NCBI GenBank assembly: GCA_964446735.1
Contig: CAYUQB010000001.1
Span: forward strand, 380,460-444,459
Length of the DNA stretch: 64,000 nt
From: an uncultured Candidatus Saccharibacteria bacterium
GTDB taxonomy: Bacteria > Patescibacteriota > Minisyncoccia > Phycocordibacterales > Phycocordibacteraceae
Direction: 5' to 3'
Part shown: one piece after another, positions 1 through 64,000 of the stretch
Layout of the letters: each line of letters begins with the position of its first letter
Numbering within the stretch: position 1 is the stretch's first letter
Notes under the pieces: model-generated
The model's input: the letters and a program-made list of their open reading frames with translations, nothing else
The model's database searches: none
What the model was told of the DNA's origin: nothing
Made by a program: the position numbers and the translations under genes

Positions 1-721
1 TGGCAAGCGATTCGGTCGGCTTCTCGATGACAAGATACTTCTTGCTCATCAAATCGACCGGGTTGAGATTGCGCACTTCCTCCGTGATGAGACTACCAAT
101 GTTGCTGAAGGACTTCTCCGTGTTGGCGTCCTTCGCAGCAAGCGCGATCACTGCTGCGTTCTTACGCTTGGATGCGAGCATTTCCTGCCCCGCAGCCTTT
201 GCGATTGCGTGAAGCGCGCCGATCGCTTCTTTGGTCTTGGGTGCGGTAAAGGAAAACGAGTCGACAAAGATAATCTCACCGTCCTTGAGTTTGCGAGAGA
301 GTACGCTTGCGAGCGCTGCCGCGCGCATTTTGCGGTTGATTTTCACGGCATAGACTTTCTCAGCGCGTGGACCGTGCGTGGTACCACCACCTACCCAGAT
401 AGGAGAACGGTTCGAACCGTGACGAGCGCGGCCAGTACCCTTCTGCTTCCACGGCTTCTTACCGCCGCCGGCTACTTCACCACGGAACTTCGTGTGTGCG
501 ATGGTCGGTCGTGCATTCGCCTGCATGCCCGTAACGACCTGGTGCACGAGATCAGCATTCCAGGGAGCGGTGAAGAGTTCTGCCGGGAGCGAGACGGTAC
601 CCGTGGTACCACCCTTCATATCGAACACGGTTGCTTCAGTTGAAGAGACGGATTCAGTCTTCTTCACCGCTTTTTTGGCGGGTGCCTTCTTTGCTGCTGG
701 TTTGGTTGCTGCGGTTGCCAT
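1..721 (-). CDS. rplD: 50S ribosomal protein L4, 5' part only (gene runs off window start)
   Basis: Minus-strand ORF reading MATAATKPAAKKAPAKK...GSNRSPIWVGGGTTHGPRAEKV; start codon at 719-721 directly downstream of rplC in S10-operon order; not in the ORF track because it is open at the window edge. Confidence 0.75.
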   Translation of the reverse strand, partial: MATAATKPAAKKAPAKKAVKKTESVSSTEATVFDMKGGTTGTVSLPAELFTAPWNADLVHQVVTGMQANARPTIAHTKFRGEVAGGGKKPWKQKGTGRARHGSNRSPIWVGGGTTHGPRAEKVYAVKINRKMRAAALASVLSRKLKDGEIIFVDSFSFTAPKTKEAIGALHAIAKAAGQEMLASKRKNAAVIALAAKDANTEKSFSNIGSLITEEVRNLNPVDLMSKKYLVIEKPTESLA

Positions 722-732
722 ACGTACGTAAA

Positions 733-1338
733 TTATTTGGCGACTATCTCGACCAGGGAACCCGGTGCACCAGGAACCGCTCCCGAAACGATGATCTGGT
801 TATTTGCGGCATCAACACGAAGCACCTTGAGGTTCTTCACGGTGACACGATCGCTGCCCATGCGGCCGGCCATGCGAATGCCCTTTGCAACCTTACCGCC
901 TGCACGACCTGGACCGCCACCGATGGAGCCTGCTTCGCGCTCGGAATGTTTCTGACCGTGAGTGCGGCGCCCGCCATGGAACCCATGACGCTTCACGACG
1001 CCAGCGAAGCCTCGACCCTTGCTGGTTCCGGCGACTTCGATGACGTCACCTTGTGCGAAGGTGTCAGCGGCGATGGCAGTACCAACGGTAAAGTCAGCAG
1101 GGTTCTCAACTTTGAACTCCTTAAGGACCTTGAATGCCTTAGCGTGCTGGGGCTTGGCCAGACGCTCGATCTTCTGAGTGTCGTACCCGACCTGCACGGC
1201 GGTGTATCCGTCGACATCCGTCGTCTTAACCTGGGTAACGACGTTAGGACCCACCAGAAGGATGGTTCCAGCATTCACACGCCCATCTTCTTCGAAGACT
1301 TGGGTCATGCGGCCTTTGCGGGCAAGGATGAATTTCAT
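733..1338 (-). CDS. rplC: 50S ribosomal protein L3
   Basis: 201 aa, MKFILARKGRMTQVF...GTSKGRGFAGVVKRHGFHGG, the typical L3 signature; position in S10 operon. Confidence 0.9.
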   Translation of the reverse strand: MKFILARKGRMTQVFEEDGRVNAGTILLVGPNVVTQVKTTDVDGYTAVQVGYDTQKIERLAKPQHAKAFKVLKEFKVENPADFTVGTAIAADTFAQGDVIEVAGTSKGRGFAGVVKRHGFHGGRRTHGQKHSEREAGSIGGGPGRAGGKVAKGIRMAGRMGSDRVTVKNLKVLRVDAANNQIIVSGAVPGAPGSLVEIVAK

Positions 1339-1507
1339 AAAAATTTGAATCCGCGCTCAATGGCGCGGTTTTGGAAAACCTGCGGCCATTGGTCCGAGCG
1401 AAACCTCGTACGTAGCGTGTAGGCGCACAGTACACGTCCGCGCCAGAAATTGCAAATCAGGGAAACGAAAGAGCCGGGTGTCCCCACCCGGCTCCAACTC
1501 GCCTGCC

Positions 1508-1774
1508 TTACGCGGCCTTCTTCAGGGGCCGCTCTTCGCTTTTCCTCTTCGCCCGCTCGATGCGAGCGACCACGAACCGTCGCTCTGCGTAGAGTCGCTC
1601 CGTGTGCTGTCGGCTCGCCTCGATGTAGACCACCTCCTGCGCCCGAAGTTGCGGGAGCGAGCTCATTTCCGCCCGAAACATCTTTTCCGATTCGAGCAGC
1701 TTGTCGATCTTTTCGAGTTCGGACTCAAGCTCCGCGAGCGTTGCGGGCCGCAAGAATTTGAACAGGTGCAACAT
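1508..1774 (-). CDS. hypothetical 88-aa coiled-coil protein inserted between rpsJ and rplC
   Basis: ORF on the same strand as the flanking r-protein genes; charged and helical; no recognisable family. Confidence 0.3.
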   Translation of the reverse strand: MLHLFKFLRPATLAELESELEKIDKLLESEKMFRAEMSSLPQLRAQEVVYIEASRQHTERLYAERRFVVARIERAKRKSEERPLKKAA

Positions 1775-2128
1775 CTATCCCCCGTTGGCACATGAGAAAA
1801 GAAAATTGCCGCGAATGCGGCAGGTGAGTAAAAGACCTCACCGATTTCGATTTAAGCATGAAAAGCATATTCATTCAAGCTGCGTGCTATCGTATATATG
1901 CCACGCATGAGGTGGCGCAGGAGTTCCTACGATGAGGTACGCCGTCATATTTTCCCCAGGAGGGGATGGGTGCGACCCCGCGGCGCAACAGTCAACCTAA
2001 GGAGGTGATCCTCATCTCGCTCCGCACCTGCGCGGAGTGTCGTCGGTCCGGGGTGGCTTGCTGCCCCGGACTTCTTATTTCAATAGAACGCATATCGGCC
2101 ACGGTCCTGACTTCACATAAAAACAAAA

Positions 2129-2150
2129 CGCCCCGGTTACCCGGGGACGT
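2129..2150 (-). terminator. hairpin terminator downstream of guaA-remnant mini-ORF
   Basis: cgccccgg-ttac-ccggggacg stem-loop, followed on the minus strand by TTTTGTTTTT. Confidence 0.5.
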
Positions 2151-2169
2151 TCGCGTCGAAGTTCAAGAT

Positions 2170-2343
2170 CTATTCGGCGAGGGCTTCGCGAACCAGTCTG
2201 GCAGCGACTGCGGGGTCCACACCACCCGAAAGGCCGCAGATCACCTTCCCGTCGCCGACCTGGTCCCTGATGCGTTTGACCGCTTCGTCACGGAATTCGT
2301 CACGAAGCTGACCCTGCCGGGTCGCCTTTGATTTGCCTGTCAT
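2170..2343 (-). pseudogene. guaA: 57-aa remnant of the GMP synthase ATP-pyrophosphatase (PP-loop) domain
   Basis: [57 protein letters not shown] aligns to the start of the GuaA ATP-PPase domain (consensus FIEEAVxxIReQVGDxKVILGLSGGVDSSVxAxLL); PP-loop SGGVDS is mutated to SGGVDP; stop comes right after; AGGAGG RBS 7 nt upstream; below the ORF-track size cutoff. Confidence 0.6.
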
Positions 2344-2369
2344 TGGGCACCTCCTGGCTATAGCATAGC

Positions 2370-2397
2370 AAAACGCCCCGATCTCTCGGGGCGTTTT
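2370..2397 (-). terminator. intrinsic terminator immediately after rpsJ
   Basis: 12-bp perfect stem aaaacgccccga/tcggggcgtttt with 4-nt loop, followed by a U-run on the minus strand. Confidence 0.65.
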
Positions 2398-2411
2398 GCT
2401 AGTTGGTCCGT

Positions 2412-2774
2412 TTAGACCATCTTCACATCAATCGTCACACCGGACGGAAGATTGAGGTTCGTGAGAGCCTCAATCACTTTCGGATTCGGTGAGAGGATAT
2501 CGATGAGGCGCTTGTGGATGCGCATCTCGAACTGCTCGCGTGCGTCCTTATGAACGAAGGTCGAGCGGTTCACAGTCCATCGCTTGATCTCGGTAGGAAG
2601 CGGAACAGGACCAACGATTTTCGCGTCGAAGCGGTTCGCCGTATCCATGATCTGCTTGACCGAGAGGTCGAGGATCTTGTGCTCGTAGGCACGCACGCGG
2701 ATGCGGAGCTTTGGCTCTGTCGCGGCATCCGCGCCAGCTGCCTTCTTCGAGCTCTTCTTTGCGGTAGCGGCCAT
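2412..2774 (-). CDS. rpsJ: 30S ribosomal protein S10 with ~20-aa Lys/Ala-rich N-terminal extension
   Basis: [21 protein letters not shown]...[25 protein letters not shown]; conserved S10 core. Confidence 0.9.
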
Positions 2775-2795
2775 ACGAGTACTGGTCGTTCGCTA

Positions 2796-3995
2796 TTACG
2801 CGGTGATCTTCGTCACGACGCCGGCACCGACGGTCTTACCACCTTCGCGAATAGCGAAGCGGGTGTTGTCCTCAAGCGCGATCGGCGCAGTGAGCTTGAC
2901 CTTGAAGGTAACGGTATCGCCCGGCATGACCATTTCCTTGCCTTCCGGAAGGGTAACCTCGCCGGTGACATCGGTCGTGCGAACGTAGAACTGCGGCTTG
3001 TAGCCAGTGAAGAACGGCGTGTGACGGCCACCCTCATCCTTAGAAAGGATGTACACCTCTGCCTCAAAGTCGGTGTGCGGGGTAACGGTGCCGCTCTTTG
3101 CGAGCACCTGACCACGATGCACATCCTCCTTCTTCGTGCCGCGCAGGAGGATACCAGCGTTGTCGCCAGCCTGACCTTCCTGAAGCTGCTTGTTGAACAT
3201 TTCGATGCCAGTGACGGTCGTCTTGGCCGTCGGCTTAAGACCAACGATTTCGACTTCCTCACCAACCTTCACAATGCCGCGGTCGATGCGGCCCGTAACG
3301 ACGGTGCCACGACCTTCAATCGAGAAGATGTCCTCGATTGCCATGAGGAACGGCTTGTCGGTCTCACGGACTGGGTCCGGGAAGTAGGAGTCCATGGTGT
3401 CCACGAGCTCCTTAACCTTGAGCGCCCACTCGTCTTCAGCGCTGGTCGCCTCAAGCGCCTTAAGACCGGAGCCCTTGATGACGGGAGTGTCCTTATCAAA
3501 GCCCTGCTTGGTGAGAAGGTCACGAATTTCCTCTTCAACGAGGTCTACCATGTCCTTGTCATCCACCATGTCTACCTTGTTGAGGAAGACAATGAGCTTC
3601 GGCACACCCACCTGCTTTGCAAGAAGAATGTGCTCGCGGGTCTGCGGCATTGCGCCGTCAGTTGCGGCGACCACGAGAACTGCGCCGTCCATCTGGGCGG
3701 CACCCGTGATCATGTTCTTGATGTAGTCTGCGTGGCCCGGAGCGTCGATGTGCGCGTAGTGGCGGTTCGGCGTCTCATATTCCGAGTGGTGAAGCGCGAT
3801 GGTAATACCGCGCGCCTTCTCCTCGGGCGCGTTGTCGATGTTTTCGACCTTCTCTGCGCGAGCCTTGTAGCCAGCGCCAGAGTTGAGGTTGAGAACATTC
3901 AGAATGGAAGCCGTGAGCGTGGTCTTACCATGGTCGACGTGACCGATAGTACCTACGTTCATGTGCGGCTTGCTGCGATCGAATGCATCTGCCAT
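2796..3995 (-). CDS. tuf: elongation factor Tu
   Basis: 399 aa, [31 protein letters not shown] motifs. Confidence 0.95.
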
Positions 3996-4204
3996 AGGTT
4001 CGTAAATTACTGGTAGCTAAGTAAGCTGCCGTCCCGCCTGCCTGCGGTTGAAGGCAGGCGACCAAGGCGCTCCGGCGATTCCCCCGCGCAGCGCCTTTCA
4101 GCCGTCCTCCTCCCCTGTGGTCGGATAACATCGAAAAGAGCGCCGTACTCGCGTTAGGTGTAAAGGTACACGGCACGTTATGAAGCGTCAAGGAAATAAA
4201 AGGT

Positions 4205-4232
4205 CAGCCTCGCCGTTCTACCGGCGAGGCTG
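4205..4232 (-). terminator. hairpin terminator after GC-rich ORF 4259-4852
   Basis: 11-bp stem cagcctcgccg/cggcgaggctg. Confidence 0.5.
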
Positions 4233-4258
4233 GTGCAAAGCACGTAGGACAGGGTGAC

Positions 4259-4852
4259 TTACCCGGCGGCGAAGGCCGGCGTCTTGCCGCGGAAGCCACT
4301 TTTGGGCTTCTCCTCCCCGCGGGCGGCGGCCTTGCGGGCCTTCTTGCCGCACGGGTTCTGCTTGCGAGGCGCGTGACCTGGCTCGAACATCGTTTCGGCG
4401 AGCGGCGGCTCCTCATTGCGCAGGGCCGCCACCAGTTCCGCCTCGATGGTGACCGGGTCGACGACCGGCAGCGGATCGACGCATGGCTTGGGCTCGGCTG
4501 ACCACTGGAGTTGCCGCGGCCCGAAGAGCGCGGTCAGCTCGGCGTTCGGGAAGACCAGGCCGCTGGTGGCGACGAAGTGGCGGATCATGCCCATCGTGGC
4601 GCGGTCGCCCAGGTCGTAGAGGACCTGGTAGGCGCGGTCGAGCGGCTCGGGCTCGCTGAAGGTCCAGCCGTTGCCGACGCGGACCATGATGACGACGAAG
4701 GCGTGCTCTTTCTCAAAGAGCCGGCCGGCCTCGAGCATCTGCCACAGCGTGGCTTCGTCGTAGACGGGCTGCTTGAAGCGCGAGATCAGGTAGCCGACGC
4801 CGAATTCGGACTTCGGCTTGGTGTAGCTGCTGGCATCCGGAATCTTGGACAT
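4259..4852 (-). CDS. hypothetical protein (GC-rich cassette between tuf and fusA) with basic C-terminal tail
   Basis: 197-aa ORF, locally elevated GC, C-terminus APRKQNPCGKKARKAAARGEEKPKSGFRGK; no family recognised. Confidence 0.45.
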   Translation of the reverse strand: MSKIPDASSYTKPKSEFGVGYLISRFKQPVYDEATLWQMLEAGRLFEKEHAFVVIMVRVGNGWTFSEPEPLDRAYQVLYDLGDRATMGMIRHFVATSGLVFPNAELTALFGPRQLQWSAEPKPCVDPLPVVDPVTIEAELVAALRNEEPPLAETMFEPGHAPRKQNPCGKKARKAAARGEEKPKSGFRGKTPAFAAG

Positions 4853-4962
4853 GCTTTCCCTTTCGCTGTCCGTACTGGTTGATGAAAAGACGCCAGAGGC
4901 GCCGACTAACTGAACATTAGAGTAATAGAATTATTGAAAAAGTCAATGGGTTGGGGTCTTTC

Positions 4963-5409
4963 CTAGTGATGCCCACCGCCATGCCCACCGTGTGCCTCAG
5001 CCTTTTTTTGACCGCCGCCGCCGCCTCCTTCTCCTCGTATGGATTCAACCGCCCCCTTAAGAAGACCGCCCCCAATCGTCTTAACTCCTATGTGCCACCC
5101 CCAAAACCAGAGGAATCCAAAGAATCCTCCCACTCCTCCATGACCATGGCCGCCCTCATGATGTGCGGAGGCATGGTTGCCACTCGAGATTGGTGCACCT
5201 ACCGATATTCTGCCCGGAGCTGTAGCACTAGTCCGAGCAAGGTTCGCTTTGGTCTGTTCAATGGCTTGAGCGTTCTCTCCGGTTGCGGGGGGCGTCTGTG
5301 CATGTGCTTCGGCAGCTTGTGCCTCGGCTTCTACTGCGGCCTCATGATCTTCTTGAGTCTCTGGCACCTTGGGAGTTCGTTCAGGTCCAGCGGGAGGGTT
5401 TTCTGACAT
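4963..5409 (-). CDS. hypothetical His/Gly-rich low-complexity protein
   Basis: 148 aa with HHEGGHGHGGVGGFFGFLWFWGWHIGV and GGGGGGQKKAEAHGGHGGGHH; an alternative ORF on the opposite strand (4951-5406) is also open, so the strand is uncertain. Confidence 0.3.
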   Translation of the reverse strand: MSENPPAGPERTPKVPETQEDHEAAVEAEAQAAEAHAQTPPATGENAQAIEQTKANLARTSATAPGRISVGAPISSGNHASAHHEGGHGHGGVGGFFGFLWFWGWHIGVKTIGGGLLKGAVESIRGEGGGGGGQKKAEAHGGHGGGHH

Positions 5410-5444
5410 GTCTCAAGCTTAGCATCTCTCCCTAAAACGCAAGA

Positions 5445-5462
5445 AACCGCCTGTGGGCGGTT
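5445..5462 (-). terminator. terminator after fusA
   Basis: aaccgcc-tgtg-ggcggtt hairpin, then a U-rich run on the minus strand. Confidence 0.5.
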
Positions 5463-5484
5463 CCGTGCTGCACGCTCTGATCCT

Positions 5485-7632
5485 TTATTTCCTCGATGCA
5501 ATGATGTCTTGCGCAACGTTTTGAGGGACTACTTCGTAGTGATCGAACTCCATGGTCATTGAACCGCGACCTTCAGTCATGGAACGGAGGCTTGTGGTGT
5601 AGCCGAACATTTCTGAGAGCGGAACCTTCGCATGCACCGCCTTGTTCATACCGCGATCTTCCATTCCTTCGATGGCGCCGCGCTTTCCGGAAAGGTTGCC
5701 TGTGATATCACCCATGAACTGCTCGGGGATAACCACTTCGACATTCATGATTGGTTCGAGTATGACCGGCTTAGCTTTGTGTGCCGCTTCCTGGAAGGCC
5801 TGACTTGCTGCAATCTTGAACGCAATTTCAGATGAGTCGACTTCGTGGAAAGAACCATCGTAGAGGTCGACCGATACATCCACCATTGGGTAGCCGGCAA
5901 GCACGCCGCGTCCCATAGCTTCGCGAATACCCTTTTCGATCGGGTTGATGTATTCCGTCGGGATGACACCACCCTTGATGTTGTTGATGAACTCAAAGTG
6001 GTCCTCACGGGTAACGTTCTTGGGAATCTTGGCATCTTCTGCAAGCGGCTCGAGGTGCTTCACCTTGATCTTCACGTGGCCGTACTGACCCTTACCACCC
6101 GTCTGCTTGATGTACTTGTTCTCGACATCGGCGGCGCCAAGAATTGTCTCGCGGTATGCCACCTGTGGCTTACCCACATTCGCTTCCACGTTGAACTCTC
6201 GCTTCATGCGATCCACGAGGATCTCCAGATGGAGCTCACCCATACCTGCCATGATGGTCTCGCCGGTCTCCTCATCCGAAGAAATCTTGAAGGTTGGGTC
6301 CTCGTCCGAAAGCTTACGAAGTGCCATACCCATCTTTTCCTGGTCGGCCTTAGTCTTCGGCTCGATGCGAAGAGAAACCACTGGCTCAGGGAACTTAATC
6401 TCCTCAAGGAGGATCGGATTCGCTTCGTCGCAGAGCGTGTGCGACGTCTTAGTGTCCTTAAGACCTACCATTGCCGCAATCTCACCCGTGAAGACGGTCT
6501 CGACTTCCTCACGCTTATCCGCCTGGAGTCGCACGATGCGACCGACACGCTCTTTGTTACCGGTGTTGGCATTGTAGACATACGAGCCGGCAGAGACGGT
6601 ACCGGAATACACACGGAAGAAGGTAAGCGCACCAACGAAGGGATCGGTCTGAAGTTTGAATGCAAGTGCCGTGAACGGCTCCTTGTCGTCTGCCGTACGC
6701 TCTACTTCTTCACCAGTCTTGGGGTTCGTTCCCTTTACCGGAGGGAGATCAAGCGGACTGGGGAGATAGTCGACAACCGCATCAAGTACGAGCTGTACGC
6801 CCTTGTTCTTCAAGGCTGAACCGGTGTAGACCGGGAAGATTTCATTTGCGATCACCGCCTTGCGGAGGGTCTTCTTCAGATCCTCGACGGAAGGTTCGTT
6901 ACCCTCGAAGTATGCATTCATCTGCGCCTCGTCATGTTCGACAATGCGCTCAATGAGCTCGGCGCGGTACTTCTGTGCCTCAGCTTTGTACTGTTCCGGT
7001 ACTTCGCCCTCGGTGACTTCTTCGCCCATATTGCCGCTGAAGGTGTAGGCCTTCATGGACAGGAGATCGATGACACCCTCAAAATCGTTCTCAGCACCCA
7101 TAGGGAGCTGCGCACGCACGGCCTTCTTCGACAGGCGGTCGAGGATCGACTTATAGGAGTCTTCGAACGATGCGCCCGTGCGATCCAATTTATTGATGAA
7201 ACAGACGCGTGGCACATTGGCTTCGTCTGCATAGCGCCAGTTGGTTTCCGACTGTGGCTCTACTCCTGCCACACCGTCAAACACCACAATCGCACCATCC
7301 AAAACGCGCATCGAGCGCTTCACTTCTGCGGTGAAGTCGATGTGTCCTGGGGTATCGATGATGTTGAAACGAAACTTCTTCGACGTATCCTTCTTATCCG
7401 GTTCGCTGGTTTTGCTCCAGAAGCAGGTGATGGCAGCAGCGGTGATGGTGATACCGCGCTCACGCTCCTGCTCCATCCAGTCGGTGGTCGTCTGGCCCTC
7501 ATGCACCTCGCCGATTTTATGCTGGGAGCCCGTGTAGAAGAGCACACGCTCGGACGTGGTCGTTTTACCTGCGTCGACGTGGGCGACGATGCCGAAGTTG
7601 CGCACTTTTTCCAGGGGATAATCGCGATTCAT
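5485..7632 (-). CDS. fusA: elongation factor G
   Basis: 715 aa, [28 protein letters not shown]. Confidence 0.95.
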
Positions 7633-7713
7633 AGAGTAAATGACTAAATAAAAAAGCCCGCAGATGCGTTAGCTACAAGATACGTTTTGGAGACTGAAAA
7701 CGCAAGAAAAGAA

Positions 7714-7741
7714 ACGGGCGCCCCAGCGATGGGACGCCCGT
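7714..7741 (-). terminator. hairpin after KGG-protein gene
   Basis: acgggcg...cgcccgt stem followed by a U-rich tract on the minus strand. Confidence 0.4.
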
Positions 7742-7770
7742 CGGTCGTGGGCCGGGAGGCTGGGGTCGGT

Positions 7771-7977
7771 CTAGAGGCCGTGCGCCCTGCCGCCGCCGCG
7801 CGAGGCCTCGCCGCCCTTCTTGCCGGCGCTGGCCGCGAGGTCGCGGTCCTTCGCGAAGGACCGCTTTTCGCCGGGGACGGCCGCGCCGCCCTTCCTCGCG
7901 ATCTCGCGCCTGCGCTCAGGGTTCATTGCGGCGAAACCGCGCCTGGCGCGGGGCTTTCCGGTGGTGTCGGTCGGCAT
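7771..7977 (-). CDS. KGG-repeat stress-induced protein (YciG-like)
   Basis: RGFAAMNPERRREIARKGGAAVPGEK...SAGKKGGEASRGGG matches the KGG motif GFASMDPEKQREIASKGG; GC-rich. Confidence 0.55.
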   Translation of the reverse strand: MPTDTTGKPRARRGFAAMNPERRREIARKGGAAVPGEKRSFAKDRDLAASAGKKGGEASRGGGRAHGL

Positions 7978-8124
7978 GCTGGGGTTCCTTCCCTCGATGC
8001 GGTTGAACGTTGTACGCTACTGGCCGGGATAATACGTCTATTGTAGAAAAAAGCAAGTGATGGGAAGACAAGCCACACAAGAAGTGCTACGCTCCACGCT
8101 AGTTGTAGTGCAGGGGGAATACCA

Positions 8125-8628
8125 ATGTTGATCGCTCGATTACAACATCATGAGCCCGAACAGCTAACCTCCCCGCTTGCTGTTTCGAAAGTGCGCGAAG
8201 GAGATTTCCCACGCTTCGCTCCTGGGTTTGAGGCCGACCTTATCTGCCTTTTGGGGCAGATCGAGGCCACCTTCCAGATCAGGGACCTGGAGTACGTGCC
8301 GTGGCAGATCGTTGCGGGCGTGGTGATCTTCGAACCTCCGAGCGGGTTTGCGCAGGCACCGTACGGCGCCCCGATCCAGTACCCGCAGAACGCACTCGCA
8401 TTCGAGGGAACCGCTCTCTCGTTCTGGTGCTGTCGGGGAAAGTTCGAATCAGACGCGTGGCTCCCGAGCTCCTGCCTGCGGCTGTGCGTCGTGGAGCTCG
8501 CCCGACTGCATCACGCGTATGCCTACGGGAAATGCGTGAACCCATGCATGATGCTCCACCTGGTGGCGCACTCGATGGGTCGTAGCGTCAAACGAAATGT
8601 CGAGGGCATCCGGAGTGTACTGACCTGA
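8125..8628 (+). CDS. hypothetical Cys/His-rich protein (GC-rich cassette)
   Basis: 167-aa ORF divergent from the KGG gene; followed by a bidirectional terminator; several overlapping ORFs in other frames because of the high GC. Confidence 0.35.
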   Translation: MLIARLQHHEPEQLTSPLAVSKVREGDFPRFAPGFEADLICLLGQIEATFQIRDLEYVPWQIVAGVVIFEPPSGFAQAPYGAPIQYPQNALAFEGTALSFWCCRGKFESDAWLPSSCLRLCVVELARLHHAYAYGKCVNPCMMLHLVAHSMGRSVKRNVEGIRSVLT

Positions 8629-8652
8629 TGCCCATTGTTCCTGACAAAGAAA

Positions 8653-8690
8653 GCGCGCCCTTCTCGGGCGCGCAATCTTTTTTTTATCGG
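8653..8690. terminator. bidirectional terminator (serves ORF 8125-8628 on + and rpsG on -)
   Basis: 8-bp GC stem gcgcgccc/gggcgcgc followed by TTTTTTTTT on + and TTTCTTTG on -. Confidence 0.6.
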
Positions 8691-8699
8691 TATCTGAAC

Positions 8700-9164
8700 T
8701 TACCAAGCAAAGTGGGCGAACGCTTTGTTCGCATCGGCCATGCGGTGCATGTCCTCCTTTTTCTTGATTGCTTCGCCCTCGTTCTTGGCGGCCATGAGGA
8801 TCTCGTTGGCAAGCTTCTCGGCCATAGGCTTTCCCTTCTTGGCACGGGCGGCGTTGATGAGCCAACGGTACGCGAGAGAAACGCGGCGCTGCTGGGGAAC
8901 CTCGCGCGGGACCTGGTAGTTAGCACCACCAACACGGCGTGAGCGGACTTCCATCAATGGCGAGACGTTACGAATGGCGGTCTCGAAGGTTTCGAGCGGA
9001 TCCTGTTCATTCTTCTTGATGATCTCAAGTGCGTCGTAGACGACTTTGCGTGCCGTGTCCTTCTTTCCATCCCACATAACGGTATTGATGAAGCGAGAAA
9101 TCGCATCGGACTGGTAGACGAGGTCGGGACGGCGAACCGGCTTGTTTTTGATAGGACGGCGCAT
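8700..9164 (-). CDS. rpsG: 30S ribosomal protein S7
   Basis: [35 protein letters not shown]. Confidence 0.9.
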
Positions 9165-9169
9165 AGGGA

Positions 9170-9577
9170 TTACTTAGGCTTCTTAGCTCCGTAGCGCGAG
9201 CGGCCACGACGACGCTTATCAATACCGGCGGTATCAAGCTTGCCGCGGACGATGGTGTACTGGACACCAATGTCCTTCACGCGACCGCCGCGAAGCAGCA
9301 CCACTGAGTGCTCCTGGAGGTTGTGGCCCTCACCCGGAATGTAGGCGGTCACTTCCATACCGTTAGAAAGGCGTACACGAGCAATCTTGCGGATTGCGGA
9401 GTTTGGCTTACGAGGGGTCTTCGTGGTGACCTTCACGCACACACCGCGCTTAAAGGGTGCCGGGTAGTATTCCGGACGATTCTTGAGCGCGTTGAAGCCA
9501 CGCGAAAGAGCCGCAGTCCGGTCTTTGCGTGTCCGGTCCTTGCGGGACTTCTTCGTGAGCTGATTGATGGTGGCCAT
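9170..9577 (-). CDS. rpsL: 30S ribosomal protein S12
   Basis: [16 protein letters not shown]...[37 protein letters not shown]. Confidence 0.95.
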
Positions 9578-9695
9578 TGGTCAAATGAAAACCCGCCGTG
9601 CGGGATGGGCTCACTATATAGAAAGGCCTATATAAATGCAAACAGGGGTACCTTGCCGACTTCTCCATACCGGTCGATAATCCGGCCAGTGGGCG

Positions 9696-10940
9696 TTGTA
9701 CTCGACAATTCAACCTGCACATCGGGAGCACACGATGGATATCGCATCCGTTCAAACCGTTACCCTGCCCGATGGCAGGAAAGTGAACGTATCCGCCACC
9801 GAAGAGCCGTGGTGGAGTATGGACGACACGTCCGGCTACGTCGACCCGCACACCATAGCCGCAGATCCGGACCAGCCACGACGCTTCATGAAAGCGACCG
9901 ATCTGGAGGAGCTGGAGGAAAGCGTACGGGAATGTGGCGTCAGACAACACATCGTCGTCACTCCCCGACATCTGGCCCCGTGGGCTCGGGTCCTCCCCGA
10001 GGAAGAGCACTGCTTCTTCCTCAACGTGAGCGGACACCGCCGAAAGAAGTGCGCGGTCAAGTCCGGTCAACGCGCGGTTCCGATCCACATCCGGGTTTAC
10101 GCTGACCAAGATGCGCACGAACGCGATCGTTCGGTCCTGAATGCCGCGCACTCGGAGCTCACTGCCCTTGAAGAAGGGTGGGAGATGCTCAATCACCGCG
10201 AGCGTGGCTGGAAGATCGAGAAGATTGCGCGCACCTTCGGCAAGTCCGTGCCGGAAGTCTACCGGCGCATCAACCTGACGAGGCTTCATCCAGAGATCCA
10301 GGCGCTCTTGTCGCCCGAGCTTGAGGAGAAGAAGCGATTGTCGGTGGTGGTGGGCTCGGCGCTCGGCGGGCTCAAGGAACCGACGCGGGAGGAACTTCTC
10401 GACCTGTACCGGAAATTCGGCGAGGGCCTGCCCGGCTTCGAGCACCTGGCTGACCTCGATGAAGAAGAGGAGGACTTCGAGGAAGAATCGGACTCGAACG
10501 ACCGGGCCGCAGCCGACGTGCGCCGGTTTACCGCCCAGAAGCTTCTGTTGGCGTACACGGCCAGCAAGTACATGAGCGGAGTGCGCGCTGCAGCCTTCAT
10601 CAAGGACGAGTCGCACCACCTCGAAGCTTCTCGCGGACATTCCGGAGCGGGCCGACCGGTCACTCGGTTCGAGCCCCGCAAGCGCAAAGAGGTCATCAAG
10701 GGACTCGTGAAGCTTGTCACCGGTTCGCCGGTGATGGACTGGAACCCACGGGAGCTTGAGCGCATTTTCGATCTTTCCTCCCGCGAGGAGATCGAAGAAG
10801 TGATCGGGCAGCTCAAGAGCGTCACCGGATTCCTCGAGGGTCTCATCACGGTCCTCGAGCGACTCCGTGATCGTAAGCAGCCCATGCGTCCAGAAACACG
10901 CCGCATTATGGAGCAGCGAGCGCGGGCGGCGGGCGGCTGA
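9696..10940 (+). CDS. ParB/Srx-like nuclease-domain protein with HTH (atypical GHRR box)
   Basis: DPDQPRRFMKATDLEELEESVRECGVRQHIVV...FFLNVSGHRRKKCAVKSGQRAVPIHI resembles the ParB N-terminal box (GERRxRA becomes GHRRKKCA); GWKIEKIARTFGKSVPEVYRRINLTRL is a ParB-type HTH; acidic stretch LDEEEEDFEEESD; GC-rich; the antisense ORF 9450-10640 is judged spurious. Confidence 0.6.
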   Translation: MYSTIQPAHREHTMDIASVQTVTLPDGRKVNVSATEEPWWSMDDTSGYVDPHTIAADPDQPRRFMKATDLEELEESVRECGVRQHIVVTPRHLAPWARVLPEEEHCFFLNVSGHRRKKCAVKSGQRAVPIHIRVYADQDAHERDRSVLNAAHSELTALEEGWEMLNHRERGWKIEKIARTFGKSVPEVYRRINLTRLHPEIQALLSPELEEKKRLSVVVGSALGGLKEPTREELLDLYRKFGEGLPGFEHLADLDEEEEDFEEESDSNDRAAADVRRFTAQKLLLAYTASKYMSGVRAAAFIKDESHHLEASRGHSGAGRPVTRFEPRKRKEVIKGLVKLVTGSPVMDWNPRELERIFDLSSREEIEEVIGQLKSVTGFLEGLITVLERLRDRKQPMRPETRRIMEQRARAAGG

Positions 10941-10959
10941 TAGTTTGTACAGTAAATTG

Positions 10960-10983
10960 TGGGCGCGCCTCGCGGCGCGCCCA
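10960..10983. terminator. bidirectional GC hairpin between ParB-like gene and CYTH gene
   Basis: tgggcgcgcc-tcgc-ggcgcgccca. Confidence 0.5.
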
Positions 10984-10995
10984 CGTTAATTATGC

Positions 10996-11565
10996 TCACT
11001 CGTTTGTCCCGAACCGCTTCTCCAAAAGTTGAATGTCGTACCGACGCACTCCGATATCCGCAGGCGAAATCCCAAGAGATACTAAGAATTCCCGAAGCTG
11101 TTGACTTATCGTATCGACATCTGCGTCATGGTCGGCACACTGCTCCACTTCGATAAAAGACCCCAGACCCTCCACCTCATCCAAACAAATCTCCCAATTC
11201 TTGAGATGCGCGCTTGTTCGCGTCTTAGTAATTTCAAGCATAGGTTCAAACCCCAAGAGAGTGAGCATCGCTTCCAGTTCGGAACGAGAGCTCACATCCA
11301 CCTCATGCTCTATCGGCATCGACGCGTCACGTACATCACGCGTTCGGTCCGGATGATATTTCAGGGTGAACGTGACGGTTGTTGGTGTCTGGCGAATACG
11401 AAGGAATACCTCATTCCCAAGAAATGCATCCATGGATTGGGTACGCCTGGCGTACACGACGTCTTCCTGCCGCACTGCTTCGACAAATGACGCTCCTAAT
11501 TCCTCGAGCTTTCGCTTTACCTCCTCCCGATCGCGCAGATGCGCCTTCACTTCAATCTCGCGCAT
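10996..11565 (-). CDS. CYTH-domain protein (class IV adenylate cyclase/CyaB-like, triphosphate tunnel)
   Basis: MREIEVKAHL... start and EIEVK/EICLDEVEGLGSFIEVE pattern typical of the CYTH/CyaB family. Confidence 0.55.
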   Translation of the reverse strand: MREIEVKAHLRDREEVKRKLEELGASFVEAVRQEDVVYARRTQSMDAFLGNEVFLRIRQTPTTVTFTLKYHPDRTRDVRDASMPIEHEVDVSSRSELEAMLTLLGFEPMLEITKTRTSAHLKNWEICLDEVEGLGSFIEVEQCADHDADVDTISQQLREFLVSLGISPADIGVRRYDIQLLEKRFGTNE

Positions 11566-11566
11566 A

Positions 11567-11959
11567 TCAGTTCTTCCCCTCTCTGCGATACCGTTCTTTC
11601 ACCTCCTTGTACGCTGCTTCGGTACCGGGATTTGCGCCATGCGCTTCCCGGTTGAATATCTCAACCGGGTATTTCTCCTCCACTTTCTCCAGTTTCTCCC
11701 GAAGAATCTCCTCAACATCAAGGTTGAGCGTCACCGCCATTTCGAAACAATAGATCATCACGTCGGCAAGTTCCTTGCGGATCGCTTCCATTTTCTCTGC
11801 GTCCGCCTGTACCTCATGCGGTGGTTGGTTATCCCACTGAAAAACCTCAAGAAGCTCCGCGCCTTCGATCATGACCGACTTGGCAAGATCTGCGGGACGA
11901 AGTTCATCCCACCCACGCTCCGCAAGGTGCTTGCGTATGATCTCTGAAAATTCCTGCAT
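11567..11959 (-). CDS. MazG-like nucleotide pyrophosphohydrolase
   Basis: DLAKSVMIEGAELLEVFQW and ELADVMIYCFEMA, the EExxE/D metal-binding helices of all-alpha NTP-PPases. Confidence 0.6.
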   Translation of the reverse strand: MQEFSEIIRKHLAERGWDELRPADLAKSVMIEGAELLEVFQWDNQPPHEVQADAEKMEAIRKELADVMIYCFEMAVTLNLDVEEILREKLEKVEEKYPVEIFNREAHGANPGTEAAYKEVKERYRREGKN

Positions 11960-11976
11960 GAAGGCAGTATATCTCG

Positions 11977-12627
11977 CTAGATTCCTACCAAAAGTCTAAA
12001 GAGATACGACACAAACGCCGAGAACGGTGCAGCCAAAAGGAAATAAAAGACGAGAAGAAATGCAACCAGTGTCATGATGCCCCCTTGTGCAAAGCGTGCC
12101 TCGAACTGACGGAATCCCATCGCGTACTTATAAGGGAGTAGCCCTCGAATGAAAGTAAACCCATCGAGGGGTGGGATAGGAATGAGATTAAAAAGACCGA
12201 GGAAGAGGTTTACGAGTGCAATGATGCCGCAGGCCTGCGCGAATACGTCCATACCAGATGCAAGCGTGTACCGGGCGAGAAGTCCAAACACAACCGCAAG
12301 GAGGAGGTTCGTTGCAACACCCGCGAGTGCAACGACCGCCTCTCCCCATCGCTGATTCCGCAGGTTGTAGGGATTGTAGGGAACCGGTTTCGCCCAACCA
12401 AAGAGAAACCCTCCCGGTGAGATAACGCAGAGAAACGGCACCAAAATGGAGCCGATCGGATCAATATGAGGGGCCGGATTGAGGGTAAGCCGTCCTGCGA
12501 ACTTGGCGGTGGTGTCCCCCAGCATGAGTGCCGCGTATCCATGCGCCACTTCGTGGATGATGATGGAGATGATGAGGATGACGAAATAGAAGATCTGCAG
12601 CTCTAATTGCATACGATGTTGCCACAT
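11977..12627 (-). CDS. site-2 protease family (M50) zinc metalloprotease
   Basis: HEVAHG motif inside a TM helix; polytopic membrane protein. Confidence 0.7.
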   Translation of the reverse strand: MWQHRMQLELQIFYFVILIISIIIHEVAHGYAALMLGDTTAKFAGRLTLNPAPHIDPIGSILVPFLCVISPGGFLFGWAKPVPYNPYNLRNQRWGEAVVALAGVATNLLLAVVFGLLARYTLASGMDVFAQACGIIALVNLFLGLFNLIPIPPLDGFTFIRGLLPYKYAMGFRQFEARFAQGGIMTLVAFLLVFYFLLAAPFSAFVSYLFRLLVGI

Positions 12628-12644
12628 GCTAGCATGGCGAAACT

Positions 12645-12887
12645 ATGGCACGAAGCTGCGATATAACCGGAAAGAGCACCCAGATCGGCGGACGGTATAG
12701 CAACCGGACGCGTGCGACGCAGTTCAATCCAACCGGAAAAGTTCGCCGCAAAGCCAATCTCCAGAAGCGACGTATTTACGTTGCGGAGCTCGGTAAGTCA
12801 GTACTGATAGACGTTTCCGCAAAAGGTATGCGACACGTGAAGCGGAACGGTGCGTACGCCACCCTCAAGAAAGCAGGAATTGTGTAA
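12645..12887 (+). CDS. rpmB: 50S ribosomal protein L28
   Basis: MARSCDITGKSTQIGGRYSN...SAKGMRHVKRNG. Confidence 0.8.
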   Translation: MARSCDITGKSTQIGGRYSNRTRATQFNPTGKVRRKANLQKRRIYVAELGKSVLIDVSAKGMRHVKRNGAYATLKKAGIV

Positions 12888-12919
12888 AGAACAGGCCGGT
12901 CCCAAGACCGGCCTTTTCT

Positions 12920-13789
12920 TTATTCACGCACGACCGTTTTCCCATCACTGACAAAGGTAACCGTACCCTCTATAGTCGAGACCATTGCTGCTCCCTCTTG
13001 TCTTATACGCTCAACCGTCTCTGCGTGCGGATGTCCGTATGAGTTATCTTCCCCTGCCGAGATCACCACAATCTTGGGATCGACTGCCGCGAGCCACAAA
13101 CTGTCGGTCGAGTGACGAGAACCATGGTGACCGGCCTTGAGAACATCACTTCGCAACCGCCCACTTCCTTCGTCGAGTGCAACGAGATAGTCCTCGGAAG
13201 GACTTCCAAGATCACCAGTGAACATAAATGAGGTTTCGCCATACCTCACCTGGAGTACGATCGACCCCTCGTTGGTCTCTTTCTGCTGCGATTGGTCGCG
13301 GTCAGGATAGAGGACATCCGCATATACACCTCCACCAAGATGAAGCCGCATACCCCGCCGCACGATGGTGTGTGCCACACCAGATTCCTTTTCAACCATC
13401 TCGGCAACGTGTCGCGCATGGGGTGTGGCGTCAGGAATGCCCGACTCAAGGTACGCCCTTACCTGGTAGCGTTCGAGTACATCACCGAGGCCAGCGATGT
13501 GATCTTTGTCCGGATGGGTCTCTATGACTACATCAAGTGTTCGGTCCCAAGGAGGAACCTCTCGTGAGAGCTGCCTCAGCACGGACCGGTCAGGACCGCC
13601 GTCAATGAGCATCTGCACTCCTGTAGGACTCTCAATCAAGAGCGCGTCGCCCTGACCGACATCGAGAAAAGAAACCGTGAGCACCCGATGATTCGGACGA
13701 AACGCATACAGTATGATCACGCTGTTAATGAGTACCAAGACAAGCAGTACGAATGTGTACCACGCAATTCGTCGGCTGCTCGGCTGCAT
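12920..13789 (-). CDS. ComEC/Rec2-type MBL-fold metallo-hydrolase (membrane anchored)
   Basis: N-terminal TM; DVGQGDALLIE, HPDKDHIAG and GHHGS motifs characteristic of the ComEC beta-lactamase domain. Confidence 0.65.
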   Translation of the reverse strand: MQPSSRRIAWYTFVLLVLVLINSVIILYAFRPNHRVLTVSFLDVGQGDALLIESPTGVQMLIDGGPDRSVLRQLSREVPPWDRTLDVVIETHPDKDHIAGLGDVLERYQVRAYLESGIPDATPHARHVAEMVEKESGVAHTIVRRGMRLHLGGGVYADVLYPDRDQSQQKETNEGSIVLQVRYGETSFMFTGDLGSPSEDYLVALDEGSGRLRSDVLKAGHHGSRHSTDSLWLAAVDPKIVVISAGEDNSYGHPHAETVERIRQEGAAMVSTIEGTVTFVSDGKTVVRE

Positions 13790-13806
13790 AGCCGTAAGTA
13801 TAGATT

Positions 13807-14133
13807 GTGTACACTAGGCGTATGAAGGACTACCAAAAAGAAGTGGATGCCTGGTTCACCCAAAAGGGCTGGGAGTACTGGGAACCACTTGCCATCACCG
13901 CTCGGCTGTATGAAGAAGGCGGAGAGTTCGCGCGCCTCGTGAATCACGTGTATGGACCTAAAAAGAAACGCCTGGACGAGAAGGTCCAGGATATGGAAGA
14001 GGAGATAGGCGATATCATTTACACGCTTATCTGTTTTGCGAATTCACACGGTATCAACCTCGATGACGCGATACGCAAGTCGCTCGATAAAGTAATGGAG
14101 CGAGACAAAGATCGCTACTCGAAAGAGAGCTAG
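13807..14133 (+). CDS. MazG-like nucleotide pyrophosphohydrolase (second copy)
   Basis: EEGGEFARLV and EEIGDIIYTLICFANSHGINLDDAI. Confidence 0.6.
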   Translation: MYTRRMKDYQKEVDAWFTQKGWEYWEPLAITARLYEEGGEFARLVNHVYGPKKKRLDEKVQDMEEEIGDIIYTLICFANSHGINLDDAIRKSLDKVMERDKDRYSKES

Positions 14134-14396
14134 TGCAGCGTCGGCTTTATACCTAGTTCGCGTAGCACGGTATCAAGTGCCGCTTCACTTGTTTCGTCGA
14201 CGCGTTTTGGATGAGCTTCAAGCCATCGGTCAAAGCGAGCCGACGGCGAAGACTCGCTTCCGTCAGCTATCCAAGCAAGAATCGGAGACTCTTTCGTAGG
14301 AAACGCGCGTTGAGCAAGTGCTGCTTGGAGGTGATTCTTATACCGCAACGCCTCTTCACGAGGGTCAGGTCGAGACTCCATCGGGAGTGCTTCCAT
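14130..14396 (-). CDS. hypothetical protein
   Basis: 88-aa ORF, no family recognised. Confidence 0.25.
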   Translation of the reverse strand: MEALPMESRPDPREEALRYKNHLQAALAQRAFPTKESPILAWIADGSESSPSARFDRWLEAHPKRVDETSEAALDTVLRELGIKPTLH

Positions 14397-14446
14397 ATGA
14401 AAAGCATACCACCACCCTTCATTCGCACTTGGTATACTGCCGGCAT

Positions 14447-15040
14447 ATGACCTATACCGCCCGCACGTTTTCCCTTCCAGAACTCACCGGCCTCTCGCCT
14501 AAGCAAATCGAGGTCCATCTTGCTCTCTATCAGGGCTACGTAAAGCATGTGAATCTCATCATGGAGAAGATCGCTGCATACAAAGCTGCTGACGCCGAAG
14601 GTAACGCCTATGCCATTAATGAGCTGCGGCGGCGCCTCGGATTCGAGTTCGATGGTATGCGAATGCACGAGTACTACTTCGAGCAATTGGAAGGAGGATT
14701 ACATCCTCCAGAGGCTTCTGGTCCGCTCATGAACGCCGCGACCGAAAAATACGGGAGCTGGGACGCGTTCATTGGACATATCAAAGAAGTGTCTGGAACA
14801 CGCGGTATTGGATGGACCGTCGTGTACCACGACCCCATCGGCACGACACTCCACACTGCCTTCGTTGAGGATCATCAACTTGGTCAGCTCGCCGGCCTCC
14901 CCATTATTCTTGCAGTCGATCTGTGGGAGCACGCATACATGGTCGACTACGTCCCAGCACAAAAAGCCACCTACGTCGAAGCGTTTCTGGATAACGTCAA
15001 CTGGGCGGCGGTTGAGGCGCGATTTTCAAACGCAAGTTAG
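14447..15040 (+). CDS. sodA: Fe/Mn superoxide dismutase
   Basis: FSLPELTGLSPKQIEVHLALYQGYVKHVN N-terminus and C-terminal DLWEHAYMVDY (DxWEHAYY ligand motif); start chosen at internal ATG 14447, in frame with ORF 14318. Confidence 0.7.
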   Translation: MTYTARTFSLPELTGLSPKQIEVHLALYQGYVKHVNLIMEKIAAYKAADAEGNAYAINELRRRLGFEFDGMRMHEYYFEQLEGGLHPPEASGPLMNAATEKYGSWDAFIGHIKEVSGTRGIGWTVVYHDPIGTTLHTAFVEDHQLGQLAGLPIILAVDLWEHAYMVDYVPAQKATYVEAFLDNVNWAAVEARFSNAS

Positions 15041-15073
15041 TAAGACGCAGAAAGCTCCGGTTTTGCTGAGGGA

Positions 15074-15505
15074 TTAGGAATCGAACCTTGCTTTATCCAT
15101 TGCACGGTTCGCAAGCGCATCAGCGTCTGTATTGTTCTCGCGATACACATGCTCGAAAGAAACGGTACCGAACGAACGGGTAAGCAAATTCTTCACCTCA
15201 AGATACCGGGGAACGAGATTTGGATGCTTCACCTTATACGCTCCTTTTAGTTGTTCGATAACAAGTTTGCTGTCCATCCGAATAACGAGCGGAATGGTTT
15301 TCAGATGGTCGGGTGGGTATGCACCTATGAGCTCCTTCAGACCTCGAATAACCGCCTCGTATTCAGCAATGTTATTCGTCGCAACGCCTAAGTAATCAGA
15401 CACTTCGACAACGCGTTTGCCGAGCTCGTCAAAGACCACCGCACCAGCACCTGCGGGTCCCGGATTTCCCCGAGCGCCGCCATCGGCATACAGTGTAAAT
15501 TGCAT
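15074..15505 (-). CDS. rnhA: ribonuclease HI
   Basis: MQFTLYADGGARGNPGPAGAG...AEYEAVIRGL...TDADALANRA. Confidence 0.85.
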   Translation of the reverse strand: MQFTLYADGGARGNPGPAGAGAVVFDELGKRVVEVSDYLGVATNNIAEYEAVIRGLKELIGAYPPDHLKTIPLVIRMDSKLVIEQLKGAYKVKHPNLVPRYLEVKNLLTRSFGTVSFEHVYRENNTDADALANRAMDKARFDS

Positions 15506-15522
15506 GACGTTCAGTATACGCT

Positions 15523-17244
15523 CTAGCGCACTGCGAGAATGCGCAGTCGTACCGGCGAACGCCGTGAAAACTGATTGCGTTCAAGATGTCCCAAGAGGTT
15601 GATGCGACTACCCGATGCAAGCTCTGCGCACGAACGGCCGAGTCCGCGTTTTGCATAGAACGAGATCGCCTCGACCACACCTGTATTGAACTCGTCTCGA
15701 GCGAGTGTGAGCCGTAGATGCTCCCCGGATTTTCCGAACCATGCTACGTCAGTCAGTAACACGTCATGGAACGCGAAGATCGGCTTGTCATTTTTCATGC
15801 CAAACGGCGCGAAACGCTCGAGTGATGCAAGCAGTCTTGGGGAGATGTCGGTTGGTGTAAGCGGGGCATCGGCCTTCCATTCCTCGACGTCATGGGAAGG
15901 AAGTTTCTGGAATGCAGCACAGAGCCGCGATTCGAGTTCAAAAATGTTCTCCGGAGCGACTGAAAATCCACCCGAAGCGGCATGTCCGCCAAATTCAAGA
16001 AATGCATCTGTCGCCATATGCATCAGTTCATTCACGTTCGTCTTTCCCCCTGCGCGACACGACCCCTTGAGTGTGTTGTTTCCCTCCCGACCCCATAGGA
16101 AGACCGGCCGTTCGTACTCTTCTGCGATGCCGTTTGCAACTAATCCAAGAAGTCCTGGTCGCCACTCAGGATCACCGAGTACGATGACCTCCGGAAGCGG
16201 GCTTGTGAGTGCCCGCGTAGCGAGCCGTTCGTGTGCCGCCTTCGTGATAGCGCCCGCACTTGCCCTGCGAGAACGGTTCGCTGACTCCAACACCTTTGCA
16301 AGCGTCTCTGCTTCAGCTTCGTCCGGAGTCGTGAAGAGTCGAAATGCGTCCCGCGGATCGCCCATCCTCGATGCAGCGTTCACCCGAGGCGCAAGTGAAA
16401 ACCCCACATCATCCTCAGTGATTCGTCGTTGATCAACGCGCGCGATTTTGCACAACTTCTGCAATCCCAATCGAGGAGACTTTCGCATGACCAGAAGACC
16501 GTACGCAGCGATCACACGATTCTCTCCAATGAGCGGAACCATATCAGCTATGGTGGAAAGTCCTGCCATATCAAGAAGCCATTTCTCCCACCCCGCCGGT
16601 ATCTCTTCTCGTCCGGGAAATCCGTGTGAGAGCGTTGCGCACACGAGCTTCCATGCGAGCCCGCCGCCACACAACTCTTTAAAAGGATACGGTTCATTCG
16701 GTCGAGCCTTTGGATCGATGACTGCATAGGCAGGGGGCAGCTCGCCGGATGGTAAGTGGTGGTCGGTCACAATGACTTCCATACCAAGCTCATGTGCACG
16801 TGCCACTGCTTCGTTGTCGACAATGCCGACGTCGACCGTCACGATGAGTTTCGTTCCCTCCCGTGCAAGTTTTTCAATACCGGAGATATTAATGCCATAC
16901 CCTTCGAGATGGCGATGCGGGATGTAATTATCGAAATTCGCACCCGCTTTCTTCAGAAAGTCATGGAGGACAACTGCACCCGGTATACCGTCACAGTCGT
17001 AATCGCTCCAGACAGTAATGCGCTCTCCACTCCCAATTGCACGTGCGACACGCTCTGCCGCCTTGGGCATATCCGTAAGAAGCATCGGGTCGTGAATATG
17101 TTCGTCATATGAGGGCGAGAAGAAGGCTTCTGCCGCTTCGGGCGTAGTAATACCGCGTCGTACCAGGAGCGCTGCGGTAAAGTCGTCGTATGCAGTCAGT
17201 GCATCACGGAGATCAGGAGTAAGAGGATCATGGAGCGAGAACAT
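15523..17244 (-). CDS. recJ: single-stranded-DNA-specific exonuclease RecJ
   Basis: DHH family: VWSDYDCDGIPGAVVLHDFL, VTDHHLP; 573 aa. Confidence 0.85.
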   Translation of the reverse strand: MFSLHDPLTPDLRDALTAYDDFTAALLVRRGITTPEAAEAFFSPSYDEHIHDPMLLTDMPKAAERVARAIGSGERITVWSDYDCDGIPGAVVLHDFLKKAGANFDNYIPHRHLEGYGINISGIEKLAREGTKLIVTVDVGIVDNEAVARAHELGMEVIVTDHHLPSGELPPAYAVIDPKARPNEPYPFKELCGGGLAWKLVCATLSHGFPGREEIPAGWEKWLLDMAGLSTIADMVPLIGENRVIAAYGLLVMRKSPRLGLQKLCKIARVDQRRITEDDVGFSLAPRVNAASRMGDPRDAFRLFTTPDEAEAETLAKVLESANRSRRASAGAITKAAHERLATRALTSPLPEVIVLGDPEWRPGLLGLVANGIAEEYERPVFLWGREGNNTLKGSCRAGGKTNVNELMHMATDAFLEFGGHAASGGFSVAPENIFELESRLCAAFQKLPSHDVEEWKADAPLTPTDISPRLLASLERFAPFGMKNDKPIFAFHDVLLTDVAWFGKSGEHLRLTLARDEFNTGVVEAISFYAKRGLGRSCAELASGSRINLLGHLERNQFSRRSPVRLRILAVR

Positions 17245-17289
17245 CGTTCCGAGATTGTATCAAAATTTGGGTGCGGTATCCTACCTGCT

Positions 17290-17712
17290 ATGGAAGACAC
17301 CGTATTCGGAAAGATTCTGCGGGGAGAAATCCCTCCTGGGGCAGGGCTCGTATACGAAAATGCCGATACGCTTGCATTCCTCGACATCCATCCCAACCAC
17401 CCCGGTCACACGCTCGTCATCCCGAAGCAACCCTCACGCAACGTTCTCGATATTAGTGAGGAATCATGGCTGGCATTGATGCGAACTGCCCGGATGCTTG
17501 CCCCAATCATCATGAAGGCAATGAACGCTGACGGAGTGAACATATATATGAACAACGAACCCGCGGGAAGCCAGGCAGTGTTTTACACGCACGTCCATAT
17601 TATTCCTCGTTTTACTGGAGACGGGTTCCCCACCTTTCCGCCCGGTGCCTACAAAGAAGGTGAGGCTGACGCTACCCTACGCACTATCCGAGAAGCGCTC
17701 AACGCTTCGTAA
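17290..17712 (+). CDS. HIT-family hydrolase
   Basis: MEDTVFGKILRGEIP start and histidine-triad HVHIIPR; start set at the internal ATG (17290) rather than the ORF-track 17230. Confidence 0.75.
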   Translation: MEDTVFGKILRGEIPPGAGLVYENADTLAFLDIHPNHPGHTLVIPKQPSRNVLDISEESWLALMRTARMLAPIIMKAMNADGVNIYMNNEPAGSQAVFYTHVHIIPRFTGDGFPTFPPGAYKEGEADATLRTIREALNAS

Positions 17713-18838
17713 GCGCTTCAATACCAGGGAGGGTACCGTACGCAAGAAAGTCGAGCATCGCACCGCCGCCAGTTGATACGAACGAGAACTTCGAGGTAAG
17801 TCCGAGTACCTCAAGTGCCGCTACCGTATCTCCCCCACCAAGTACGCTGAAGGCCGAGCTCGCCGTAATCATACGGGCGAGTTGTTCGGTCGCTTTCGTA
17901 TACCCCGTCTCGTATCGTCCGAGCGTGCCGTTCCAGAGAATGGTTTTTGCTTTCTTAATGTATGGGCCGAGTGCTTCAATAGAGGCCGGACCAATATCAA
18001 GTATGGCCACATCCTTAGGCACACTATCGACACCAACCACTCGGGAAGAGCCCACAGCGGCATCAGGTGCGTTCACGATAACGTCGCGTGGTACTAGAAG
18101 ATCAAGATTGGTGAGGAGGCGACGCATCTCGCGCATGTCACCACCTGAAGTGAGTGAACGACCTACTTCGTGCCCTTCTGCTTGAATGAAATCATTGGCA
18201 AGCGCACCGCCGATGAACACCTTGTCGTATCCTCCGAGCAACGAAACAATGACTGGCTCCTTGGTCGCAAACTTCGCACCAGCAATGATCGCCAGAGAGG
18301 GAGCCTTCGGCGTGAGCGCTTTCCGTAACTGCCGTACTTCTTCTTCAAGAAGAAACCCTGCGTAACTCGGGAGGTGACGGGGAACCCCCACCACGGATGC
18401 ATGTTCGCGGTGGCATACATCAAATGAATCCTCGACAAACATATCAGCAAGCGAGGCGAGTTCGTGCGCAAATTCCGGATCGTTCATTTTCTCCCCACGA
18501 TGACGACGTAGGTTCTCGAGCATCAGCACATCGCCAGGACGCATACGCGCGACGGCATCTTGCGCTTCACTACCAATCGACACCGGACAGAATGAGAGCG
18601 ACGGAACGAATGACTGGAGCGCTCGGTATACCGGCTCGAGAGTTTCAGTGCCGTGGTCGCCAATATGACCACACAAAATAACCCGAGCTCCCTTTTTCTG
18701 GAGATAGTGGATCGTGGGTAGTGCCTGACGAAGTCGGTACGTATTAACGACGGTGCCGTTTTCAACCGGTACATTAAGTGCCGCGCGCACCAGCACGGCC
18801 GCTCCCATTGGCCGAGAAATCTTCTTGACGCTCCGCAT
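17699..18838 (-). CDS. pgk: phosphoglycerate kinase
   Basis: LVRAALNVP, GGGDT, STGGGAMLDFL motifs. Confidence 0.85.
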   Translation of the reverse strand: MRSVKKISRPMGAAVLVRAALNVPVENGTVVNTYRLRQALPTIHYLQKKGARVILCGHIGDHGTETLEPVYRALQSFVPSLSFCPVSIGSEAQDAVARMRPGDVLMLENLRRHRGEKMNDPEFAHELASLADMFVEDSFDVCHREHASVVGVPRHLPSYAGFLLEEEVRQLRKALTPKAPSLAIIAGAKFATKEPVIVSLLGGYDKVFIGGALANDFIQAEGHEVGRSLTSGGDMREMRRLLTNLDLLVPRDVIVNAPDAAVGSSRVVGVDSVPKDVAILDIGPASIEALGPYIKKAKTILWNGTLGRYETGYTKATEQLARMITASSAFSVLGGGDTVAALEVLGLTSKFSFVSTGGGAMLDFLAYGTLPGIEALTKR

Positions 18839-18839
18839 A

Positions 18840-19580
18840 CTACGATACCGCTTTTACCAGTGCGCCGAACATCGTTGTGTCGGTACTCGCACGTCCTATG
18901 AGAAAGCCATCAATACCAGTTGCCGCTGCAAGTGTGCGTGCATTCACGGGCTCCACGGAGCCACCATACAAAATACGCACTTTCTGGTTTCCCTTTCCCG
19001 GAAGATACTCTCCCAGAAGTTTTCGTAGATAGAGCACCATTTCAGTTAGATCTGAAGGGGTGATCGCGCTACTCGCGGCTTTGCCAATCGCCCAGATAGG
19101 CTCATACGCAATCACCAACCCTCGACGGTCTTTTTCTGAAAGGGACGAGAACACCGAATCAATCTGGGTACGCAGACGGGATAGGTAGCGAGCTTCTGGA
19201 TCGCGTTCCGTCTCCCCAATGCACACGATGGGCGTGAGCCCCTGGGCAAGCGCCAGACGAACTTTCTCGCTGACCGTCAGGTCGGTCTCGCCCATAGCAC
19301 GGCGTTCGGAATGTCCGATGATGACATACGAGACTCGCATGTTCGCAAGAAGACTAGCCGTGACTTCTCCGGTTGCTGCACCTCCTGCATGTACCGATAC
19401 GTCCTGCGCAGCAAATAAGACTTTCGAACGGTTACTGGCGACGAGGTACCCCAGGTGCGGGAGCGAGGGTGCGAGCACAATCTCGTGTGTGCCGCTGGTG
19501 AGGCGTTTTGCGGTCGCATACAACCGCTTGGCCTTTTCAAGGGTTTCGACGTACGCTTTCCAGTTTCCGACGATGAGCAT
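18840..19580 (-). CDS. tpiA: triosephosphate isomerase
   Basis: MLIVGNWKAY, IGHSERR, AYEPIWAIG; start at internal Met of ORF 18840-19625. Confidence 0.85.
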   Translation of the reverse strand: MLIVGNWKAYVETLEKAKRLYATAKRLTSGTHEIVLAPSLPHLGYLVASNRSKVLFAAQDVSVHAGGAATGEVTASLLANMRVSYVIIGHSERRAMGETDLTVSEKVRLALAQGLTPIVCIGETERDPEARYLSRLRTQIDSVFSSLSEKDRRGLVIAYEPIWAIGKAASSAITPSDLTEMVLYLRKLLGEYLPGKGNQKVRILYGGSVEPVNARTLAAATGIDGFLIGRASTDTTMFGALVKAVS

Positions 19581-19609
19581 GCCTCTATCATAGCAGGCGG
19601 CTCCAGCCG

Positions 19610-21031
19610 CTATTCCTGGCGCCAATCTACGAATTGGAAGTCAGAAGAGGTGAATGGAGTAAAGGGCGGAGGACTCGTCGAGAGCTTGCGATCATAGGCA
19701 TCAATACGAGTTTGGTAACCACCGTTGCTCCCACTCCCGCACCCATTGGTCCATTTTGTTCCGGTACGCTTATTGGAAACCGTCGTTCCAAGAATCGTGA
19801 GCGTGGTACGTGGTTCCCACGAACTCGGGCAACTATAGAGATTCCTTCCAAATGCGCCGCTTTGCGCAATGAAAATACCATTGAGGGTCATCGTGCTCGG
19901 CGAGTTGGGTGTAATGAGAATATTCTTTTCGGCGATAACCGTGATCCCGTTCGTGCCATCAGTCGTGACGTAGGTGAGATTGCCCGGAAGCATGATGTTA
20001 GGGTCGACGCCTGAATGTACGGTGTCGGCAGCAATAACGGTCACCTTGGTGTTAACCGTACCCTCCACCCATACATGATCCTCAACGTAGATAACCGGAC
20101 AGGTCACCGGTATCGTACGGGTTTCATACAGAGTCTCGTTTCGAATACGGGTGTAGTCAGACGTATCTGAAGAACCGTCTACTGCCGCTTGAATGCTGGT
20201 GTTGTATTCATTTGTGACTCGGTACACGGACACCGTGTTATCAGCATTAAAAACAAGATGGTAGCCCTTGTAATACGAAACACCTCCACCGCCCGAGCTG
20301 TAGCGAGGATAGTAGATACCACCGTTATTCTGCACGACGGTCTTCACGGTACCAAAGTCAGCAGCAATAGCACTGAAATCCACCTGCGGCGTTGGGTAGC
20401 TCCAAAGATCCTGGTTTGGGCCTGCGCCGAACACCCCTGGCTGAACGGTCGTTGGGCTGCATCCGTAGGACGACGTGCACGACCAGGTAGCAAGTGAGCT
20501 CGTCACGGGAGCGTTCGCGGTACCATCCATGCGAACTCCTCCGTTTGAGTGATACGGTCCTGAAATAACGCGGTCGGAACCGGCCCAAACTGACGCATTC
20601 ACTATATAGGAATAGCGGGCCACCGAGGGTCGTGCGTAGCGTGCGTTCACGGTAGCAGAACTAGCACTCCCCTCTGCTCGCCCGGTCGATTCGAGATCGA
20701 TAGATGTAATCGATCCGCATGCAGTATTGCCCGTCACCGCAAGTGTAATTGTGCCTGCCGTACCCCCTTCCGGATCGCTAAAGGGAATCACGTACGGACC
20801 CGGTGCCCCCGTGCCGTTTTGTAGATCATCCGGGAAATGGGCGAGGTGCCATTTGTAGTATTCAATGCCGGCCTCAGCAATGGCGAGTCCCTTGCTTTGG
20901 TCTGTTTGTGACGATTGAAGTTTATTTTCGGTCAGCACGAAACTCGAGAGTGCGAAGATGACCATCAGAAACACCGACCCAAACACGAGGGCTAGAAGCA
21001 TCAAATATCCACGCGGGGAGGGAGTAACCAT
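19610..21031 (-). CDS. pilus-associated protein with prepilin-like N-terminus (no Glu5), Ser/Thr/Gly-rich
   Basis: MVTPSPRG|YLMLLALVFGSVFLMV N-terminus; in operon with pilins, pilC and pilB. Confidence 0.45.
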   Translation of the reverse strand: MVTPSPRGYLMLLALVFGSVFLMVIFALSSFVLTENKLQSSQTDQSKGLAIAEAGIEYYKWHLAHFPDDLQNGTGAPGPYVIPFSDPEGGTAGTITLAVTGNTACGSITSIDLESTGRAEGSASSATVNARYARPSVARYSYIVNASVWAGSDRVISGPYHSNGGVRMDGTANAPVTSSLATWSCTSSYGCSPTTVQPGVFGAGPNQDLWSYPTPQVDFSAIAADFGTVKTVVQNNGGIYYPRYSSGGGGVSYYKGYHLVFNADNTVSVYRVTNEYNTSIQAAVDGSSDTSDYTRIRNETLYETRTIPVTCPVIYVEDHVWVEGTVNTKVTVIAADTVHSGVDPNIMLPGNLTYVTTDGTNGITVIAEKNILITPNSPSTMTLNGIFIAQSGAFGRNLYSCPSSWEPRTTLTILGTTVSNKRTGTKWTNGCGSGSNGGYQTRIDAYDRKLSTSPPPFTPFTSSDFQFVDWRQE

Positions 21032-21033
21032 TA

Positions 21034-21609
21034 CTATCGTAAATTGCGGAGCGTTGCGGTCTCCTGCAAGGTAATGATATCAGGAGCGCGCATTGGATTG
21101 AGATCGACCATGATGGACGTGGTGATGGCTTCGATCAGTGATACGTCTATCGTCGATGAGGAAATCTCAGTACCCGTTGAATCGTAGTAGCGGAATAGGG
21201 GCGACGAGGTGCCATTGCGTACATAGGTGGCGATAGTCGATGTTGAAGTCGTTCCGGTATACTCCGGCGGATTGCCCGTTGCCTCGGTAATGGTTCGGTA
21301 GAATGTCTCACCGTCGAGAGAAAGTCGGATACGCTCCACCGAATTGTCGCCATCGACATCGCTATAAAACGTAATGGACGACGTGGCTGCGCTTTGGATA
21401 GGAAATGAGCCATCTTCGCCATATGCAGCTTGGCGCAGGTTCTCGAAAGAAATGCGCATACCGCGACGCGCACTATCAATAGCGGAAGTCTGCTGGAGAA
21501 TATAAGAATTCGTACGGTAAAAGTTCACGATGAGACTGTTGATCGTGATGCCCAGAAGCACCGTCACAGAGAGAAGAACCATAACTTCGATTAATGTGAG
21601 GCCGCGCAT
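21034..21609 (-). CDS. type IV pilin / pseudopilin (prepilin N-terminal methylation motif)
   Basis: MRGLTLIEVMVLLSV, a class-III signal G|LTLIE with Glu5; start moved to this internal Met. Confidence 0.65.
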   Translation of the reverse strand: MRGLTLIEVMVLLSVTVLLGITINSLIVNFYRTNSYILQQTSAIDSARRGMRISFENLRQAAYGEDGSFPIQSAATSSITFYSDVDGDNSVERIRLSLDGETFYRTITEATGNPPEYTGTTSTSTIATYVRNGTSSPLFRYYDSTGTEISSSTIDVSLIEAITTSIMVDLNPMRAPDIITLQETATLRNLR

Positions 21610-21619
21610 ATGGGATGTG

Positions 21620-23335
21620 TTATGGGAAGGATGCTGCATAGAAAAGATGGCCGGAAATGGTTACGTCGGTGTAGTTCGTAGTGGTGTATCCGGTCTTGGC
21701 GATCGTAATGGTATAGGTACCACTTGCGAGTCCTCCAAAATACGCGGTTCCGCAGGTGGACGTCGTAACGATTTCCGAACCGCTTGAGCTGTCAGTAAGC
21801 GTAACGGTAGCACCTGAAACACTCGCACCCGTAGTATCTCGTACCCACACGAGCGCACGATGCGTTGTCGCATCTCCTAAGTAGAGCGCAGCTGAATTGG
21901 TTGATCCAGGAGAAAGTGCGTACGGTGGGGCGGCACAAGCCTCAACGACATCATATCCGGTTATAGAAAACGTATAGGAGTCCCACTCAAGTGACAGTGG
22001 GGCTATGCCTGACGCATTCGTTGAGGTACTGAGTGTCGTCTTCAAAATAGGGGCACCACCACCCGTGGACCCGATAACCTTGGTGCCCGAGAGTGTGAAC
22101 GGAACATTCGGTTCGGGAACCGGGCCGACTCGCGAATTAAGGCTCCACGTATCAACTGATGGGGTACTCGACGCGTCAGTCGTGCTCATGGTCGCAACGA
22201 GCGAGAGTGATGGGTAGGTAGAAGTTGAAACAGTGGAGAGATCAATGGAGGTCGATGTAAACCCTGCACTGTTACCAGGCACATCGGCATCAGGAAGTAT
22301 CGTGCCAGCTGCGTCAGCGACCTGCACGCGCACAGTGGTATTACTCGGAGTCAGGAGTGTCGTACTTGCCGTAGTCCAGTACGCAAGCAACGCTGGAGCA
22401 ACTGCGGTTGAACGTGCCGATCCATTGGCGAGATAGCCACCCGCATCGCTTCCTAACTGAAGGCGGCCGCCCGACACCGTTGCGTTGGTGAGAGAGGCAA
22501 GTTGCGAGGAATCGGCAAACGTATCAGTAGTCGAGGTCGCACGTATGGGGTAGTAGGTTGCGAGCGTGAGTGTTGCGAGGGTGTCGATAGCAAACGTTGC
22601 GGTCGTTGTCGTATTTTCAACGACGGTGAAGTATCCCGGAGTGGGGTTCTGATTCACCGCATCGCGCGCATACGTCTGCGCGCTTGAGTAGCCATCCTTG
22701 GATACATATATCTGATATTGCGTTGATGTTGCCGCTCCACCCAGGTACACTGTTCCCGTCACATCCGAGAATGTTGTCACATCGATTGTCGGACTCGTGC
22801 TCGCATTTACTACCTGCACACTTGCACCAGCAACTGGGTCGCCAGTCGCATTCACGACCACGATCTTGAGCGTTCCTCCACCCGTAGTCGTCTCTATCGA
22901 AGCGGGCGCATACGTTGATACGAACGGAAGCTCATAGTACTTACCGCGTAGTTCGTAGGTAACTTCGACTTTTATTCTCTTATAGTCAGTAGTAATGCCG
23001 TTTGTGTCTGCGGCATCGCTCCCATCCGCAGGGTCATCTACGTATCCAATAAAGGTACGGACGCTATACGTAATACCGTTCATGGTCGTAGTCGCGTACT
23101 GCGGAACCACGCCCGCAGGAATGCCTCCAACCGTTCCTACTGAATCATAGGAAAGTGAGCGAACATACTCCATGTGCGTGTTCCCTACCGCAGTTGCACC
23201 GGCGCGAGCCTTCGCGACCGATGCGATGAGAAGCGAACTGCGCAGTAATCCGATCAGCGCAAGAAAAATAATGAGCACTAGCGTAGAACCAACGAGGACA
23301 TCAACCATCGAAAGGCCTCGAGGAGCAGCAGTCAT
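21620..23335 (-). CDS. large (571 aa) pilin-like protein, prepilin-type N-terminus with Asp at +5
   Basis: MTAAPRG|LSMVDVLVGSTLVLIIFLALIG then a Thr/Ser/Gly-rich beta-rich body; candidate tip adhesin or minor pilin. Confidence 0.5.
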   Translation of the reverse strand: MTAAPRGLSMVDVLVGSTLVLIIFLALIGLLRSSLLIASVAKARAGATAVGNTHMEYVRSLSYDSVGTVGGIPAGVVPQYATTTMNGITYSVRTFIGYVDDPADGSDAADTNGITTDYKRIKVEVTYELRGKYYELPFVSTYAPASIETTTGGGTLKIVVVNATGDPVAGASVQVVNASTSPTIDVTTFSDVTGTVYLGGAATSTQYQIYVSKDGYSSAQTYARDAVNQNPTPGYFTVVENTTTTATFAIDTLATLTLATYYPIRATSTTDTFADSSQLASLTNATVSGGRLQLGSDAGGYLANGSARSTAVAPALLAYWTTASTTLLTPSNTTVRVQVADAAGTILPDADVPGNSAGFTSTSIDLSTVSTSTYPSLSLVATMSTTDASSTPSVDTWSLNSRVGPVPEPNVPFTLSGTKVIGSTGGGAPILKTTLSTSTNASGIAPLSLEWDSYTFSITGYDVVEACAAPPYALSPGSTNSAALYLGDATTHRALVWVRDTTGASVSGATVTLTDSSSGSEIVTTSTCGTAYFGGLASGTYTITIAKTGYTTTNYTDVTISGHLFYAASFP

Positions 23336-23360
23336 GCGGATATGATACCGCGAGTATCGC

Positions 23361-24575
23361 CTAGATTTTCGACGACAGAGAGTAAATCGGACTGATCATC
23401 GCGAGTGCAAAGATACCTACCGCCACACCGATTACGAGCATGAGTATCGGCTCAATGATGGTGGAGAGATCTTTGGTACGGTCTTCAACATCCGTCTCGT
23501 AGTACTCCGCTACCTGCCCAAGCATGTCAGCAACTTTTCCGGTTTCCTCACCCACCGCGATCATATCGGCCATAAAGAAGGGATAGAGTTTCCCGTGTTC
23601 AGAGAAGGGAGCCGAGAGCGGGTCGCCCTTCTTCACGCGCTCACTCGCATCACTGACCACCCGACCGAATATGTTATCTCCCACAACCTCGGCAGCGATA
23701 TCGATGGCAGTGACCATTTCAACGCCAGAAGAGAGCAGTGAGGAAAGGGAACGTGCGGCACGAGCGGCAAATGTTTCGCGAACGAGTTCCCCAATGACTG
23801 GTATGCGGAGCGATACCGCAAGAATGATGCGATGCCCGAACCGTGAGTGCGAGAATATGAAGATCCCGCCAAATACCAGAATGAGCGCGAGAAATACGAG
23901 CCCGACGTTTTGTGCCATGAAGTCGGAACTGGCAATGATGATCCGAGTTGCAGTCGGAAGCGCAACCCCGAGCGATTTGAAGGTTGCTGAAAGAGTCGGC
24001 ACGACGTAGATCATCATCAGTACGGCGATGACCACAATGGCCGAAAGAATGATCCCTGGATAAATCATCGCGCCCCGAATCTTCTTCTCGAGTGTGAAGG
24101 AACGGTCCATCTGGCGTGCGACCACCCGAAGCGATTCAGCGAGCTTCCCCGATTCTTCGCCGGCCTTGGTCATCGAAATGAAGAGTCGCGAGAAGATATT
24201 TCGATGCTCAGCAAGGGCCTCATGAAATGCCATACCTTCTTTGATACGCTCTTCAAGCGATCCGACGATTTCTTTTAATCGTCTGTTACGCGTCTGCCGC
24301 GCAATGACCGAGAGTGCTCGAGAAAGCGTGAGGCCCGCCGAGAGCATGGCGGCAAGGTTTTTGGTAAAGGTGATGCGTTCCTCGGTCTTAACACCACTGC
24401 CAATCGTAATGTTCGCAATCTTCGAGATCGAAATGCCACCACCTCCCTCTTCAATGGCAAGGACTCGTCCTCCTTCTTTCTCTATATCTCCGTAAATAGT
24501 GAAGCGCGATGGCGCTTCCATAACGCGCGTCTCTTCTCCACCGTCTTCGCGTTTCATCTTCACGCGGTATTTCAT
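23361..24575 (-). CDS. pilC: type IV pilus assembly platform protein PilC (GspF family)
   Basis: 404 aa; two GspF repeats each with 3 TM segments; MAFHEALAEHRNIFSRLFISM...GEESGKL. Confidence 0.85.
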   Translation of the reverse strand: MKYRVKMKREDGGEETRVMEAPSRFTIYGDIEKEGGRVLAIEEGGGGISISKIANITIGSGVKTEERITFTKNLAAMLSAGLTLSRALSVIARQTRNRRLKEIVGSLEERIKEGMAFHEALAEHRNIFSRLFISMTKAGEESGKLAESLRVVARQMDRSFTLEKKIRGAMIYPGIILSAIVVIAVLMMIYVVPTLSATFKSLGVALPTATRIIIASSDFMAQNVGLVFLALILVFGGIFIFSHSRFGHRIILAVSLRIPVIGELVRETFAARAARSLSSLLSSGVEMVTAIDIAAEVVGDNIFGRVVSDASERVKKGDPLSAPFSEHGKLYPFFMADMIAVGEETGKVADMLGQVAEYYETDVEDRTKDLSTIIEPILMLVIGVAVGIFALAMISPIYSLSSKI

Positions 24576-24602
24576 AAAAAAATTCTAGCACGCAAAAAGC
24601 TC

Positions 24603-24634
24603 GGAGCCGGGTTTCTCGTTCGAGAAACCCGGCT
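24603..24634 (-). terminator. hairpin terminator after small GC-rich membrane ORF
   Basis: 14-bp stem gagccgggtttctc/gagaaacccggctc, then GCTTTTTGCG on the minus strand. Confidence 0.55.
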
Positions 24635-24658
24635 CACGTGCGGCCGATGGAGTGACCG

Positions 24659-24997
24659 CTAGCGCGCGCGAGCGCGCGAGCCGCCGAACAAGGGGGCGAA
24701 GAGGCCTCCGAGGTAGCTCGCGACGACGCCTAGAGCGAACGCAGCGCTGATGTCGTACCCGTCCTCATAGGCGAGGACATTGCGGCACAGCACCGCGCCG
24801 ATGACGCCCAGAAGGACGAAGACGCCTGATGCGAGCAGGCCCTCCGCCCTGATCTTCTGCGCGAGCCAGGTCCAGACGAGGCCCGCTCCCATGATGCCGA
24901 TGGCCCAGGGGATGAAGCCGCCGTCCACCACTGGTAGGCCAAGGGCGGTGCCGGCGAGCACCACTCCGAGTATGGCGGTTAAAACGAACTTGGACAT
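24659..24997 (-). CDS. small GC-rich membrane protein inserted between pilC and pilB
   Basis: 112 aa, 3-4 predicted TM helices, Gly/Ala/Leu-rich; own terminator. Confidence 0.45.
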   Translation of the reverse strand: MSKFVLTAILGVVLAGTALGLPVVDGGFIPWAIGIMGAGLVWTWLAQKIRAEGLLASGVFVLLGVIGAVLCRNVLAYEDGYDISAAFALGVVASYLGGLFAPLFGGSRARAR

Positions 24998-25086
24998 TCT
25001 CTCTATCCTCGCTGAGTCGCGCGTCCATAGCGAACGTTTTCATGCAACTCCTGTCCGCGTTATACCACTCTCACGCTCGGACGCAA

Positions 25087-26841
25087 TTAGCCGTCGTTCA
25101 CTGCGCGAAGCACTTCCTCAACCGAAGTGATGCCCCGTGCTGCTTTGTAAATTCCGTCTTCAAGCATAGTGAGCATGCCTTCTTTGCGTGCCTGCGCTTC
25201 AATGGCGTCGGGGGATGCACTATGCAGCACGAGATCACGAATGGTAGGTGATACGGTCAGAATCTCATGAATGCCAATGCGGCTCTTGTAGCCATCCTCG
25301 CATTCAGCTGAAGGTTTCGGATGGTAAAACGGGAGCGTATCGAGCTTGGTGCCTTCCTTCACCAACTTCTCCTCTTTAAGGGAGGTAAACGCCGCTTCGA
25401 ACTTATCCGCGGTCGCCACTTTATCACGCGCTTGTTGGTCGAGCGTGTACTCTTCTTTGTCATCGCACAGACGACGCACGAGCCGCTGTCCCACGACGAG
25501 TCTGAGCGTGGAGACGAGGAGGAAGGGTTCCACTCCCATGTCCATGAGACGAGGGATGGCACCAGCAGCCGAGTTGGTGTGAATCGTCGAAAGCACGATG
25601 TGACCAGTGAGCGCCGCATTGATCGCAAGCGATGCCGTTTCGCTATCGCGGATCTCACCCACCATGATGATGTTTGGGTCCTGACGCAGCAGTGCGCGCA
25701 GGCCTGCCGCAAAGGTCATACCAATTTGTGGGTTCACCTGCGTTTGGTTGACCCGTTTCATTTGGTATTCAATTGGATCCTCGATGGTGGAAATGTTTAC
25801 GTCCGGCGTATTGAGAATATCGAGAATGGTATAGAGCGTTGTCGTCTTGCCGGAACCGGTCGGACCCGATACCAAAATGATGCCGGTCGTCTGTTTCGTC
25901 GCCATATGAATCCGCTCCAGGGTTTCTCCGTGGAACCCGAGCGCTTCAAGAGTGAAGCCTTCGCCCGTCTCGCGCAGAAGGCGCATCACGATCTTCTCGC
26001 CGTAGTAGGTCGGAAGAAGAGAAACACGGAAGGAAACCTTCTCACCATCGGTCTCCATTTTGAAGCGACCGTCCTGCGGGAGACGCTTCTCATCGAGCTT
26101 TAGGTTCGAGAGCACTTTGATACGTGCGGTGATACCAGGTCCTGCATTCTTCGGAAGCGTCATCGCGTCGTGGAGCATACCGTCAATTCGGTATCGCACG
26201 AGCGTCGCCTCTTCCATGGGCTCAATGTGAATGTCAGACGCGTCCTGAATGATTGCATGACGCAGCAATGTGTCCACGATACGAACGATTGGGAGATCTT
26301 CCGCCATCTTCTTGAGGTCTTCACCCGACGCATCCTCACCGATGGCTTCTTTCACTAAATTAATGCGCCCAGCTTCGGTGGTGATAAGATCGCCGAATTC
26401 TTCTTTGAGAGACTTCTGATATTGCAGGAGGGCGTGCTTGAGCGACTCATCATCCGTAAGTCGGGGCTGAATATTAAAGCCAGTCTTTTTACGTACCGAG
26501 TCGATTGCGGGCAGATCCTGTGTATCGAGCATTGCTACTTCCAGATCGGAACCATCCTTACGAAAGGCGACGATGCTGTGAGTGCGCGCAATAGGCTCTG
26601 GAATAAGTGAAAGCACTTCAAGCGGGATCTTCTTGTCCTTCAGATTCACGAACGGAATGCCAAGAACGTACGCCTTAATGCGACGGAGCGCATCTTGGGT
26701 AAGCGCGCCTTGCGACACGAGAATGTCGCCGATTGATTGCTGACGTTCTTTCGCTTCTGTGTCAGCCGCTTCAACATCTTTGCGCGGCACGAGACCAGAA
26801 TCGAGAATGAACGACTTCAACTCGCTTTCAGAAACTTGCAT
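25087..26841 (-). CDS. pilB: type IV pilus assembly ATPase PilB (GspE family)
   Basis: Walker A LVSGPTGSGKTTTL, Asp box, His box IRDSETASLAINAALTGH; start taken at MQVSESELKSFILD. Confidence 0.9.
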   Translation of the reverse strand: MQVSESELKSFILDSGLVPRKDVEAADTEAKERQQSIGDILVSQGALTQDALRRIKAYVLGIPFVNLKDKKIPLEVLSLIPEPIARTHSIVAFRKDGSDLEVAMLDTQDLPAIDSVRKKTGFNIQPRLTDDESLKHALLQYQKSLKEEFGDLITTEAGRINLVKEAIGEDASGEDLKKMAEDLPIVRIVDTLLRHAIIQDASDIHIEPMEEATLVRYRIDGMLHDAMTLPKNAGPGITARIKVLSNLKLDEKRLPQDGRFKMETDGEKVSFRVSLLPTYYGEKIVMRLLRETGEGFTLEALGFHGETLERIHMATKQTTGIILVSGPTGSGKTTTLYTILDILNTPDVNISTIEDPIEYQMKRVNQTQVNPQIGMTFAAGLRALLRQDPNIIMVGEIRDSETASLAINAALTGHIVLSTIHTNSAAGAIPRLMDMGVEPFLLVSTLRLVVGQRLVRRLCDDKEEYTLDQQARDKVATADKFEAAFTSLKEEKLVKEGTKLDTLPFYHPKPSAECEDGYKSRIGIHEILTVSPTIRDLVLHSASPDAIEAQARKEGMLTMLEDGIYKAARGITSVEEVLRAVNDG

Positions 26842-27353
26842 ATCTATACCAAAAGTATAGCGCGTAACGTGTAACACGCTTGCGATAAAAAGAATAATTG
26901 TGAATCGGAACCCTAGGTTCGCTCTGGTTTCGTTCCAGCAATTTCCAATCGAAAAGTTTTATTGATCCGTGAAACTCGAGCAAGTGCAGAATGTCTCTTC
27001 TGGGTGTCGGCTACTGTATGAAATTGAATAACTTTTTAGCGATGCGCCCAACTACTTGGGGGGAGAACTTACTATCGACTCCTACATTCCGCTACGCGTG
27101 AAATTATTCTTGCTTCAATAATTAATATGAGCGTGAAAGATCTCTTTATACCAGCAGGGATATCGGACTCGTATTAATTTCAAATGGAAGCAGCATGAAA
27201 CGTTTATACACTCAGGACGCGAAGATAAGTTCCGCTCCATCTTGTCTGGATTGACGCCATACCTATATATGGTATCCTTCCGCTATCTGAGATGTCCGCA
27301 CCCGCGGGCATTTCTCTTTAAAAAGGTGCGACAACTGAATAACGCATGGGCTT

Positions 27354-28757
27354 ATGTTGGATCTAAAAACAATCAATTCGGTTCTCGGTGAGTTCGAAGA
27401 GCGTGGTATCAGCAAGGAAGTGATGGTCGACGCGATTGAAAGCGCGATGGCCACTGCCTACAAGAAGGAGTACGGAAAGCGCGGGCAAGTCATCCGCGGT
27501 AAGCTCGACATGAACACGGGCACCGTTGTCTTTGAGCAGGTGAAAACGGTAGTGGACGATACTATGGTGCGCTTCCCCGAAGAGGGTGAAGTCGTGGAAG
27601 AACTCCCGCATCATCATCCCCACCATGACCGTGAAGAGGAGGTGGCAGAAGGTGAACTTCCCCGCTACGACGCTGAGAAGCACATGCTCATCGATGACGC
27701 ACGTCGTATCAAGCGCGATGCACAGCTCGGCGACGAGATCATCTTTCCGCTTGAGCCCCAGGACGACTTCGGCCGCATCGCAGCACAGACTGCAAAACAA
27801 GTGGTGATCCAGAAAATCCGCGAAGCAGAGAAGCTGTCCATCCTCGACGAGTTCGGTCACAAAAAGGGAGAGATTGTTTCAGGTGTCGTTCAACGCGTTG
27901 AGCGTGGCGCCATCTTCATCGATCTTGGTCGTGCAACCGGCATCATCCCGTATGAGGAGCAGATTCCTGGCGAACGGTATCGTCCCGGTGAGCGTATCCG
28001 TGCCTACCTCTATGCCGTAGATGAAGGGTTCCGTGGGGTATACCTGCGCCTCTCGCGCAGTCATCCGCGATTCCTTATCCGCCTCTTTGAAATGGAGGCT
28101 CCCGAACTCGCTTCAGGTGCGATCGAGGTAAAGGGTATCGCTCGAGAACCAGGCAGCCGCACTAAGATTGCGATTGCTTCGGTTGATCCGCATGTCGACC
28201 CAGTTGGTTCCCTCGTCGGTCAGCGCGGCGTACGCGTTTCAACCGTAATGAGCGAATTGGGTGGTGAGCGCATTGATATTATCGAGTGGAGCGAAGACCA
28301 GACTGCATTCATCAAAGAATCTTTGTCTCCCGCCTCCGTGCTTTCGGTCGACCTGAACGAGGACGACCACCGCGCGACCGTGGCTGTCTCTTCGGATCAA
28401 CAGTCGCTTGCGATCGGTCGAGGTGGGCAGAACGTACGCCTTGCAGCAAAACTCACCGGCTGGAACATTGATATCAACTCAACTGGTGGCGATGAGGTCG
28501 CCGCGGCTCCTGCCGCTGAGGAAGCTGCAGGCGTATCGGACGAGACGATCACTGAAGCAGACAACACCGAAGATCCCGATCCAGCGGTTGCTGCCGGTAT
28601 CGATCCTGTTGAAAGCGAATCGGTTGTCGTAGATGACGATGCTCAGAACAACACACTCCCTGCAGAGGAAGAGAGCACACTCTCAGAGAACGCCTCTATC
28701 GCTGACGCTCAGGAAGCGCGAGACGAGACGTCTGAAACCATCGCAGACAACGCGTAG
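27354..28757 (+). CDS. nusA: transcription termination/antitermination factor NusA
   Basis: N-terminal domain, S1 (GEIVSGVVQRVERGAIFIDLG), two KH domains, acidic tail; His-rich insert HHHPHHDREEE. Confidence 0.85.
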   Translation: MLDLKTINSVLGEFEERGISKEVMVDAIESAMATAYKKEYGKRGQVIRGKLDMNTGTVVFEQVKTVVDDTMVRFPEEGEVVEELPHHHPHHDREEEVAEGELPRYDAEKHMLIDDARRIKRDAQLGDEIIFPLEPQDDFGRIAAQTAKQVVIQKIREAEKLSILDEFGHKKGEIVSGVVQRVERGAIFIDLGRATGIIPYEEQIPGERYRPGERIRAYLYAVDEGFRGVYLRLSRSHPRFLIRLFEMEAPELASGAIEVKGIAREPGSRTKIAIASVDPHVDPVGSLVGQRGVRVSTVMSELGGERIDIIEWSEDQTAFIKESLSPASVLSVDLNEDDHRATVAVSSDQQSLAIGRGGQNVRLAAKLTGWNIDINSTGGDEVAAAPAAEEAAGVSDETITEADNTEDPDPAVAAGIDPVESESVVVDDDAQNNTLPAEEESTLSENASIADAQEARDETSETIADNA

Positions 28758-28789
28758 TATTAGGAGACATACTCTGATCTAACCTACCC

Positions 28790-29314
28790 ATGAATCTTCT
28801 TCACGACATCCCCGCAGGCTCCGCAGATGAAATTAATGTCATCATCGAGGTGCCAAAAGGTTCTCAGAACAAGTACGAGGTTGATAAAGAAACTGGTCTC
28901 ATCAAGCTCGACCGCGCCAACTACTCCGCTGCTGCATTTCCGTGTGAATACGGATTTGTCCCGCAGACCCTATGGGACGATGGCGACGCACTCGATGTAG
29001 TGGTGCTGGCCACATTTCCTATCCCGTCCGGGGTACTCGTAAAAGTACGACCAGTCGCACTCATGGAAATGATTGATACTGGCGAGAATGACTACAAAGT
29101 CATTGCGGTTCCGGTAAAGGATAAGCGGTGGGAAGATGTGCAGGACTTGGCGGACATCAACAAGCACACGCTCAAAGAAGTCCAGCATTTCTTTGAAACC
29201 TATAAGCAGCTAAAGGGTGGTGAAGCAGTCGTCACTATTAATGGATTCAAAGGCAAAGAGGACGCACGCGCAGCATTCGAACGTGCTCGTCAGTTGTATT
29301 CAGAGAAGAAATAA
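28790..29314 (+). CDS. ppa: inorganic pyrophosphatase
   Basis: NVIIEVPKGSQNKYEVDKETG...DGDALDVVVL. Confidence 0.9.
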   Translation: MNLLHDIPAGSADEINVIIEVPKGSQNKYEVDKETGLIKLDRANYSAAAFPCEYGFVPQTLWDDGDALDVVVLATFPIPSGVLVKVRPVALMEMIDTGENDYKVIAVPVKDKRWEDVQDLADINKHTLKEVQHFFETYKQLKGGEAVVTINGFKGKEDARAAFERARQLYSEKK

Positions 29315-29401
29315 CTCGATCAAGAAATCGCCCCGGTTTATGACCGGGGCGATTTCTTATACACCATTCACCTTTCTCAATTCCATCCTATACTTATATA
29401 T

Positions 29402-29644
29402 ATGGACACAGCATCATCTACTCCATCTGTTGATTCGGGCGCACCGGTAACAAACACTTCCGACGTTGCAGTACCCTTTGTGGCACCAGCTTCCGACGAA
29501 CCGACCCATCGTATGGGTTCAGCAGGCAGTGTGCTTGCGGTTCTGCTCATAGTTTTTCTTTTGGTGGTCGGTGCATTTTATGTGTGGGGCCAGCGAATAT
29601 CGGAACGCAATGCTGAGGAAGTAGTCCCTGCAATCGCGCAGTAG
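29402..29644 (+). CDS. small hypothetical membrane protein
   Basis: 80 aa, single C-terminal TM helix [19 protein letters not shown]. Confidence 0.35.
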
Positions 29645-29694
29645 TGCGCTTACACCTTCTTTTTGCTACCATGCGCGCATCTAACGGCTTTCCT

Positions 29695-30303
29695 ATGAAT
29701 ATCAACTCTTCACCACGCGCATCCATGCTTGTCCCGATGGTCATCGAAAAATCGCAGTTCGGTGAGCGCGCATATGACATCTATTCGCGTCTCCTGCGCG
29801 AGCGCATCATTTTCCTTGGTGGACCAGTTGATGACGACACCGCAAATCTCATAATTGCGCAGCTTCTCTTACCCGAAGCAGAGTATCACAAAAAGGACAT
29901 ATTGCTCTACATCAACTCACCCGGTGGCTCGGTGACCGCGGGACTCGCCATCCTCGACACCATGAATCACGTGAAGCCTCCCGTCGCGACAGTGTGCGTC
30001 GGTATGGCGGCCTCTGCGGCAGCAGTAATTCTCTCTGCTGGCGAGAAGGGTAAGCGTTTCGCGCTTCCCAATGCGGAAGTGATGATACATCAGCCATGGG
30101 GTGGTGCGCAGGGCCAGGCGACTGATATTGAGATCACGGCAAAGCACATCATCGCGACCCGTGAACGATTGAACCGCATCCTTGCGAAAAACACTGGCCA
30201 ACCGCTTGAAAAGATCGAGAAGGATGTCGAACGTGACTACTTCATGACTGCTGACGAAGGTAAGAAATACGGTGTCGTCGATCAGGTCTACAAGAGCAAA
30301 TAG
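29695..30303 (+). CDS. clpP: ATP-dependent Clp protease proteolytic subunit
   Basis: [27 protein letters not shown], catalytic triad context [13 protein letters not shown]; exact start uncertain (ORF opens at 29644). Confidence 0.85.
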
Positions 30304-30312
30304 ATCTGCGAA

Positions 30313-30350
30313 AACCACCCCGGCTGCGTAAAAGGCGGCCGGGGTGGTTT
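30313..30350 (+). terminator. intrinsic terminator after clpP
   Basis: accaccccggc...gccggggtggt stem followed by TTTTG. Confidence 0.6.
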
Positions 30351-30464
30351 TGTGCTACCCTGCCCTCGTAGCTGATCTTCTGCACGATCGATACGACTGA
30401 ATTCCAGAATTCCTTTGAAAATGAGCCTAATCCGTACGTTCCCTAAGGGACTACGGCATGTGAT

Positions 30465-31994
30465 ATGTCTATAAAACTTATATTGAGCTTGCTCGCCCTT
30501 TCCGGGCTTGCCGGCATCGCGCTGGGGTATGTGCTTCGCCTGCTCATCGCACTGGGGCAGCGTGGCTCTTTGGAGCTTGAGATCAAGCAGCAAATGCTTG
30601 AAGCAAAAGAGCGCGCCTCAAAAATCATTTCGGAGGCAGAAACTCGTGCCCAAATAGTAATCGAGGAGGAGGAAAAACCGCTTCGTGAACGCGAAGAGAC
30701 TCTGAATAAGACAGCTGAACGCCTTGCCAAACGCGAGGAGTTTTTGGATGAACGCGAACGCAACCTTGCGGAGGAGGCGGAGGACGTTCGTAACCGTGAG
30801 AATGAAGCCGCTAATATAAAGCGCGAAGCAGAACGGCTCCGTGAGGAACGTCGACTTGAACTCGTACGACTTGGCGGGCTTTCAGAGCAGGCAGCACGCG
30901 ATGCGCTCATGAAGGATCTTGAAGAGAGTCAGTCGGATGCTCTGCTTGCACGACTGCAGAAGCTCGAAACCCATGGACGTGAGCTCTTGGAAGAGAAGGC
31001 AAACGCTATTCTTCTGACTACCATTCATCGCATGGCAACCAACGTGAATAGCGAGGTGATGACGCTATCAGTGGCTATTCCTTCTGAAGAGATCAAAGGA
31101 AAGATTATCGGTAAGGAAGGCCGTAACATCAAAGCATTCGAGCGTGCTACCGGAGTGGATGTGCTGATCGACGACGCACCCGATAAAATCACCCTCTCTT
31201 CATTTGACCCGCTTCGTCGTCATATTGCGAAGATTGCGCTTGAGCGACTCATTGAGGATGGTCGCATTCAACCCACCAAGATCGAGGAGATCGTGGAGAA
31301 AACTCGTGCCGAAATGAGTGACTTGGTGAAACAAAAGGGTGAGGAGGCGGCATACGAAGTGGGAGTTGTTGGCCTTGATCCACGTCTCGTCACGCTTCTT
31401 GGTCGTCTCTACTTCCGTACGAGCTACGGCCAGAACGTTCTCCAGCACTCAATTGAAATGGCGCACATCGCAAGCATACTCGCCTCTCAATTGGGCGCGG
31501 ATGCGGAAATCGCACGTATAGGGGCTCTCCTTCACGACATTGGTAAGGCGGTGGATCATGAAGTACAGGGCACCCATGTCGAAATCGGACGACGTATTCT
31601 TGAGAAATTTGGTATCGCTAAGCCAGTGATCCAAGCAATGCAGTCACATCATGAAGAGTATCCGTACGAGACCGCGGAATCTATCATCGTGCAGGTGGCA
31701 GATGCTATATCCGCAGGTCGTCCGGGTGCCAGACGCGATACAGTCGAGAGATATCTTGAACGATTAGGAGACCTAGAGCGTATTGCACAGGGGTTTGAAG
31801 GAGTTGAAAAGACGTATGCCATCCAAGCCGGACGTGAAATTCGCATCTTTGTGAATCCAGGCAAGGTATCAGACCTCGCGATGCATAAACTGGCGCGCGA
31901 CATTGCCGAACGAGTGCAGCAGGAACTCAAATATCCTGGCGAAATCAAGGTAAACGTTATTCGAGAAAACCGTGTAGTCGAGTTTGCGCGATAA
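30465..31994 (+). CDS. rny: ribonuclease Y
   Basis: N-terminal TM, coiled coil, KH domain (GKIIGKEGRNIKAFE), HD domain (LLHDIGKA). Confidence 0.85.
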   Translation: MSIKLILSLLALSGLAGIALGYVLRLLIALGQRGSLELEIKQQMLEAKERASKIISEAETRAQIVIEEEEKPLREREETLNKTAERLAKREEFLDERERNLAEEAEDVRNRENEAANIKREAERLREERRLELVRLGGLSEQAARDALMKDLEESQSDALLARLQKLETHGRELLEEKANAILLTTIHRMATNVNSEVMTLSVAIPSEEIKGKIIGKEGRNIKAFERATGVDVLIDDAPDKITLSSFDPLRRHIAKIALERLIEDGRIQPTKIEEIVEKTRAEMSDLVKQKGEEAAYEVGVVGLDPRLVTLLGRLYFRTSYGQNVLQHSIEMAHIASILASQLGADAEIARIGALLHDIGKAVDHEVQGTHVEIGRRILEKFGIAKPVIQAMQSHHEEYPYETAESIIVQVADAISAGRPGARRDTVERYLERLGDLERIAQGFEGVEKTYAIQAGREIRIFVNPGKVSDLAMHKLARDIAERVQQELKYPGEIKVNVIRENRVVEFAR

Positions 31995-32196
31995 AAGCAA
32001 GTAGATAGGCCGCGAAATAAGCAGTCGTATACCGACTGCTTATTTCATATACCAGACCACAAAAGCAGCGTTTGAGCCACTATCCCCAGGTTTTCTGGGC
32101 CCTATTGCACAAAATGGCTCATTTCCTATACTTTTTGACGTAGCCCTTCCATCGGGCTCTGTGCGGCCCGAAAGGGATTAAATCTAACGACCTACC

Positions 32197-32469
32197 ATGA
32201 ACAAAGCAGACATCGTAGCAAAGGTGCAGGAAACCCTCGGTGGTACGAAGGCTGATGCCGATCGCGCTGTCGAGACTGTCATCGATTCCATCACGTCTGG
32301 ACTCAAGTCCGGCGACGAAGTATCGATTGCAGGACTCGGCATCTTCCAGGCAAAGGCACGCCCGGCTCGCACCGGCCGCAACCCGCGCACTGGCGAGACC
32401 ATCAAGATCGCTGCTACCCGCACTCCGAAGTTCCGCGCCGCTAAGGCACTTAAGGACGCGGTCAAGTAA
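32197..32469 (+). CDS. hup: DNA-binding protein HU
   Basis: MNKADIVAKVQE...GLGIFQAKARPARTGRNPRTGETIKI. Confidence 0.9.
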   Translation: MNKADIVAKVQETLGGTKADADRAVETVIDSITSGLKSGDEVSIAGLGIFQAKARPARTGRNPRTGETIKIAATRTPKFRAAKALKDAVK

Positions 32470-32483
32470 GACCTCTCTCCTAC

Positions 32484-32515
32484 GAAACAGCCCCGCATAA
32501 AGCGGGGCTGTTTCG
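32484..32515 (+). terminator. intrinsic terminator after hup
   Basis: aaacagccccgc-ataa-gcggggctgttt perfect hairpin + TCGTTT. Confidence 0.65.
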
Positions 32516-32516
32516 T

Positions 32517-33281
32517 TTATACGAGTGGCCAAAGGTTTTTAAATACTTCTCGTTGATCATGGGCCATGAGCTTGTCATGGATCTCCACTAAGTAGAAAGG
32601 GCGGGTACGAGTGTTGATCATAATGAGATAGTCCCCTACCGCCCACATGGTAGATAGAAAATTGTCCGCTTCACCCCAGAATTTTATGTTGCGCCGCTCA
32701 AGATTCTCATAATTCTTCGCGAACTGGACTTCAACAGGTGCGCGGTTCGATAAAAGCTTGAGATCTATACGCTCGTCCGACTGCTTCCAGTACCAAGCGA
32801 TCCAATCTCCGTAGTGCTCGACGAATGTGTGATCCTGGACTCCCCACCACGTAGGCTCTGAAGCGAGTAGGTTAGCATCCCATACTGGTGTCTGCTGACG
32901 CATGAATGAATCTATCTTCCCTTCCTCAATGAATCGCACGGTCGGGACGGGATAGGAAGATTTCGCAGAGATCTTCGAGAGTTCAGCCGCTAGCTTTAAT
33001 AGCGAGGCTTCGCGTATGGCCATCTGCTTCTTATCCCCTTCAACAAGGCTAAGCACCTGTTCGGCATTCGCTAGTGTAAATGAGCGGGGACGTTTTGTAG
33101 CATCTTCAATAATAAGGCCTTTTTCGATGAGGGAGCGCGCAACGCTGTAGGCTGTGGTTCGTTTCAGGCCAGCCGTTTTGGCTAGAGCTGCAGGAGGCAG
33201 ACTGCCAGCTTTGAGAATGGCCTGGTAGAGAGATAGCTCGCTTTCGTTCAAACCCAACGGCTCAAGCAATTTCGGATCCAT
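32517..33281 (-). CDS. TrmB-family HTH transcriptional regulator
   Basis: N-terminus LGLNESELSLYQAILKAGSLPPAALAKTAGLKRTTAYSVARSLIEKGLI is a typical TrmB wHTH. Confidence 0.6.
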   Translation of the reverse strand: MDPKLLEPLGLNESELSLYQAILKAGSLPPAALAKTAGLKRTTAYSVARSLIEKGLIIEDATKRPRSFTLANAEQVLSLVEGDKKQMAIREASLLKLAAELSKISAKSSYPVPTVRFIEEGKIDSFMRQQTPVWDANLLASEPTWWGVQDHTFVEHYGDWIAWYWKQSDERIDLKLLSNRAPVEVQFAKNYENLERRNIKFWGEADNFLSTMWAVGDYLIMINTRTRPFYLVEIHDKLMAHDQREVFKNLWPLV

Positions 33282-33436
33282 ACCTGTAGCCTATCTGTTG
33301 TCGGAAGTTTGTCAACAAACGTTCGACAATCATTGACGTTATGTAAATTTATGACACACTTCTATCAGAACTCAAGAGAACCTTGAATTCAAAGCACACG
33401 GCGCAAGGCGCCACAGCCCTAAGGAGGCTATGAACT

Positions 33437-33748
33437 ATGCCTACGTTCCAAGCTCGCATGACGTACCGCCATGATCGTTGCGGCGGACGGGGCTGCAATG
33501 ACTGCAGGACCCACGACATCTTCTACGTGCATAAAGGGGTCCTAAAAGGAACTCCTCGTGACACGCTGCAGGGCGCCATGGGAGATATTCTTAGATGCGA
33601 CCCTTACGTGCGCATTCGAGACTATTTCCTCGGAGAAGGTGGCCAGTACATCTGGGAAGGAACCTACTCTAGGATCCTTGTCGAAGAGGTATCGATCCAG
33701 GTTCTTGGATTAGAACTCAGATACGATCCCGGCCCGCACCTTCCGTAG
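33437..33748 (+). CDS. hypothetical Cys-rich small protein
   Basis: 103 aa with CGGRGCNDC near the N-terminus; GGAGG RBS upstream. Confidence 0.35.
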   Translation: MPTFQARMTYRHDRCGGRGCNDCRTHDIFYVHKGVLKGTPRDTLQGAMGDILRCDPYVRIRDYFLGEGGQYIWEGTYSRILVEEVSIQVLGLELRYDPGPHLP

Positions 33749-34060
33749 GCATCGGAGCCGGCGTAATCCGGCTTGGCAACAGAAGGTCCGAGTACTCGAA
33801 AGAGGCAGTAGGACCAAAACTAAACTTGAGGTGACATTGGTCGCCTCTCTTATTCAGGCGCTGAATGGTTCGGCGACTGACTGGAGAAGGAGAAATGGAA
33901 ATGTTGCGGCGTATCCAAGAAAAATGGAGCGAACTGCGTTACGTCACGAATTGCTGGCCATGCGCCATCGGCTACGTGTTGATGCATATATTATTCATCG
34001 GCGTGGGCGTGTGGGCAGCCATGAATAGGGAAATGTGTCCCTGACCACAGCAGATGAAAA

Positions 34061-34345
34061 ATGGAGATCCCAATGGACGACAGTTGCATTGATGTTGAAT
34101 TCGGCGACGACGAAATCGGTGAGGTCTGGTGGAGACCGCCGGAACACCTCAGGGGAAAGCTCATGTCGCTTCCGGAGCATGTGCGTGTGACACTCCTGCG
34201 TGTCGTAGGAACTCATATGCAAGCGCAGATGATTCTCTCCATCAATGCCTTGAACCTTGGAGAAGAGGCTGCCGAAGCGCTACAGATGATGACCGACACC
34301 TACCACGAGCTTAATCGCAAACTCCTGGCTCGATACGAAAACTAG
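34061..34345 (+). CDS. hypothetical protein
   Basis: 94-aa ORF, no family recognised. Confidence 0.3.
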   Translation: MEIPMDDSCIDVEFGDDEIGEVWWRPPEHLRGKLMSLPEHVRVTLLRVVGTHMQAQMILSINALNLGEEAAEALQMMTDTYHELNRKLLARYEN

Positions 34346-34368
34346 TCTCGAGGCCAATCACCGCGCCG

Positions 34369-35529
34369 TTAATCGGCGCGGTCCTTATTTCCAAAATACT
34401 TTTTATCCTTCAGTTTTGTCGGTAGATAGCTTTCAGCATCATATTTCTTGTATCCCTTCCCATAACCAAACTCCTTCATAAGCTTGGTGGGAGCGTTTCG
34501 AATATTCATCGGGACTGGTAGATTTCCAAACTTGCGTACATCTTCCTGCGCTGAACGCAGCGCATCATATGCGGAACGATCTTTGGTCGCGTTAGCCAAA
34601 TAAGCGACACCGTGAGCAAGATTTATGGCACATTCTGGATAGCCAATGGTTTCGCAGGCACGAAATACCTCATTAGCGACTACCAGTGCTGTAGGCTGCG
34701 CTAACCCGATATCCTCAGATGCAAAAATAACCATACGTCTGGCGATGAAAAGCGGATCTTCTCCCGCCTCCACCATACGGGCGAGATAGTACATGGCAGC
34801 ATCTGGCTGGCTGGCTCGCATGCTTTTAATAAAGGCACTGATGGTGTCGTAATGCTCCTCACCTTTCTTGTCGTAGCGCAAATGAGGTGATTCCAGCGCC
34901 TTGTTGAGATTTGCTACCGTTATCCGCTTTCCGTAGAGCGCCATGGCGCCCTCCAGCATGCCAAGTGCTTTTCGAGCGTCACCATTGGCATACCCTAGGA
35001 GCCATGCGAACGCATCTTCAGAAAGCTTCACGCCTGCACGTTCGATAATGGCTCGAAGTGATTCTTCAGAAAGTGGTTCGAGTACAAAAACTCGAGTACG
35101 GGAGAGGAGCGCTGGAATAACTTCAAACGAGGGATTTTCGGTTGTGGCACCAATGAGTGTGAGTTCCCCACTTTCGACATACGGGAGCAGGAAATCTTGT
35201 TGCGACTTATTAAAACGGTGAATTTCATCAAGAAAAAGTACTTTGGGACGAAGCTCGAGCGTCTTAGTTTTTGATTCACCAATAATCTTTCGTATATCTT
35301 CCTTCCCTGCCGAGACTGCTGAGAGCTCGAACAACTCCGCTTCGAGTGCCCGAGCATAGATGCGAGCGATGGTGGTCTTCCCGGTGCCAGGAGGTCCCCA
35401 GAGTATGAATGAGAAAAGGTGCTTCTTTTCAATAGCAACTCGCAGCGGCTTTCCGGGTCCAATAAGGTGCTCTTGTCCCACCACGTCATCCAGATCTTGG
35501 GGTCTGAGGCGGTTGGCTAGCGGCTCCAT
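34369..35529 (-). CDS. rarA: replication-associated recombination protein A (AAA+ ATPase RarA/MgsA)
   Basis: Walker A GPPGTGKTT, Walker B LFLDEIHRFNK, sensor motifs, MgsA C-terminal helical domain. Confidence 0.85.
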   Translation of the reverse strand: MEPLANRLRPQDLDDVVGQEHLIGPGKPLRVAIEKKHLFSFILWGPPGTGKTTIARIYARALEAELFELSAVSAGKEDIRKIIGESKTKTLELRPKVLFLDEIHRFNKSQQDFLLPYVESGELTLIGATTENPSFEVIPALLSRTRVFVLEPLSEESLRAIIERAGVKLSEDAFAWLLGYANGDARKALGMLEGAMALYGKRITVANLNKALESPHLRYDKKGEEHYDTISAFIKSMRASQPDAAMYYLARMVEAGEDPLFIARRMVIFASEDIGLAQPTALVVANEVFRACETIGYPECAINLAHGVAYLANATKDRSAYDALRSAQEDVRKFGNLPVPMNIRNAPTKLMKEFGYGKGYKKYDAESYLPTKLKDKKYFGNKDRAD

Positions 35530-35568
35530 ATCAAAAGCCTACGCTTGCGCCTATGAAAATCAATTAAG

Positions 35569-35639
35569 TGCGGGATAGGAGAATCGAACTCCTGCTCTCA
35601 GTTTGGAAAACTGATGTTCTACCATTAAACTAATCCCGC
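35569..35639 (-). tRNA. tRNA-Gly (anticodon TCC)
   Basis: GCGGGATTAGTTTAATGGTAGAACATCAGTTTTCCAAACTGAGAGCAGGAGTTCGATTCTCCTATCCCGCA; 7-bp acceptor, anticodon stem TCAGT/ACTGA, loop TTTCCAA; T-arm identical to the tRNA-Gly(GCC) at 37179; CCA not encoded. Confidence 0.6.
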
Positions 35640-35686
35640 GTATCGCGAGGATAGCATAAGAGTCGTATTTACCGTAGCATTCCCCT

Positions 35687-36856
35687 ATGCGCGAGCACTA
35701 TGAGCATTTAGCGGCGGCGGTAGGATTACTTATTCTCGCAGTTCTTGTCTCCTGGTTTCGTACGGAGCCTCTCTTTTTAGACACATCCCCCGCAGGCTCG
35801 ACCGCAGAGCTTACTCCCCTCCCACCAGAGCGTTCCGAGTGGTTTGCGACGAGCACTGGACCTAGTATCAAATTTGCGACCTCAACCTTTGAGGTGCTCT
35901 TCCCTACTCGTCCAGCAACGACCACAAAGCCAACCCCCACAACACCTCCGGTTTCTCCGTCGAAACCAATGCCTAAGCCGGTTGCGACCTCAACACCCAC
36001 CGCTCCTCAAACGGATACTTTAGAACCTGCAGAACTTTCTCGTCTCAGGAACTCCATAGTCAATATTCTCTGTATTTCGCACGTTAAACCGCTACGTTCC
36101 ACTTCCGGTTCCGGTGTCATAGTAGATTCTCGTGGCATCGTTCTTACCGTTGCGCACGTTGCGCAGTCTTTACTACTTGAGCATGAACTGGGAGCGGAGA
36201 AAATATCCTGTACGATCCGCACAGGCAGCCCTGCTGTAAACGCATACACCGCCCGTCCTATATATGTCTCTGAAGACTGGATAAAGGACAATCCAACCAC
36301 ACTCATAAGCTCTCAGCCAACTGGCACGGGCGAACACGACTATGCCTTCTTGGCGATCACGGGCAGCGCCGGGAAAACTATCCCCAGTTCGTTCCCGGCA
36401 GTTGCTCTCGCAACGACTGACGCACGAGGGGGTGATCGAGTCTATATTGGCTCGTACGGTGCCCAGGACCTCACGAGTACACAAGTACGTACAAGCCTTC
36501 GCCCAACCCTTGTTGAGAGTTCGGTAAAGACACGCTACACGTTCAGGAATAACACTCCGGATGTGCTCGCAATCTCTGGTTCCGCTGCATCTCAAAGTGG
36601 CTCATCAGGAGGAGCTGTCGTTAATGCGGATGGTCAACTTATAGGACTGATCACCACGAGCGAGGTGACCGGTGACACAGCCTCCCGAGAAATGCGTGTA
36701 ATCACGCCCAGTTATATACAGCGAAGTTTTAAGGAGGATGCTGGAAAAACCCTTGAAGAATATTTAGGTCCAAATATCAGCACTCTTGTGAACTCCTACG
36801 CTGCTACGGTTGCGAGACTTGGAGATTTTCTAGCCTCGAAGATAGGCCTCAAATAA
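35687..36856 (+). CDS. membrane-anchored trypsin-like (S1) serine protease with Pro/Thr-rich linker
   Basis: TSGSGVIVDSRGIVLTVAHV (His region), GSSGGAVVNADGQLIGL (GDSGG-like Ser); N-terminal TM. Confidence 0.6.
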   Translation: MREHYEHLAAAVGLLILAVLVSWFRTEPLFLDTSPAGSTAELTPLPPERSEWFATSTGPSIKFATSTFEVLFPTRPATTTKPTPTTPPVSPSKPMPKPVATSTPTAPQTDTLEPAELSRLRNSIVNILCISHVKPLRSTSGSGVIVDSRGIVLTVAHVAQSLLLEHELGAEKISCTIRTGSPAVNAYTARPIYVSEDWIKDNPTTLISSQPTGTGEHDYAFLAITGSAGKTIPSSFPAVALATTDARGGDRVYIGSYGAQDLTSTQVRTSLRPTLVESSVKTRYTFRNNTPDVLAISGSAASQSGSSGGAVVNADGQLIGLITTSEVTGDTASREMRVITPSYIQRSFKEDAGKTLEEYLGPNISTLVNSYAATVARLGDFLASKIGLK

Positions 36857-36867
36857 ATCAGAACTAG

Positions 36868-36938
36868 TCGGGCCGCGGAGAATCGAACTCCGTCATCATC
36901 CTCCCAAAGGATGCGTACTACCGGTATACGACGGCCCG
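36868..36938 (-). tRNA. tRNA-Pro (anticodon TGG)
   Basis: CGGGCCGTCGTATACCGGTAGTACGCATCCTTTGGGAGGATGATGACGGAGTTCGATTCTCCGCGGCCCGA; anticodon loop TTTGGGA. Confidence 0.7.
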
Positions 36939-37178
36939 TTGTGCTCGAATCCTAGCAGGTTTATACAATTTGGGGCAGTTGGGTATTTTCGAACTTAAAG
37001 GACCTCATGCACTTGATTTTAAATTATCCTTTATTTACTCGATTTTTTAACGACAACCCTTTAATCAAGCCGTTAAGGATATGTCCTTTATCCCCACTGT
37101 TAACACCTTTATCCACCTTTATTCAAGATGTCTCTGTAACCAAATCGCCCCAAATATTGGGGCGATTTGGTATCCAGG

Positions 37179-37249
37179 TGCGGCTAAGGAGAATCGAACT
37201 CCTGTCTCGTCCTTGGCAAGGACGCGTTCTACCACTAAACCATAGCCGC
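37179..37249 (-). tRNA. tRNA-Gly (anticodon GCC)
   Basis: GCGGCTATGGTTTAGTGGTAGAACGCGTCCTTGCCAAGGACGAGACAGGAGTTCGATTCTCCTTAGCCGCA; anticodon loop TTGCCAA. Confidence 0.75.
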
Positions 37250-37290
37250 TTCGGCAGGCATAATAGCACAGCCCTCCCCCGCCCCACTAG

Positions 37291-37362
37291 TGCTCTCGCC
37301 AGGACTCGAACCTGGAACAGCGGTTCCGAAGACCGATGTGATATCCATTTCACCACGAGAGC
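37291..37362 (-). tRNA. tRNA-Arg (anticodon TCG), anticodon stem has one 27-43 mismatch
   Basis: GCTCTCGTGGTGAAATGGATATCACATCGGTCTTCGGAACCGCTGTTCCAGGTTCGAGTCCTGGCGAGAGCA; anticodon loop CTTCGGA. Confidence 0.55.
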
Positions 37363-37424
37363 TCGTGCATCTCATACTACCTTCCGCCTAGGCGAATGGC
37401 CACTCGCATACTAGTATTTTTCTA

Positions 37425-38888
37425 ATGTCCTATCCTATTCCACCAGAGGTAAGTTCCGTAGCCACGAACCTTCGTAAAGAAGGCTTTGAGGCGTACCTCG
37501 TAGGTGGCTGCGTACGTGACCTATTTCTCAAACGAAGCCCTAAAGACTGGGATATTACTACAAATGCAAAACCTGAGGACATCCAGCGCATTTTCCCCGA
37601 CTCATTTTATGAGAATGACTACGGCACAGTTGGGGTTAAAACCGGATCAGAAGACCCTACCCTTTCGATTATTGAAGTTACCCCCTATCGCACAGAATCG
37701 GGGTATTCCGACAAGCGTAGGCCTGACGCCGTTGTGTTCGGCGAAAGTCTCGAGGGGGACCTGGCGCGCCGTGATTTCACCATAAACGCCATTGCCCTCG
37801 ACGAGTCTAAAGGACAAATCATTGATCCGTATAAAGGACAAAAGGACATCGAGGCCAAAGTGCTCCGCACCGTAGGTGACCCGAGTGAAAGATTTGAAGA
37901 GGACGCTCTCCGACTTATGCGGGCTGTACGCCTACTCGCTGAGCTTGGTTTTGCTCTCGATGCTGAAACTGCGAGCGCGATACAGGAAAAAGCCCAAAAT
38001 CTGAGGCATATTTCACGTGAAAGGATTAGGGACGAATTTGTCCGAATTCTTGAATCTGACCAGCCAATGATGGCTCTCGCACTCGCTCAAAAGCTTGGTT
38101 TGCTGGAATTCATCGCTCCTGACGTTTCACGTGGAATAGGTGTAGATCAGAATCAAGCTCACAGCTATGACGTTTTTGAGCACAATTTGCGGGCTCTGCA
38201 GCATGCTGCCGACAAGGGTTGGGCTCTGGATCTTCGGCTCGCAGCGCTTTTTCATGACATTTCTAAGCCTGAGACTCGTAGATGGTCTGATGAAAAGAGG
38301 GACTGGACATTCCATGGTCACGAAGTAGTTGGAGCACGCGTCGCTAAAAGGGCGCTAGAAGACCTCCGTTTTTCACGTGAAATCATCGAAAAAGTGACTA
38401 AATTGGTTCGTTGGCACATGTTCTTCTCTGATCCGGAACAAATAACTCTTTCTGCTGTTAGGCGAATGATAAGGAACGTCAATCAGGAAAACATATGGGA
38501 TTTGCTTAACTTGCGGATTTGCGACCGTATTGGCACGGGTCGGCCAAAGGAGCAGCCGTTCCGCTTCAGGAAGTACAAGGCGATGGTGGAAGAAGCGCTC
38601 AGAGACCCAATTTCCGTCGGAATGCTCAAAACCGATGGTAGCCGGATTATGAGCCGCTTTCACGTGGAACCGGGTCCCAAAATAGGCCATATTCTTCACG
38701 CCTTGCTTGAGGAAGTCCTTGAGGACCCTCAAAAAAACTCCGAAGAGCTTCTCGATAAGAGAACGGAGGAGCTCCTAAGCCTCTCAGAGGCTGAACTTGC
38801 AAAGCGGGGCGAGGCTGGAAAACGTAAGAAAAGCGAGGAAGAGGAGAGGGAAGTCCAGGAAATACTCAAAAAACACCACGTGGCCTAG
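37425..38888 (+). CDS. cca: CCA-adding tRNA nucleotidyltransferase (PolyA-pol head + HD domain)
   Basis: AYLVGGCVRDLFL, DWDITT, RRDFTINA; HD domain FHDISKPE; 487 aa. Confidence 0.85.
   Translation: MSYPIPPEVSSVATNLRKEGFEAYLVGGCVRDLFLKRSPKDWDITTNAKPEDIQRIFPDSFYENDYGTVGVKTGSEDPTLSIIEVTPYRTESGYSDKRRPDAVVFGESLEGDLARRDFTINAIALDESKGQIIDPYKGQKDIEAKVLRTVGDPSERFEEDALRLMRAVRLLAELGFALDAETASAIQEKAQNLRHISRERIRDEFVRILESDQPMMALALAQKLGLLEFIAPDVSRGIGVDQNQAHSYDVFEHNLRALQHAADKGWALDLRLAALFHDISKPETRRWSDEKRDWTFHGHEVVGARVAKRALEDLRFSREIIEKVTKLVRWHMFFSDPEQITLSAVRRMIRNVNQENIWDLLNLRICDRIGTGRPKEQPFRFRKYKAMVEEALRDPISVGMLKTDGSRIMSRFHVEPGPKIGHILHALLEEVLEDPQKNSEELLDKRTEELLSLSEAELAKRGEAGKRKKSEEEEREVQEILKKHHVA
38011..38022. 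repeat. parS-like palindrome TTTCACGTGAAA (copy 1, inside cca)
   Basis: perfect 12-bp palindrome; core of the canonical ParB-binding parS tGTTtCACGTGAAACa. Confidence 0.5.
38125..38136. repeat. degenerate parS-like site TTTCACGTGGAA (inside cca)
   Basis: 11/12 match to the repeated palindrome. Confidence 0.3.
38371..38382. repeat. parS-like palindrome TTTCACGTGAAA (copy 2, inside cca)
   Basis: perfect 12-bp palindrome, in a different codon frame and context than copy 1. Confidence 0.5.
38658..38669. repeat. degenerate parS-like site TTTCACGTGGAA (inside cca)
   Basis: 11/12 match. Confidence 0.3.
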
Positions 38889-38889
38889 C

Positions 38890-38901
38890 TTTCACGTGAA
38901 A
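38890..38901. repeat. parS-like palindrome TTTCACGTGAAA (copy 3, just after cca stop)
   Basis: perfect 12-bp palindrome. Confidence 0.5.
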
Positions 38902-38914
38902 TACCTCAAATAGA

Positions 38915-38967
38915 AAGAGGCCCTACGAAATGGACATAAGCTTTACGTGCATTTCGTAGGGCCTCTT
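38915..38967. repeat. 18-bp perfect inverted repeat with 17-nt loop (long hairpin) downstream of cca
   Basis: aagaggccctacgaaatg ... catttcgtagggcctctt; could act as a terminator but is unusually long; flanked by parS-like sites. Confidence 0.5.
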
Positions 38968-39077
38968 CACTTTCGATGCATACCGCGTTTGGAGGCGTAA
39001 AATTGGAGCTGGGGCTTGTTTTGGTTTCCTCCAGGAGATATGTGGGTTTGCATCGATCTTCAAAGAACTTGATGCGC

Positions 39078-39089
39078 TTTCACGTGAAA
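39078..39089. repeat. parS-like palindrome TTTCACGTGAAA (copy 4, intergenic)
   Basis: perfect 12-bp palindrome. Confidence 0.5.
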
Positions 39090-39300
39090 TCACGGCTGAA
39101 CCCTCTTTTAATTCAGGAGATACGCTCCGATTACGTAGGACGGCCTTTTTCGCGTGTTTACGCCTGATCGAAAGAACTCTCAAAGAACAACCGTCCCGGG
39201 ATTGCTCTTTGAAGTCTCTCGACCATTGAGCCGTCCCGCTGTTCTTTAGTATATTTCCTTATAGGACAATGTAAAGGACATGGATCTGTGGATATGTCCT

Positions 39301-40092
39301 TTAGATTTCTATAGACACTGGGCAGTGATCTGACCCCTCTACTTCTGGGTGCACATCTCCTTTCTGTATATGTTTTGCGAAAGATTTGGTCGCGAACACG
39401 TAATCAATGCGCCAACCGACATTTCGCTCCCGAGCGTTACCCCAGTGGCTCCACCACGTATAGAATCCATTCCCTTGTTTAAACATTCGGAACGTATCAA
39501 CGAAGCCCGCATTGATGATATTATCGATACCCTCACGCTCCTCTCTCGTAAATCCTTTCATCCCTTCATTTTCCTTTGGTCGAGCAAGGTCGTCTGCGGT
39601 GTGTGCAACGTTTAAATCACCACAGAAAATAACAGGTTTTTCTTCTTCAAGGCGCTTCATGTATTCAAGGAAAGCGGGGTCCCAATGTTTGTGACGAAGG
39701 GTGAGACGCGAAAGATCATCCTTGGCATTCGGCGTGTAGACCGACACTACGTAAAAATCATGCATATCGGCTGCGACGATTCTTCCTTCCTGGTTCGGGT
39801 CGCCATATCCATCTCCTGCAAGTCCCCATTTTTCTGCTAGGTCGTCGGGCATGCCGAAGATGACGTCGTTGGGTGTCATCTTGGTGAATATTGCGGTACC
39901 GCTGTACCCCTTCTTTTTCGCGGAACTCCAGAACTCCTCATAGTCCGGGAGATCCAGCGGAGATTGGTGCTGCTCTGCTTTTGTTTCTTGAAGGCAGAGA
40001 ATATCTGGCTTGTACTTCTTAATGAAGGGGAGGAAGAGTCCTTTCTTATGAACGGCGCGTATGCCGTTCACGTTCCAGCTCATGATGCGCAT
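39301..40092 (-). CDS. xth: exodeoxyribonuclease III (AP endonuclease)
   Basis: MRIMSWNVNGIRA, CLQETK, SDHCPVSIEI. Confidence 0.9.
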   Translation of the reverse strand: MRIMSWNVNGIRAVHKKGLFLPFIKKYKPDILCLQETKAEQHQSPLDLPDYEEFWSSAKKKGYSGTAIFTKMTPNDVIFGMPDDLAEKWGLAGDGYGDPNQEGRIVAADMHDFYVVSVYTPNAKDDLSRLTLRHKHWDPAFLEYMKRLEEEKPVIFCGDLNVAHTADDLARPKENEGMKGFTREEREGIDNIINAGFVDTFRMFKQGNGFYTWWSHWGNARERNVGWRIDYVFATKSFAKHIQKGDVHPEVEGSDHCPVSIEI

Positions 40093-40113
40093 ACCCGTAT
40101 TCTACGCTATCAC

Positions 40114-41031
40114 CTATTGCTGACGGGAGTGGAACCGTTTATGAATTTCGCGTAAATGTGAGTCGGTAACGTGTGTATAGATCTGAGTAGTATTGATAGA
40201 CGCGTGCCCAAGAAGGGCCTGAACGCTACGTAAATCGGCGCCGTTAGATAAAAGATCGGTGGCGAACACATGACGAAGCGTGTGGGGCGTGACCTTGGTG
40301 GTAATGCCTGCTTTGGCAGCGTACGTCTTAATGTGTCGTTGCACATCTCGGGGGGTAATGCGGTGGAGTCGATTTGGTCGCCCTTCGACAAAAAGAGCTT
40401 CTTCCATGTCTTTGCGTTCTTTTAGGTACTCCATGACCGCAGCTTTCGCAGCAGGCGAGAGAAAGACTACTCGAACTTTCTCACCCTTACCTCGCACGGA
40501 CAGGTCATCGCGGGATAGATCGATATCAGCATTCAAGGCACAAAGCTCTGCGACACGTAGGCCAGTTGAGAAAAGAAGCTCCAATATGGCTTTATCGCGC
40601 AACAACCTAATACGTTTGTCTTGATCTTCTTCCTTCTTCAGCGCGTCCTCTGGAGCACGAAGGAGTCGAGTTAGTTCCTGAGCAGTGACGACGTCGATCT
40701 GTCGTTCGGGGAGTTTTGCAAGTTCAATACGTTCCGGATTTAGGCCCTCAATACCACGCCTACGCAGATACTTGAGGAATGCTCGCAGTGCGATGAGGTA
40801 GTAGTTTTGCGTGCGACGCTTCATGGTCGCATTCCCCGTACCCGGCTGACGATTGAGCCAGAGTCGGAATTCGCGAATTCGATCTTCCGTAATGTCTCCG
40901 ACCTGCTCGATCTTCATTTGATCGAAGAACACTGCAAGGTAGTGGTCGTAGTTTTCGACTGTTTTCACGGCTCGCCCCTTCTCAATCTCGGTGTATTCGA
41001 GAAATTCGCGCTTCATTTGAGCCGCATTCAT
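40114..41031 (-). CDS. xerC: tyrosine site-specific recombinase XerC/XerD family
   Basis: RDKAILELLFSTGLRVAEL, HTLRHVFATDLLSNGADLRSVQALLGHASINTTQIYTHV with catalytic R..HxxR..Y; start set at internal MNAAQMKREF (ORF track opens at 41145). Confidence 0.8.
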   Translation of the reverse strand: MNAAQMKREFLEYTEIEKGRAVKTVENYDHYLAVFFDQMKIEQVGDITEDRIREFRLWLNRQPGTGNATMKRRTQNYYLIALRAFLKYLRRRGIEGLNPERIELAKLPERQIDVVTAQELTRLLRAPEDALKKEEDQDKRIRLLRDKAILELLFSTGLRVAELCALNADIDLSRDDLSVRGKGEKVRVVFLSPAAKAAVMEYLKERKDMEEALFVEGRPNRLHRITPRDVQRHIKTYAAKAGITTKVTPHTLRHVFATDLLSNGADLRSVQALLGHASINTTQIYTHVTDSHLREIHKRFHSRQQ

Positions 41032-41068
41032 AGCAAAAGTATACCAAGCAGAGTGCGCACAATATGGA

Positions 41069-41093
41069 GCTGCCCGGGGAGGACCCGGGCAGC
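41069..41093 (-). terminator. hairpin after GC-rich ORF 41102-41437
   Basis: gctgcccggg-gagga-cccgggcagc. Confidence 0.45.
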
Positions 41094-41101
41094 CACAAGG
41101 T

Positions 41102-41437
41102 TCATTGTGCAGCAACGCGAAGCGCTTGCGGTGCGATGCACTCAACGACCCAACATCCGGCGCCGCATCTCATGAGCGCAACGTGCTCGAACATCAGGTG
41201 CGCTTCCTGCTGAGCAGGGAAGTGCCAGTAGCAGAACTGTTCGTCCTGACACTGCGGTGGTGCAAGGAAGCGGTCGAACCCCGCGGTCTCGGCAACCGGC
41301 ACGAGCACCACAAAGCGGTCGATGTCGCTTTGCAAGCCAGCAAAGTGTCGAGCGGAGAAGTCTGCGACATCCTCTTCGTCGAGGGAGGGGCAGACTTCGC
41401 TCGGACACCAAGAAATTATTCGTACAAAAGTGTCCAT
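41102..41437 (-). CDS. hypothetical Cys-rich protein (GC-rich cassette)
   Basis: ORF 41102-41488, probably starting at MDTFVRIISW; elevated GC; no family recognised. Confidence 0.35.
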   Translation of the reverse strand: MDTFVRIISWCPSEVCPSLDEEDVADFSARHFAGLQSDIDRFVVLVPVAETAGFDRFLAPPQCQDEQFCYWHFPAQQEAHLMFEHVALMRCGAGCWVVECIAPQALRVAAQ

Positions 41438-41534
41438 TTCAGCCCCCATCTCACAGGAAAGAGGAACGCCACTACGGCCTTTCTTCACCCTACAACACTT
41501 GCGCTTTTAATCAAGGTGTGGTAAGGTATGGCCA

Positions 41535-41801
41535 ATGCTTACGAAACGAGTAAAGACGGCCGCAATTAAAGATGCGGCTCGCCACGAAGGTGACACTGGC
41601 TCGCCAGAGGTTCAGGTGGCAGTTTTGTCGCGCAAGATCGACGAGCTAACGAAGCACCTGAAGAAAAATCAGAAGGACTTCCATAGCCGCCGTGGCCTCC
41701 TACAGATGGTGGCTGACCGCCGCGCACATCTGCGCTACCTCGAGAAGAATGACAAGCGTCGCTACAGCGCGCTCATCAAGAAGCTCGGCCTCAAGAAGTA
41801 G
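41535..41801 (+). CDS. rpsO: 30S ribosomal protein S15
   Basis: GDTGSPEVQVAVLSRKIDELTKHLKKNQKDFHSRRGLLQMVADRRAHLRYL. Confidence 0.9.
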   Translation: MLTKRVKTAAIKDAARHEGDTGSPEVQVAVLSRKIDELTKHLKKNQKDFHSRRGLLQMVADRRAHLRYLEKNDKRRYSALIKKLGLKK

Positions 41802-41916
41802 CCTCGCGTAAGCCCCGACAGGGGTTTTCGCTTTTACCTAGAGTCAGTAAGCAGGTGCTAGGATAGGGAACAGAGTTCCTCCAAGCACGATTTTATGAAA
41901 CGTTAGTTTATTTTTT

Positions 41917-42432
41917 ATGCCTGTAATCAAGCACCCAGCGCAGCGTGTAGGAGTGTTCATCGATACCCAGAACCTCTACCACAGTGCCAAGCATCTCTAT
42001 AAAGCGCGAGTTAATTTCGCGAAAGTTCTCGAAGAAGCAGTAGGGGACCGCGTCCTCGTCCGGGCCATTGCCTATGTAATTTCGACCGAAAGCGGAGAGG
42101 AGTCAGCATTCTTCGAAGCACTTACTAAGATTGGCATCGAGACCAAAGTGAAGGATCTTCAAGTCTTTTCCGATGGCGCCAAGAAGGCTGATTGGGACGT
42201 AGGACTTGCCATCGATGCAGTGAAATTGGCTCCGAAATTGGATACGGTCATTATCGCTTCTGGAGATGGTGACTTCGTCCCACTCATCGAATACCTCGAT
42301 ATGAATGAAGGCTGCCAAGTCGAAGTTATTTCATTCGGCAAGTCATCATCCTCGAAACTGAAGGAGGCGGCGCATGCATTCACTGACATGTGCGAAGACC
42401 CCAAACAATTCCTCATCGGGCATCGCGGATAA
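41917..42432 (+). CDS. NYN-domain (LabA/YacP-like PIN-fold) protein
   Basis: VGVFIDTQNLYHS and IIASGDGDFVPLIEYL, typical NYN acidic residues. Confidence 0.6.
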   Translation: MPVIKHPAQRVGVFIDTQNLYHSAKHLYKARVNFAKVLEEAVGDRVLVRAIAYVISTESGEESAFFEALTKIGIETKVKDLQVFSDGAKKADWDVGLAIDAVKLAPKLDTVIIASGDGDFVPLIEYLDMNEGCQVEVISFGKSSSSKLKEAAHAFTDMCEDPKQFLIGHRG

Positions 42433-42500
42433 CATCTACCAGAAGAACCGCTACATGCACATGCAGGTAGCGGTTCTTCTCTACCGACACCGGTTATACT

Positions 42501-43847
42501 TTGCACATGGCTGATGCCGGCTCCGATAATCCGTACATTCGTACGTATGCGAAAGATTTTGCTGCGCTTTCAGGTAAGCCGCAGTCACCGACCGCTACAC
42601 TCACTCCACCTCCTGCCGATACGGCGGCTCCATCTCCTGAATCAGACCGAGACGCGGTGCTCACCCGCCTACGGGAACGTGCGGTAAAAGACCCCGTATC
42701 AGAAAGTCAGCTTCTGCCGAACAAACTCCCGACTCCACAGCCAATTGCTGAAGCGCTTCCTACCCAGAACCCGCCCGAACCCGTGCATTCTGAACTACCT
42801 CCTCCGCCACCGGCCCCAGTCCTTACTCCGCCTCCACTTCCTCCAACTCCGATCCCACCACCTCCACCCCCCATACCGCTCACACCTAAGCTCGCGCCAC
42901 CTCCAGCAAAGCCGGAGGGTCCGAGTCCTATCCATACATATACGAGCGATTTTGCGGACCGCATTGATCAAGACAAAGCATCAACATTCTCCGTGCTCGC
43001 AGCCCAGTCAGATGCCGCGCCCCATCAAGCGATGCGACTCCCATCGGGTCCTGCGTTCCGCAATATTGGTATCGCGGTCGCCGGAATAGTTCTGGTCATT
43101 CTAGGAGGCGGAGGGGCATATGCCGCATATCGCTATGTCGCTTCGCGAGGATTTGTTCCAGTACTGCCCACAGTGCCGTCGCTCATATTTGCAGATGACC
43201 GTCAGATGCTCTCGGGAGAGGGGAGGGACTTACTTGAAGCGCTCGCCACCTCGGCGGCAAACGGACCAGCGACCGGAGAGGTGCGTGTTGTGTACATCGC
43301 GGTAGCAACCAGCACTCCTGACGGAGGAACGACAAACACGCCGCTTACGGGAGGACGCCTCGTCGGTGCACTCCAACTCACGGCGCCTGACATTCTGCTA
43401 CGCAACATTGGCCCAGAAAGTACGGTGGGGGTTGTGCATGCTGGGGAGGAAAGTCGGGCATTCTTTATCCTAAAAGTCCTCTCATACGAGCGAACGTTTG
43501 CAGGCATGCTGCAATGGGAACGAGACATGCAAGACGATCTTGCTGTTCTGTATCCCTTGTATCCGGAAGCTCCTCTCGCAGCACCCACCATCGCGACCAC
43601 TACGAAAGTTGTGAACGGAAAGACAATAGTGGCCACTACCACTGTGGCCGCACCCTTACCTCGCACCGACCCCCCTCGCTTTATCGACGAAATAGTTGCC
43701 AATCACGACGTCCGTGCGCTCAAAGACGGGGCAGGGAGAACCATTCTGTTGTACGGGTACAAAGGGAAGGATCTGCTAGTCATTGCACGGGATGAAGCAG
43801 CATTCACCGAGTTGGTACGACGACTTTCCGCTACCAAGCAGCAATGA
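42501..43847 (+). CDS. hypothetical Pro-rich single-pass membrane protein
   Basis: 448 aa; PPPPAPVLTPPPLPPTPIPPPPPP tract; TM IGIAVAGIVLVILGG; internal duplicated motif IRTYAKDFA / IHTYTSDFA. Confidence 0.4.
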   Translation: MHMADAGSDNPYIRTYAKDFAALSGKPQSPTATLTPPPADTAAPSPESDRDAVLTRLRERAVKDPVSESQLLPNKLPTPQPIAEALPTQNPPEPVHSELPPPPPAPVLTPPPLPPTPIPPPPPPIPLTPKLAPPPAKPEGPSPIHTYTSDFADRIDQDKASTFSVLAAQSDAAPHQAMRLPSGPAFRNIGIAVAGIVLVILGGGGAYAAYRYVASRGFVPVLPTVPSLIFADDRQMLSGEGRDLLEALATSAANGPATGEVRVVYIAVATSTPDGGTTNTPLTGGRLVGALQLTAPDILLRNIGPESTVGVVHAGEESRAFFILKVLSYERTFAGMLQWERDMQDDLAVLYPLYPEAPLAAPTIATTTKVVNGKTIVATTTVAAPLPRTDPPRFIDEIVANHDVRALKDGAGRTILLYGYKGKDLLVIARDEAAFTELVRRLSATKQQ

Positions 43848-43880
43848 TTTTGCTGGTCCACAGCATGCTACAGTACTCGC

Positions 43881-44231
43881 ATGGAAACCGGACCGTATAA
43901 AGAATTACTCGAACAGGAGAAAGCGACGCTTGAGGCGGAGCTTGCAACTGTAGGGCGCCGCAACCCCGCGAACCCCGCAGACTGGGAAGCAGTTCCAACT
44001 GAAACGGGTCTTGAATCTGACCCGAATGACCAGGCTGACCTCATGGAAGGCTACAGCGAAAACAACGCTATCCTGACCGACCTTGAAACACGCTATCAGC
44101 ACATTCTTGATGCGCTCGGTCGCATCGACGCGGGAACCTATGGAATCTGCAGCGTGGGAGGGGAACCGATAGAGGCTGAACGGCTCGCTGCCGATCCTGC
44201 AGCAACAACTTGTAAGGCACATCTAACATAA
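43881..44231 (+). CDS. DksA/TraR-family protein with degenerate C4 zinc finger
   Basis: coiled-coil N-terminus then GTYGICSVGGEPIEAERLAADPAATTCKAH; only 2 of the 4 canonical Cys retained. Confidence 0.5.
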   Translation: METGPYKELLEQEKATLEAELATVGRRNPANPADWEAVPTETGLESDPNDQADLMEGYSENNAILTDLETRYQHILDALGRIDAGTYGICSVGGEPIEAERLAADPAATTCKAHLT

Positions 44232-44237
44232 CTATCC

Positions 44238-44873
44238 ATGAACACTTTTTCTATTAAAGAGAGCCTCGCCTTCGGATGGCGCACGTTCAAGCTTCGGCCG
44301 TGGTTCTTTGTCTCCGTTTCTCTCATGGTGCTTGTGGTGAGCATGCTCTCTGGATTCCTTCAGGGTGTCATTACTGACCTTTCTGGCCAGACGATTGGTA
44401 GCATCGCATCACTTGCGATCTCGCTTGCAGTCAACACATTCATCAGCATGGGTGTCATCGCGCTGTACCTCAAAGCTCATGACGGTGTGGGCGCGGCCCG
44501 TCTTGCTCACCTGTGGCATCCGGCTCCCTTCTGGCGCTATCTTAGTACGATTCTTCTTCTTGCCATTGGTACACTCATCGGTCTCATTCTTCTCATCATT
44601 CCAGGCATCATCTTTGCTCTTGCGTGCGGTTTCGCACGCGTCATCGTGATCGATCGAGAACTTTCGCCTGTCCACGCACTCAAAGAAAGCGCACGCATGA
44701 CAAAGGGGAAGCGTCTACATATCCTTCTCTTTGTACTCAGTATTACGGCCATAAACTTCCTTGGCGCACTTGCGCTCCTGGTTGGCCTCTTCGTTACGAT
44801 GCCGGTCTCAGTTCTGGCAACTATGCACGTATACCGCTCACTTGCGCGGGAAAACGTACCGGTAGCAGCCTAA
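44238..44873 (+). CDS. hypothetical polytopic membrane protein (DUF975-like architecture)
   Basis: 211 aa, 5-6 TM helices. Confidence 0.4.
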   Translation: MNTFSIKESLAFGWRTFKLRPWFFVSVSLMVLVVSMLSGFLQGVITDLSGQTIGSIASLAISLAVNTFISMGVIALYLKAHDGVGAARLAHLWHPAPFWRYLSTILLLAIGTLIGLILLIIPGIIFALACGFARVIVIDRELSPVHALKESARMTKGKRLHILLFVLSITAINFLGALALLVGLFVTMPVSVLATMHVYRSLARENVPVAA

Positions 44874-44953
44874 CGAACACCTCGACAAAGACCTCGCCGA
44901 AATAATCGGCGAGGTCTTTATATATTCCCTATTGAAGTAGACGCCGGAGCGAG

Positions 44954-46054
44954 CTAGCGGCAGAACGGATTCGCCGCCTTGTGAACTTCGAAGTGGAGGT
45001 GGTTACCGGTAGATTTACCAGTAGATCCCACATATCCGATGAGTTCACCCTTACCAACGGTTGCCCCTGCGGCCGTTGCCGTACGTGTCATGTGGGCATA
45101 TAGCGTCTGGGCACCGCTCGCATGGTTGATCACGACGTAATTGCCGTACCCGCCGTTCCACCCACCATTTGCGAGAGAGATGATGACCTTACCAGCTGCA
45201 GATGCATAAATAGGAGTGCCATTCGGAGCAGCGATATCGACACCGTTATTACCGTGACGAGTCTGCGTACAGCGTCCAGCTGGAAGCGGATTGCTGAAGC
45301 CTGAAATCGTCGGGAGCGTTACCGTCTTCTTGGCACCTGGCTTCTTCGTCGGTGTGGGGGCCGCTACCGGTTCGCCGTTCGGGATGATGATCTTTGTCCC
45401 TACAATGAGCGGTTCACCCGAATCAAGGCCGTTATATGAAAGTATGTCCTCGGTACTGCCGCCGTACTTCTTTGCAAGTGATGCGACGGTCTCACCCGAA
45501 CGTACCGTGTGTTCAATACCAGTGACCGGAAGGATGACGAGGGTCTGGCCAGGGGTGAGTTTGCTCTTAGCCGTGAGATTGTTGGCCCAGAGGATGGTAT
45601 TTACTGAAATACCGTTCTTCGCCGCAATGGAAGAGAGCGTATCGCCTGATTCGATGATATAGGTACGGATTTCGCCACCTTCTGCTCGATGCACGATATC
45701 GGCAAGGGTCCCATCTGGACCAGCGTTCGCCATAAGTGCGGAACCTTCGGAAACATATACGCCACTCTCTCCCTTTTCCGGATTCGGATCAGGGTTTAAT
45801 GCAGCGGCAAGGAGCGGGAGGTTACTGCTATGGACGATAGGGGGCTCACCTCCTGACGAAGACGCACGCAGCATAGTAAAAGGCCAAAACGCGTTGGTCG
45901 CGATGGGAAGGGAAAGCAATGAGGCGCCCGCTAGAAGCGCCAAGGTGCCAGTGGCTACCGTGTTCCAATATGCATTCCGACTGCGCGAGCGATTATGAGT
46001 TGAATCGGAAGGTGTAGGTGTGGAAGAAATACGTGGTCGAGGGCGTTCAGGCAA
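44954..46054 (-). CDS. LysM-domain M23 peptidoglycan endopeptidase
   Basis: two LysM repeats (YIIESGDTLSSIAAKNGISV; HTVRSGETVASLAKKYG) and M23 core HMTRTATAAGATVGKGELIGYVGSTGKSTGNHLHFEV. Confidence 0.8.
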   Translation of the reverse strand: MPERPRPRISSTPTPSDSTHNRSRSRNAYWNTVATGTLALLAGASLLSLPIATNAFWPFTMLRASSSGGEPPIVHSSNLPLLAAALNPDPNPEKGESGVYVSEGSALMANAGPDGTLADIVHRAEGGEIRTYIIESGDTLSSIAAKNGISVNTILWANNLTAKSKLTPGQTLVILPVTGIEHTVRSGETVASLAKKYGGSTEDILSYNGLDSGEPLIVGTKIIIPNGEPVAAPTPTKKPGAKKTVTLPTISGFSNPLPAGRCTQTRHGNNGVDIAAPNGTPIYASAAGKVIISLANGGWNGGYGNYVVINHASGAQTLYAHMTRTATAAGATVGKGELIGYVGSTGKSTGNHLHFEVHKAANPFCR

Positions 46055-46235
46055 TCTTCATGGGTACAAAATAAGGCTCTATCGAGCCATATTCTTGCGT
46101 ATCAGCGTATCGAGTGACCTCGCTAGTATACCGTCCGGGGAGGGGTGGTCAACGGGTTGACAGGGTACCTGTTGAAAATGTGAAGAATGCGCCCTATTTT
46201 TGGCGCCATAAAAACGCTCGCGTTATAGTAAGCAG

Positions 46236-48152
46236 ATGCAGTACCTCGACGGCCTCAATGAACGACAGAAAGAGGCCGTTCTTACCACCGAGGGACCAAT
46301 TTCGGTACTTGCGGGTGCAGGCTCAGGAAAAACCCGCGTACTTACAACACGTATCTACCATCTCATCCGTCAGGGTACGCCCGCTGAGAAAATTCTTGCC
46401 GTCACCTTCACCAATAAGGCGGCACGTGAGATGCGAGAACGACTCGGGAAGCTCCTGGGGGATGGATCAGTGCCATTTGTTGCAACCTTCCATGGACTAG
46501 GACGTGAGCTCCTACAGAAATACGGCCAAGCGATTGGGGTCCCACGCTATTTCAGCGTGTACGATCGGGATGATTCCGAACGTGCCATCAAAGAAGCTCT
46601 GAAGAGTTTGGACATCGATCCCAAAGAGATTCCACCGCGCTCAATACTCGCCCGTATCAGCAGAGCGAAAGGGGAGGGGGAAACCCCAGAGACATTTAAG
46701 AGTCGTCACGCCTCGGAAGGATTCCGCTCACGCATCGCATCACAGGTATGGGATAAGTACGAAGAAACACTTACACATGAGAAGGCACTTGATTTCGACG
46801 ATCTGATCGCGAAACCCGTTGCACTTCTTCGAGAACATAAAGAAGCACGTACACTCGCTCAAGAGCGTTTCTCCTATGTGCACGTTGATGAATACCAAGA
46901 CACCAATGAACTTCAAGGAACACTTGCAAATCTCCTAGTCGAAACGCATCGAAACCTTTTTGTCGTCGGTGACATCGACCAAACTATCTATACCTGGCGA
47001 GGCGCAACCATCGAGAACCTGCTGTCGTTTGACGAGACCTACCCGGAAGCAAAAACTATTGTGCTGGAGCACAACTATCGCTCGAGCAAGACTATAGTTG
47101 AGGCGAGTAACCGCATCATTGAGAAGAATCGCAATCGTAAGGAGAAGCGCGCGGTAACTGATAATCCTGATGGTCATCCCATACGGCTTCTGGTAGCTGA
47201 CACTGCAGAAGAAGAAGCACGTCGGATTGCACGAGAGGCGCGCGAATATATACGTTCGGGCGTTGCCCCGGAACAAATAGCAGTGCTATATCGTACAAAC
47301 TTCCAGTCACGAGTACTCGAAGAAGCCTTTCTTAGCGAAGGTATTCCGTATCGTTTACTGGGTACCCGCTTTCTTGATCGCAAGGAAGTGAAAGACGTTA
47401 TCGCCTGGGTACGACTCGCTCTTGATCCGTTACGACAGAGCGATCGCGTGCGCGCGGTGCAAGCCCCGTCTCGTGGAATCGGTAAGGTCACGGTCGCAAA
47501 GATGGCGACAGGAACACTTGATGGCCTCACGCCTTCTGTGCGAGCAAAGATAGAAGCGTTTGAGAGTACCGTCCGTACGCTTCACGAAGAAAGTAAAACT
47601 GCGGCACCCTCTGCATTCGTGCGACGAGTACTAGAGCTCTCGGGTATGCAGGGAGTACTCGAGAAGGGAGGGGAGGATGACCTGGAGCGTCTTGAGAACG
47701 CTAAAGAGCTCGCGACACTGGCGAGTCGATACGACCATATCCCAGGTACCGAAGGACTGGATGCATTTCTTGCAGACACAGCTCTGGCGGGGGACCAAGA
47801 CGAGCTCGATCGCCCGCAAACGAAGCAGAAGGAGGGAGTAACACTCATGACCGTGCATGCGGCCAAGGGCCTCGAGTTTGAAGCAGTGTTCGTCTCTGGT
47901 CTTGAGGAGGGTCTATTTCCGCATGAGGGGATGGGCGAGAACGAGGAACGAGACGAGGAAGAGGAGCGACGCCTGTTCTATGTCGCTATGACACGGGCAA
48001 AATCTCGTTTGATCCTTACTATGGCCCGCGTTCGGCGTATTTACGGTACAGATTATCTCTCCGAGCCTTCTTCATTCCTCCATGACATTGATCCAGGTCT
48101 TATGCGCATTGAATACGGCGAACGGGAAGAGGAAGGGGTGATACATATATAG
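46236..48152 (+). CDS. pcrA: ATP-dependent DNA helicase UvrD/PcrA family
   Basis: LNERQKEAVLTTEGPISVLAGAGSGKTRVLT, DEYQDTN, VLEHNYRS, TVHAAKGLEF; 638 aa. Confidence 0.85.
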   Translation: MQYLDGLNERQKEAVLTTEGPISVLAGAGSGKTRVLTTRIYHLIRQGTPAEKILAVTFTNKAAREMRERLGKLLGDGSVPFVATFHGLGRELLQKYGQAIGVPRYFSVYDRDDSERAIKEALKSLDIDPKEIPPRSILARISRAKGEGETPETFKSRHASEGFRSRIASQVWDKYEETLTHEKALDFDDLIAKPVALLREHKEARTLAQERFSYVHVDEYQDTNELQGTLANLLVETHRNLFVVGDIDQTIYTWRGATIENLLSFDETYPEAKTIVLEHNYRSSKTIVEASNRIIEKNRNRKEKRAVTDNPDGHPIRLLVADTAEEEARRIAREAREYIRSGVAPEQIAVLYRTNFQSRVLEEAFLSEGIPYRLLGTRFLDRKEVKDVIAWVRLALDPLRQSDRVRAVQAPSRGIGKVTVAKMATGTLDGLTPSVRAKIEAFESTVRTLHEESKTAAPSAFVRRVLELSGMQGVLEKGGEDDLERLENAKELATLASRYDHIPGTEGLDAFLADTALAGDQDELDRPQTKQKEGVTLMTVHAAKGLEFEAVFVSGLEEGLFPHEGMGENEERDEEEERRLFYVAMTRAKSRLILTMARVRRIYGTDYLSEPSSFLHDIDPGLMRIEYGEREEEGVIHI

Positions 48153-48154
48153 GT

Positions 48155-48949
48155 ATGCGCGCGAAGCAGGCACTCGGGCAGAACTTCCTCATGCACCAGG
48201 CGACCGCCGATCGTATTGCCGATGCCGCAGGACTATTGCCCGATGCGACAGTGCTCGAGATCGGACCAGGTACCGGAATCCTCACCCGCGCACTTCTTAG
48301 ACGGGCGGCACGAGTTATTGCAATCGAGACGGATCAAGATCTTATTCCAGGGTTGGAGGAAACATTTGCAGACGAAATCAGAGAGGGGAGACTCGAAGTC
48401 ATTAAAGACGACATACGTTCGTTCGATCTCTCCCGAATTACGAATGGGTATGCCGTAGTCGCAAATATTCCGTACTACATCACCGGTGAAATCATTCGCA
48501 CCCTTCTTTCAGCGTCCCATAAGCCCTCATCAGTGACACTCTTGGTGCAAAAGGAGGTTGCGCAGCGGGTGGCGCGCGAAAAGAAAGAGAGTTTACTTTC
48601 ACTTTCAGTAAAAATATATGGAACTCCTCGTTATGTCTTTACGGTGCCGCGTGGCGCGTTTCGACCAGCTCCTAACGTGGACTCAGCAGTGCTGCACATA
48701 GCAAATATCACCTCTCCGTTTAGAAATAAAGCTGAGGAAGTGCGTTTCTTTGAGATTCTTCATGCAGGCTTTGCACATAAACGAAAACGGTTGGCGAAGA
48801 ATCTTGAAGAATTCGCATCACAAGAACGCGTAATGGAAGCGCTTGAGGCAGCCGGTATTCCGCGTGACGCCCGAGCAGAAGATGTGCCGCTCGCGGCATG
48901 GGGGAAACTTTCGGGGATACTATCGGGACAACATGGGGAAAAGATGTGA
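48155..48949 (+). CDS. rsmA: 16S rRNA (adenine1518/1519-N6)-dimethyltransferase
   Basis: ALGQNFLMHQATADRI...VLEIGPGTGILT...ANIPYYIT. Confidence 0.85.
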   Translation: MRAKQALGQNFLMHQATADRIADAAGLLPDATVLEIGPGTGILTRALLRRAARVIAIETDQDLIPGLEETFADEIREGRLEVIKDDIRSFDLSRITNGYAVVANIPYYITGEIIRTLLSASHKPSSVTLLVQKEVAQRVAREKKESLLSLSVKIYGTPRYVFTVPRGAFRPAPNVDSAVLHIANITSPFRNKAEEVRFFEILHAGFAHKRKRLAKNLEEFASQERVMEALEAAGIPRDARAEDVPLAAWGKLSGILSGQHGEKM

Positions 48950-49018
48950 GTAGTGCACAGAAGTGCTCATGGTTTCCTCATGAAATAACGCCCACGTGCT
49001 AGTATTTTTGTATATACC

Positions 49019-50008
49019 GTGGCGTATTCTAACCGAACCATCGGCATCATCATCGCTTCGGCTATCTCGATAGTCCTTATTATCGGTGCCGTTTTGATCT
49101 CAGGTCCACTTCCATTCAAATGGAATCGGGTGAGCGCCACCTCAACGCATGATCTCCTCGTTTCATATGCATCTAAGGACACGGACGCGGATGGGTTGCC
49201 TGATTGGCAGGAGGCACTCTACGCAACAGACCCGAACGACGCCCACTCGGTTCGGGCTGACATCTTAGACGGGCAGGCCGTTGCCCAAGGATTGGTTGCG
49301 CCGAAGTTTGCTACAGCAACAACGACAACTGACACCACTGCAATACCGGGAGTAGAGAGCGGTCCTGATACCCTGACCGATCAGTTCGCACGTGAGCTTT
49401 TCACACAGTATGTGTCGCAGGCAGGGAATTCAACACCAACTCCCGAGACGATCGCTTCGTTTGTTGAACAGGCAGTTGCGAATCTCACCGCACGCAATTC
49501 AAGCGTAAACGAATTTGATCAGAGTGACGTTAAGACGAGTGGTACCGGAGAGGACGCATTGCTTGTGTACGCTGCACAAATTGAAGGAGTGTTTGCCAAA
49601 AATACAGCTCCATCTGAAAAAAGTGAAATCGAGTATCTCGCCGATGCGGTGCAGAAGAATGACAAGGCGGCACTCAAGGAAGTGAAGCGTATTGGTGCAA
49701 CGTACACCTCGCTCGCAAAAGGGTATGTTGCAACCGCGGTGCCGTCCGAGGCAGTGACCCCTCATCTTGAAGTGGCGAATGCACTCGCCCGTATTGGTAC
49801 CGATATTACCGACTTCTCAATGATGGATACGGATCCGCTTCGTGCCTATTTTGGTCTTGCCAAGTATCAAGAAGACGTCCCGAAGCTTGTGGCGGGTCTG
49901 AAGGCGCTGAATGCCGTGTACACGAGCGAAGGGGTAGTGGTCCCTGAAGGAACTTCCGGATTCTACTTCTTCAGACTCCTTACCCGCTCAGCAACACAAG
50001 AACTATGA
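49019..50008 (+). CDS. membrane-anchored hypothetical protein (first gene of T4SS-like locus)
   Basis: N-terminal TM IGIIIASAISIVLIIGAVLI; DTDADGLPDWQE calcium-binding-like repeat. Confidence 0.4.
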   Translation: MAYSNRTIGIIIASAISIVLIIGAVLISGPLPFKWNRVSATSTHDLLVSYASKDTDADGLPDWQEALYATDPNDAHSVRADILDGQAVAQGLVAPKFATATTTTDTTAIPGVESGPDTLTDQFARELFTQYVSQAGNSTPTPETIASFVEQAVANLTARNSSVNEFDQSDVKTSGTGEDALLVYAAQIEGVFAKNTAPSEKSEIEYLADAVQKNDKAALKEVKRIGATYTSLAKGYVATAVPSEAVTPHLEVANALARIGTDITDFSMMDTDPLRAYFGLAKYQEDVPKLVAGLKALNAVYTSEGVVVPEGTSGFYFFRLLTRSATQEL

Positions 50009-51507
50009 GTTCCCTCCGTAAACCCGTTGCGCTATTCCTTTGTGGACTCATAGTCGCAGGCGGTGCGGTTGGACTTGCTCCTCGACCGGCGCATGCGCAG
50101 TTGTTCGGAGCTTCCCTCGTCCTCGACCCGGTAAACCTTGTGCAGAATACAATCTCGGCGGTCGCGAACGCGAAGACCCTTCTCAATCCTATCTTCTATC
50201 GCATTGCACAGGCAGCCATTCAATCGATGGTGCGCAGTACCGTTAACTGGATAAACAATGGATTCGAAGGTTCCCCGGCATTCGCTACGGATCTTAAATA
50301 CACCCTCCTGGATGCAGCCGACCGGGAAGCGGAACGGTTCGTGCGACAGATTGGAAGCGACCTATCAATAAGCTCTCCGTTTCAGAATAGGATCGCCCAG
50401 AACGTACTTGCTGCATACTACCTGTCCACCAGTCGAGATGGGTTCGCACTCGCTAATCCCTATACGCTCAACCGGGTGAGCGAAGACGATGCGGCATTCT
50501 TGCGTGGTGATTTTACGAAGGGCGGGTTCTCGGCATGGTTCGCCGCCACGTTGAATCTTCCGAATACGCCTCGTGGCTTTAATGAACTAGCTCGTTCAGC
50601 GTTCTATGATCGAGTCGCCGATGTTAAAGGTCAGATTCACGAAGAAGTTGGGTGGGGGGATGGCTTTCTGTCCTGGCGTAAGTGTGACAAAGAGGGAACC
50701 AAACTCGTCGACAATTCGAAGACTTCCACTATTACGACACTTGATGGCAAGCAAGAGCAGCTTAAGACACTCAACCTGCAGGAAAAGAAAACCTGTCTTG
50801 AGAGTCACATTGAAACCCCCGGCTCAATTATTTCCTCAGCCGGGGCCAAGGCTCTCGGTCTCGGAGCAGATTCACTGATCCAAGCGGATAGTTTCGACGA
50901 AATCGTAAATGCGCTTCTTGGACAACTCATGAACCAGGTACTTGGTGGGGGAGGAGGGCTTCGTGGGGTATCACGTCCGTCAGCAGCACGGGGCGGCGGA
51001 ACCTACTTCGATCAACAAACAAGTACGACCGCGAGTGCTGGAGTCTCAGTCGTAAGTTCATTCACTCAGATACTCGACGAACAAGCGACACAAATCCAAA
51101 TATATCTGCGTAATTGGCAGACCATTAGTGCTGCTGCAGTGGCTGCGAAAGCTGCACTTGAAGCAAGCACCTGCACCGCTAACAAAGACTCAATTATTAG
51201 TACTCAGATAGAACCAGTTATTACTCGCGCAGCGACAATTGCAGGAAGTATACCCAGCGTACTTTCAGAGATTGAACGTATTCGCTCGTCAGCGTTGAGT
51301 GTCGTTACGGACGATACCACTGAGCAACTCACAGTGCTCCAGCAAGCAAATGCTGACTACCAAAATCTGCTATCTAATACCGCATTCCCAAGCGTGAGTG
51401 ATATGACATATGCGATAGAGCAGTCGCAAGACACCGGCAACGAAACACCCGCATCACTCCTTACGGAACTCAACCGCATTGCAGCACAAGCCCGGTGCAG
51501 TACCTAA
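50005..51507 (+). CDS. secreted hypothetical protein
   Basis: signal peptide ...GLAPRPAHA|QLF; 500 aa; 4-bp overlap with upstream gene. Confidence 0.4.
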   Translation: MSSLRKPVALFLCGLIVAGGAVGLAPRPAHAQLFGASLVLDPVNLVQNTISAVANAKTLLNPIFYRIAQAAIQSMVRSTVNWINNGFEGSPAFATDLKYTLLDAADREAERFVRQIGSDLSISSPFQNRIAQNVLAAYYLSTSRDGFALANPYTLNRVSEDDAAFLRGDFTKGGFSAWFAATLNLPNTPRGFNELARSAFYDRVADVKGQIHEEVGWGDGFLSWRKCDKEGTKLVDNSKTSTITTLDGKQEQLKTLNLQEKKTCLESHIETPGSIISSAGAKALGLGADSLIQADSFDEIVNALLGQLMNQVLGGGGGLRGVSRPSAARGGGTYFDQQTSTTASAGVSVVSSFTQILDEQATQIQIYLRNWQTISAAAVAAKAALEASTCTANKDSIISTQIEPVITRAATIAGSIPSVLSEIERIRSSALSVVTDDTTEQLTVLQQANADYQNLLSNTAFPSVSDMTYAIEQSQDTGNETPASLLTELNRIAAQARCST

Positions 51508-51511
51508 ACGT

Positions 51512-54500
51512 ATGGCAACGTACTTGCACATAATTCGCAGCCTTGGACTCGGGATACTGATAGCTGTATCCCTTCTGCTCTTTGCTGCTCCTAGTGCGAA
51601 TGCCGCCGATCCCGCTATCGCGATACCGAACGGGAAAACACTTAAACCAAACGGTCAGGTGTGTAAGGCTATCAACCCGCTCACCGGCATGCAGGATGGC
51701 TCAGTCGCACTGGTACTTGAGACCGGGGGATTCTGCCAGCTGCAGTTTACTGACGGCACGCAACTCACGGTTGAATTCAGTGCAGGGAAGCAGACCCAGA
51801 CCGGAACACTTCGGGATGCGAACGGTAAAACTATCGGTACCCCAGAAACGAAGTCGTGGATTGAAGGAGCGCAAGAAGCTGTTGATCAAGCGGCAGCGGC
51901 AACAACGGCAGCAGAGAAAAGCGCCGTCACTGCAGCACGTGCGGCGGTCGCTGCACCATCAACCGGAGCCCGAAATACGCCACTCTCAGCCAATGAAGCG
52001 ACCGCATTGTACAAAAAAGTTGAGTACTTGAGTTCCCGTAACCTCATAACGATCGCAGAAAGGGATAAGCTCAATAGCATCATATTTGCAGCAGGTACGG
52101 GGGGTGCGTCACAGGCACAGCTCGATAGTGTCCGAAAAATGGGGACGGCGGTCGATACACTTAATGCAAACGTTGGGCGGTCCGCCGACGTAAATACCGC
52201 TGCTAAAGAGGCAGCGTCTGCACAACAGGAGACCGCCGCTGAAGCAGAGAAGTCCTGCAACATTGTGAGTTTCAATCTTGGGACCTGTCTTCAGAGCATT
52301 ATGTGGGCAATTATTAAGAAAATCGGTCTTTTCTTCCTCTACCTCGCTGCATTCTTTGCTGGGTTTGCAGGCTTCCTCTTCAATTGGATTATTTACATAA
52401 CGGTATTTCAGTTTGGAAACTTGATTGGAAATAACGCGGGCATGCTTGCGGCATGGGGTGTACTGCGCGATATCGGCAATCTGGTACTTCTGTTCGGATT
52501 CATTTTCATGGGCTTGAGTACCATTCTGAGTCTTCCTGGAAATGAGTTCACCGCCCGTAGAGCACTTCCTGCCCTCATCATTTTTGCCATACTCATGAAC
52601 TTCAGCCTCTTCGCTGCAGAGGCGGTTATTGATACGAGTAACGCGCTGGGGACCACACTATACCGACAAGCCGCGAACGGCATGTGCGGGGAAGGTGAGT
52701 CAATGCTTACGTGTGTCACCCAAAAGGGAATCGGCGGACGCATCATGCAAATCACCGGAATCGCCTCAATATTTAGTCTCGACCCCGACAAAGAGGATGT
52801 GATCGCTAACGATGATCTTGGTGGAGCGATAGAAGTCATCGGCCTCACCATATTTGCGGCGGTCACTGCATTTGTGTTCCTGGCTGCGGTCTTCATGCTC
52901 ATTGCGCGTGCAATCATGCTCGCCTTCCTTATGGCGGTGTCGCCCATCGGATTTGCTGGCATGGCGATACCACCCCTTCACCGCTACGCCTCTATGTGGT
53001 GGGAACAACTACTCAAGCAGTCATTCTTTGCACCTATATATATCCTCCTGGTGCTTATTAGCATTAAATTCATGGAGGGAATTATCGTGGCGCTGAATGC
53101 CGCGGCAGGAGCAGGTAGCACCACTGAAGTTTCTACACTCGCAAGCGCCTTCAGCCGTTCTGGCATCACGAACGTGAGCATGGTGGTCAACTTCATGCTC
53201 ATTACTGGCTTCATGCTTGGTGCAGTCATAATCGCCAAAAGCATGGGTGCGGCAGGGGCAAGTGGCGCTACTCGCATGGCTGGTGCAGTGGTCTTTGGTG
53301 GTATGGCTCGGGCTTCAAACTTCGGCATCGGCGGAGCATCACGACTTGCACGACTAGGAGTACAGCGCACACTTGGCAAAAGCGACAGTGCATTCGTTCG
53401 TGGGATTGGTTCTGGTGCCTCAGCCTTTCTCAAGGGTGGTGAGAAACTCAACACTGACTTGCGTGGTGTAGCAGGGAAGCGCGGAGCGGACCTCTTTGGC
53501 GCTCCTGCACAAAAAGCATCGTATGACGACGTGCAGAACAAGATCCAGGAAGTACGAGAAGGTATTCGTGCGAATCAGGCTACATTCGATCGCGATGCCT
53601 CGCTCCAGCGCCTGCGAAGTGAGGTTGGTAGAAAGGGAGGTCTCTCTCCAGAAAGCGAGCGTTTCCTCGCAACCCTTTCTGCGGACGAAATTGCACACGA
53701 TCATGACCTTGAACACAAGATTGGAGATCTTGCACCGCTTCTGTCTGCAAGCCAGTTCGAAAACCTCACGCGCAGCGACAAGGTTCCGCAGAAACTCAAG
53801 GACGAGGCTCGTCGCGAACGCTATGCTGAACTCAAGGATGCAATTCTCAATTCTAGGAAGGGTGGTATACGCAAGATGACTCCAAAGGATCTCGAGCAGT
53901 TCTTCCTTTCGCCGATCTATGCAGAACTTAAGACGGAGAACGAAGAAGCACTCAAGGAATTCGTGACACTCATGAATGGTGGCCAGTACGATACTCTACG
54001 CGCAAGTACTGTGCTCACGAATGCACAACGTTCAGAAATCAAGAGGTGGCGCGATGATGATCGCTTCAACTTCGGTGAATTCAACGATCTCCGCAGTGGC
54101 AAGCAGGTTGAATTCAAGCAGGCTATCAGCATGGACGGTAACCGTAAGCCGCTCTATGTCGACCCATCCACGGGTAGAGTCACCGAAGATGTCACCTCAG
54201 TTAAGGCTACCCGTATCGACCGCACGCTCGACGATCTCAACACCGCCGATCGAGCAAAGCTTGAAGACAAGATCCTCGCTCGTGAGGAAGTATTTACGCG
54301 TCTCGCACCGGAAGACTTCGCCGCGATCCAGCGTGCCGACAAGCTCGAACCTCCGCAACGAAGAGCCGTCAGTGCTCACCTTAATGCTGTATTTAATGAG
54401 AAATCAGCTCGCGGCGATCGCTTCCGCGCGTACCGCGATACCATGAGCGATAATGCGTGGAAGTCGATGAAAGCCTTCTACCAACTTAGTACGGACAAAG

Positions 54501-54559
54501 CGAAGACGAAACGCTCGAAAGCAACAACTGACGATGGTAGCGACGACGGCACAACATGA
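51512..54559 (+). CDS. giant polytopic membrane protein, candidate VirB6/TrbL-like channel component
   Basis: signal/anchor, ~270-aa extracytoplasmic domain, 6-7 TM helices, ~450-aa charged C-terminal domain; ORF opens at 51479, start set at MATYLHII. Confidence 0.4.
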   Translation: MATYLHIIRSLGLGILIAVSLLLFAAPSANAADPAIAIPNGKTLKPNGQVCKAINPLTGMQDGSVALVLETGGFCQLQFTDGTQLTVEFSAGKQTQTGTLRDANGKTIGTPETKSWIEGAQEAVDQAAAATTAAEKSAVTAARAAVAAPSTGARNTPLSANEATALYKKVEYLSSRNLITIAERDKLNSIIFAAGTGGASQAQLDSVRKMGTAVDTLNANVGRSADVNTAAKEAASAQQETAAEAEKSCNIVSFNLGTCLQSIMWAIIKKIGLFFLYLAAFFAGFAGFLFNWIIYITVFQFGNLIGNNAGMLAAWGVLRDIGNLVLLFGFIFMGLSTILSLPGNEFTARRALPALIIFAILMNFSLFAAEAVIDTSNALGTTLYRQAANGMCGEGESMLTCVTQKGIGGRIMQITGIASIFSLDPDKEDVIANDDLGGAIEVIGLTIFAAVTAFVFLAAVFMLIARAIMLAFLMAVSPIGFAGMAIPPLHRYASMWWEQLLKQSFFAPIYILLVLISIKFMEGIIVALNAAAGAGSTTEVSTLASAFSRSGITNVSMVVNFMLITGFMLGAVIIAKSMGAAGASGATRMAGAVVFGGMARASNFGIGGASRLARLGVQRTLGKSDSAFVRGIGSGASAFLKGGEKLNTDLRGVAGKRGADLFGAPAQKASYDDVQNKIQEVREGIRANQATFDRDASLQRLRSEVGRKGGLSPESERFLATLSADEIAHDHDLEHKIGDLAPLLSASQFENLTRSDKVPQKLKDEARRERYAELKDAILNSRKGGIRKMTPKDLEQFFLSPIYAELKTENEEALKEFVTLMNGGQYDTLRASTVLTNAQRSEIKRWRDDDRFNFGEFNDLRSGKQVEFKQAISMDGNRKPLYVDPSTGRVTEDVTSVKATRIDRTLDDLNTADRAKLEDKILAREEVFTRLAPEDFAAIQRADKLEPPQRRAVSAHLNAVFNEKSARGDRFRAYRDTMSDNAWKSMKAFYQLSTDKAKTKRSKATTDDGSDDGTT

Positions 54560-55332
54560 TTCCCGACGAAACTGCCATTGATAAAGCCCTAGAGACCGCA
54601 CCGCAACCCGTGTCTGACTTCATCGTGGGTGGCCATCTCGCCAACGCGGTCGTCGCCATTGCGCATGAACACCAACTTCATGTCGATACAATCGGAACGC
54701 TCGCAGAGCTTTCTCGTAACATGCTCCTCGGACTTTCAAGCCCTGCCGAAACACTGGGCGAGCTCATTGTTGCAGGTGTGGACACTGCAACTGCACAAAC
54801 AGTGCTCGCAGACCTTAACGTGAAGGTGTTTATGCCAGTTCGAGACGCGGTGAAGACTGGTACTAATCCGTTCGCACTCGATCGGGATACAGATGAGACG
54901 CCCGAGGTACGCACGGCAGCTGTCGCACCCACACCTGCACCAGCGTCGTCCGCAAGGCCTTCCTCCCCGCCCCTCGTACCACCGCTAGAGCTTGTCGAAC
55001 GTCCGGTACCTGCACCTATTGTTCCGCCAGTGTCCGTAAGTCGGCCTGTCGAAGTTCCAGTGCCGAACGTCGTTGCACCCAACGTGGCAGCCTCAGGTCT
55101 GCCGGACGAAGCGGTACGCACGATGGCATCGGATATGCAGGCAGTGAAAGAACACCGCACGCCCACCCCAATAGTTCCTTCCGTGGTGATTCCAACGACA
55201 CAAGTACAGACAATAGCAGCACCGCCACTTCCTCCGACGCCACCTCGCACCGCACCTCCTCCGGCAAATCTTCCTGGTGCAGCAGCGGTAAAGCCATACA
55301 GTGTAGATCCGTATCGTGAACCGATAGAGTAG
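54556..55332 (+). CDS. hypothetical Pro-rich protein
   Basis: 258 aa; PTPAPASSARPSSPPLVPPLE and PPLPPTPPRTAPPPANLP tracts; translationally coupled to upstream gene. Confidence 0.35.
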   Translation: MIPDETAIDKALETAPQPVSDFIVGGHLANAVVAIAHEHQLHVDTIGTLAELSRNMLLGLSSPAETLGELIVAGVDTATAQTVLADLNVKVFMPVRDAVKTGTNPFALDRDTDETPEVRTAAVAPTPAPASSARPSSPPLVPPLELVERPVPAPIVPPVSVSRPVEVPVPNVVAPNVAASGLPDEAVRTMASDMQAVKEHRTPTPIVPSVVIPTTQVQTIAAPPLPPTPPRTAPPPANLPGAAAVKPYSVDPYREPIE

Positions 55333-55378
55333 AAAATTTTGTGCATACCGCTGCTAGAGCGCGGTATACTTACGTACG

Positions 55379-55801
55379 ATGGAGTACCAGGTACCGCAGT
55401 TCATCGAGGTAGAGGACAAGATTTTCGGTCCATTCACCCTAAAACAGTTTATCTACCTTGCTGGCGGAGGCGGTCTTTCAGCAGTCATTCTCCTGTATGT
55501 GCGTCCACTCTTTCTCGCATTCGTTCTTGTTGCACCTATCGCAGCGCTCTCTGCCGCACTTGCATTCTATAGAGTAAACAACAAGTCTTTTGTTGAGGTG
55601 CTCGAAGCAGCGTTCAACTATTACACCAAGGGACGTCTCTACCTGTGGCGTAAGGAGAAAAAGGAAGAGTCTGCTTCGGTTCCCCAGGCACCGACACCAG
55701 TAGTTCCCGAACGTCAAAAACTTGGCCTGTCCCAGCGCAAGCTTCAGGATCTGGCATGGTCGCTGGATATTAAGGACGCAAGTTCGAACCAGAATTCATA
55801 A
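55379..55801 (+). CDS. PrgI/VirB3-like small T4SS membrane protein
   Basis: MEYQVPQFIEVEDKIFGPFTLKQFIYLAGGGG + two TM helices; pattern shared by PrgI/TcpE-type proteins that precede VirB4. Confidence 0.55.
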   Translation: MEYQVPQFIEVEDKIFGPFTLKQFIYLAGGGGLSAVILLYVRPLFLAFVLVAPIAALSAALAFYRVNNKSFVEVLEAAFNYYTKGRLYLWRKEKKEESASVPQAPTPVVPERQKLGLSQRKLQDLAWSLDIKDASSNQNS

Positions 55802-55804
55802 GAT

Positions 55805-56443
55805 ATGCCTACTCCCCAAGCAGCGCAGGCATTCGTGCCCGTCAAAGAAGTCCGCAACGGTGTCGTTATCCTCAAGGAGGGAGGGTACCGGGGTATCCTC
55901 ATGTGCTCAGCAATGAACTTCGCGCTTAAATCTGAACCGGAGCAGGCAGCCATTATCGGAGGGTTCCAATCCCTCCTCAATACGCTCGATTTCTCAATCG
56001 AAATGGTCGTGCACTCTCGCCGTATGGACATTCGTCCATATCTCGCACTCCTTGAGGAGCGACTCGCGGCTCAACAGAGTGAACTTATGCGCATTCAACT
56101 ACGTGAGTACATTAGCTTCATTCGAGGATTTACCGAGAGTACCGACATCATGACCAAGCTCTTCTATGTAGTCGTGCCATATACCCCAGCGGTTGCAGTG
56201 AAGGTAAGTCAGGCATTCCCACTTCCAGGACGAAAGAAGGAAGGCGCTCAGGGAGCCACTGAATCATTCGAAGAGGATCGGGTGCAGCTTGAGCAACGCA
56301 TGCTTCTAGTTGCAAGCGGACTTTCGGCCGCAGGTATTCGCGCGGTTGCACTTGATACAGAAGAAATCATCGAGCTTCTATACCGTTCCTTCAACATTGG
56401 GCAAACCGAGACGCCAATACGTCTCGCTGAAGCCGGCATCTAA
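55805..56443 (+). CDS. VirB4-family ATPase, N-terminal portion (separate reading frame)
   Basis: VPVKEVRNGVVILKEGGYRGILMCSAMNFALKSEPEQAAIIGGFQSLLNT matches the N-terminal domain of Gram-positive VirB4 homologs (Tn916 Orf16/PrgJ/TcpF style). Confidence 0.6.
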   Translation: MPTPQAAQAFVPVKEVRNGVVILKEGGYRGILMCSAMNFALKSEPEQAAIIGGFQSLLNTLDFSIEMVVHSRRMDIRPYLALLEERLAAQQSELMRIQLREYISFIRGFTESTDIMTKLFYVVVPYTPAVAVKVSQAFPLPGRKKEGAQGATESFEEDRVQLEQRMLLVASGLSAAGIRAVALDTEEIIELLYRSFNIGQTETPIRLAEAGI

Positions 56444-56444
56444 T

Positions 56445-58265
56445 ATGGCACTCCTCGACTTCCTCTCCCGCTCAAAGAAAAATGAAGTACCGACTATGAC
56501 ACCGGTGCTTCCAAAGGATATTTACTCCCAGGGGGTGCTCGAGCTCGCTGACGCCATTGCACCAGCAGCACTTCAGGTAGGTTCAAAGGACATCGAGCTT
56601 GGTGAGAAGGTATCGCGTTCCTTCTACACGATCTCGTACCCTCGATTCCTCACTGATGGTTGGTTCATGGAGATCATTAATTTGGCACGAGAATTTGATA
56701 TTGGTATCTTTGTGCACCCAATCGAGACCGGACAAGCACTTCGTAACTTCCAAAAAAAGGTTGCCGAGGTCCAAAGCCAGATTAGTGAGCGAGAAGACAA
56801 AGGGTTGGTGCGTGATCCGCTTCTTGATACGGCGTACCAGGACCTCGAGAACCTGCGCGATCAACTTCAACAAGCACAAGAGCGCCTTTTTGATGTTGGG
56901 CTCTATATGACACTGTACGAAAAAAACCGCGAACTCCTGGACCGGGTGGAAGGGGAAGTGCGTGGAATTCTCGATGCCAAGCTGGTGTATACCAAACCGG
57001 CACTGTTCCAACAAGAGCAGGGGTTCCGCTCAACACTTCCGCTTGCGCTCGATGAGCTCGAGGTCCACTCGAAACTGAATTCATCCCCACTTTCGTCCGT
57101 CTTTCCCTTTGTCTCGTTCGATCTCACGAGCGACCGCGGCATTCTATTTGGCATTAACCGCCACAACTCCTCACTCATTCTGTTCGATCGATTCTCCCTT
57201 GAGAACTACAACTCAGTAGTGTTCGCAAAGTCGGGATCCGGAAAATCCTATGCGGTGAAACTGGAGATCCTCCGATCCTTGATGTTCGATACGGATGTCA
57301 TTGTTATCGATCCTGAGCGTGAATATGAGTACTTGGCGGAAGCGACTGGCGGAAGGAACTTCAACATTTCACTCTCAAGCGACCACCACATTAATCCGTT
57401 TGATCTCCCGCCGGTGCGGGAAGGGGAGGAGCCTGGTGATGTGCTCCGTGCAAATATCATTAACCTGGTCGGCCTCTTCCGACTCATGCTCGGAGGACTT
57501 TCTCCTGAAGAGGATGCGATTGTCGACCTTGCCATCACCGAAACATACGCGCTCAAAGACATCACGCCTGATCGTGATTTCACTGGCATGGAACCTCCGC
57601 TTCTTTCTGATTTCGAGGTTGTGCTCGCTGGTATGGAGGGTAGCGATTCTCTCGTACAACGACTCTCCAAGTACACCCAAGGAACGTGGTCAGGGTTTAT
57701 TAATCGCCCCACCAATATCGATATTAATAAGCAGTTCGTGGTGTTCTCCGTGCGTGATATGGAAGACGAGTTGAAGCCGGTGGCAATGTACATCGTGACG
57801 CATCACATTTGGAACTCCGTCCGAAGAGAATTGAAGAAACGACTCTTGGTGATCGATGAGGCATGGTGGATGATGAAATCACCTGACACCGCATCGTTCG
57901 TTGCAATGCTTGCTAAACGCGGACGCAAGTACTACCTCGGCCTCGCAACCATCACGCAGGATGTGGAAGACTTCCTTCATTCAGAGTATGGCGGCACCAT
58001 CATCAAGAACTCGTCGATTCAACTACTTCTCAAACAGTCTCCGACTGCAATCGATATGCTCAAGAGCGCGTTCAATCTTACCGAGCAAGAGAAATTCCTG
58101 TTGCTTGAGTCAGGAGTAGGCGAGGGGCTCTTCTTTGCAGGTCAGAAACACGTCGCCATAAAAATAGTCGCTTCCTACACCGAGGATCAGATCATCACCT
58201 CAGATCCCTCACAGCTGCTTGCTATCCGACGTGAGAAGGAACGCCTGCAGGGTCAGGGAGGTTAG
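56445..58265 (+). CDS. VirB4-family conjugation/T4SS ATPase, C-terminal ATPase portion
   Basis: Walker A VVFAKSGSGKSY, Walker B LLVIDEAWWMM, RKYYLGLATITQDVEDF; start overlaps upstream stop in ATCTAATATGG (frame +2). Confidence 0.8.
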   Translation: MALLDFLSRSKKNEVPTMTPVLPKDIYSQGVLELADAIAPAALQVGSKDIELGEKVSRSFYTISYPRFLTDGWFMEIINLAREFDIGIFVHPIETGQALRNFQKKVAEVQSQISEREDKGLVRDPLLDTAYQDLENLRDQLQQAQERLFDVGLYMTLYEKNRELLDRVEGEVRGILDAKLVYTKPALFQQEQGFRSTLPLALDELEVHSKLNSSPLSSVFPFVSFDLTSDRGILFGINRHNSSLILFDRFSLENYNSVVFAKSGSGKSYAVKLEILRSLMFDTDVIVIDPEREYEYLAEATGGRNFNISLSSDHHINPFDLPPVREGEEPGDVLRANIINLVGLFRLMLGGLSPEEDAIVDLAITETYALKDITPDRDFTGMEPPLLSDFEVVLAGMEGSDSLVQRLSKYTQGTWSGFINRPTNIDINKQFVVFSVRDMEDELKPVAMYIVTHHIWNSVRRELKKRLLVIDEAWWMMKSPDTASFVAMLAKRGRKYYLGLATITQDVEDFLHSEYGGTIIKNSSIQLLLKQSPTAIDMLKSAFNLTEQEKFLLLESGVGEGLFFAGQKHVAIKIVASYTEDQIITSDPSQLLAIRREKERLQGQGG

Positions 58266-58274
58266 TAGCGAGAT

Positions 58275-58757
58275 ATGGCAACGAGGGAAGCCGCGAAGGT
58301 AGCGTACCGAGTGAGCGGCATCCAGGAACTGTTACTTAAACTCACCGCGGTAGTTCTCGACGGTGTTGGGTTCTTGCTCATGCTCACTGTTATCGGCGAA
58401 GTGGGTACTGAGGTCATTGGTCTTACGGGTGATGCGCTCTTCTTTATTTGGTTCTGGATGCTTGGCGCAAAGTTCTTGACCGGTCAGGCGGGAAGGAAAA
58501 TAGTCACGTTAGCTGGAAACGCGCTTGTTGAGGCTGTTCCATTTGCTAATGGCGTCTATCCTGGCTTTTCCATTGCAGTATGGCGACTCGTAAAGATTAT
58601 GAAAGAAGAGGACGAAGAGGAAGCACGGAACGCTGCTCGGAAGGCACGACAGGAGGACGAAGCTCGTATTCGACGCGTGCAAGCGATTCTTGCTGAGCGC
58701 GCACGACGCCAGGCCGCCAATACCAATACCCAGGAACCGGAAAGACAGGCCGCGTGA
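58275..58757 (+). CDS. hypothetical membrane protein with charged coiled-coil tail
   Basis: 2-3 TM helices then EEDEEEARNAARKARQEDEARIRR. Confidence 0.35.
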   Translation: MATREAAKVAYRVSGIQELLLKLTAVVLDGVGFLLMLTVIGEVGTEVIGLTGDALFFIWFWMLGAKFLTGQAGRKIVTLAGNALVEAVPFANGVYPGFSIAVWRLVKIMKEEDEEEARNAARKARQEDEARIRRVQAILAERARRQAANTNTQEPERQAA

Positions 58758-59743
58758 GGCGCTATACTACCTCTATGCGGCGGATGGCCCTTCTCGTCCT
58801 TCTTGCACTTGTCGCACTTCCTGCGCATGCGCAAATCAGCTCCACTGAATCCGTGGTGCTTTCTATTACACCAGAGAATCCGCGACCGTACGACACGGTA
58901 ACCGTGCTTCCGGAGAGTAGCTTGATAGATCTCGCGTCAGCCAAGATTAGCGTACTGGTGAACGGCACAGCCGTAGTGAGCGGGGGAGTACAGCGAGTTC
59001 CAGTAACGGTAGGGGGACCAGGAGACCGCACGACCATTCGTGTTGATGCGGTCGTTGGTGGCAAGACGTATACGGCCCAGCGGGTCATTCGACCAGCTGA
59101 CGTGTCGCTTATCACTGAGCCAGTTTCAAGCACACACCCTTTCTATCGGGGTGCACCGCTCATAGCGCCTAGTGGCCGCATCCGCGTCATTGCACTAGCT
59201 GATTTGCGAACAGCTCCTGCCACCCGTATTGCTCCAGCAAATCTTGTGTATACATGGAGCTGGGGGGACCGCGTACTTGCTGAATATTCAGGCATTGGGC
59301 GCTCGACCTTAAACCTTGCCGCCCCGGTTCGATATCGTGATGCTGAAATTAGCGTTACGGTAACCGATGCAACATCAAACCTCATCGCAAGCGCCTCGAC
59401 CTTCATTTCCCCAGTTGATGCAATTGCCCGCATCTATCCGACTGATCCACTTTCGGGTCCAGACTTCGACCATGCACTTTCAGGACGATTCGGACTTTCA
59501 GGGGAAGAGGCGGCATTTAGGGGAGTGGGGTACTTCTTTGGTGCGAAGCCATCCCTTACTTGGTCGATCAATAGCCAGCCAGCCAGCAACGACAACGAGG
59601 TGACGGTCCGTACAACGGGGAGTGGCCAGGGCTCAGCTGCGTTATCACTCACGGCACTTGAAAGCACGGCACAACAGAGTGCGACCGCGCGACTTCCAGT
59701 CGATTTTGGAACCGGAAGATCATTTAATATCTTTGGATTCTAG
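58754..59743 (+). CDS. secreted hypothetical protein
   Basis: signal peptide MRRMALLVLLALVALPAHA|QI; beta-rich. Confidence 0.4.
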   Translation: MRRYTTSMRRMALLVLLALVALPAHAQISSTESVVLSITPENPRPYDTVTVLPESSLIDLASAKISVLVNGTAVVSGGVQRVPVTVGGPGDRTTIRVDAVVGGKTYTAQRVIRPADVSLITEPVSSTHPFYRGAPLIAPSGRIRVIALADLRTAPATRIAPANLVYTWSWGDRVLAEYSGIGRSTLNLAAPVRYRDAEISVTVTDATSNLIASASTFISPVDAIARIYPTDPLSGPDFDHALSGRFGLSGEEAAFRGVGYFFGAKPSLTWSINSQPASNDNEVTVRTTGSGQGSAALSLTALESTAQQSATARLPVDFGTGRSFNIFGF

Positions 59744-59744
59744 T

Positions 59745-60710
59745 ATGATGCGCACGCTACTTTTCATCTCGCTTCTGCTTGCTCCCGCACTGGTATTTGC
59801 GCAGGGCACAGACTTTGTACCCTTGCTTCCATCGCTTCCCGGTATTGATACGCTTCAAACGCAAGATTCGCTCGCTCCATTCCTCTCTCAAATCTACAAG
59901 ATCTGTATCGGGCTTGCTGCCGTACTTGCGGTGCTCCAGATCATGCGGGCAGGAATCATGTACATGGGAGGCGACAGTATCACGGAGAAAAAGGAGGCGC
60001 GGGGTCTTATCGGCGCAGCGCTTGCGGGACTGTTGTTGGTTCTTTCACCTGTTATTGTGTTCAGCCTCATTAATCCGCAGATCCTTGAGCTCGATATTGG
60101 CGGCGACCGCTTGCGGTCTAACGTCGAGAGTCCGGGTCCTACAAGCTATACGGTTATTCCGGCAACTACCGCCGAGGAATGTAAAAAGAAGGGAGGCACC
60201 CCTACAGGAAACCCTCCCAACATTTTGTGCAAAGCACCCACCACCGAAGCGACCACTGCTGCGTCGTATGGTAATTGCAGCGATTACACAAACTTCCTGG
60301 TTACGACCGTTGATGGGAATTGTAACAACGCTGCAAATAACGACACTACGTACACCCGCATTCAGGTAAACAACCGATGTTGCTATGGGGGCAGCATCCA
60401 AACTGGATTCAAATGCTGTGCGGTGAACAAGAAAGACGTGACGGCACCACTCCCGGATGCAACAAAGCCCATAACTGTTATGGAATACGTTGACGGTACT
60501 ACCAAAAACTACGGACCACTCTCTGCCGCTGATAAAGAATCGTTCAGTAAATTCTCTGCCGCCTGTACCGCAGCACGAGGCAAGGTCATAAGAACGCAAA
60601 AAACCATTCGCGACTGTACTGCTGAGGAAGAAAAACTTATGACCGATGTCCCCGCTGAACGCCGACAATACATTGGATGCAAGACGGTGGATGTAGGATG
60701 TGCCTTATAG
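59745..60710 (+). CDS. VirB2/TrbC-like pilin with Cys-rich C-terminal extension
   Basis: signal peptide MMRTLLFISLLLAPALVFA|QG, then TM hairpin (IYKICIGLAAVLAVLQIMRAGIMYM - loop - LIGAALAGLLLVLSPVIVFSLI) typical of T4SS pilins, then ~200 aa with 12 Cys. Confidence 0.45.
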   Translation: MMRTLLFISLLLAPALVFAQGTDFVPLLPSLPGIDTLQTQDSLAPFLSQIYKICIGLAAVLAVLQIMRAGIMYMGGDSITEKKEARGLIGAALAGLLLVLSPVIVFSLINPQILELDIGGDRLRSNVESPGPTSYTVIPATTAEECKKKGGTPTGNPPNILCKAPTTEATTAASYGNCSDYTNFLVTTVDGNCNNAANNDTTYTRIQVNNRCCYGGSIQTGFKCCAVNKKDVTAPLPDATKPITVMEYVDGTTKNYGPLSAADKESFSKFSAACTAARGKVIRTQKTIRDCTAEEEKLMTDVPAERRQYIGCKTVDVGCAL

Positions 60711-60712
60711 CT

Positions 60713-61951
60713 ATGCGACGAATACTTCTCATCATCGGGGCGGTCATCATCCTCATCGGGATTGGAATTGGTATTTACTTCCTCTTCTTCCGAGGTGGCC
60801 CAGGACTGGTCATAGGTCCAGGCGATTTCCCAGGGTCAGGAAATACCGACGGCGAGCCAGAAGATGGGGTAGTCGGGGTGCAGGACATTGGGGTCGCACT
60901 CCCTGGTGCTGGTACGGAGATCGCACCACGGTTCCTGCGAATTTCGGATCGACCAGTTGCGTTCGGTGCGGCAGCGGTCTTTGTGCCGGGAACGACTCCG
61001 GTAGCAACCACGTCAGCAAGCAGCACCGTCGTAGCTCGGGATCCTGATGTGCGCGTGATGTATCTCGAACGCGAGAGTGGAAACGTCTACGCCTTTGAAG
61101 TCCACGCCCGCACACAGACTCGACGCTCAAACAAAACACTTCCTGGTATACAGGAAGCGAACTGGCTTTCTGATGGCTCCCTTGCGTTTGTGCGATTTCT
61201 TCAAGGAACAGGAGATGATGAACGTGTTGATACCTATGCACTCCCGGCTGATGGAGAAAATGGCTATTTCCTTGAACAGAACCTCGCCCAAGTCCTGGTG
61301 AAGGGAACAAGTACTTTGGTGACCGTACGCTCAACAACCGAAGGGTCTCAAGCGTCTGTTTCTACACCCACTGGCGGCGGTCTGCGCACACTTTTCTCGA
61401 CCCCACTTTCCTCAATTCTGATCGGCTACTCGGGTGCAAATTTCGTTGTGTGGACTAAGGGGTCTGCGCAAGCCAATAGCTACGCCTTCTTGGTTGATGC
61501 ACGAACCGGTGCGTTCACGCGTGCACTTGGTCCTTTGAAAGGATTTTCCGTGCTTCCAAGCCCAAGCGGCCGCTACCTTCTGTATAGCTACCTAGACCGA
61601 GGGAAGCTCGCGCTCGCAGCACTCGATCTCTCCACTCGAATTGCCACTCGGCTACCGCTTGCCACACTCCCAGAGAAATGTGCGTGGACCAGCGACGACC
61701 GAGCATTGTACTGTGGTGTCCCAACAGCGCTTCCTGGAACACTTCCTGATGACTGGTATCAAGGCGCCGTGCATTTTACCGACCGCATATGGAAAATCGA
61801 CTTGGGAAGTCGAGTGGCGACACTCGTCATAGATCCGAAGGAAGCAGGGGAGTTGGATGTTGACGCGGTTGGTCTTACGCTTGACCGCACGAATGACGTT
61901 CTGGTCTTCAAGAATCGACGTGACCACCTGCTCTACACCTACGACCTCTAG
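60713..61951 (+). CDS. membrane-anchored hypothetical protein (possible beta-propeller)
   Basis: MRRILLIIGAVIILIGIGIGIYFLFF anchor; ORF opens 60677. Confidence 0.4.
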   Translation: MRRILLIIGAVIILIGIGIGIYFLFFRGGPGLVIGPGDFPGSGNTDGEPEDGVVGVQDIGVALPGAGTEIAPRFLRISDRPVAFGAAAVFVPGTTPVATTSASSTVVARDPDVRVMYLERESGNVYAFEVHARTQTRRSNKTLPGIQEANWLSDGSLAFVRFLQGTGDDERVDTYALPADGENGYFLEQNLAQVLVKGTSTLVTVRSTTEGSQASVSTPTGGGLRTLFSTPLSSILIGYSGANFVVWTKGSAQANSYAFLVDARTGAFTRALGPLKGFSVLPSPSGRYLLYSYLDRGKLALAALDLSTRIATRLPLATLPEKCAWTSDDRALYCGVPTALPGTLPDDWYQGAVHFTDRIWKIDLGSRVATLVIDPKEAGELDVDAVGLTLDRTNDVLVFKNRRDHLLYTYDL

Positions 61952-62673
61952 ACCGTAGCGGGCGTTGGAGTGTTTGTGCGTCGCACAATGAATTCCTGGA
62001 AGATAGAAACGAGACTGCCGGTAATAAAGTAGAGGGCAATGGCGCCCGATGTGTACGCAGCAACGCCCACAATCAATGGGAGAATGTAGCGCATTTGGAG
62101 CGCCATTGCGCGTGCAATGTCAGCTCCTGGTCCTTCAACTTCTGCTGAAGGTGGCGGTACCGGAATGGCATACCAAGAATGAGCGAGCTGTGCGAATGCG
62201 GCAATGATCGCGAGGACAATGCTGTGACCGGTGATTGAAGCAAGTCCGAGAAATGCCACCGAGACAGCGTCCGGTACCGTAACAAACGGATACAGAATGC
62301 TTGGATCAATACCGGGCAATGACTTACTGCTAAATACCCAATACAGGCCAATAATCACCGGAATTTGAATAAGGAGGGGAAGGAGGCTGGCAAACGGATG
62401 CACCCCGTATTTCTTATACAGCGCCATCATTTCCTTCATCTGACGCTCTTGGTCGTTCTTGAATTTCTTGCGTACTTCCTTCAATTCAGGGTCCATTGCC
62501 TTCATGGCCTTTTGCGTGCGTGCGGCACTCATGGAGAGGGGCCAGAGCACAAACCGCACTATCAGCGTTGCCAGAATGACGGCAATCCCGAGGTCGCCCC
62601 CGGGGACTACATCAATCAATAAAACCAACAGGTTGTAGATCGGGGTATAGAGAACCGTGTGGAAGAATCCCAT
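61948..62673 (-). CDS. yidC: membrane protein insertase YidC/Oxa1 (short form)
   Basis: MGFFHTVLYTPIYNLL..., 241 aa, 5 TM; gene order with rnpA/rpmH. Confidence 0.85.
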   Translation of the reverse strand: MGFFHTVLYTPIYNLLVLLIDVVPGGDLGIAVILATLIVRFVLWPLSMSAARTQKAMKAMDPELKEVRKKFKNDQERQMKEMMALYKKYGVHPFASLLPLLIQIPVIIGLYWVFSSKSLPGIDPSILYPFVTVPDAVSVAFLGLASITGHSIVLAIIAAFAQLAHSWYAIPVPPPSAEVEGPGADIARAMALQMRYILPLIVGVAAYTSGAIALYFITGSLVSIFQEFIVRRTNTPTPATV

Positions 62674-62684
62674 ATCGCTCTACC

Positions 62685-63002
62685 TTATACTGTCGGCAAC
62701 GAAAGGAGAAGTCGATTGAGCTCGTCGGCAATCTTTTGGTAGGGAAGGGAAGGACCTCCGGCACGCGCATAGATAACGAATGAACGACCGGAACGTATAT
62801 GGGGTCGAATGGCAGTAAGTATGCGCCGCTTTAGTTGGTGCCGCGCAACAGACGTACGGGCAACCTTCTTTGAAACAACGGCGGCGGCCCTCCCTTCGAT
62901 TGAAGGCATAACAGTTACAGAAAAATGCTCAGACGCGGCACGATGGCCGCGTCCGGCGGTAGCGAAAGCGGCTCTAGAAAGACGCTTTGCTTTAGGAAGC
63001 AT
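62685..63002 (-). CDS. rnpA: ribonuclease P protein component
   Basis: MLPKAKRLSRAAFATAG...; basic 105 aa; position between rpmH and yidC. Confidence 0.8.
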   Translation of the reverse strand: MLPKAKRLSRAAFATAGRGHRAASEHFSVTVMPSIEGRAAAVVSKKVARTSVARHQLKRRILTAIRPHIRSGRSFVIYARAGGPSLPYQKIADELNRLLLSLPTV

Positions 63003-63004
63003 GG

Positions 63005-63148
63005 TTAGCCCGAAACGGAGAGGCTGGTGCGGCCTTTTCGGCGGCGGCGCGTGAGGACATTCTTGCCACCCGGAGTTGCAGAACGAGCTCGGAAACCGTG
63101 GGTAGTGGCGCGCTTACGCTTCTTGGGTTGATAGGTTCGCTTAGGCAT
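63005..63148 (-). CDS. rpmH: 50S ribosomal protein L34
   Basis: [47 protein letters not shown] (47 aa); found by manual translation, below ORF-track cutoff. Confidence 0.85.
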
Positions 63149-63155
63149 ATGATTG

Positions 63156-63164
63156 TTGTCCACA
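63156..63164. promoter_or_regulatory. candidate DnaA box (TTGTCCACA) in rpmH-dnaA intergenic region
   Basis: 8/9 match to TTATCCACA; partial TCCACAGA also at ~63275-63283 (reverse); putative oriC/dnaA promoter region. Confidence 0.35.
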
Positions 63165-63321
63165 GGATAGTACCAAGTTCTCCACTGGTGGGCAAGAACG
63201 CCTCATCCATAGGCTCATTTCTCAAGCTTTTTGAGCCACTAGCACACAGAGGGAACACCACGCAAGAGCAATTTTCTGTGGAGGTGTACGGACGGCATGC
63301 ACTCCCGTATACTTCACCCCA

Positions 63322-64000
63322 ATGCAGAAACTCGATGCGCGTGAACTTTGGGAATATGTGCTCACCCAAGTCGAGCTGTCTATCTCTCCTGCAAACTTCA
63401 ATACCTGGTTTCGGGATAGTTCTATCGTAAAAATCGAGGACGGTATTGTATATGTCGGTGTACCGAGCCAATTCTTTCGCGATTGGTACCTCAAGAAGTT
63501 CCATACGCTTCTTTTGAAAATCATCCGCTCTGTCTCATACGAGTACCGGAATATTGAATACGTGATTGTGAAGGACGATCGCCGGAAACCTAAGGAAATA
63601 CGTCGTTCTTCTGGGCCAATCCAAGTAGCAGAACTCCCACTCGACGAGTTCTATGTAAATAAAAGCGACAATCTCAACCCTCGCTATACGTTCGATACCT
63701 TCGTCGTCGGAGCGTTTAATGAGCTCGCGCATACTGCCGCGCAGGCGATTTTGAAGCGTCCAGGCATTATGTACAATCCACTCTTCATTTATGGAGAGAC
63801 TGGTCGTGGTAAGACACATCTTATCCAGTCCATTGGAAATCAGTACAAGAAGCTCTATCCGAACCGGAAAGTCTTCTACCTCACTGCGGACAAATTCGGA
63901 AACGAATACACCGATTCAATTCAACACGGAACGGCAAATCGCTTTAAAGAGAAGTACCGTCAGTACGACTTGCTCATCATGGATGATATTCAGTTCTTCG
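63322..64000 (+). CDS. dnaA: chromosomal replication initiator DnaA, N-terminal part (runs off window end)
   Basis: MQKLDARELWEYVLTQVELSISPANFNTWF...NPLFIYGETGRGKTHLIQSIGN (Walker A)...LLIMDDIQFF; upstream in-frame stop at 63232; not in ORF track because it is open-ended. Confidence 0.9.
   Translation, partial: MQKLDARELWEYVLTQVELSISPANFNTWFRDSSIVKIEDGIVYVGVPSQFFRDWYLKKFHTLLLKIIRSVSYEYRNIEYVIVKDDRRKPKEIRRSSGPIQVAELPLDEFYVNKSDNLNPRYTFDTFVVGAFNELAHTAAQAILKRPGIMYNPLFIYGETGRGKTHLIQSIGNQYKKLYPNRKVFYLTADKFGNEYTDSIQHGTANRFKEKYRQYDLLIMDDIQFF

Follow-up and report, generated by a model that had tools for sequence, protein, structure and literature searches.

Few gene adjacencies are as conserved in bacteria as that between the genes of ribosomal proteins S10 and L3, and the locus described here raises the question of what the 1073 bp (1339-2411) lying between rpsJ and rplC contain, and what they mean for the expression of rplC. 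All genes of this region lie on the minus strand of the window, by which we mean the whole 64,000-nucleotide stretch of DNA that was analysed. The initial annotation had put rpsJ and rplC about 1.07 kb apart and had described, between them, a strong intrinsic terminator directly behind rpsJ, a 57-aa guaA-fragment mini-ORF with its own ribosome binding site and terminator, a GC-rich segment with nested hairpins and an 88-aa ORF; all of these were found again in our analysis (Table 1). Its expectation that rplC needs its own promoter was also borne out, and the promoter is followed by a conserved 82-nt leader which had not been singled out before. We consider it probable that the interval is a spacer between two transcription units, the second of which has its own promoter and a leader providing autogenous feedback of a ribosomal protein on the rplC operon. 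The host has been described as a tiny-genome, Parcubacteria/Kaiserbacteria-like bacterium. Its S10 protein is 84-99% identical to those of Kaiserbacteria/Paceibacteria MAGs.

Table 1. Features of the rpsJ-rplC interval and the flanking genes, in order from the rpsJ side (positions in the window; dG in kcal/mol)
Feature	Position	Strand	Description
rpsJ (S10)	2412-2774	-	Pfam Ribosomal_S10, E 5.5e-34; last gene of the tuf-rpsJ unit
rpsJ intrinsic terminator (predicted)	2357-2401	-	16-bp perfect stem (inverted repeat 2366-2401), then UAUGCUAU
orf57	2170-2343 (2170-2355 with SD)	-	SD AGGAGG at 2350-2355; GMP synthase (guaA) fragment
Terminator after orf57 (predicted)	2118-2151 (stem 2131-2146 + U-run)	-	dG -18.5
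Hairpin-rich non-coding orphan stretch	1797-2117	.	Folding z; no Rfam match, no homologue
orf88	1508-1774	-	88 aa; orphan small ORF; predicted two-helix hairpin
Terminator after orf88 (predicted)	1460-1495 (hairpin 1470-1495)	-	11-bp stem + U-rich tail, dG -24.1
rplC-operon promoter (predicted)	1427-1455	-	-35 TTGCAA (1455-1450), 17-nt spacer ending TG, -10 TACTGT (1432-1427)
Conserved structured rplC leader	1339-1420	-	82 nt; covariance model, covariation, alternative folds
Leader 5' end		-	CGCUACG; conserved single strand
Leader P1 hairpin	1392-1411	-	
Leader J / antiterminator 5' strand	1385-1391	-	CAAUGGC
Leader variable P2 hairpin	1365-1383	-	
Leader antiterminator 3' strand	1358-1364	-	GCCAUUG
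Leader terminator-like hairpin	1351-1368	-	CCGCGC-CAUUGA-GCGCGG
Leader U/A-rich tail	1339-1350	-	Runs into the rplC AUG
rplC (L3)	733-1338	-	Pfam Ribosomal_L3, E 2.8e-13; first gene of the rplC-rplD-rplW-rplB unit

The signals at both ends of the interval indicate that the S10 and L3 genes are transcribed separately, the former as part of the tuf-rpsJ unit and the latter as part of rplC-rplD-rplW-rplB. Only 21 nt separate the tuf stop codon from the rpsJ start, and the genes for L4, L23 and L2 lie downstream of rplC (Logan contig L081). The putative rpsJ terminator combines a stable GC-rich hairpin (dG of -30.2 kcal/mol, z of -7.3) with a U-run. This run, UUUUG, is paired to an A-run at the base of the stem, as in terminators of the bidirectional type, which is why a simple terminator scanner did not list it. 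In the closest relative (L083) the element is 97% identical over 33 nt, and a terminator-like hairpin was found no further than 90 nt behind rpsJ in 32 of 41 leader-bearing relatives.

The rplC promoter, identified by comparison with relatives, is predicted to be of the sigma70 extended -10 type, with transcription starting near position 1420. A sigma70 consensus scanner found no promoter, because the -10 box of this lineage (TAGAGT/TACTGT) scores below its cut-off. Most Kaiserbacteria-like relatives have the module TTGCAT-N17-TG-TAGAGT/TATAGT equally far from rplC, and it stands directly upstream of the leader even where the whole intergenic region is reduced to 159-188 nt (rpsJ-terminator-promoter-leader-rplC). 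A similar promoter precedes rpsL. The terminator of orf88 would insulate the rplC promoter, and the functional part of the spacer appears to be its last 117 nt or so, i.e., the promoter and the leader. Since Shine-Dalgarno sequences are nearly absent from this genome (only 1 of the 28 native genes checked has one) and many of its genes look leaderless, a structured leader of 82 nt is exceptional here.

Comparison of rpsJ-rplC junctions revealed that the distance between the two units varies. Relatives were gathered by an S10 scan of GTDB genomes and an L3 scan of metagenomes. Across the 132 related Paceibacteria loci with both genes, rpsJ and rplC are separated by as little as 4 bp and as much as about 4800 bp (for the 80 genome loci, 18 to 4789 bp). 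The distance is 30 bp or less in 21 loci and above 150 bp in 84, and where the leader is present it is never shorter than 159 nt. The junctions share neither a common spacing nor a conserved coding gene across the interval. It had been proposed that the operon of this genome was split by an insertion. The S10-L3 linkage is indeed broken by extra DNA, but the split is neither a one-off event nor special to this genome: a spacer of 159 to ~4800 bp, different in content from genome to genome, extends across the clade, and on this comparison a variable spacer between the tuf-rpsJ and rplC units appears typical of Kaiserbacteria-like Paceibacteria.

The ORFs carried in these spacers form no clusters between genomes, and in the relatives they belong to unrelated families (SDR, sugar transferase, DUF3141, reverse transcriptase, Hint, beta-helix). 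The cargo of the window has no homologue in any related locus, and neither the S10 scan nor the L3 scan yielded a genome that shares it; searches of phages, plasmids and viral contigs with the gap returned guaA matches only. Hallmarks of mobile elements (terminal inverted repeats, a target-site duplication, a transposase or integrase) are absent from the gap. The only repeat detected there is the 12-mer CGGGGCGTTTTG, which occurs as a direct repeat in the two terminators flanking orf57, 245 bp apart, and no recombinase ORF was found. We read the middle of the spacer as genome-specific cargo which the ribosomal genes would not need. Variable accessory genes placed between conserved core genes are known from chromosomal hotspots. 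The present locus resembles these in that a fixed core pair, rpsJ and rplC, flanks content differing in each genome, but it differs from them in having no integrase, tRNA or repeat boundaries, and in that small insertions (0.1-4.6 kb) lie inside an operon that elsewhere is among the most conserved in bacteria. The fusA|tuf junction was observed to behave like rpsJ|rplC, its content also differing between genomes.

Among the cargo, orf57 matches NCBIfam PRK00074 at positions 197-238 of 512 (E 1.1e-11), aligns to positions 2-41 only of the 310 of guaA_Cterm, and when its DNA was used in blastn, the matches were guaA genes only. Its P-loop (PP-loop) reads SGGVDP instead of SGGVDS, and the full ATP-pyrophosphatase and the C-terminal dimerisation domain are absent, with no continuation in any frame. 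There is no full-length guaA here and no relative carries orf57. The homologue search returned orf57 itself and a frameshifted guaA (P0003/L082), which was discarded as unrelated, leaving orf57 a singleton. Its Shine-Dalgarno sequence is atypical for this genome, as only 1 of the 31 other genes checked has one. All these features suggest that orf57 is what remains of a dead guaA gene of foreign style, namely a 5' fragment of the GMP synthase ATP-pyrophosphatase domain, and that it should be counted as a gene fragment rather than a member of GuaA. The second ORF, orf88, has a gene-like GC content at its codon positions (GC1/2/3 of 0.64/0.36/0.79) and an RBS-like element of its own, and AlphaFold2 models it as a two-helix hairpin (helices 13-38 and 45-81, pLDDT 85.7). 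It belongs to no Pfam, NCBIfam or PHROG family; a fold search retrieved generic helical hairpins only, and a word-indexed search of 5.8 billion clusters as well as an exhaustive HMMER search of 1.84 billion representatives found nothing but orf88 itself.

The stretch between the two ORFs is more structured than expected by chance: positions 1790-2125 reach folding z scores of -3.9 and -4.0 on the two strands, whereas the background over 47 windows of the genome is -0.22 +/- 1.18. It includes the hairpin ccgggg-tggcttgctg-ccccgg (2048-2069) within a 12-bp stem (2045-2072, dG of -22.2) and, at 1807-1842, tandem hairpins with a U-run behind them on the minus strand. On the minus strand, positions 1998-2011 are identical over 14 nt to the 3' end of E. 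coli 16S rRNA (one occurrence against 0.02 expected, noticed post hoc), the plus strand being a perfect Shine-Dalgarno sequence there. The 8-mer CACCTCCT/AGGAGGTG occurs 9 times in the window where 1.65 occurrences are expected, three of the nine falling inside the gap, and 1622-1638 is complementary to 2000-2016 over 17 nt. At gathering thresholds, Rfam recognised in the whole window only four tRNAs, located elsewhere; with Rfam 15 at E<=10 the gap gave chance matches only, such as CRISPR-DR and rimP, both on terminator hairpins. Nothing similar to 1797-2117 was detected among phages, plasmids and viral contigs or in the 160 related loci.

Several explanations of the interval other than the favoured one have to be considered in the light of these data. 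An assembly chimera is extremely unlikely: we found no point in its support, positions 1-2525 of the window recur with 100% identity in a Logan assembly (SRR12113420; both assemblies may stem from the same reads), the GC content is continuous across the interval, and the borders carry lineage-typical elements in the expected order, namely the rpsJ terminator known from L083, then the promoter and leader. The initial annotation had suggested that the GC-rich hairpins at about 1960-2110 form a leader or regulatory RNA of the L3-L4 unit. Their position between rpsJ and rplC and their unusual folding on both strands spoke for this, and a novel leader does exist, yet it is the one at 1339-1420 that is conserved, whereas the GC-rich segment has no counterpart in the 160 related loci, lies at least 620 nt upstream of rplC and is separated from it by orf88, its terminator and the conserved promoter; position and lack of conservation effectively refute this proposal. 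One could also imagine that 1797-2117 encodes an independent small RNA, either a mimic of the 16S 3' end (GGAUCACCUCCUUA), which could pair with the AGGAGGUG motifs of the orf57 Shine-Dalgarno sequence and within orf88, or an sRNA read from the plus strand and terminated at 2045-2072. The outlying z score, terminator-like hairpins with U-runs on both strands, the 14-mer, the 8-mer excess and the 17-nt complementarity would all fit such an RNA, but with neither a homologue nor an Rfam family nor a promoter of the lineage type, and with the 16S match being a post hoc one, we find it improbable; leftover Shine-Dalgarno sequences and terminators of decayed foreign genes, as in the adjoining guaA piece, would be a simpler source of these signals. 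Also improbable in our opinion is the idea that the space from the rpsJ terminator to the rplC promoter serves as a clade-wide nursery or landing pad beside the most highly expressed genes (fusA|tuf being perhaps another), where incoming or newly arising DNA would be given a trial. In this view orf88 would be a true gene that either arose de novo or evolves extremely fast, and the hairpin-rich stretch would be a functional RNA. The latter might act as a Shine-Dalgarno sponge or antisense regulator, because it carries the 14-nt copy of the 16S 3' end, in an organism that otherwise makes no use of Shine-Dalgarno sequences; for orf88 as a real gene one may name its codon-position GC, RBS-like element, terminator and the confidence with which a helical hairpin is modelled, even though ~15 billion proteins include no homologue of it.

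The element on which the favoured reading depends, a leader of the rplC operon, is conserved far beyond this genome. Our covariance model R1 matches positions 1334-1420(-) with 71 bits (E 4.6e-14), its sole match in the 64-kb window. At E<=1 it gave 50 matches, placing the leader in about 48 relatives, once per locus, and every match with E<=0.1 has the orientation of rplC and stops 0-55 nt short of that gene. In 49 of 145 loci the 200 nt preceding rplC contain the core 9-mer of the leader, for which 0.011 occurrences per locus are expected. Compensatory changes were found in five of the six pairs of P1 (95.6% of cells paired), and the covariation score of the whole structure is 0.408, compared with 0.160 in shuffles, none of 500 of which reach the former value; with slid partners it falls to 0.03-0.11. 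On either side of P1 lie conserved unpaired strands (CGCUAYG ... GGACCAAUGGC). Pairing in the antiterminator helix reaches 92%, with compensatory changes in two relatives (L012 and L090), its variation being mostly wobble with few double changes. Covariation is never seen in the GCUA/UGGC helix, nor in the closing helix formed by 5' CGC and 3' GCG.

Two folds are available to this RNA. In the antiterminator form, a three-way junction, the J strand CAAUGGC pairs with GCCAUUG; in the other, a terminator-like CGCGC/GCGCG hairpin forms, and the U/A-rich tract at its end borders directly on the start codon of rplC. As GCCAUUG overlaps the 5' arm and loop of the terminator-like hairpin, the two helices are mutually exclusive in silico, and with a difference of 0.5-10 kcal/mol both folds are energetically accessible. 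The terminator-like hairpin with a T-rich tail is present in 33 of 35 leaders; it forms in all 24 leaders of type A, with C-G<->U-A and U-A<->C-G exchanges at its ends. In the window its dG is -11.6, but the U-run that follows is interrupted (AUUCAAAUUUUU) here and in L083, so that it fails a simple terminator rule. Energies of cognate versus non-cognate J/loop duplexes were uninformative, since J is nearly invariant. Mimicry of the rRNA site to which the protein binds is common in r-leaders, though not obligatory; compared with E. coli 23S rRNA, the leader showed no detectable sign of it, as its local alignments scored no better than those of shuffles, and R1 had no match in the rrn operon; one 11-nt near match (CGGUCCUAUGG versus CGGUCCUAAGG of E. 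coli 23S near nt 1921) is not structure-consistent. The sequence GACCAATGGCC, which the leader has in common with the region around the rpsL start (9577), is not conserved where rpsL begins in relatives and was dismissed as a coincidence.

With its place directly upstream of a ribosomal protein operon and downstream of a promoter (the start site being predicted), and a conserved structure whose covariation is strong for P1 and weaker for the other helices, the leader resembles r-leaders in these two respects. We regard it as most likely an autoregulatory leader of a ribosomal protein or an attenuator, a folded RNA that probably controls ribosomal protein output. Transcription of tuf-rpsJ would stop at the very strong terminator right after rpsJ, while the rplC unit would be transcribed from its own promoter through the 82-nt leader. 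A surplus ribosomal protein encoded in the operon would then bind P1/J; L4, by precedent, or L3, by proximity, might be this ligand, and both are guesses. Binding would free the downstream strand to form the terminator or sequestering hairpin, lowering transcriptional read-through, translation initiation of rplC or both, and thereby closing an autogenous feedback loop. A translational effect is equally possible, because the U-tract runs into the start codon.

The same anatomy could, in principle, belong to a constitutive 5' UTR, in which hairpins stabilise the mRNA and the U/A-rich tail is an SD-independent landing site for ribosomes. This accords with a genome devoid of Shine-Dalgarno sequences and with a U-run that makes a poor terminator tail in the window. 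In this lineage rpsL likewise has a promoter with a small hairpin behind it, then a U-rich tract and then the AUG; because rpsL has this layout, a hairpin with a U-rich tract may be a general trait of leadered mRNAs in an SD-less lineage and not an attenuator. A constitutive UTR leaves unexplained, however, the conserved single-stranded motifs CGCUAYG and GGACCAAUGGC, the complementarity between J and the hairpin loop that is kept across CAAUGG/CCAUUG, CUAUGG/CUGUAG and CACUGG/CUAGUG, and the fact that distant subgroups retain the P1-J core without having a terminator-like hairpin (for instance GGGGACCAAUAGACAACAUG, at a distance of 14 nt from the AUG), and for us it remains an unlikely, though not far-fetched, account. 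Much less credible is attenuation by an upstream ORF, according to which the AUG in J (CCAAUGGCC) starts the peptide MAAGFPKPRH* and its translation picks the terminator or the antiterminator form. An in-frame AUG is found in J in most type-A and type-B leaders, and the uORF of the window ends at a UGA in the terminator loop; nevertheless, the AUG has neither a Shine-Dalgarno nor a leaderless context, the peptide is conserved neither in length nor in sequence, and in the CCUCCAGC subgroup (L019, L021, L023, L026, L027, L121, L139 and L147) the AUG is missing while the RNA pairing is kept instead. As a conserved feature, the uORF was rejected on account of this subgroup.

If the autoregulatory reading is correct, the closest functional parallels are found in other ribosomal protein leaders. 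In terminator/antiterminator attenuators of Firmicutes, e.g., the L20/infC leader of B. subtilis, a protein bound to a 5' helix favours the terminator over a competing helix. The same logic, in which binding at the 5' helix would favour an intrinsic terminator, is proposed here, but sequence, structure, operon and lineage all differ. The leader of the E. coli S10 operon, restricted to Gammaproteobacteria, acts through L4-mediated attenuation and translational repression (summarised in PMC3616713). Both it and the present leader head an operon containing rplC and rplD, both contain several hairpins with a terminator-like one near the first start codon, and the logic proposed here is that of the E. 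coli leader, an excess of ribosomal protein causing termination and/or a block of translation. The five-hairpin E. coli leader, however, precedes rpsJ, whereas the one described here precedes rplC, rpsJ being part of the upstream unit, and no Rfam 15 family matches it at E<=10; it is thus not an S10 leader of the E. coli type. Similar in location is the Archaeoglobi L4 r-leader candidate (Eckert & Weinberg 2020, PMC7247131), which also lies directly before rplC-rplD-rplW-rplB and for which L4 was proposed by precedent. That element is archaeal, is graded uncertain by its authors, and has no covariance-model match to the present leader; no Parcubacteria/CPR motif is reported in that study.

For annotation, these results carry a warning that small ORFs and gene fragments in the rpsJ-rplC spacer are mostly lineage-specific debris. 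Their wider meaning is that an entire branch of the candidate phyla radiation appears to cut the S10-L3 junction into two units and to tolerate arbitrary DNA there. For the L3-L4-L23-L2 operon, this branch appears to have evolved a promoter and a structured leader of its own. The leader, for which we found neither an Rfam family nor a paper in the literature searched, is short (~80 nt) and has a clear covarying hairpin; its hosts possess minimal regulatory repertoires, almost no Shine-Dalgarno sequences and mostly leaderless-looking genes. Should it prove to be a sensor of a ribosomal protein, it would be, to our knowledge, the first such element described for Patescibacteria.

The 1073-bp gap between rpsJ and rplC (1339-2411), and all the elements described within it in the initial annotation, were confirmed; the genes concerned all lie on the minus strand. 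There is no sign of the assembly chimera considered there, since an identical rpsJ-rplC interval was assembled by Logan from SRR12113420.

Features of the rpsJ-rplC interval and of related regions of the window
Feature	Position	Strand	Remarks
rplC	733-1338	minus	
rplC leader	1339-1420	minus	82 nt
rplC promoter	TTGCAA 1455-1450; TACTGT 1432-1427	minus	17-nt spacer ending in TG
Third strong terminator	1470-1495	minus	
orf88 (88-aa ORF)	1508-1774	minus	
Hairpin-rich stretch			about 320 nt, no credible ORF; includes the 12-bp stem 2045-2072 quoted in the initial annotation
Second terminator	stem 2131-2146	minus	stem followed by UUUUGUUUUU
orf57 (57-aa guaA-fragment ORF)	2170-2343	minus	Shine-Dalgarno (SD) sequence AGGAGG upstream at 2350-2355
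rpsJ terminator	2366-2401	minus	16-bp perfect palindrome directly past the rpsJ stop; -30.2 kcal/mol, z -7.3
rpsJ	2412-2774	minus	
tuf	2796-3995	minus	
tuf promoter	TTGACG 4191-4186; TACCTT 4168-4163	minus	17-nt spacer ending in TG
fusA|tuf orphan ORF 1	4259-4852		GC3 0.90; local GC 70% vs ~57% in the genome
fusA|tuf orphan ORF 2	4963-5409		Gly/His-rich
fusA	5485-7632		
rpsL upstream region	9578-9641	minus	TTGCAT-N17-TATAGT promoter, short hairpin CCCGC-acg-GCGGG, U-rich run, AUG; same design upstream of rpsL in relatives L007, L010 and L019
Four clustered tRNA genes	35569-37362	minus	the only Rfam gathering-level matches of the window

The junction was compared in 80 loci from species-representative genomes, found with S10, and 80 further loci from metagenomes, found with L3. 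The S10 loci all belong to Patescibacteria of the Parcubacteria/Paceibacteria group, the nearest being labelled Kaiserbacteria or Paceibacterota. Among the 132 loci in which both genes could be placed, the classical arrangement (a distance of up to 30 bp) was found in 21, while the genes were 31-150 bp apart in 27, 151-500 bp in 31, 501-1500 bp in 36, and more than 1500 bp (4789 at most) in 17; all the nearest relatives of the window have at least 159 bp. Spacer ORFs of the relatives did not cluster when compared with one another, and the recognisable ones represent unrelated families (short-chain dehydrogenase, sugar transferase, DUF3141, reverse transcriptase, Hint-domain and beta-helix surface proteins). 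Because the distances are so variable and the spacer ORFs do not cluster, sequence comparison indicates that the split, correctly recognised in the initial annotation, is old and clade-wide, and that its content is young and genome-specific. Among spacer ORFs of at least 100 aa, 41 are co-directional with the ribosomal genes and 12 are not. The spacers of four related Paceibacteria loci, L047 (ORF at 2666-3838 of the gap), L072, L034 and L053, carry genes for RVT_1 reverse transcriptase, Hint-domain, DUF3141 and 783-aa beta-helix/F5_F8 surface proteins, so the junction accepts sizeable functional genes too.

The cargo specific to the window consists of ordinary debris and a single orphan ORF. 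The product of orf57 matches positions 197-238 of the 512-position GMP synthase model (E 1.1e-11), the first 41 positions of the ATP-pyrophosphatase domain, and guaA genes are its only matches at the DNA level. Its PP-loop reads SGGVDP instead of SGGVDS, and no guaA-like continuation follows the 57 codons in any frame; judging by its sequence, orf57 is a fragment of a GMP synthase gene. It carries an SD of foreign style: of the 32 start regions inspected in the window, just one besides that of orf57 has an SD, which makes 1 in 28 among native genes. In many native genes a -10-like box precedes the ATG by 8-12 nt, and native mRNAs would appear to be mostly leaderless or short-leader. Between the terminators flanking orf57 (2124-2146 and 2369-2391), identity is 83% over 23 nt, and the exact 12-mer CGGGGCGTTTTG is common to both, in copies 245 bp apart; this may be a scar of duplication or recombination dating from the event behind the fragment, or mere convergence.

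A collection of 5.8 billion protein clusters and an exhaustive HMMER scan over 1.84 billion representatives yielded no relatives of orf88, and no protein family matched it. Its GC content by codon position (0.64/0.36/0.79) is similar to that of tuf, and its AlphaFold2 model is a confident two-helix hairpin of generic fold, consistent with the coiled coil suggested initially. It may be a real orphan gene. The folding z of about -4 on either strand of 1790-2125, set against 47 other 336-nt windows of the genome (mean -0.22, sd 1.18), indicates that this region is truly structured; the effect is strand-symmetric and arises in part from terminator-type hairpins. The hairpin-rich stretch has no match in Rfam, the 160 related loci, phages, plasmids or viral contigs. 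On the minus strand, GGATCACCTCCTTA at 1998-2011 is identical to the final 14 nt of the 16S rRNA of E. coli (1 occurrence, 0.02 expected); on the plus strand the site is a perfect SD not followed by a start codon, and it is most simply viewed as a leftover of decayed, SD-using foreign genes. There are 9 occurrences of the 8-mer CACCTCCT/AGGAGGTG in the window (1.65 expected), 3 of these within the 1.07-kb gap, and in minus-strand RNA two complementary AGGAGGUG sites (1631-1638 and 2348-2355) flank the anti-SD-like copy. The GC-rich segment (~1960-2110), which the initial annotation had proposed as a new leader of the L3-L4 unit, is without counterpart in the 160 related loci, and is orphan DNA, possibly with no function. 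Such a leader does exist; it adjoins rplC instead.

Weak blastn matches first drew attention to the ~80 nt immediately preceding rplC. Aligned upstream regions share a common order of rpsJ terminator, TTGCAT-N17-TG-TAGAGT (or TATAGT), a leader of about 75-120 nt, and ATG, and this promoter-leader module is kept even where the whole intergenic region is 159-188 nt. The separate promoter expected for the rplC unit is present in the window, within the ~130 nt between the third terminator and the rplC AUG, and transcription is predicted to start near 1420. A covariance model built from 18 leaders gave exactly one match in the 64-kb window (1334-1420, minus strand, 71 bits, E 4.6e-14) and 50 matches at E<=1 over 1.2 Mb of related loci; those at E<=0.1 are all on the rplC strand and end 0-55 nt before the rplC start. 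None of the leader-bearing loci has a gap below 159 nt. In 49 of 145 loci, a 9-nt core (GACCAATGG and variants) was present no more than 200 nt upstream of rplC, with 0.011 expected per locus.

In an alignment of 35 leaders, hairpin P1 (1392-1411) comprises 6 pairs, of which 5 show compensatory double changes, and is paired in 95.6% of cells. The covariation score of the whole leader was 0.408, compared with 0.160 when columns were shuffled (none of 500 shuffles reached the observed value) and 0.03-0.11 with partners slid by 1-3 columns. P1 is followed by a conserved strand, J (GGACCAAUGGC), whose CAAUGGC (1385-1391) pairs with GCCAUUG (1358-1364) across the variable hairpin P2. This antiterminator helix is 92% paired and varies mostly by wobble; true compensations occur in the related loci L012 (CUAUGG/CUGUAG) and L090 (CACUGG/CUAGUG). 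The antiterminator 3' strand also forms the 5' arm and loop of a terminator-like hairpin, CCGCGC-CAUUGA-GCGCGG (1351-1368), which forms in 24 of 24 type-A leaders, shows exchanges at its outer and inner ends (C-G/U-A and U-A/C-G), and is followed in 33 of 35 leaders by a T-rich run ending about 10 nt before the AUG. In computed folds the two helices are mutually exclusive, the minimum free energy form of type A being the three-way-junction (antiterminator) fold, with the terminator fold 0.5-10 kcal/mol higher. A third pairing, of 5' GCUA with UGGC of J, is 98% compatible but has no double changes; it is possibly an anti-antiterminator. Distant subgroups retain the P1-J core and differ in the downstream part. 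Type B has a long terminator-like hairpin and the CCUCCAGC variant a re-matched partner; J lies 110-155 nt from the AUG in the Nomurabacteria-like type, and GGGGACCAAUAGACAAC stands directly before the AUG in the Adlerbacteria-like type. An upstream ORF starting at an AUG in J is present in many leaders; it was not taken as the conserved feature, because one subgroup lacking it keeps the pairing.

The analysis shows two transcription-unit boundaries (a terminator and a promoter), a conserved, covarying P1 whose flanks are conserved as well, and a pair of downstream helices that exclude each other, of which one resembles a terminator and lies against the start codon. The most likely mechanism would involve an operon-encoded protein which, when in excess over rRNA, binds P1/J. 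The ligand might be L4, as suggested by E. coli and Archaeoglobi precedents, or L3, the product of the first gene. Binding would withdraw J from the antiterminator helix and let the terminator/sequestering hairpin form, and output of the rplC operon would fall, via transcription, translation or both. A translational component is favoured in the window and in the related locus L083, as the U-run is interrupted there (AUUCAAAUUUUU). The main rival explanation is that the leader is a purely constitutive UTR, and rpsL leaders of this lineage, likewise arranged as promoter, hairpin, U-rich run and AUG, accord with it; however, neither the conserved single strands nor the maintained complementarity between J and the loop would then be explained.

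The fusA|tuf junction varies as the rpsJ-rplC junction does (63-3473 bp in relatives). Its extra DNA in the window (3996-5484) amounts to about 1.5 kb and contains two orphan ORFs, neither of which has homologues among the 160 related loci. Within the 64 kb, just one further segment, the 336-nt window from 3901 (z -4.9), is a folding outlier. The tuf leader, about 160 nt, GC-rich and structured (within 3996-4191, minus strand), shares ~75% identity with at least 7 relatives over 160-200 nt and matches no Rfam family; it is a candidate for a second conserved leader.

The closest functional analogue of the rplC leader is the E. coli S10 leader, a multi-hairpin structure through which L4 triggers termination and blocks translation (PMC3616713). 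That leader, however, lies upstream of rpsJ and is confined to Gammaproteobacteria, and the rplC leader has no model-level similarity to it. An L4 candidate from Archaeoglobi is alike in gene context, upstream of rplC, but not in lineage or structure, and the survey describing it reports nothing for Parcubacteria (PMC7247131). In the literature searched we found neither ribosomal leaders nor a split S10 operon reported for Parcubacteria/Patescibacteria. On the basis of these comparisons, we regard the rplC leader as a candidate new r-protein leader or attenuator, and the spacer as an example of a variable hotspot lying between core genes. A clade-wide S10|L3 split, together with an rplC leader that is conserved and covaries, in a CPR lineage without SDs and with mostly leaderless genes, is worth specialist follow-up.

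Follow-up and report, generated by a model that had tools for sequence, protein, structure and literature searches.

A survey across 125 Patescibacteria genomes reported that gene transfer takes place mainly within the phylum, with tuf, rpsL and genes for ribosomal proteins among those transferred (PMC12455944). The window analysed here, a stretch of 64,000 nucleotides from a contig of 516,752 bp, belongs to a tiny genome of Kaiserbacteria type (Paceibacteria lineage), its fusA being 88–90% identical to that of Kaiserbacteria/Patescibacteria MAGs. Scattered along the window without forming an array are nine small single-gene units in spacers, of which seven had been listed in an earlier sequence-only reading; all seven ORFs are present at the positions given, and that count overlooked a further unit (1508–1774) and a doubtful one (4963–5409). 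The architecture proposed there, a small ORF followed by a hairpin in a spacer, exists, but does not define one kind of cassette. We consider it fairly probable that the units are unrelated, independently transcribed accessory genes residing in gene-turnover slots at existing transcription-unit boundaries, and not copies of one mobile element. No paralogy was found among the window's cassettes, and their proteins are missing from 80 syntenic loci, save for a 66%-identical KGG protein in locus L048.

The str–S10 cluster of this lineage is split into rpsL–rpsG (rpsL, 9170–9577; rpsG, 8700–9164), fusA (5485–7632), tuf–rpsJ (2796–3995 and 2412–2774) and a unit starting with rplC (733–1338), all on the minus strand, with units, promoters and terminators predicted from the sequence. 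Both fusA and tuf have promoter-like hexamers and leaders of their own, conserved in close relatives. In 50–64 related Paceibacteria, with a spacer of at least 300 bp counted as occupied, the fusA/tuf junction is occupied in 87%, rpsG/fusA in 44% and rpsJ/rplC in 38%; the rpsL/rpsG and tuf/rpsJ spacers are almost always empty (2% occupied each). Hairpins directly past the stop codon (dG ≤ −12) follow rpsG in 48%, fusA in 67% and rpsJ in 62% of relatives, versus 11% for rpsL and 18% for tuf, and those of rpsG, fusA and rpsJ are present even at short spacers. The frequently occupied junctions are those with lineage-wide terminator hairpins, and it is this location that is the systematic element.

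Nucleotide homology to the closest relatives stops exactly at the fusA, rpsG and rpsJ stop codons and restarts at the leaders of fusA, tuf and rplC. Extra DNA in the cluster gathers only between the terminator of one unit and the promoter of the next, and its content is species-specific: the 252 ORFs in the relatives' gaps, most of them co-oriented with the operon, fall into 222 clusters, and their Pfam matches are a mixture of toxin–antitoxin, nucleotide-biosynthesis and surface proteins. Compared with the available relatives, to which they are 70–90% identical throughout, the flanking core genes show no recent recombination tract. Strong terminators follow only 20% of the relatives' gap ORFs, and GC-rich islands are present in only 17% of occupied gaps, so the tidy appearance of a GC-rich gene plus hairpin is for the most part particular to this genome.

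At the upstream boundary of the rpsJ/rplC slot is the predicted rpsJ terminator (2366–2401, minus strand; 16-bp perfect stem, dG −30.2). Below it lies the guaA relic (2128–2343, minus strand), with an ORF of 57 residues (2170–2343) and a terminator at 2128–2155 (dG −20.6). Its earlier identification is borne out by matches to the GMP synthase ATP-pyrophosphatase domain, at the N-terminal end (PDB 1gpm, E = 9e-9; NCBIfam guaA), the PDB matches including a stand-alone subunit B, from residue 6. The SGGVDS motif reads SGGVDP, and a strong Shine–Dalgarno sequence lies upstream; this fragment is what is left of an earlier slot occupant after decay. The second unit, o1508 (1471–1774, minus strand), comprises an ORF for an 88-residue predicted coiled coil (1508–1774) and a terminator (1471–1494; dG −28.3) beginning about 13 nt past the stop codon. 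Its protein has no Pfam match, is the sole member of its 90% cluster and lacks homologues at all 80 syntenic loci.

The fusA/tuf slot is delimited upstream by the putative fusA terminator (5443–5464, minus strand; dG −19.7) and downstream by the tuf promoter and leader (3996–4200, minus strand), with candidate −35 TTGACG (4186–4191) and −10 TACCTT (4163–4168) elements. The leader, of about 190 nt, is conserved and matches no Rfam family; nucleotide homology to loci L082, L048 and L003 ends in this region. Within the slot is o4259 (4205–4946, minus strand), comprising a terminator (4205–4232), an ORF of 197 residues (4259–4852), a 5′UTR and a predicted promoter (−35 TTGACT, 4941–4946; −10 TACTCT, 4919–4924). 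Its structure model is poor (pLDDT 49). P0025, the only homologue, shares 40% identity with it and occupies the same slot in L082, where the promoter, 5′UTR block, terminator position and tuf leader are all conserved and the flanks are 81–83% identical, which contradicts a recent foreign import of this gene. Between fusA and o4259 lies o4963 (4963–5409, minus strand), a doubtful low-complexity ORF of 148 residues rich in Gly, His and Ala (GC1 0.72, GC2 0.56, GC3s 0.42); it is absent from the protein collection, has no family match and is not called among the genes returned for L001, an independent Logan assembly of this region.

Marking the downstream boundary of the rpsG/fusA slot are the predicted fusA promoter and leader (7633–7709, minus strand; −35 TTGCGT, 7700–7705; −10 TATCTT, 7677–7682), conserved with L002, L003, L004 and L048 up to 7678–7709. 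Next to them is the KGG/YciG stress-protein unit (7713–8056, minus strand), consisting of a terminator (7713–7742), an ORF of 68 residues (7771–7977) and a putative promoter (minus strand; −35 TTGCTT, 8051–8056; −10 TATTAT, 8029–8034). The unit is GC-rich from the terminator through the ribosome-binding site and AT-rich in its promoter region. Its protein matches Pfam KGG (E = 5e-11), shares about 88% identity with YciG of Phenylobacterium (Caulobacterales) and, in clustering at 90% identity, groups with YciG stress proteins of proteobacteria. Homologues are located on contigs of 62–68% GC, to which the DNA is at most 79% identical, with the identity confined to the coding sequence; its flanks and those of the L048 copy are not orthologous. 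KGG was clearly acquired recently from a high-GC alphaproteobacterium and, alone among the cassettes, is demonstrably foreign. Convergent with rpsG in the same slot is o8125 (8125–8673, plus strand), a Cys-rich orphan of 167 residues sharing with rpsG a predicted bidirectional terminator (8653–8673; dG −21.7). Among 1.84 billion representative proteins it matches only itself; a variant differing by 2 residues, P0019, occurs in another assembly. Deep searches of 1.84 and 5.8 billion proteins returned no homologue of either o8125 or o24659, described below.

Divergent from rpsL is the ParB-like gene (9735–10985, plus strand), encoding 401 residues from the ATG at 9735, with an alternative TTG start at 9696; a hairpin at 10958–10985 is common to it and the convergent CYTH gene. 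The protein has ParB_N and HTH domains, and its family profile matches ParB/Spo0J/Noc structures (E = 1.5e-14). Only three full-length homologues exist, all on short metagenome contigs (2–3 kb), none carrying a taxon name and none indicating a high-GC donor. The best, 48% identical, lies in the same ParB/CYTH/MazG/M50 context, which contradicts a high-GC import; the other two adjoin leuS and 23S rRNA. L002 lacks the gene, its CYTH–rpsL spacer being 78 bp.

Wedged between pilC (23361–24575) and pilB (25087–26877), both on the minus strand, is the o24659 unit (24576–24997, minus strand), which contains an orphan membrane ORF of 112 residues (24659–24997), a terminator (24604–24635; dG −30) and a candidate pilC promoter box, TAGAAT (24582–24587, minus strand); a protein search with the ORF product returned itself only. 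About 12 of 70 relatives carry insertions at this junction, among them L105, with a non-homologous membrane ORF (GC3 0.88) and a terminator; in a subset of relatives this junction behaves like the slots of the str–S10 cluster. Upstream of a Xer recombinase gene (40114–41031, minus strand) is o41102 (41069–41437, minus strand), with an ORF for a Cys-rich orphan of 111 residues (41102–41437; GC 0.583, GC3s z = 3) and a hairpin (41069–41093; dG −25.2). Alone in its cluster, and with no viral relatives found, it belongs only weakly to the set, given its modest GC, its lack of a T-run and a site that is not an operon junction. The earlier statement that the units interrupt normally adjacent genes applies to pilB/pilC, where the spacer is 4–80 bp in most of about 70 relatives, but not, in this lineage, to the mostly occupied fusA/tuf junction, nor to xerC and rpsO (41535–41801, plus strand), which are divergent and form no operon junction.

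Hairpins with dG ≤ −20 kcal/mol at most 70 nt from the stop codon follow 8 of 9 cassettes, while among 47 ordinary genes 11 have one (Fisher p = 4e-4). Those of the ParB-like gene and o41102 lack a T-run, and comparable hairpins follow the flanking core genes rpsJ, fusA, rpsG, rpmB and rpsO. Ordinary genes (n = 40) have a GC content of 0.524 ± 0.021 and GC3s of 0.523 ± 0.035. The supposed GC richness is extreme only for o4259 (GC 0.673, GC3s 0.904), KGG (0.749, 0.924) and o24659 (0.667, 0.832), whose GC3s values exceed the ordinary-gene mean by 9–12 SD and are higher than in any native gene. Native ribosomal/EF genes span GC3s of 0.58–0.72 (tuf 0.715; HU 0.66), and o8125 (0.713), the ParB-like gene (0.739), the guaA relic (0.661) and the unconvincing o41102 (0.629) fall within or slightly over this range; o1508 stands at 0.788.

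That all cassettes are recent high-GC imports, for instance from the high-GC host of an epibiont, each bringing its GC-rich terminator, seems to us unlikely. KGG, with its Caulobacterales relative, fits such an origin, and the GC3s of o4259, KGG and o24659 would too: these three genes leave CGT, GGT, CTT, GTT and GCA nearly unused (24–47% in host ribosomal genes), their preference for GTC, CTC, GGC and GCC resembles that of genes on the KGG-bearing contigs, and the GC-rich tracts extend from terminator to start codon. However, o4259 and the ParB-like gene share slot or context with relatives, no high-GC organism represented in billions of proteins has a homologue of o4259, o8125 or o24659, four cassettes barely exceed native ribosomal genes in GC3s, if at all, and the codon log-likelihoods of every cassette lie inside the host range. 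Repeated foreign acquisition, as first proposed, thus survives for KGG and not for o4259 or the ParB-like gene. Less likely still is that all cassettes except KGG are native, their GC3 reflecting GC-biased gene conversion at a recombination hotspot or strong selection that favours C-ending codons when small genes are highly expressed. Native highly expressed genes do favour C-ending codons (GC3 0.58–0.72 versus 0.52), the log-likelihood of o4259 under a ribosomal-gene codon model (−0.96) equals that of ribosomal genes, its GC3 remains high (0.90 here, 0.76 in L082) despite 40% protein identity, and relatives repeatedly carry, in the same slots, small GC3-rich membrane ORFs that show no detectable homology. 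Yet GC3s of 0.83–0.92 exceeds even that of tuf, and stronger translational selection on orphan genes is therefore implausible; the A/T-ending codons of ribosomal genes are nearly absent, the tract boundaries are sharp, and KGG shows that true high-GC imports enter the slots. In the turnover-slot reading that we favour, the content is of mixed origin: besides the KGG import and the guaA remnant, o4259 and the ParB-like gene are fast-evolving lineage residents, and o8125, o24659, o1508 and o41102 are orphans. Simple foreign origin does not account for the very high GC3 of the resident o4259 or for that of the non-homologous small membrane ORFs in the relatives' slots.

A dedicated insertion system, whether integron-like (attC/integrase), based on IS200/IS605-type hairpin targeting, or involving MITEs or homing, is very improbable. 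Every cassette ends in a hairpin, but these share no sequence consensus and native genes carry the same kind. The tyrosine recombinase gene adjoining o41102, the only recombinase found, scores as housekeeping Xer (242 bits, cut-off 220) and fails the integron-integrase model (119 versus 265). A 12-nt repeat, CAAAACGCCCCG, common to the rpsJ and guaA-relic terminators, brackets the relic, but makes up the 5′ half of each of these two terminators, which are ordinary and of a type also present at 29322 and 37139. Dispersed repeats of 60–130 bp occupy several spacers of the same operon in L018 and L013, and an IS200-type transposase is encoded in the gap of one relative. Within the 25 families listed of 81 matched, a single one of 150 gap proteins matches a transposase family and none an integrase family. 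At the window's other cassettes we found no target-site duplications or shared border repeats, and the window's cassettes showed no integrase, attC-like sites, or viral or defence-system matches; with the scatter and lack of paralogy, this gives no support to the systematic insertion mechanism once suggested. An assembly chimera, with reads of high-GC organisms joined into a CPR contig, is hardly credible: compositional contrast is all that speaks for it, whereas L001 reproduces fusA–o4963–o4259–tuf at 100% over 2,207 bp (3795–6001), spanning both junctions of the fusA/tuf gap, near-identical variants of o4259 and o8125 occur on other contigs, and intact native promoters and terminators bound the inserts, each of which has a start codon and ribosome-binding site.

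If the cassettes are accessory genes turning over in boundary slots, DNA landing in a slot would persist only where the essential neighbours are left undisturbed. Selection exerted by these neighbours would favour units that are short, monocistronic and equipped with their own strong terminator, and the repeated cassette appearance may arise because the slots favour such units. The likeliest routes of arrival would be two: uptake of DNA from the environment or a host, with illegitimate or homology-assisted recombination as the next step, and exchange among relatives, in which the highly conserved flanking genes could serve as homology arms. Beside the uptake route, we note that the genome carries the type IV pilus genes pilB and pilC.

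Inserted between core genes of the window are small single-gene units, referred to here as cassettes. All seven ORFs listed in the sequence-only reading are present: the guaA relic (2170–2343), KGG (7771–7977), the ParB-like gene (9735–10940) and four ORFs named by their start coordinates, o4259, o8125, o24659 and o41102. Two further units were absent from that list: o1508 (1508–1774), an 88-aa ORF with a terminator at 1471–1494, and o4963 (4963–5409, minus strand), a doubtful 148-aa Gly/His/Ala-rich low-complexity ORF between the fusA terminator and the o4259 promoter. The latter is absent from the protein collection, and no gene stands at its position among those listed for the comparison contig L001; the equivalent position in the related locus L082 holds an unrelated 197-aa membrane-anchored gene. 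The source contig is 516,752 bp long, the window has a GC content of 53.3%, and fusA is 88–90% identical to that of metagenome-assembled genomes labelled Kaiserbacteria, Patescibacteria or Parcubacteria. Encoded on the minus strand are rpsL (9170–9577), rpsG (8700–9164), fusA (5485–7632), tuf (2796–3995), rpsJ (2412–2774) and rplC (733–1338), and further along lie the type IV pilus genes pilC (23361–24575) and pilB (25087–26877), a Xer-type recombinase gene (40114–41031) and rpsO (41535–41801). As a check against artefacts, positions 3795–6001 are reproduced exactly by an independent assembly.

The junctions that hold cassettes in the str-S10 cluster are variable across the lineage. Core genes were mapped in 80 syntenic loci around fusA; a spacer was counted as occupied at 300 bp or more, and a hairpin was counted at ΔG ≤ −12 directly after the stop codon of the upstream gene. 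Over 50–64 relatives, occupied spacers make up 87% at fusA|tuf (median 1161 bp, largest 9.2 kb, hairpin in 67%), 44% at rpsG|fusA (median 185 bp, hairpin in 48%) and 38% at rpsJ|rplC (median 229 bp, hairpin in 62%), and 2% at both rpsL|rpsG (median 40 bp, hairpin in 11%) and tuf|rpsJ (median 67 bp, hairpin in 18%). Post-stop hairpins are found also in loci with short spacers, which indicates that the invaded junctions are pre-existing transcription-unit boundaries of the lineage. In Escherichia coli and Bacillus the order is rpsL-rpsG-fusA-tuf followed by rpsJ-rplC, with the unit boundary between tuf and rpsJ. The same genes stand here in the same order, but tuf and rpsJ lie close together (median 67 bp), with breaks after rpsG, fusA and rpsJ. 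In a whole class of CPR bacteria, a textbook frozen gene order is thus interrupted at three defined junctions, where accessory genes turn over.

The 252 ORFs found in these gaps fall into 222 clusters and are mostly oriented with the operon. The best 25 of their 81 Pfam families comprise toxin–antitoxin parts, purine and pyrimidine enzymes, an asparaginase, a kinase and surface proteins, with one IS200 transposase as the only mobility family and no integrase among those 25. None of the cassette proteins of the window recurs in the 80 loci, except for a 66%-identical KGG at the same junction in the related locus L048. Nucleotide homology with the closest relatives breaks off precisely at the fusA, rpsG and rpsJ stop codons, and resumes at the leaders of fusA (to 7678–7709), tuf (to 4023–4195) and rplC (to 1367–1418). 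Both in str-S10 and at pilB|pilC, the same core-gene junction carries non-homologous content in different relatives, which is what characterizes an integration hotspot. Only 20% of gap ORFs in relatives have a strong terminator, and a GC-rich island is seen in 17% of their occupied gaps, compared with 5 of 6 sites in the window. The slots, that is, the DNA between the terminator of one unit and the promoter of the next, are lineage-wide, and the tidy appearance of a GC-rich gene with a hairpin is accentuated in the window and in a few close relatives (L048, L082 and L105).

At pilB|pilC, the spacer is usually 4–80 bp in about 70 metagenome relatives, and insertions of 0.2–2 kb are present in about 12 of them, including several of the closest. 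No homologue of o24659 occurs at this junction in any of these relatives. Occupying the same place in the nearest relative, L105 (pilB 83% identical), is a different small membrane ORF with a GC3 of 0.88 and its own terminator. In relatives where an insertion follows pilB, a common TGCTAnnAT box lies 7–9 nt before the pilC ATG, suggesting that their pilC mRNA may be leaderless. The box is carried by L105, L109, L130–L132 and L160, its counterpart region in the window being 24576–24603 (minus strand), and relatives without an insertion have a Shine–Dalgarno sequence and a 4–8-nt spacer before pilC.

The sequence-only reading had placed a strong hairpin after each GC-rich ORF. A hairpin of −20 kcal/mol or lower within 70 nt of the stop codon follows 8 of 9 cassettes, versus 11 of 47 ordinary genes (p = 4e-4), so the observation largely stands; it is not peculiar to cassettes, because hairpins of the same kind follow the native genes rpsJ, fusA, rpsG, rpmB, rpsO and HU, and monocistronic units of this genome thus normally end in this way. 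The HU gene (32197–32469, plus strand, GC3 0.66), a native monocistronic gene that looks like a cassette, lies between two long perfect hairpins (32014–32046 and 32482–32516). Promoter-like hexamers at the start of the fusA leader (TTGCGT-17-TATCTT) and of the tuf leader (TTGACG-17-TACCTT) are conserved in the closest relatives. The tuf leader (3996–4200, minus strand) is about 190 nt long and contains a hairpin at 4035–4060; it is at least 80% conserved with L082, L048 and L003, and its TAACGC...GGCG core is common to more distant Kaiserbacteria. An Rfam scan of the window returned four tRNAs only and nothing in the leaders; having no Rfam family, the tuf leader may be an undescribed regulatory leader. 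A 14-nt sequence in the rpsJ|rplC spacer, TAAGGAGGTGATCC (1998–2011, plus strand), is perfectly complementary to the universal 16S rRNA 3′ tail. It is flanked by the guaA relic and o1508, has no start codon at Shine–Dalgarno distance and matches no Rfam family; read on the minus strand, it would mimic an anti-Shine–Dalgarno sequence upstream of o1508.

The cassettes had also been described as uniformly GC-rich. Forty ordinary genes of the window have a GC content of 0.524 ± 0.021 and a GC3s of 0.523 ± 0.035, and native ribosomal and elongation factor genes are already enriched (GC3s 0.58–0.72), as is HU. Far beyond every native gene are KGG (GC3s 0.924), o4259 (0.904) and o24659 (0.832); the remaining units, o1508 (0.79), the ParB-like gene (0.74), o8125 (0.71), the guaA relic (0.66) and o41102 (0.63), are not. 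The three extreme genes leave CGT, GGT, CTT, GTT and GCA, which have a usage of 24–47% in ribosomal genes, nearly unused. They thus avoid T-ending codons of ribosomal genes and exceed tuf in GC3, and simple expression-linked codon bias does not explain them. For o4259 the idea is kept alive by a per-codon likelihood test, in which this gene scores −0.96 under the ribosomal-gene model, a fit equal to that of the ribosomal genes themselves. Core-like codon usage had been named as evidence against a foreign origin, and the outcome is divided: per-codon likelihoods of all cassettes fall inside the host range, yet the GC3s and synonymous choice of the three genes differ, leaving composition alone ambiguous. 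Because native highly expressed genes are GC3-rich too, annotation by composition alone overestimates the foreign DNA of this genome. The GC3 excess persists in both resident and non-homologous slot genes, and this is the most interesting puzzle here.

Homology separates the cassettes more clearly. KGG clusters at 90% with proteins named 'general stress protein YciG', among them those of Phenylobacterium (Caulobacterales), at about 88% identity. Its homologues are on contigs of 62–68% GC, and DNA identity is at most 79% and restricted to the coding sequence; its matches in IMG/VR are likewise on high-GC contigs, and a plasmid DNA search with the cassette gave no match. The flanks bear no relation to those of KGG in L048, and the protein is nearer to proteobacterial proteins than to that of L048. 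With its closest homologues in a distant taxon of matching composition, KGG is evidently a real import from a high-GC donor, and as a nearly intact Caulobacterales-type stress gene inside an uncultivated Kaiserbacterium it offers an ecological lead. The origin from high-GC DNA proposed for all units is thereby upheld for KGG and does not extend to o4259 or the ParB-like gene, whose homologues are in relatives or on short contigs and give no hint of a high-GC donor. The single homologue of o4259 is 40% identical and, on its contig, is preceded by the 3′ end of fusA and followed by the tuf leader; the TTGACT promoter, a 5′ UTR block and the terminator position are conserved, and GC3 is 0.90 in the window and 0.76 in L082. 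As judged from this shared context, the two genes appear to be orthologues, and o4259 a fast-evolving resident rather than a recent acquisition. The AlphaFold model of o4259 (pLDDT 49) is too poor for a fold search.

The ParB-like protein matches ParB_N (E = 3e-9) and, weakly, HTH_ParB, and scores under the NCBIfam parB cut-off (45 versus 58.45). The profile of its family matches ParB/Spo0J/Noc structures (E = 1.5e-14), and the GHRR motif (arginine patch) is invariant in four family members. The C-terminal 200 aa are unique to the family, with no recognizable canonical C-terminal dimerization domain, and no ParA gene lies beside the gene; the AlphaFold model (pLDDT 56) is again unsuitable for a fold search. 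Matches among plasmid and phage proteins were limited to the N-terminal domains of ordinary ParB proteins, at about 30% identity. There are only three full-length homologues, one in the same ParB/CYTH/MazG/M50 setting as in the window, one by leuS and one by 23S rRNA. The gene is missing from the related locus L002, where the CYTH–rpsL spacer is 78 bp. Between the M50 peptidase and ParB-like genes are CYTH (class IV adenylate cyclase-like) and MazG-like pyrophosphatase genes (10996–11959, minus strand), whose presence varies in close relatives (L002 has no MazG, L048 no CYTH); the region upstream of rpsL is thus also variable.

The guaA relic is genuine, as claimed earlier: over its 57 aa it matches the beginning of the GMP synthase ATP-pyrophosphatase domain, and also the stand-alone subunit B from residue 6, the P-loop reading SGGVDP in place of SGGVDS. 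Among the other units, o8125 and o24659 have no homologue in collections of 1.84 or 5.8 billion proteins, and o1508 and o41102 are each the sole member of their cluster. PADLOC and PHROGs returned nothing for the orphans. IMG/VR scans gave no match for the ParB-like gene, o8125, o4259, o24659 or o41102, and a viral origin of these five was rejected on that basis.

How such units arrive could be explained by a systematic insertion mechanism, as had been suggested, and integrons offer one comparison. Integron cassettes, too, are single ORFs, poor in promoters and with an imperfect inverted repeat behind each of them, and many are orphans with a composition unlike that of their host. Here, however, there is no IntI, attI/attC consensus or tandem array: the recombinase at 40114–41031 scores 242 bits with a Xer model (cut-off 220) and fails two integron-integrase models (119 versus 265; 70 versus 435), the hairpins share no sequence and are ordinary terminators as after native genes, no repeat family was found, and the cassettes stand dispersed among core genes over 40 kb. 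At least o4259 and KGG also carry their own promoter-like hexamers. Insertion as a transposon, insertion sequence or MITE finds as little favour, as the cassette proteins have no transposase domain and a search of the borders for target-site duplications or shared repeats gave chance-level matches and a terminator half-site around the guaA relic only; in this pair, each copy of CAAAACGCCCCG forms the 5′ half of an ordinary terminator, of a type that is common. As the cassettes are also not paralogous to one another and matches to viral or defence systems were lacking, a dedicated insertion system is rejected.

The comparative sequence data show that the units are located, and turn over, in terminator-bounded slots. 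Entry could be by DNA uptake with illegitimate or flank-assisted recombination, after which a selective filter would keep short, self-terminated units. Recombination tracts were not found in the flanks relative to L002, L003, L004 and L048, which are distant relatives with a uniform identity of 70–90%. Integration hotspots and flexible genomic islets between core genes are a concept from E. coli and broader pangenome studies; among flexible islands, 'additive' and 'replacement' ones are distinguished. The cassettes seem to behave like such hotspots or islets, and not as an integron, transposon or phage remnant: they occupy fixed positions between core genes, their content varies by relative and is of mixed origin and often orphan, the slots usually lack mobility genes, and gain, loss and decay (the guaA relic) are all visible. 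What sets them apart is that the slots lie inside the str-S10 cluster, among the most conserved gene orders known, are very small (one or two genes) and coincide with intrinsic terminators.

Extra genes would, by this simple rule, settle where a terminator already closes a transcription unit, which may help to explain how extremely streamlined genomes gain genes without damage to essential operons. A 2025 survey in mSystems reports single transferred genes and islands in streamlined CPR genomes, with transfers mostly within the phylum, occasional Pseudomonadota and other donors, and a transferred set that includes ribosomal proteins, tuf and rpsL (PMC12455944); the passages searched describe neither junction-specific str-S10 slots nor a link to terminators, and the word 'hotspot' does not occur in its text. 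The transfer pattern in those passages is compatible with exchange across the str-S10 region. The literature searched yielded no account of slots like these within str-S10 in CPR bacteria. A bolder proposal, to which we give little credence, is that the three terminator-marked str-S10 junctions and pilB|pilC are real gene-capture sites in Kaiserbacteria, sampling the DNA of a high-GC partner and spawning fast-evolving, GC3-rich orphans. If so, the partner on which the uncultivated cell lives would be recorded in what the cassettes contain, the Caulobacterales-like KGG for example, and the persistently high GC3 of resident slot genes would be the mark of an unusually strong local regime of recombination or GC-biased conversion.

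Individual relatives add detail to these junctions. Located just before fusA in L048 is a 79-aa membrane ORF (9624–9863, plus strand) with its own promoter-like hexamers and terminator and a GC3 of 0.83, compared with 0.55 for the fusA of its host; it has no recognizable similarity to o24659. Dispersed repeats of 60–130 bp and about 80% identity, MITE-like in appearance and absent from the window, occur in several spacers of one operon in L018 (9103–9225, 17335–17471 and 18375–18506) and L013 (4086–4286 and 9502–9641). In the fusA|tuf gap, the fusA 3′ end is directly duplicated in L069 (12028–12100 and 12247–12319, 96% over 73 bp) and L014 (12037–12137 and 15260–15360, 98% over 101 bp). In L014 the two inserted genes on either side of the repeat are paralogues, suggesting that a segment was duplicated in tandem at this slot.

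Follow-up and report, generated by a model that had tools for sequence, protein, structure and literature searches.

The 57-amino-acid (57-aa) open reading frame (ORF) under study lies between two ribosomal protein genes on the minus strand, at positions 2170–2343 of a 64-kb window (the whole stretch of DNA that was analysed) on a 516,752-bp NCBI contig. It comprises 57 codons and runs from an ATG at 2341–2343 to a TAG at 2170–2172. Read along the minus strand, the order of features is tuf (2796–3995), rpsJ (encoding ribosomal protein S10; 2412–2774), the 57-aa ORF, a 345-bp non-coding stretch, an ORF of 88 aa and rplC (encoding ribosomal protein L3; 733–1338). The conserved upstream flank is rpsJ, which falls in a 90% cluster named 30S ribosomal protein S10 of Patescibacteria/Parcubacteria and is 67–99% identical to 80 related loci; the conserved downstream flank is rplC, assigned by the Pfam family Ribosomal_L3 on an identical Logan locus and by tblastn to relatives. 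From the names of the S10 cluster and the titles of the 80 S10 loci we judge the host to be a Patescibacterium of the Paceibacteria/Kaiserbacteria type, and an initial reading made from the sequence alone (hereafter the sequence-only reading), which had envisaged a small-genome, epibiont-type host, was right as regards a small-genome Patescibacterium.

The islet that holds the 57-aa ORF spans ~1.07 kb (a 1,076-bp gap), from the rpsJ terminator to the rplC promoter. Its second cargo ORF, the 88-aa ORF (1508–1774, minus strand), is followed by a terminator at 1470–1495; it forms a singleton cluster, has no Pfam or NCBIfam match and has no homologue in the corresponding slots of relatives. The non-coding remainder of the islet (1775–2120) contains two terminator-like hairpins, one on the plus strand (2045–2072) and one on the minus strand (1807–1822). 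Rfam searches of 1250–2500 returned only chance-level matches, none of them better than E = 1 within 1775–2120, and a Pfam search of ten stop-to-stop segments of the 1775–2170 spacer gave no match and hence no other dead gene. The plus strand of the remainder also carries AAGGAGGTGATCC (1999–2011), which seems to be complementary at all 13 nt to the 3′ tail of canonical 16S rRNA. No start codon follows it, and the strong terminator-like hairpin on the same strand is ~35 nt downstream; the pair may represent a dead gene start or a small RNA.

The signals that immediately surround the 57-aa ORF are those of a compact module. Directly after the rpsJ stop codon is a terminator hairpin (2366–2401, minus strand), detected both as an inverted repeat (I1) and as an RNA fold, with a perfect 16-bp stem (GCAAAACGCCCCGA / TCGGGGCGTTTTGC); hairpins of this type, AAAAC(C)GCCC...GGGCGGTTTTGCTTTTAT, are also present 3′ of rpsJ in relatives. 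An AGGAGG Shine-Dalgarno (SD) motif (2350–2355, minus strand) follows at 6 nt before the ATG, and beyond the TAG a terminator scan located a second hairpin with a TTTTGTTTTT T-run (2121–2146 or, more narrowly, 2131–2146, minus strand). The consensus ribosome-binding site with ATG, and the terminator after the frame, had already been pointed out in the sequence-only reading and are confirmed here. The exact 12-mer CGGGGCGTTTTG is common to the two terminators (direct repeat D1, spacing 245 bp). It occurs at 2124–2135, 2369–2380 and 2387–2398 and is absent elsewhere in the 64 kb, and its count was reached by none of 100 shuffles. Both bracketing hairpins resemble the rpsJ terminator of relatives. 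The module of the 57-aa ORF is thus framed by duplicated terminator sequence and, since the 12-mer is confined to the two flanking hairpins, the duplication would date from the installation of the module. Such an arrangement could have arisen either when DNA was inserted at the terminator or when terminators recombined; for a split-terminator model (one ancestral rpsJ terminator, a 233-bp insert and a 12-bp duplication), alignment scores against relatives gave no preference over the present arrangement. RNA polymerase that reads through the rpsJ terminator may transcribe the 57-aa ORF, and ribosomes may start on it at its own SD. The sequence-only reading called the fragment expressed-looking, a description that draws on sequence motifs.

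The junction between rpsJ and rplC is normally tight in bacteria. In 71 related loci the gap between the two genes was as short as ~20 bp and as long as 4.8 kb; its median was 824 bp, and in 51 of the loci it exceeded 300 bp. The ORFs within these gaps are almost never shared between species; the larger shared families come only from four contigs that have the same S10 protein (L002–L005). Apart from the terminator and the rplC leader, nothing in the 1,076-bp gap resembles the gaps of relatives, either at the nucleotide level or in translation. The cargo includes a cupin in L002 (Pfam) and, judged by eye only, proteins like reverse transcriptases, short-chain dehydrogenases, Hint-domain proteins and pirins. 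With conserved flanks and a content that varies between related genomes, the rpsJ–rplC junction is a hypervariable cargo slot in Kaiserbacteria-like Paceibacteria. A likeness between the C-terminus of the 57-aa ORF and that of a slot ORF in L013 (BLASTP E = 0.007) was discarded as not significant after ~50 ORFs had been inspected.

Other junctions of the ribosomal cluster have a comparable content. At the rpsG/fusA junction lies a gene for a 68-aa KGG-repeat stress protein (7771–7977, minus strand; Pfam KGG, E = 5e-11), within a patch of 76% GC at ~7700–8050, and this gene, too, probably represents foreign DNA inserted where a junction of the cluster allowed it. The fusA/tuf junction holds two orphan ORFs, both on the minus strand and both without a Pfam or NCBIfam match. 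In one (4259–4852), GC is 67% and GC3 reaches 90%, much higher than in host genes, and its single near-identical relative is on a Logan contig; the other (4963–5409) encodes a Gly/His-rich product and has a GC3 of 44%. The related locus L002 likewise has inserts, unrelated to these, at its rpsG/fusA and fusA/tuf junctions.

The downstream boundary of the slot is set by the promoter and leader of rplC. The promoter (1427–1455, minus strand) consists of TTGCAA (1450–1455), a 17-nt spacer and TG-TACTGT (1427–1434), that is, TTGCAA-17-TGTACTGT; relatives have TTGCAT-17-TGTAGAGT or TGTATAGT in its place. It is followed by a structured leader of ~85 nt (1339–1420, minus strand) that ends in a GC hairpin and a U-run and is conserved in at least 18 related genomes. 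Equivalent regions stand upstream of rplC in L002, L004, L007–L009, L011, L013, L014, L017–L020, L022, L023, L033–L036 and L070. In an 18-sequence alignment (A1) with a consensus structure, 95.7% of the cells are paired, against 26–49% in slid controls. Covariation is strong, with 23 double-change cells against 5.6±1.9 in shuffles, none of 500 of which reached 23. The stem of the leader (GCUA..GU..CG / CG..AC..UGGC) is extended and is interrupted by conserved internal loops; after it come a variable hairpin and, just before the ATG, a CGCGC...GCGCG hairpin with the U-run. No Rfam family matches it. The E. coli S10 leader has an L4-controlled attenuator, which the rplC leader recalls, and we propose the latter as a candidate for a new ribosomal-protein attenuator leader (L4/L3-type) of Kaiserbacteria-like Paceibacteria. 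It is probably of more interest than the guaA fragment in the same neighbourhood.

The 57-aa ORF itself is related to GMP synthase (GuaA). It matched the NCBIfam GuaA equivalog NF000848 with E = 1.1e-11 over model positions 197–238 of 512, TIGR00884 (guaA_Cterm) with E = 6e-10 and Pfam NAD_synthase with E = 5.6e-5; other PP-loop families were weaker than GuaA (NAD synthase, 1.2e-5; MnmA, 3.7e-3). All seven PDB matches are GMP synthases, the best being residues 214–251 of the E. coli enzyme (1GPM, E = 8.7e-9). Among 1.84 billion representative proteins, an exhaustive HMMER search found 771 matches at E ≤ 1e-3. Those inspected are GuaA or GuaA fragments, except for the query itself and one low-complexity repeat protein, and among the matches listed the alignments start near residue 15 and have 60–75% identity. 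By these searches the homology is significant and specific to GuaA over other PP-loop families. The claim of the sequence-only reading that the peptide matches the ATP-pyrophosphatase domain of GuaA up to the PP-loop therefore stands, and its proposed check on the significance of the alignment is answered in its favour by the E-values for NF000848 and 1GPM. Its further statement that the match is almost residue for residue applies to residues 15–56 and fails for the first 14, which are not GuaA-like; extension of the frame upstream into the terminator adds nothing. The guaA-derived stretch is thus 2176–2301 (minus strand), in which residues 15–56, corresponding to model positions 197–238, cover a helix, strand β-1, the PP-loop and the first part of the helix after it. 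Translational read-through of the TAG lengthens the GuaA alignment by 3–4 residues (~2 bits), and Gln (CAG) is frequent at this position in GuaAs of the matching type. Together these two points hint, if weakly, that the TAG arose by nonsense mutation (CAG to TAG) within guaA-derived sequence.

What is left amounts to ~42 of ~520 GuaA residues, or ~8% of the protein, and the whole-protein score of 44.1 bits is below the NF000848 cut-off of 400 bits. A class I glutamine amidotransferase domain or an adjacent GuaAA subunit was not found upstream in frame or in the 64-kb window, and downstream there is no GuaA similarity in any frame to the rest of the ATP-PPase fold or to the GMP_synt_C domain. 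When three GuaA proteins were compared by tblastn with the window (64 kb of ~517 kb), the only high-scoring segment was the 57-aa ORF, apart from one noise match at E ≤ 10. Within the remnant, the PP-loop is degenerate: S39-G-G-V-D-P44 (2212–2229, minus strand) has Pro, encoded by CCC at 2212–2214, where GuaA has Ser. Ser occupies this position in 140 of the 143 top matches and Pro in none. As the sequence-only reading had noted, the catalytic Ser of the loop is replaced (SGGVDP) and the stop follows 13 codons later. In addition, the AIGD motif has Ala in place of a Gly that at least 90% of 127 GuaAs share. The two halves of the peptide differ in how much they have retained. In a profile of 127 GuaA segments, residues 17–38 are typical of GuaA (94th percentile), while residues 39–57 have a lower score than any of the 127 real GuaAs (~6 SD below the mean), and the BLAST alignments to annotated guaA genes all end at residue 43. 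AlphaFold2, run on the single sequence, predicted helices at 9–30 and 44–56 and no strand (pLDDT 70.5, pTM 0.34), with an unstructured join at the expected site of the strand and loop. Judged from its sequence, the 57-aa product cannot be an enzyme. The ORF is truncated, has lost conserved residues and is missing from the same position in relatives, and the description of it as a guaA-derived relic is borne out by the truncation and the broken motifs.

The contig is a metagenome assembly, and a chimeric assembly or a sequencing error could in principle have created a false junction, or a false stop within a real guaA. A Logan assembly of run SRR12113420 agrees with the contig at every base over 2,525 bp, from the end of rpsJ to rplD and including the 57-aa ORF, although it may share reads with the NCBI assembly and is then not fully independent; it contains no further piece of guaA. 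The lack of GuaA similarity in any frame on either side means that no frameshift could restore a gene, and the flanks are host-specific elements conserved in relatives. We regard an artefact as highly improbable.

We also looked for similar short peptides. The 57-aa peptide is a singleton cluster at 90% clustering of ~15 billion proteins, a scan of JGI metagenomes for its junction peptide, aimed at related strains, gave 0 matches, and no full-length short homologue was present among the best 150 matches from the 1.84 billion representatives. Several candidates were rejected on inspection: the 50-aa look-alike P0002 turned out to be an ordinary guaA with a frameshift, on a guaB-rsmB-guaA contig, the multi-stretch top matches P0022 and P0024 are artefacts of duplicated assembly, and P0023, a repeat protein, is unrelated. 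Separately, in two Klebsiella prophage records, MK416010.1 and MK422448.1 (H17 and H18), a product annotated as ‘GMP synthase domain protein’ corresponds to the stretch of GuaA that is present in the 57-aa ORF. These pieces are probably ends of the host guaA captured at the prophage boundary and, if so, they illustrate another setting for guaA fragments.

The composition of the ORF is close to that of its surroundings. Its GC content of 62.1% is above the mean of the window (53.3%) and ranks at the 95.6th percentile of 174-nt windows, which agrees with the earlier suggestion that it exceeds the surrounding genome in GC; the excess is nevertheless marginal, as neighbouring ribosomal genes have 56–60% GC and the GC3 of 67% lies in the range of the neighbours (62–79%). 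A comparison of codon usage, which had been proposed as a check against core genes, revealed no foreign signature, the synonymous-codon score being at the 61st percentile of host 57-codon windows. Given this host-like codon use and GC3, composition gives no indication of a recent foreign origin. Nor did we find a donor among the plasmid and phage matches or 57 metagenome loci; cluster look-ups returned no names. The guaA genes at the 57 loci, which encode an identical 17-aa core, have a best nucleotide identity of 82–88% over at most 75 nt, and the plasmid and phage tblastn matches are to Alphaproteobacteria and Enterobacteria, with 70–80% identity over 25–28 residues, and are not discriminating.

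Host-like codon use is what would be expected of an old resident, and it counts in favour of a vertical origin, in which an ancestral guaA at this site was eroded in place during genome reduction and the 57-aa ORF is its last trace. Patescibacteria have reduced genomes and incomplete nucleotide synthesis, which would also suit such a course. The relatives speak against it. In 84 related rpsJ loci, each with up to 6 kb on either side, tblastn with three GuaA proteins detected no guaA or trace of it, and the content of the slot differs in every species, which points to turnover and not to shared ancestry. Moreover, the 28 residues before the position of the PP-loop Ser are still 70–80% identical to ordinary bacterial guaA genes, and a very long neutral decay is therefore hard to reconcile with the sequence. 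A vertical relic is, in our view, unlikely. The guaA fragment is private to this genome among the loci compared and turnover of the slot is rapid; acquired DNA is therefore favoured over descent in place. The sequence-only reading had left the choice between a lost and a horizontally acquired guaA open, and of its two origins the acquired one fits the variable slot better, while the last trace of a lost gene finds no counterpart in the 84 loci.

The translation signals of the ORF are unusual for this genome. Set beside the starts of the ~42 long ORFs of the window, its AGGAGG is the only canonical, well-placed SD; the one other GGAGG-like match is before 58275, ~12 nt from the ATG. Many of the long ORFs (for example 11567–11959, 15074–15505, 21620–23335, 46236–48152 and 55379–55801) instead have a -10-like box (TATACT, TATCAT, TAGAAT or TATAGT) before the ATG. 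Because these boxes lie only 6–10 nt upstream of the start codon, the pattern suggests that leaderless or very short-leader mRNAs are widespread in the host.

An intact 57-codon frame, a canonical SD at ideal spacing and a terminator of its own are what a real small gene would have, and they are points against reading the ORF as debris. They also count in favour of a functional micro-protein, in which the piece with β-1, PP-loop and helix has been co-opted, for example as a phosphate- or nucleotide-binding or regulatory peptide, under its own SD. The arrangement AGGAGG-N6-ATG in an intact frame between flanking terminators, the exceptional character of an SD in a genome otherwise devoid of them and the good preservation of the N-terminal GuaA-like part all belong on this side. 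The force of these points is reduced by several observations. Under neutrality, a composition-based calculation at 62% GC gives a chance of ~19% for an open stretch of 57 codons, and the intact frame is therefore not evidence of selection. In the relative L013, GCCGGAGGTGCGACATG stands at the same distance after the rpsJ terminator and heads an unrelated 84-aa ORF, and slot ORFs often carry SD or GGAGG-type sites, unlike host genes. The SD and ATG may accordingly be features of the slot, or of its cargo at large, rather than of the guaA piece, which would explain how a start site came to stand on a mid-gene guaA fragment. The peptide is also a singleton with no similar short family, it has lost the phosphate-binding Ser, and the predicted model has no confident fold and no strand. 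We therefore consider a co-opted function quite unlikely, and the more specific proposal, that the frame is translated from the only strong SD and kept as a working minimal phosphate-loop micro-protein with a new role, very unlikely. The repurposed micro-protein offered as an alternative in the sequence-only reading is not upheld, given a singleton in which conserved GuaA positions are broken and for which no autonomous fold is predicted.

The explanation that we consider probable is that the 57-aa ORF is a non-functional remnant of guaA DNA that was acquired and is decaying in an inter-operon slot where such DNA is tolerated, and that it is possibly translated. The analysis demonstrates the homology, the truncation, the broken motifs, the restriction of the fragment to this genome, the variable content of the slot and the duplicated terminator sequence on either side of the module. 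The horizontal origin, the absence of function and the expression status of the remnant are the parts of this best explanation that we infer. In outline, the rpsJ–rplC gap would serve as a tolerated landing place, with foreign or orphan DNA that differs from one species to the next. Acquisition would have brought the guaA piece there, as an entire gene subsequently pared down by deletion or as a ready-made fragment; ~126–140 bp of it survive and encode the first helix, strand β-1, the PP-loop and the beginning of the following helix. This remnant would then have drifted, with the change of the PP-loop Ser to Pro, of the AIGD Gly to Ala and possibly of CAG to the TAG stop. If expressed, it would yield a 57-aa peptide predicted to form a helix-loop-helix with no catalytic capacity.

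Taken alone, the guaA fragment matters little, and with 64 kb of ~517 kb searched it says nothing firm about the purine metabolism of the host; the literature on GMP synthase in Patescibacteria and on purine metabolism in Kaiserbacteria yielded nothing usable. Should the peptide turn out to be produced and retained, it would offer an uncommon example from nature of part of a protein put to new use as a micro-protein. The wider interest lies in the junctions of the str/S10 cluster, which in Kaiserbacteria-like Patescibacteria are small slots where foreign and orphan DNA accumulates and decays. Since these slots hold such DNA, bacteria with genomes of ~0.5 Mb would still take up and keep stray DNA.

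Comparison with known systems places the remnant as follows. Its likeness to GuaA (E. coli 1GPM; NF000848 / TIGR00884) is confined to residues 15–56, with 60–75% identity to many GuaAs, and it is without the glutaminase domain, the rest of the Rossmann-like fold and the C-terminal dimerisation/XMP domain. Mini-proteins of the β-(P-loop)-α type, designed or ancestral, have reportedly been described by the Tawfik laboratory, in which the element is said to bind phospho-ligands within a stable scaffold. The 57-aa peptide resembles these in spanning a strand, a phosphate-binding loop and a helix; however, they have a Walker-A loop, whereas the peptide has a PP-loop (SGGxDS) whose key Ser is lost, and it gives no sign of folding or binding. 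Short pseudogene fragments are known from reduced genomes such as those of Mycobacterium leprae, Rickettsia and insect endosymbionts. Like these gene remnants, the 57-aa ORF is a truncated piece of a housekeeping enzyme with broken catalytic residues that is not found in relatives and belongs to a small genome, but it lies in a variable slot and not at an ancestral locus, and it has a strong SD and terminators, both of which ordinary decaying fragments usually lack. The concept of horizontal-transfer hotspots flanked by core genes is said to be due to Oliveira, Touchon and Rocha. Although the rpsJ–rplC slot differs from such hotspots in its small size (median 0.8 kb), in its position inside the normally contiguous str/S10 cluster and in having no integrase or tRNA, it is like them in its conserved flanks and its species-specific content across the 71 loci.
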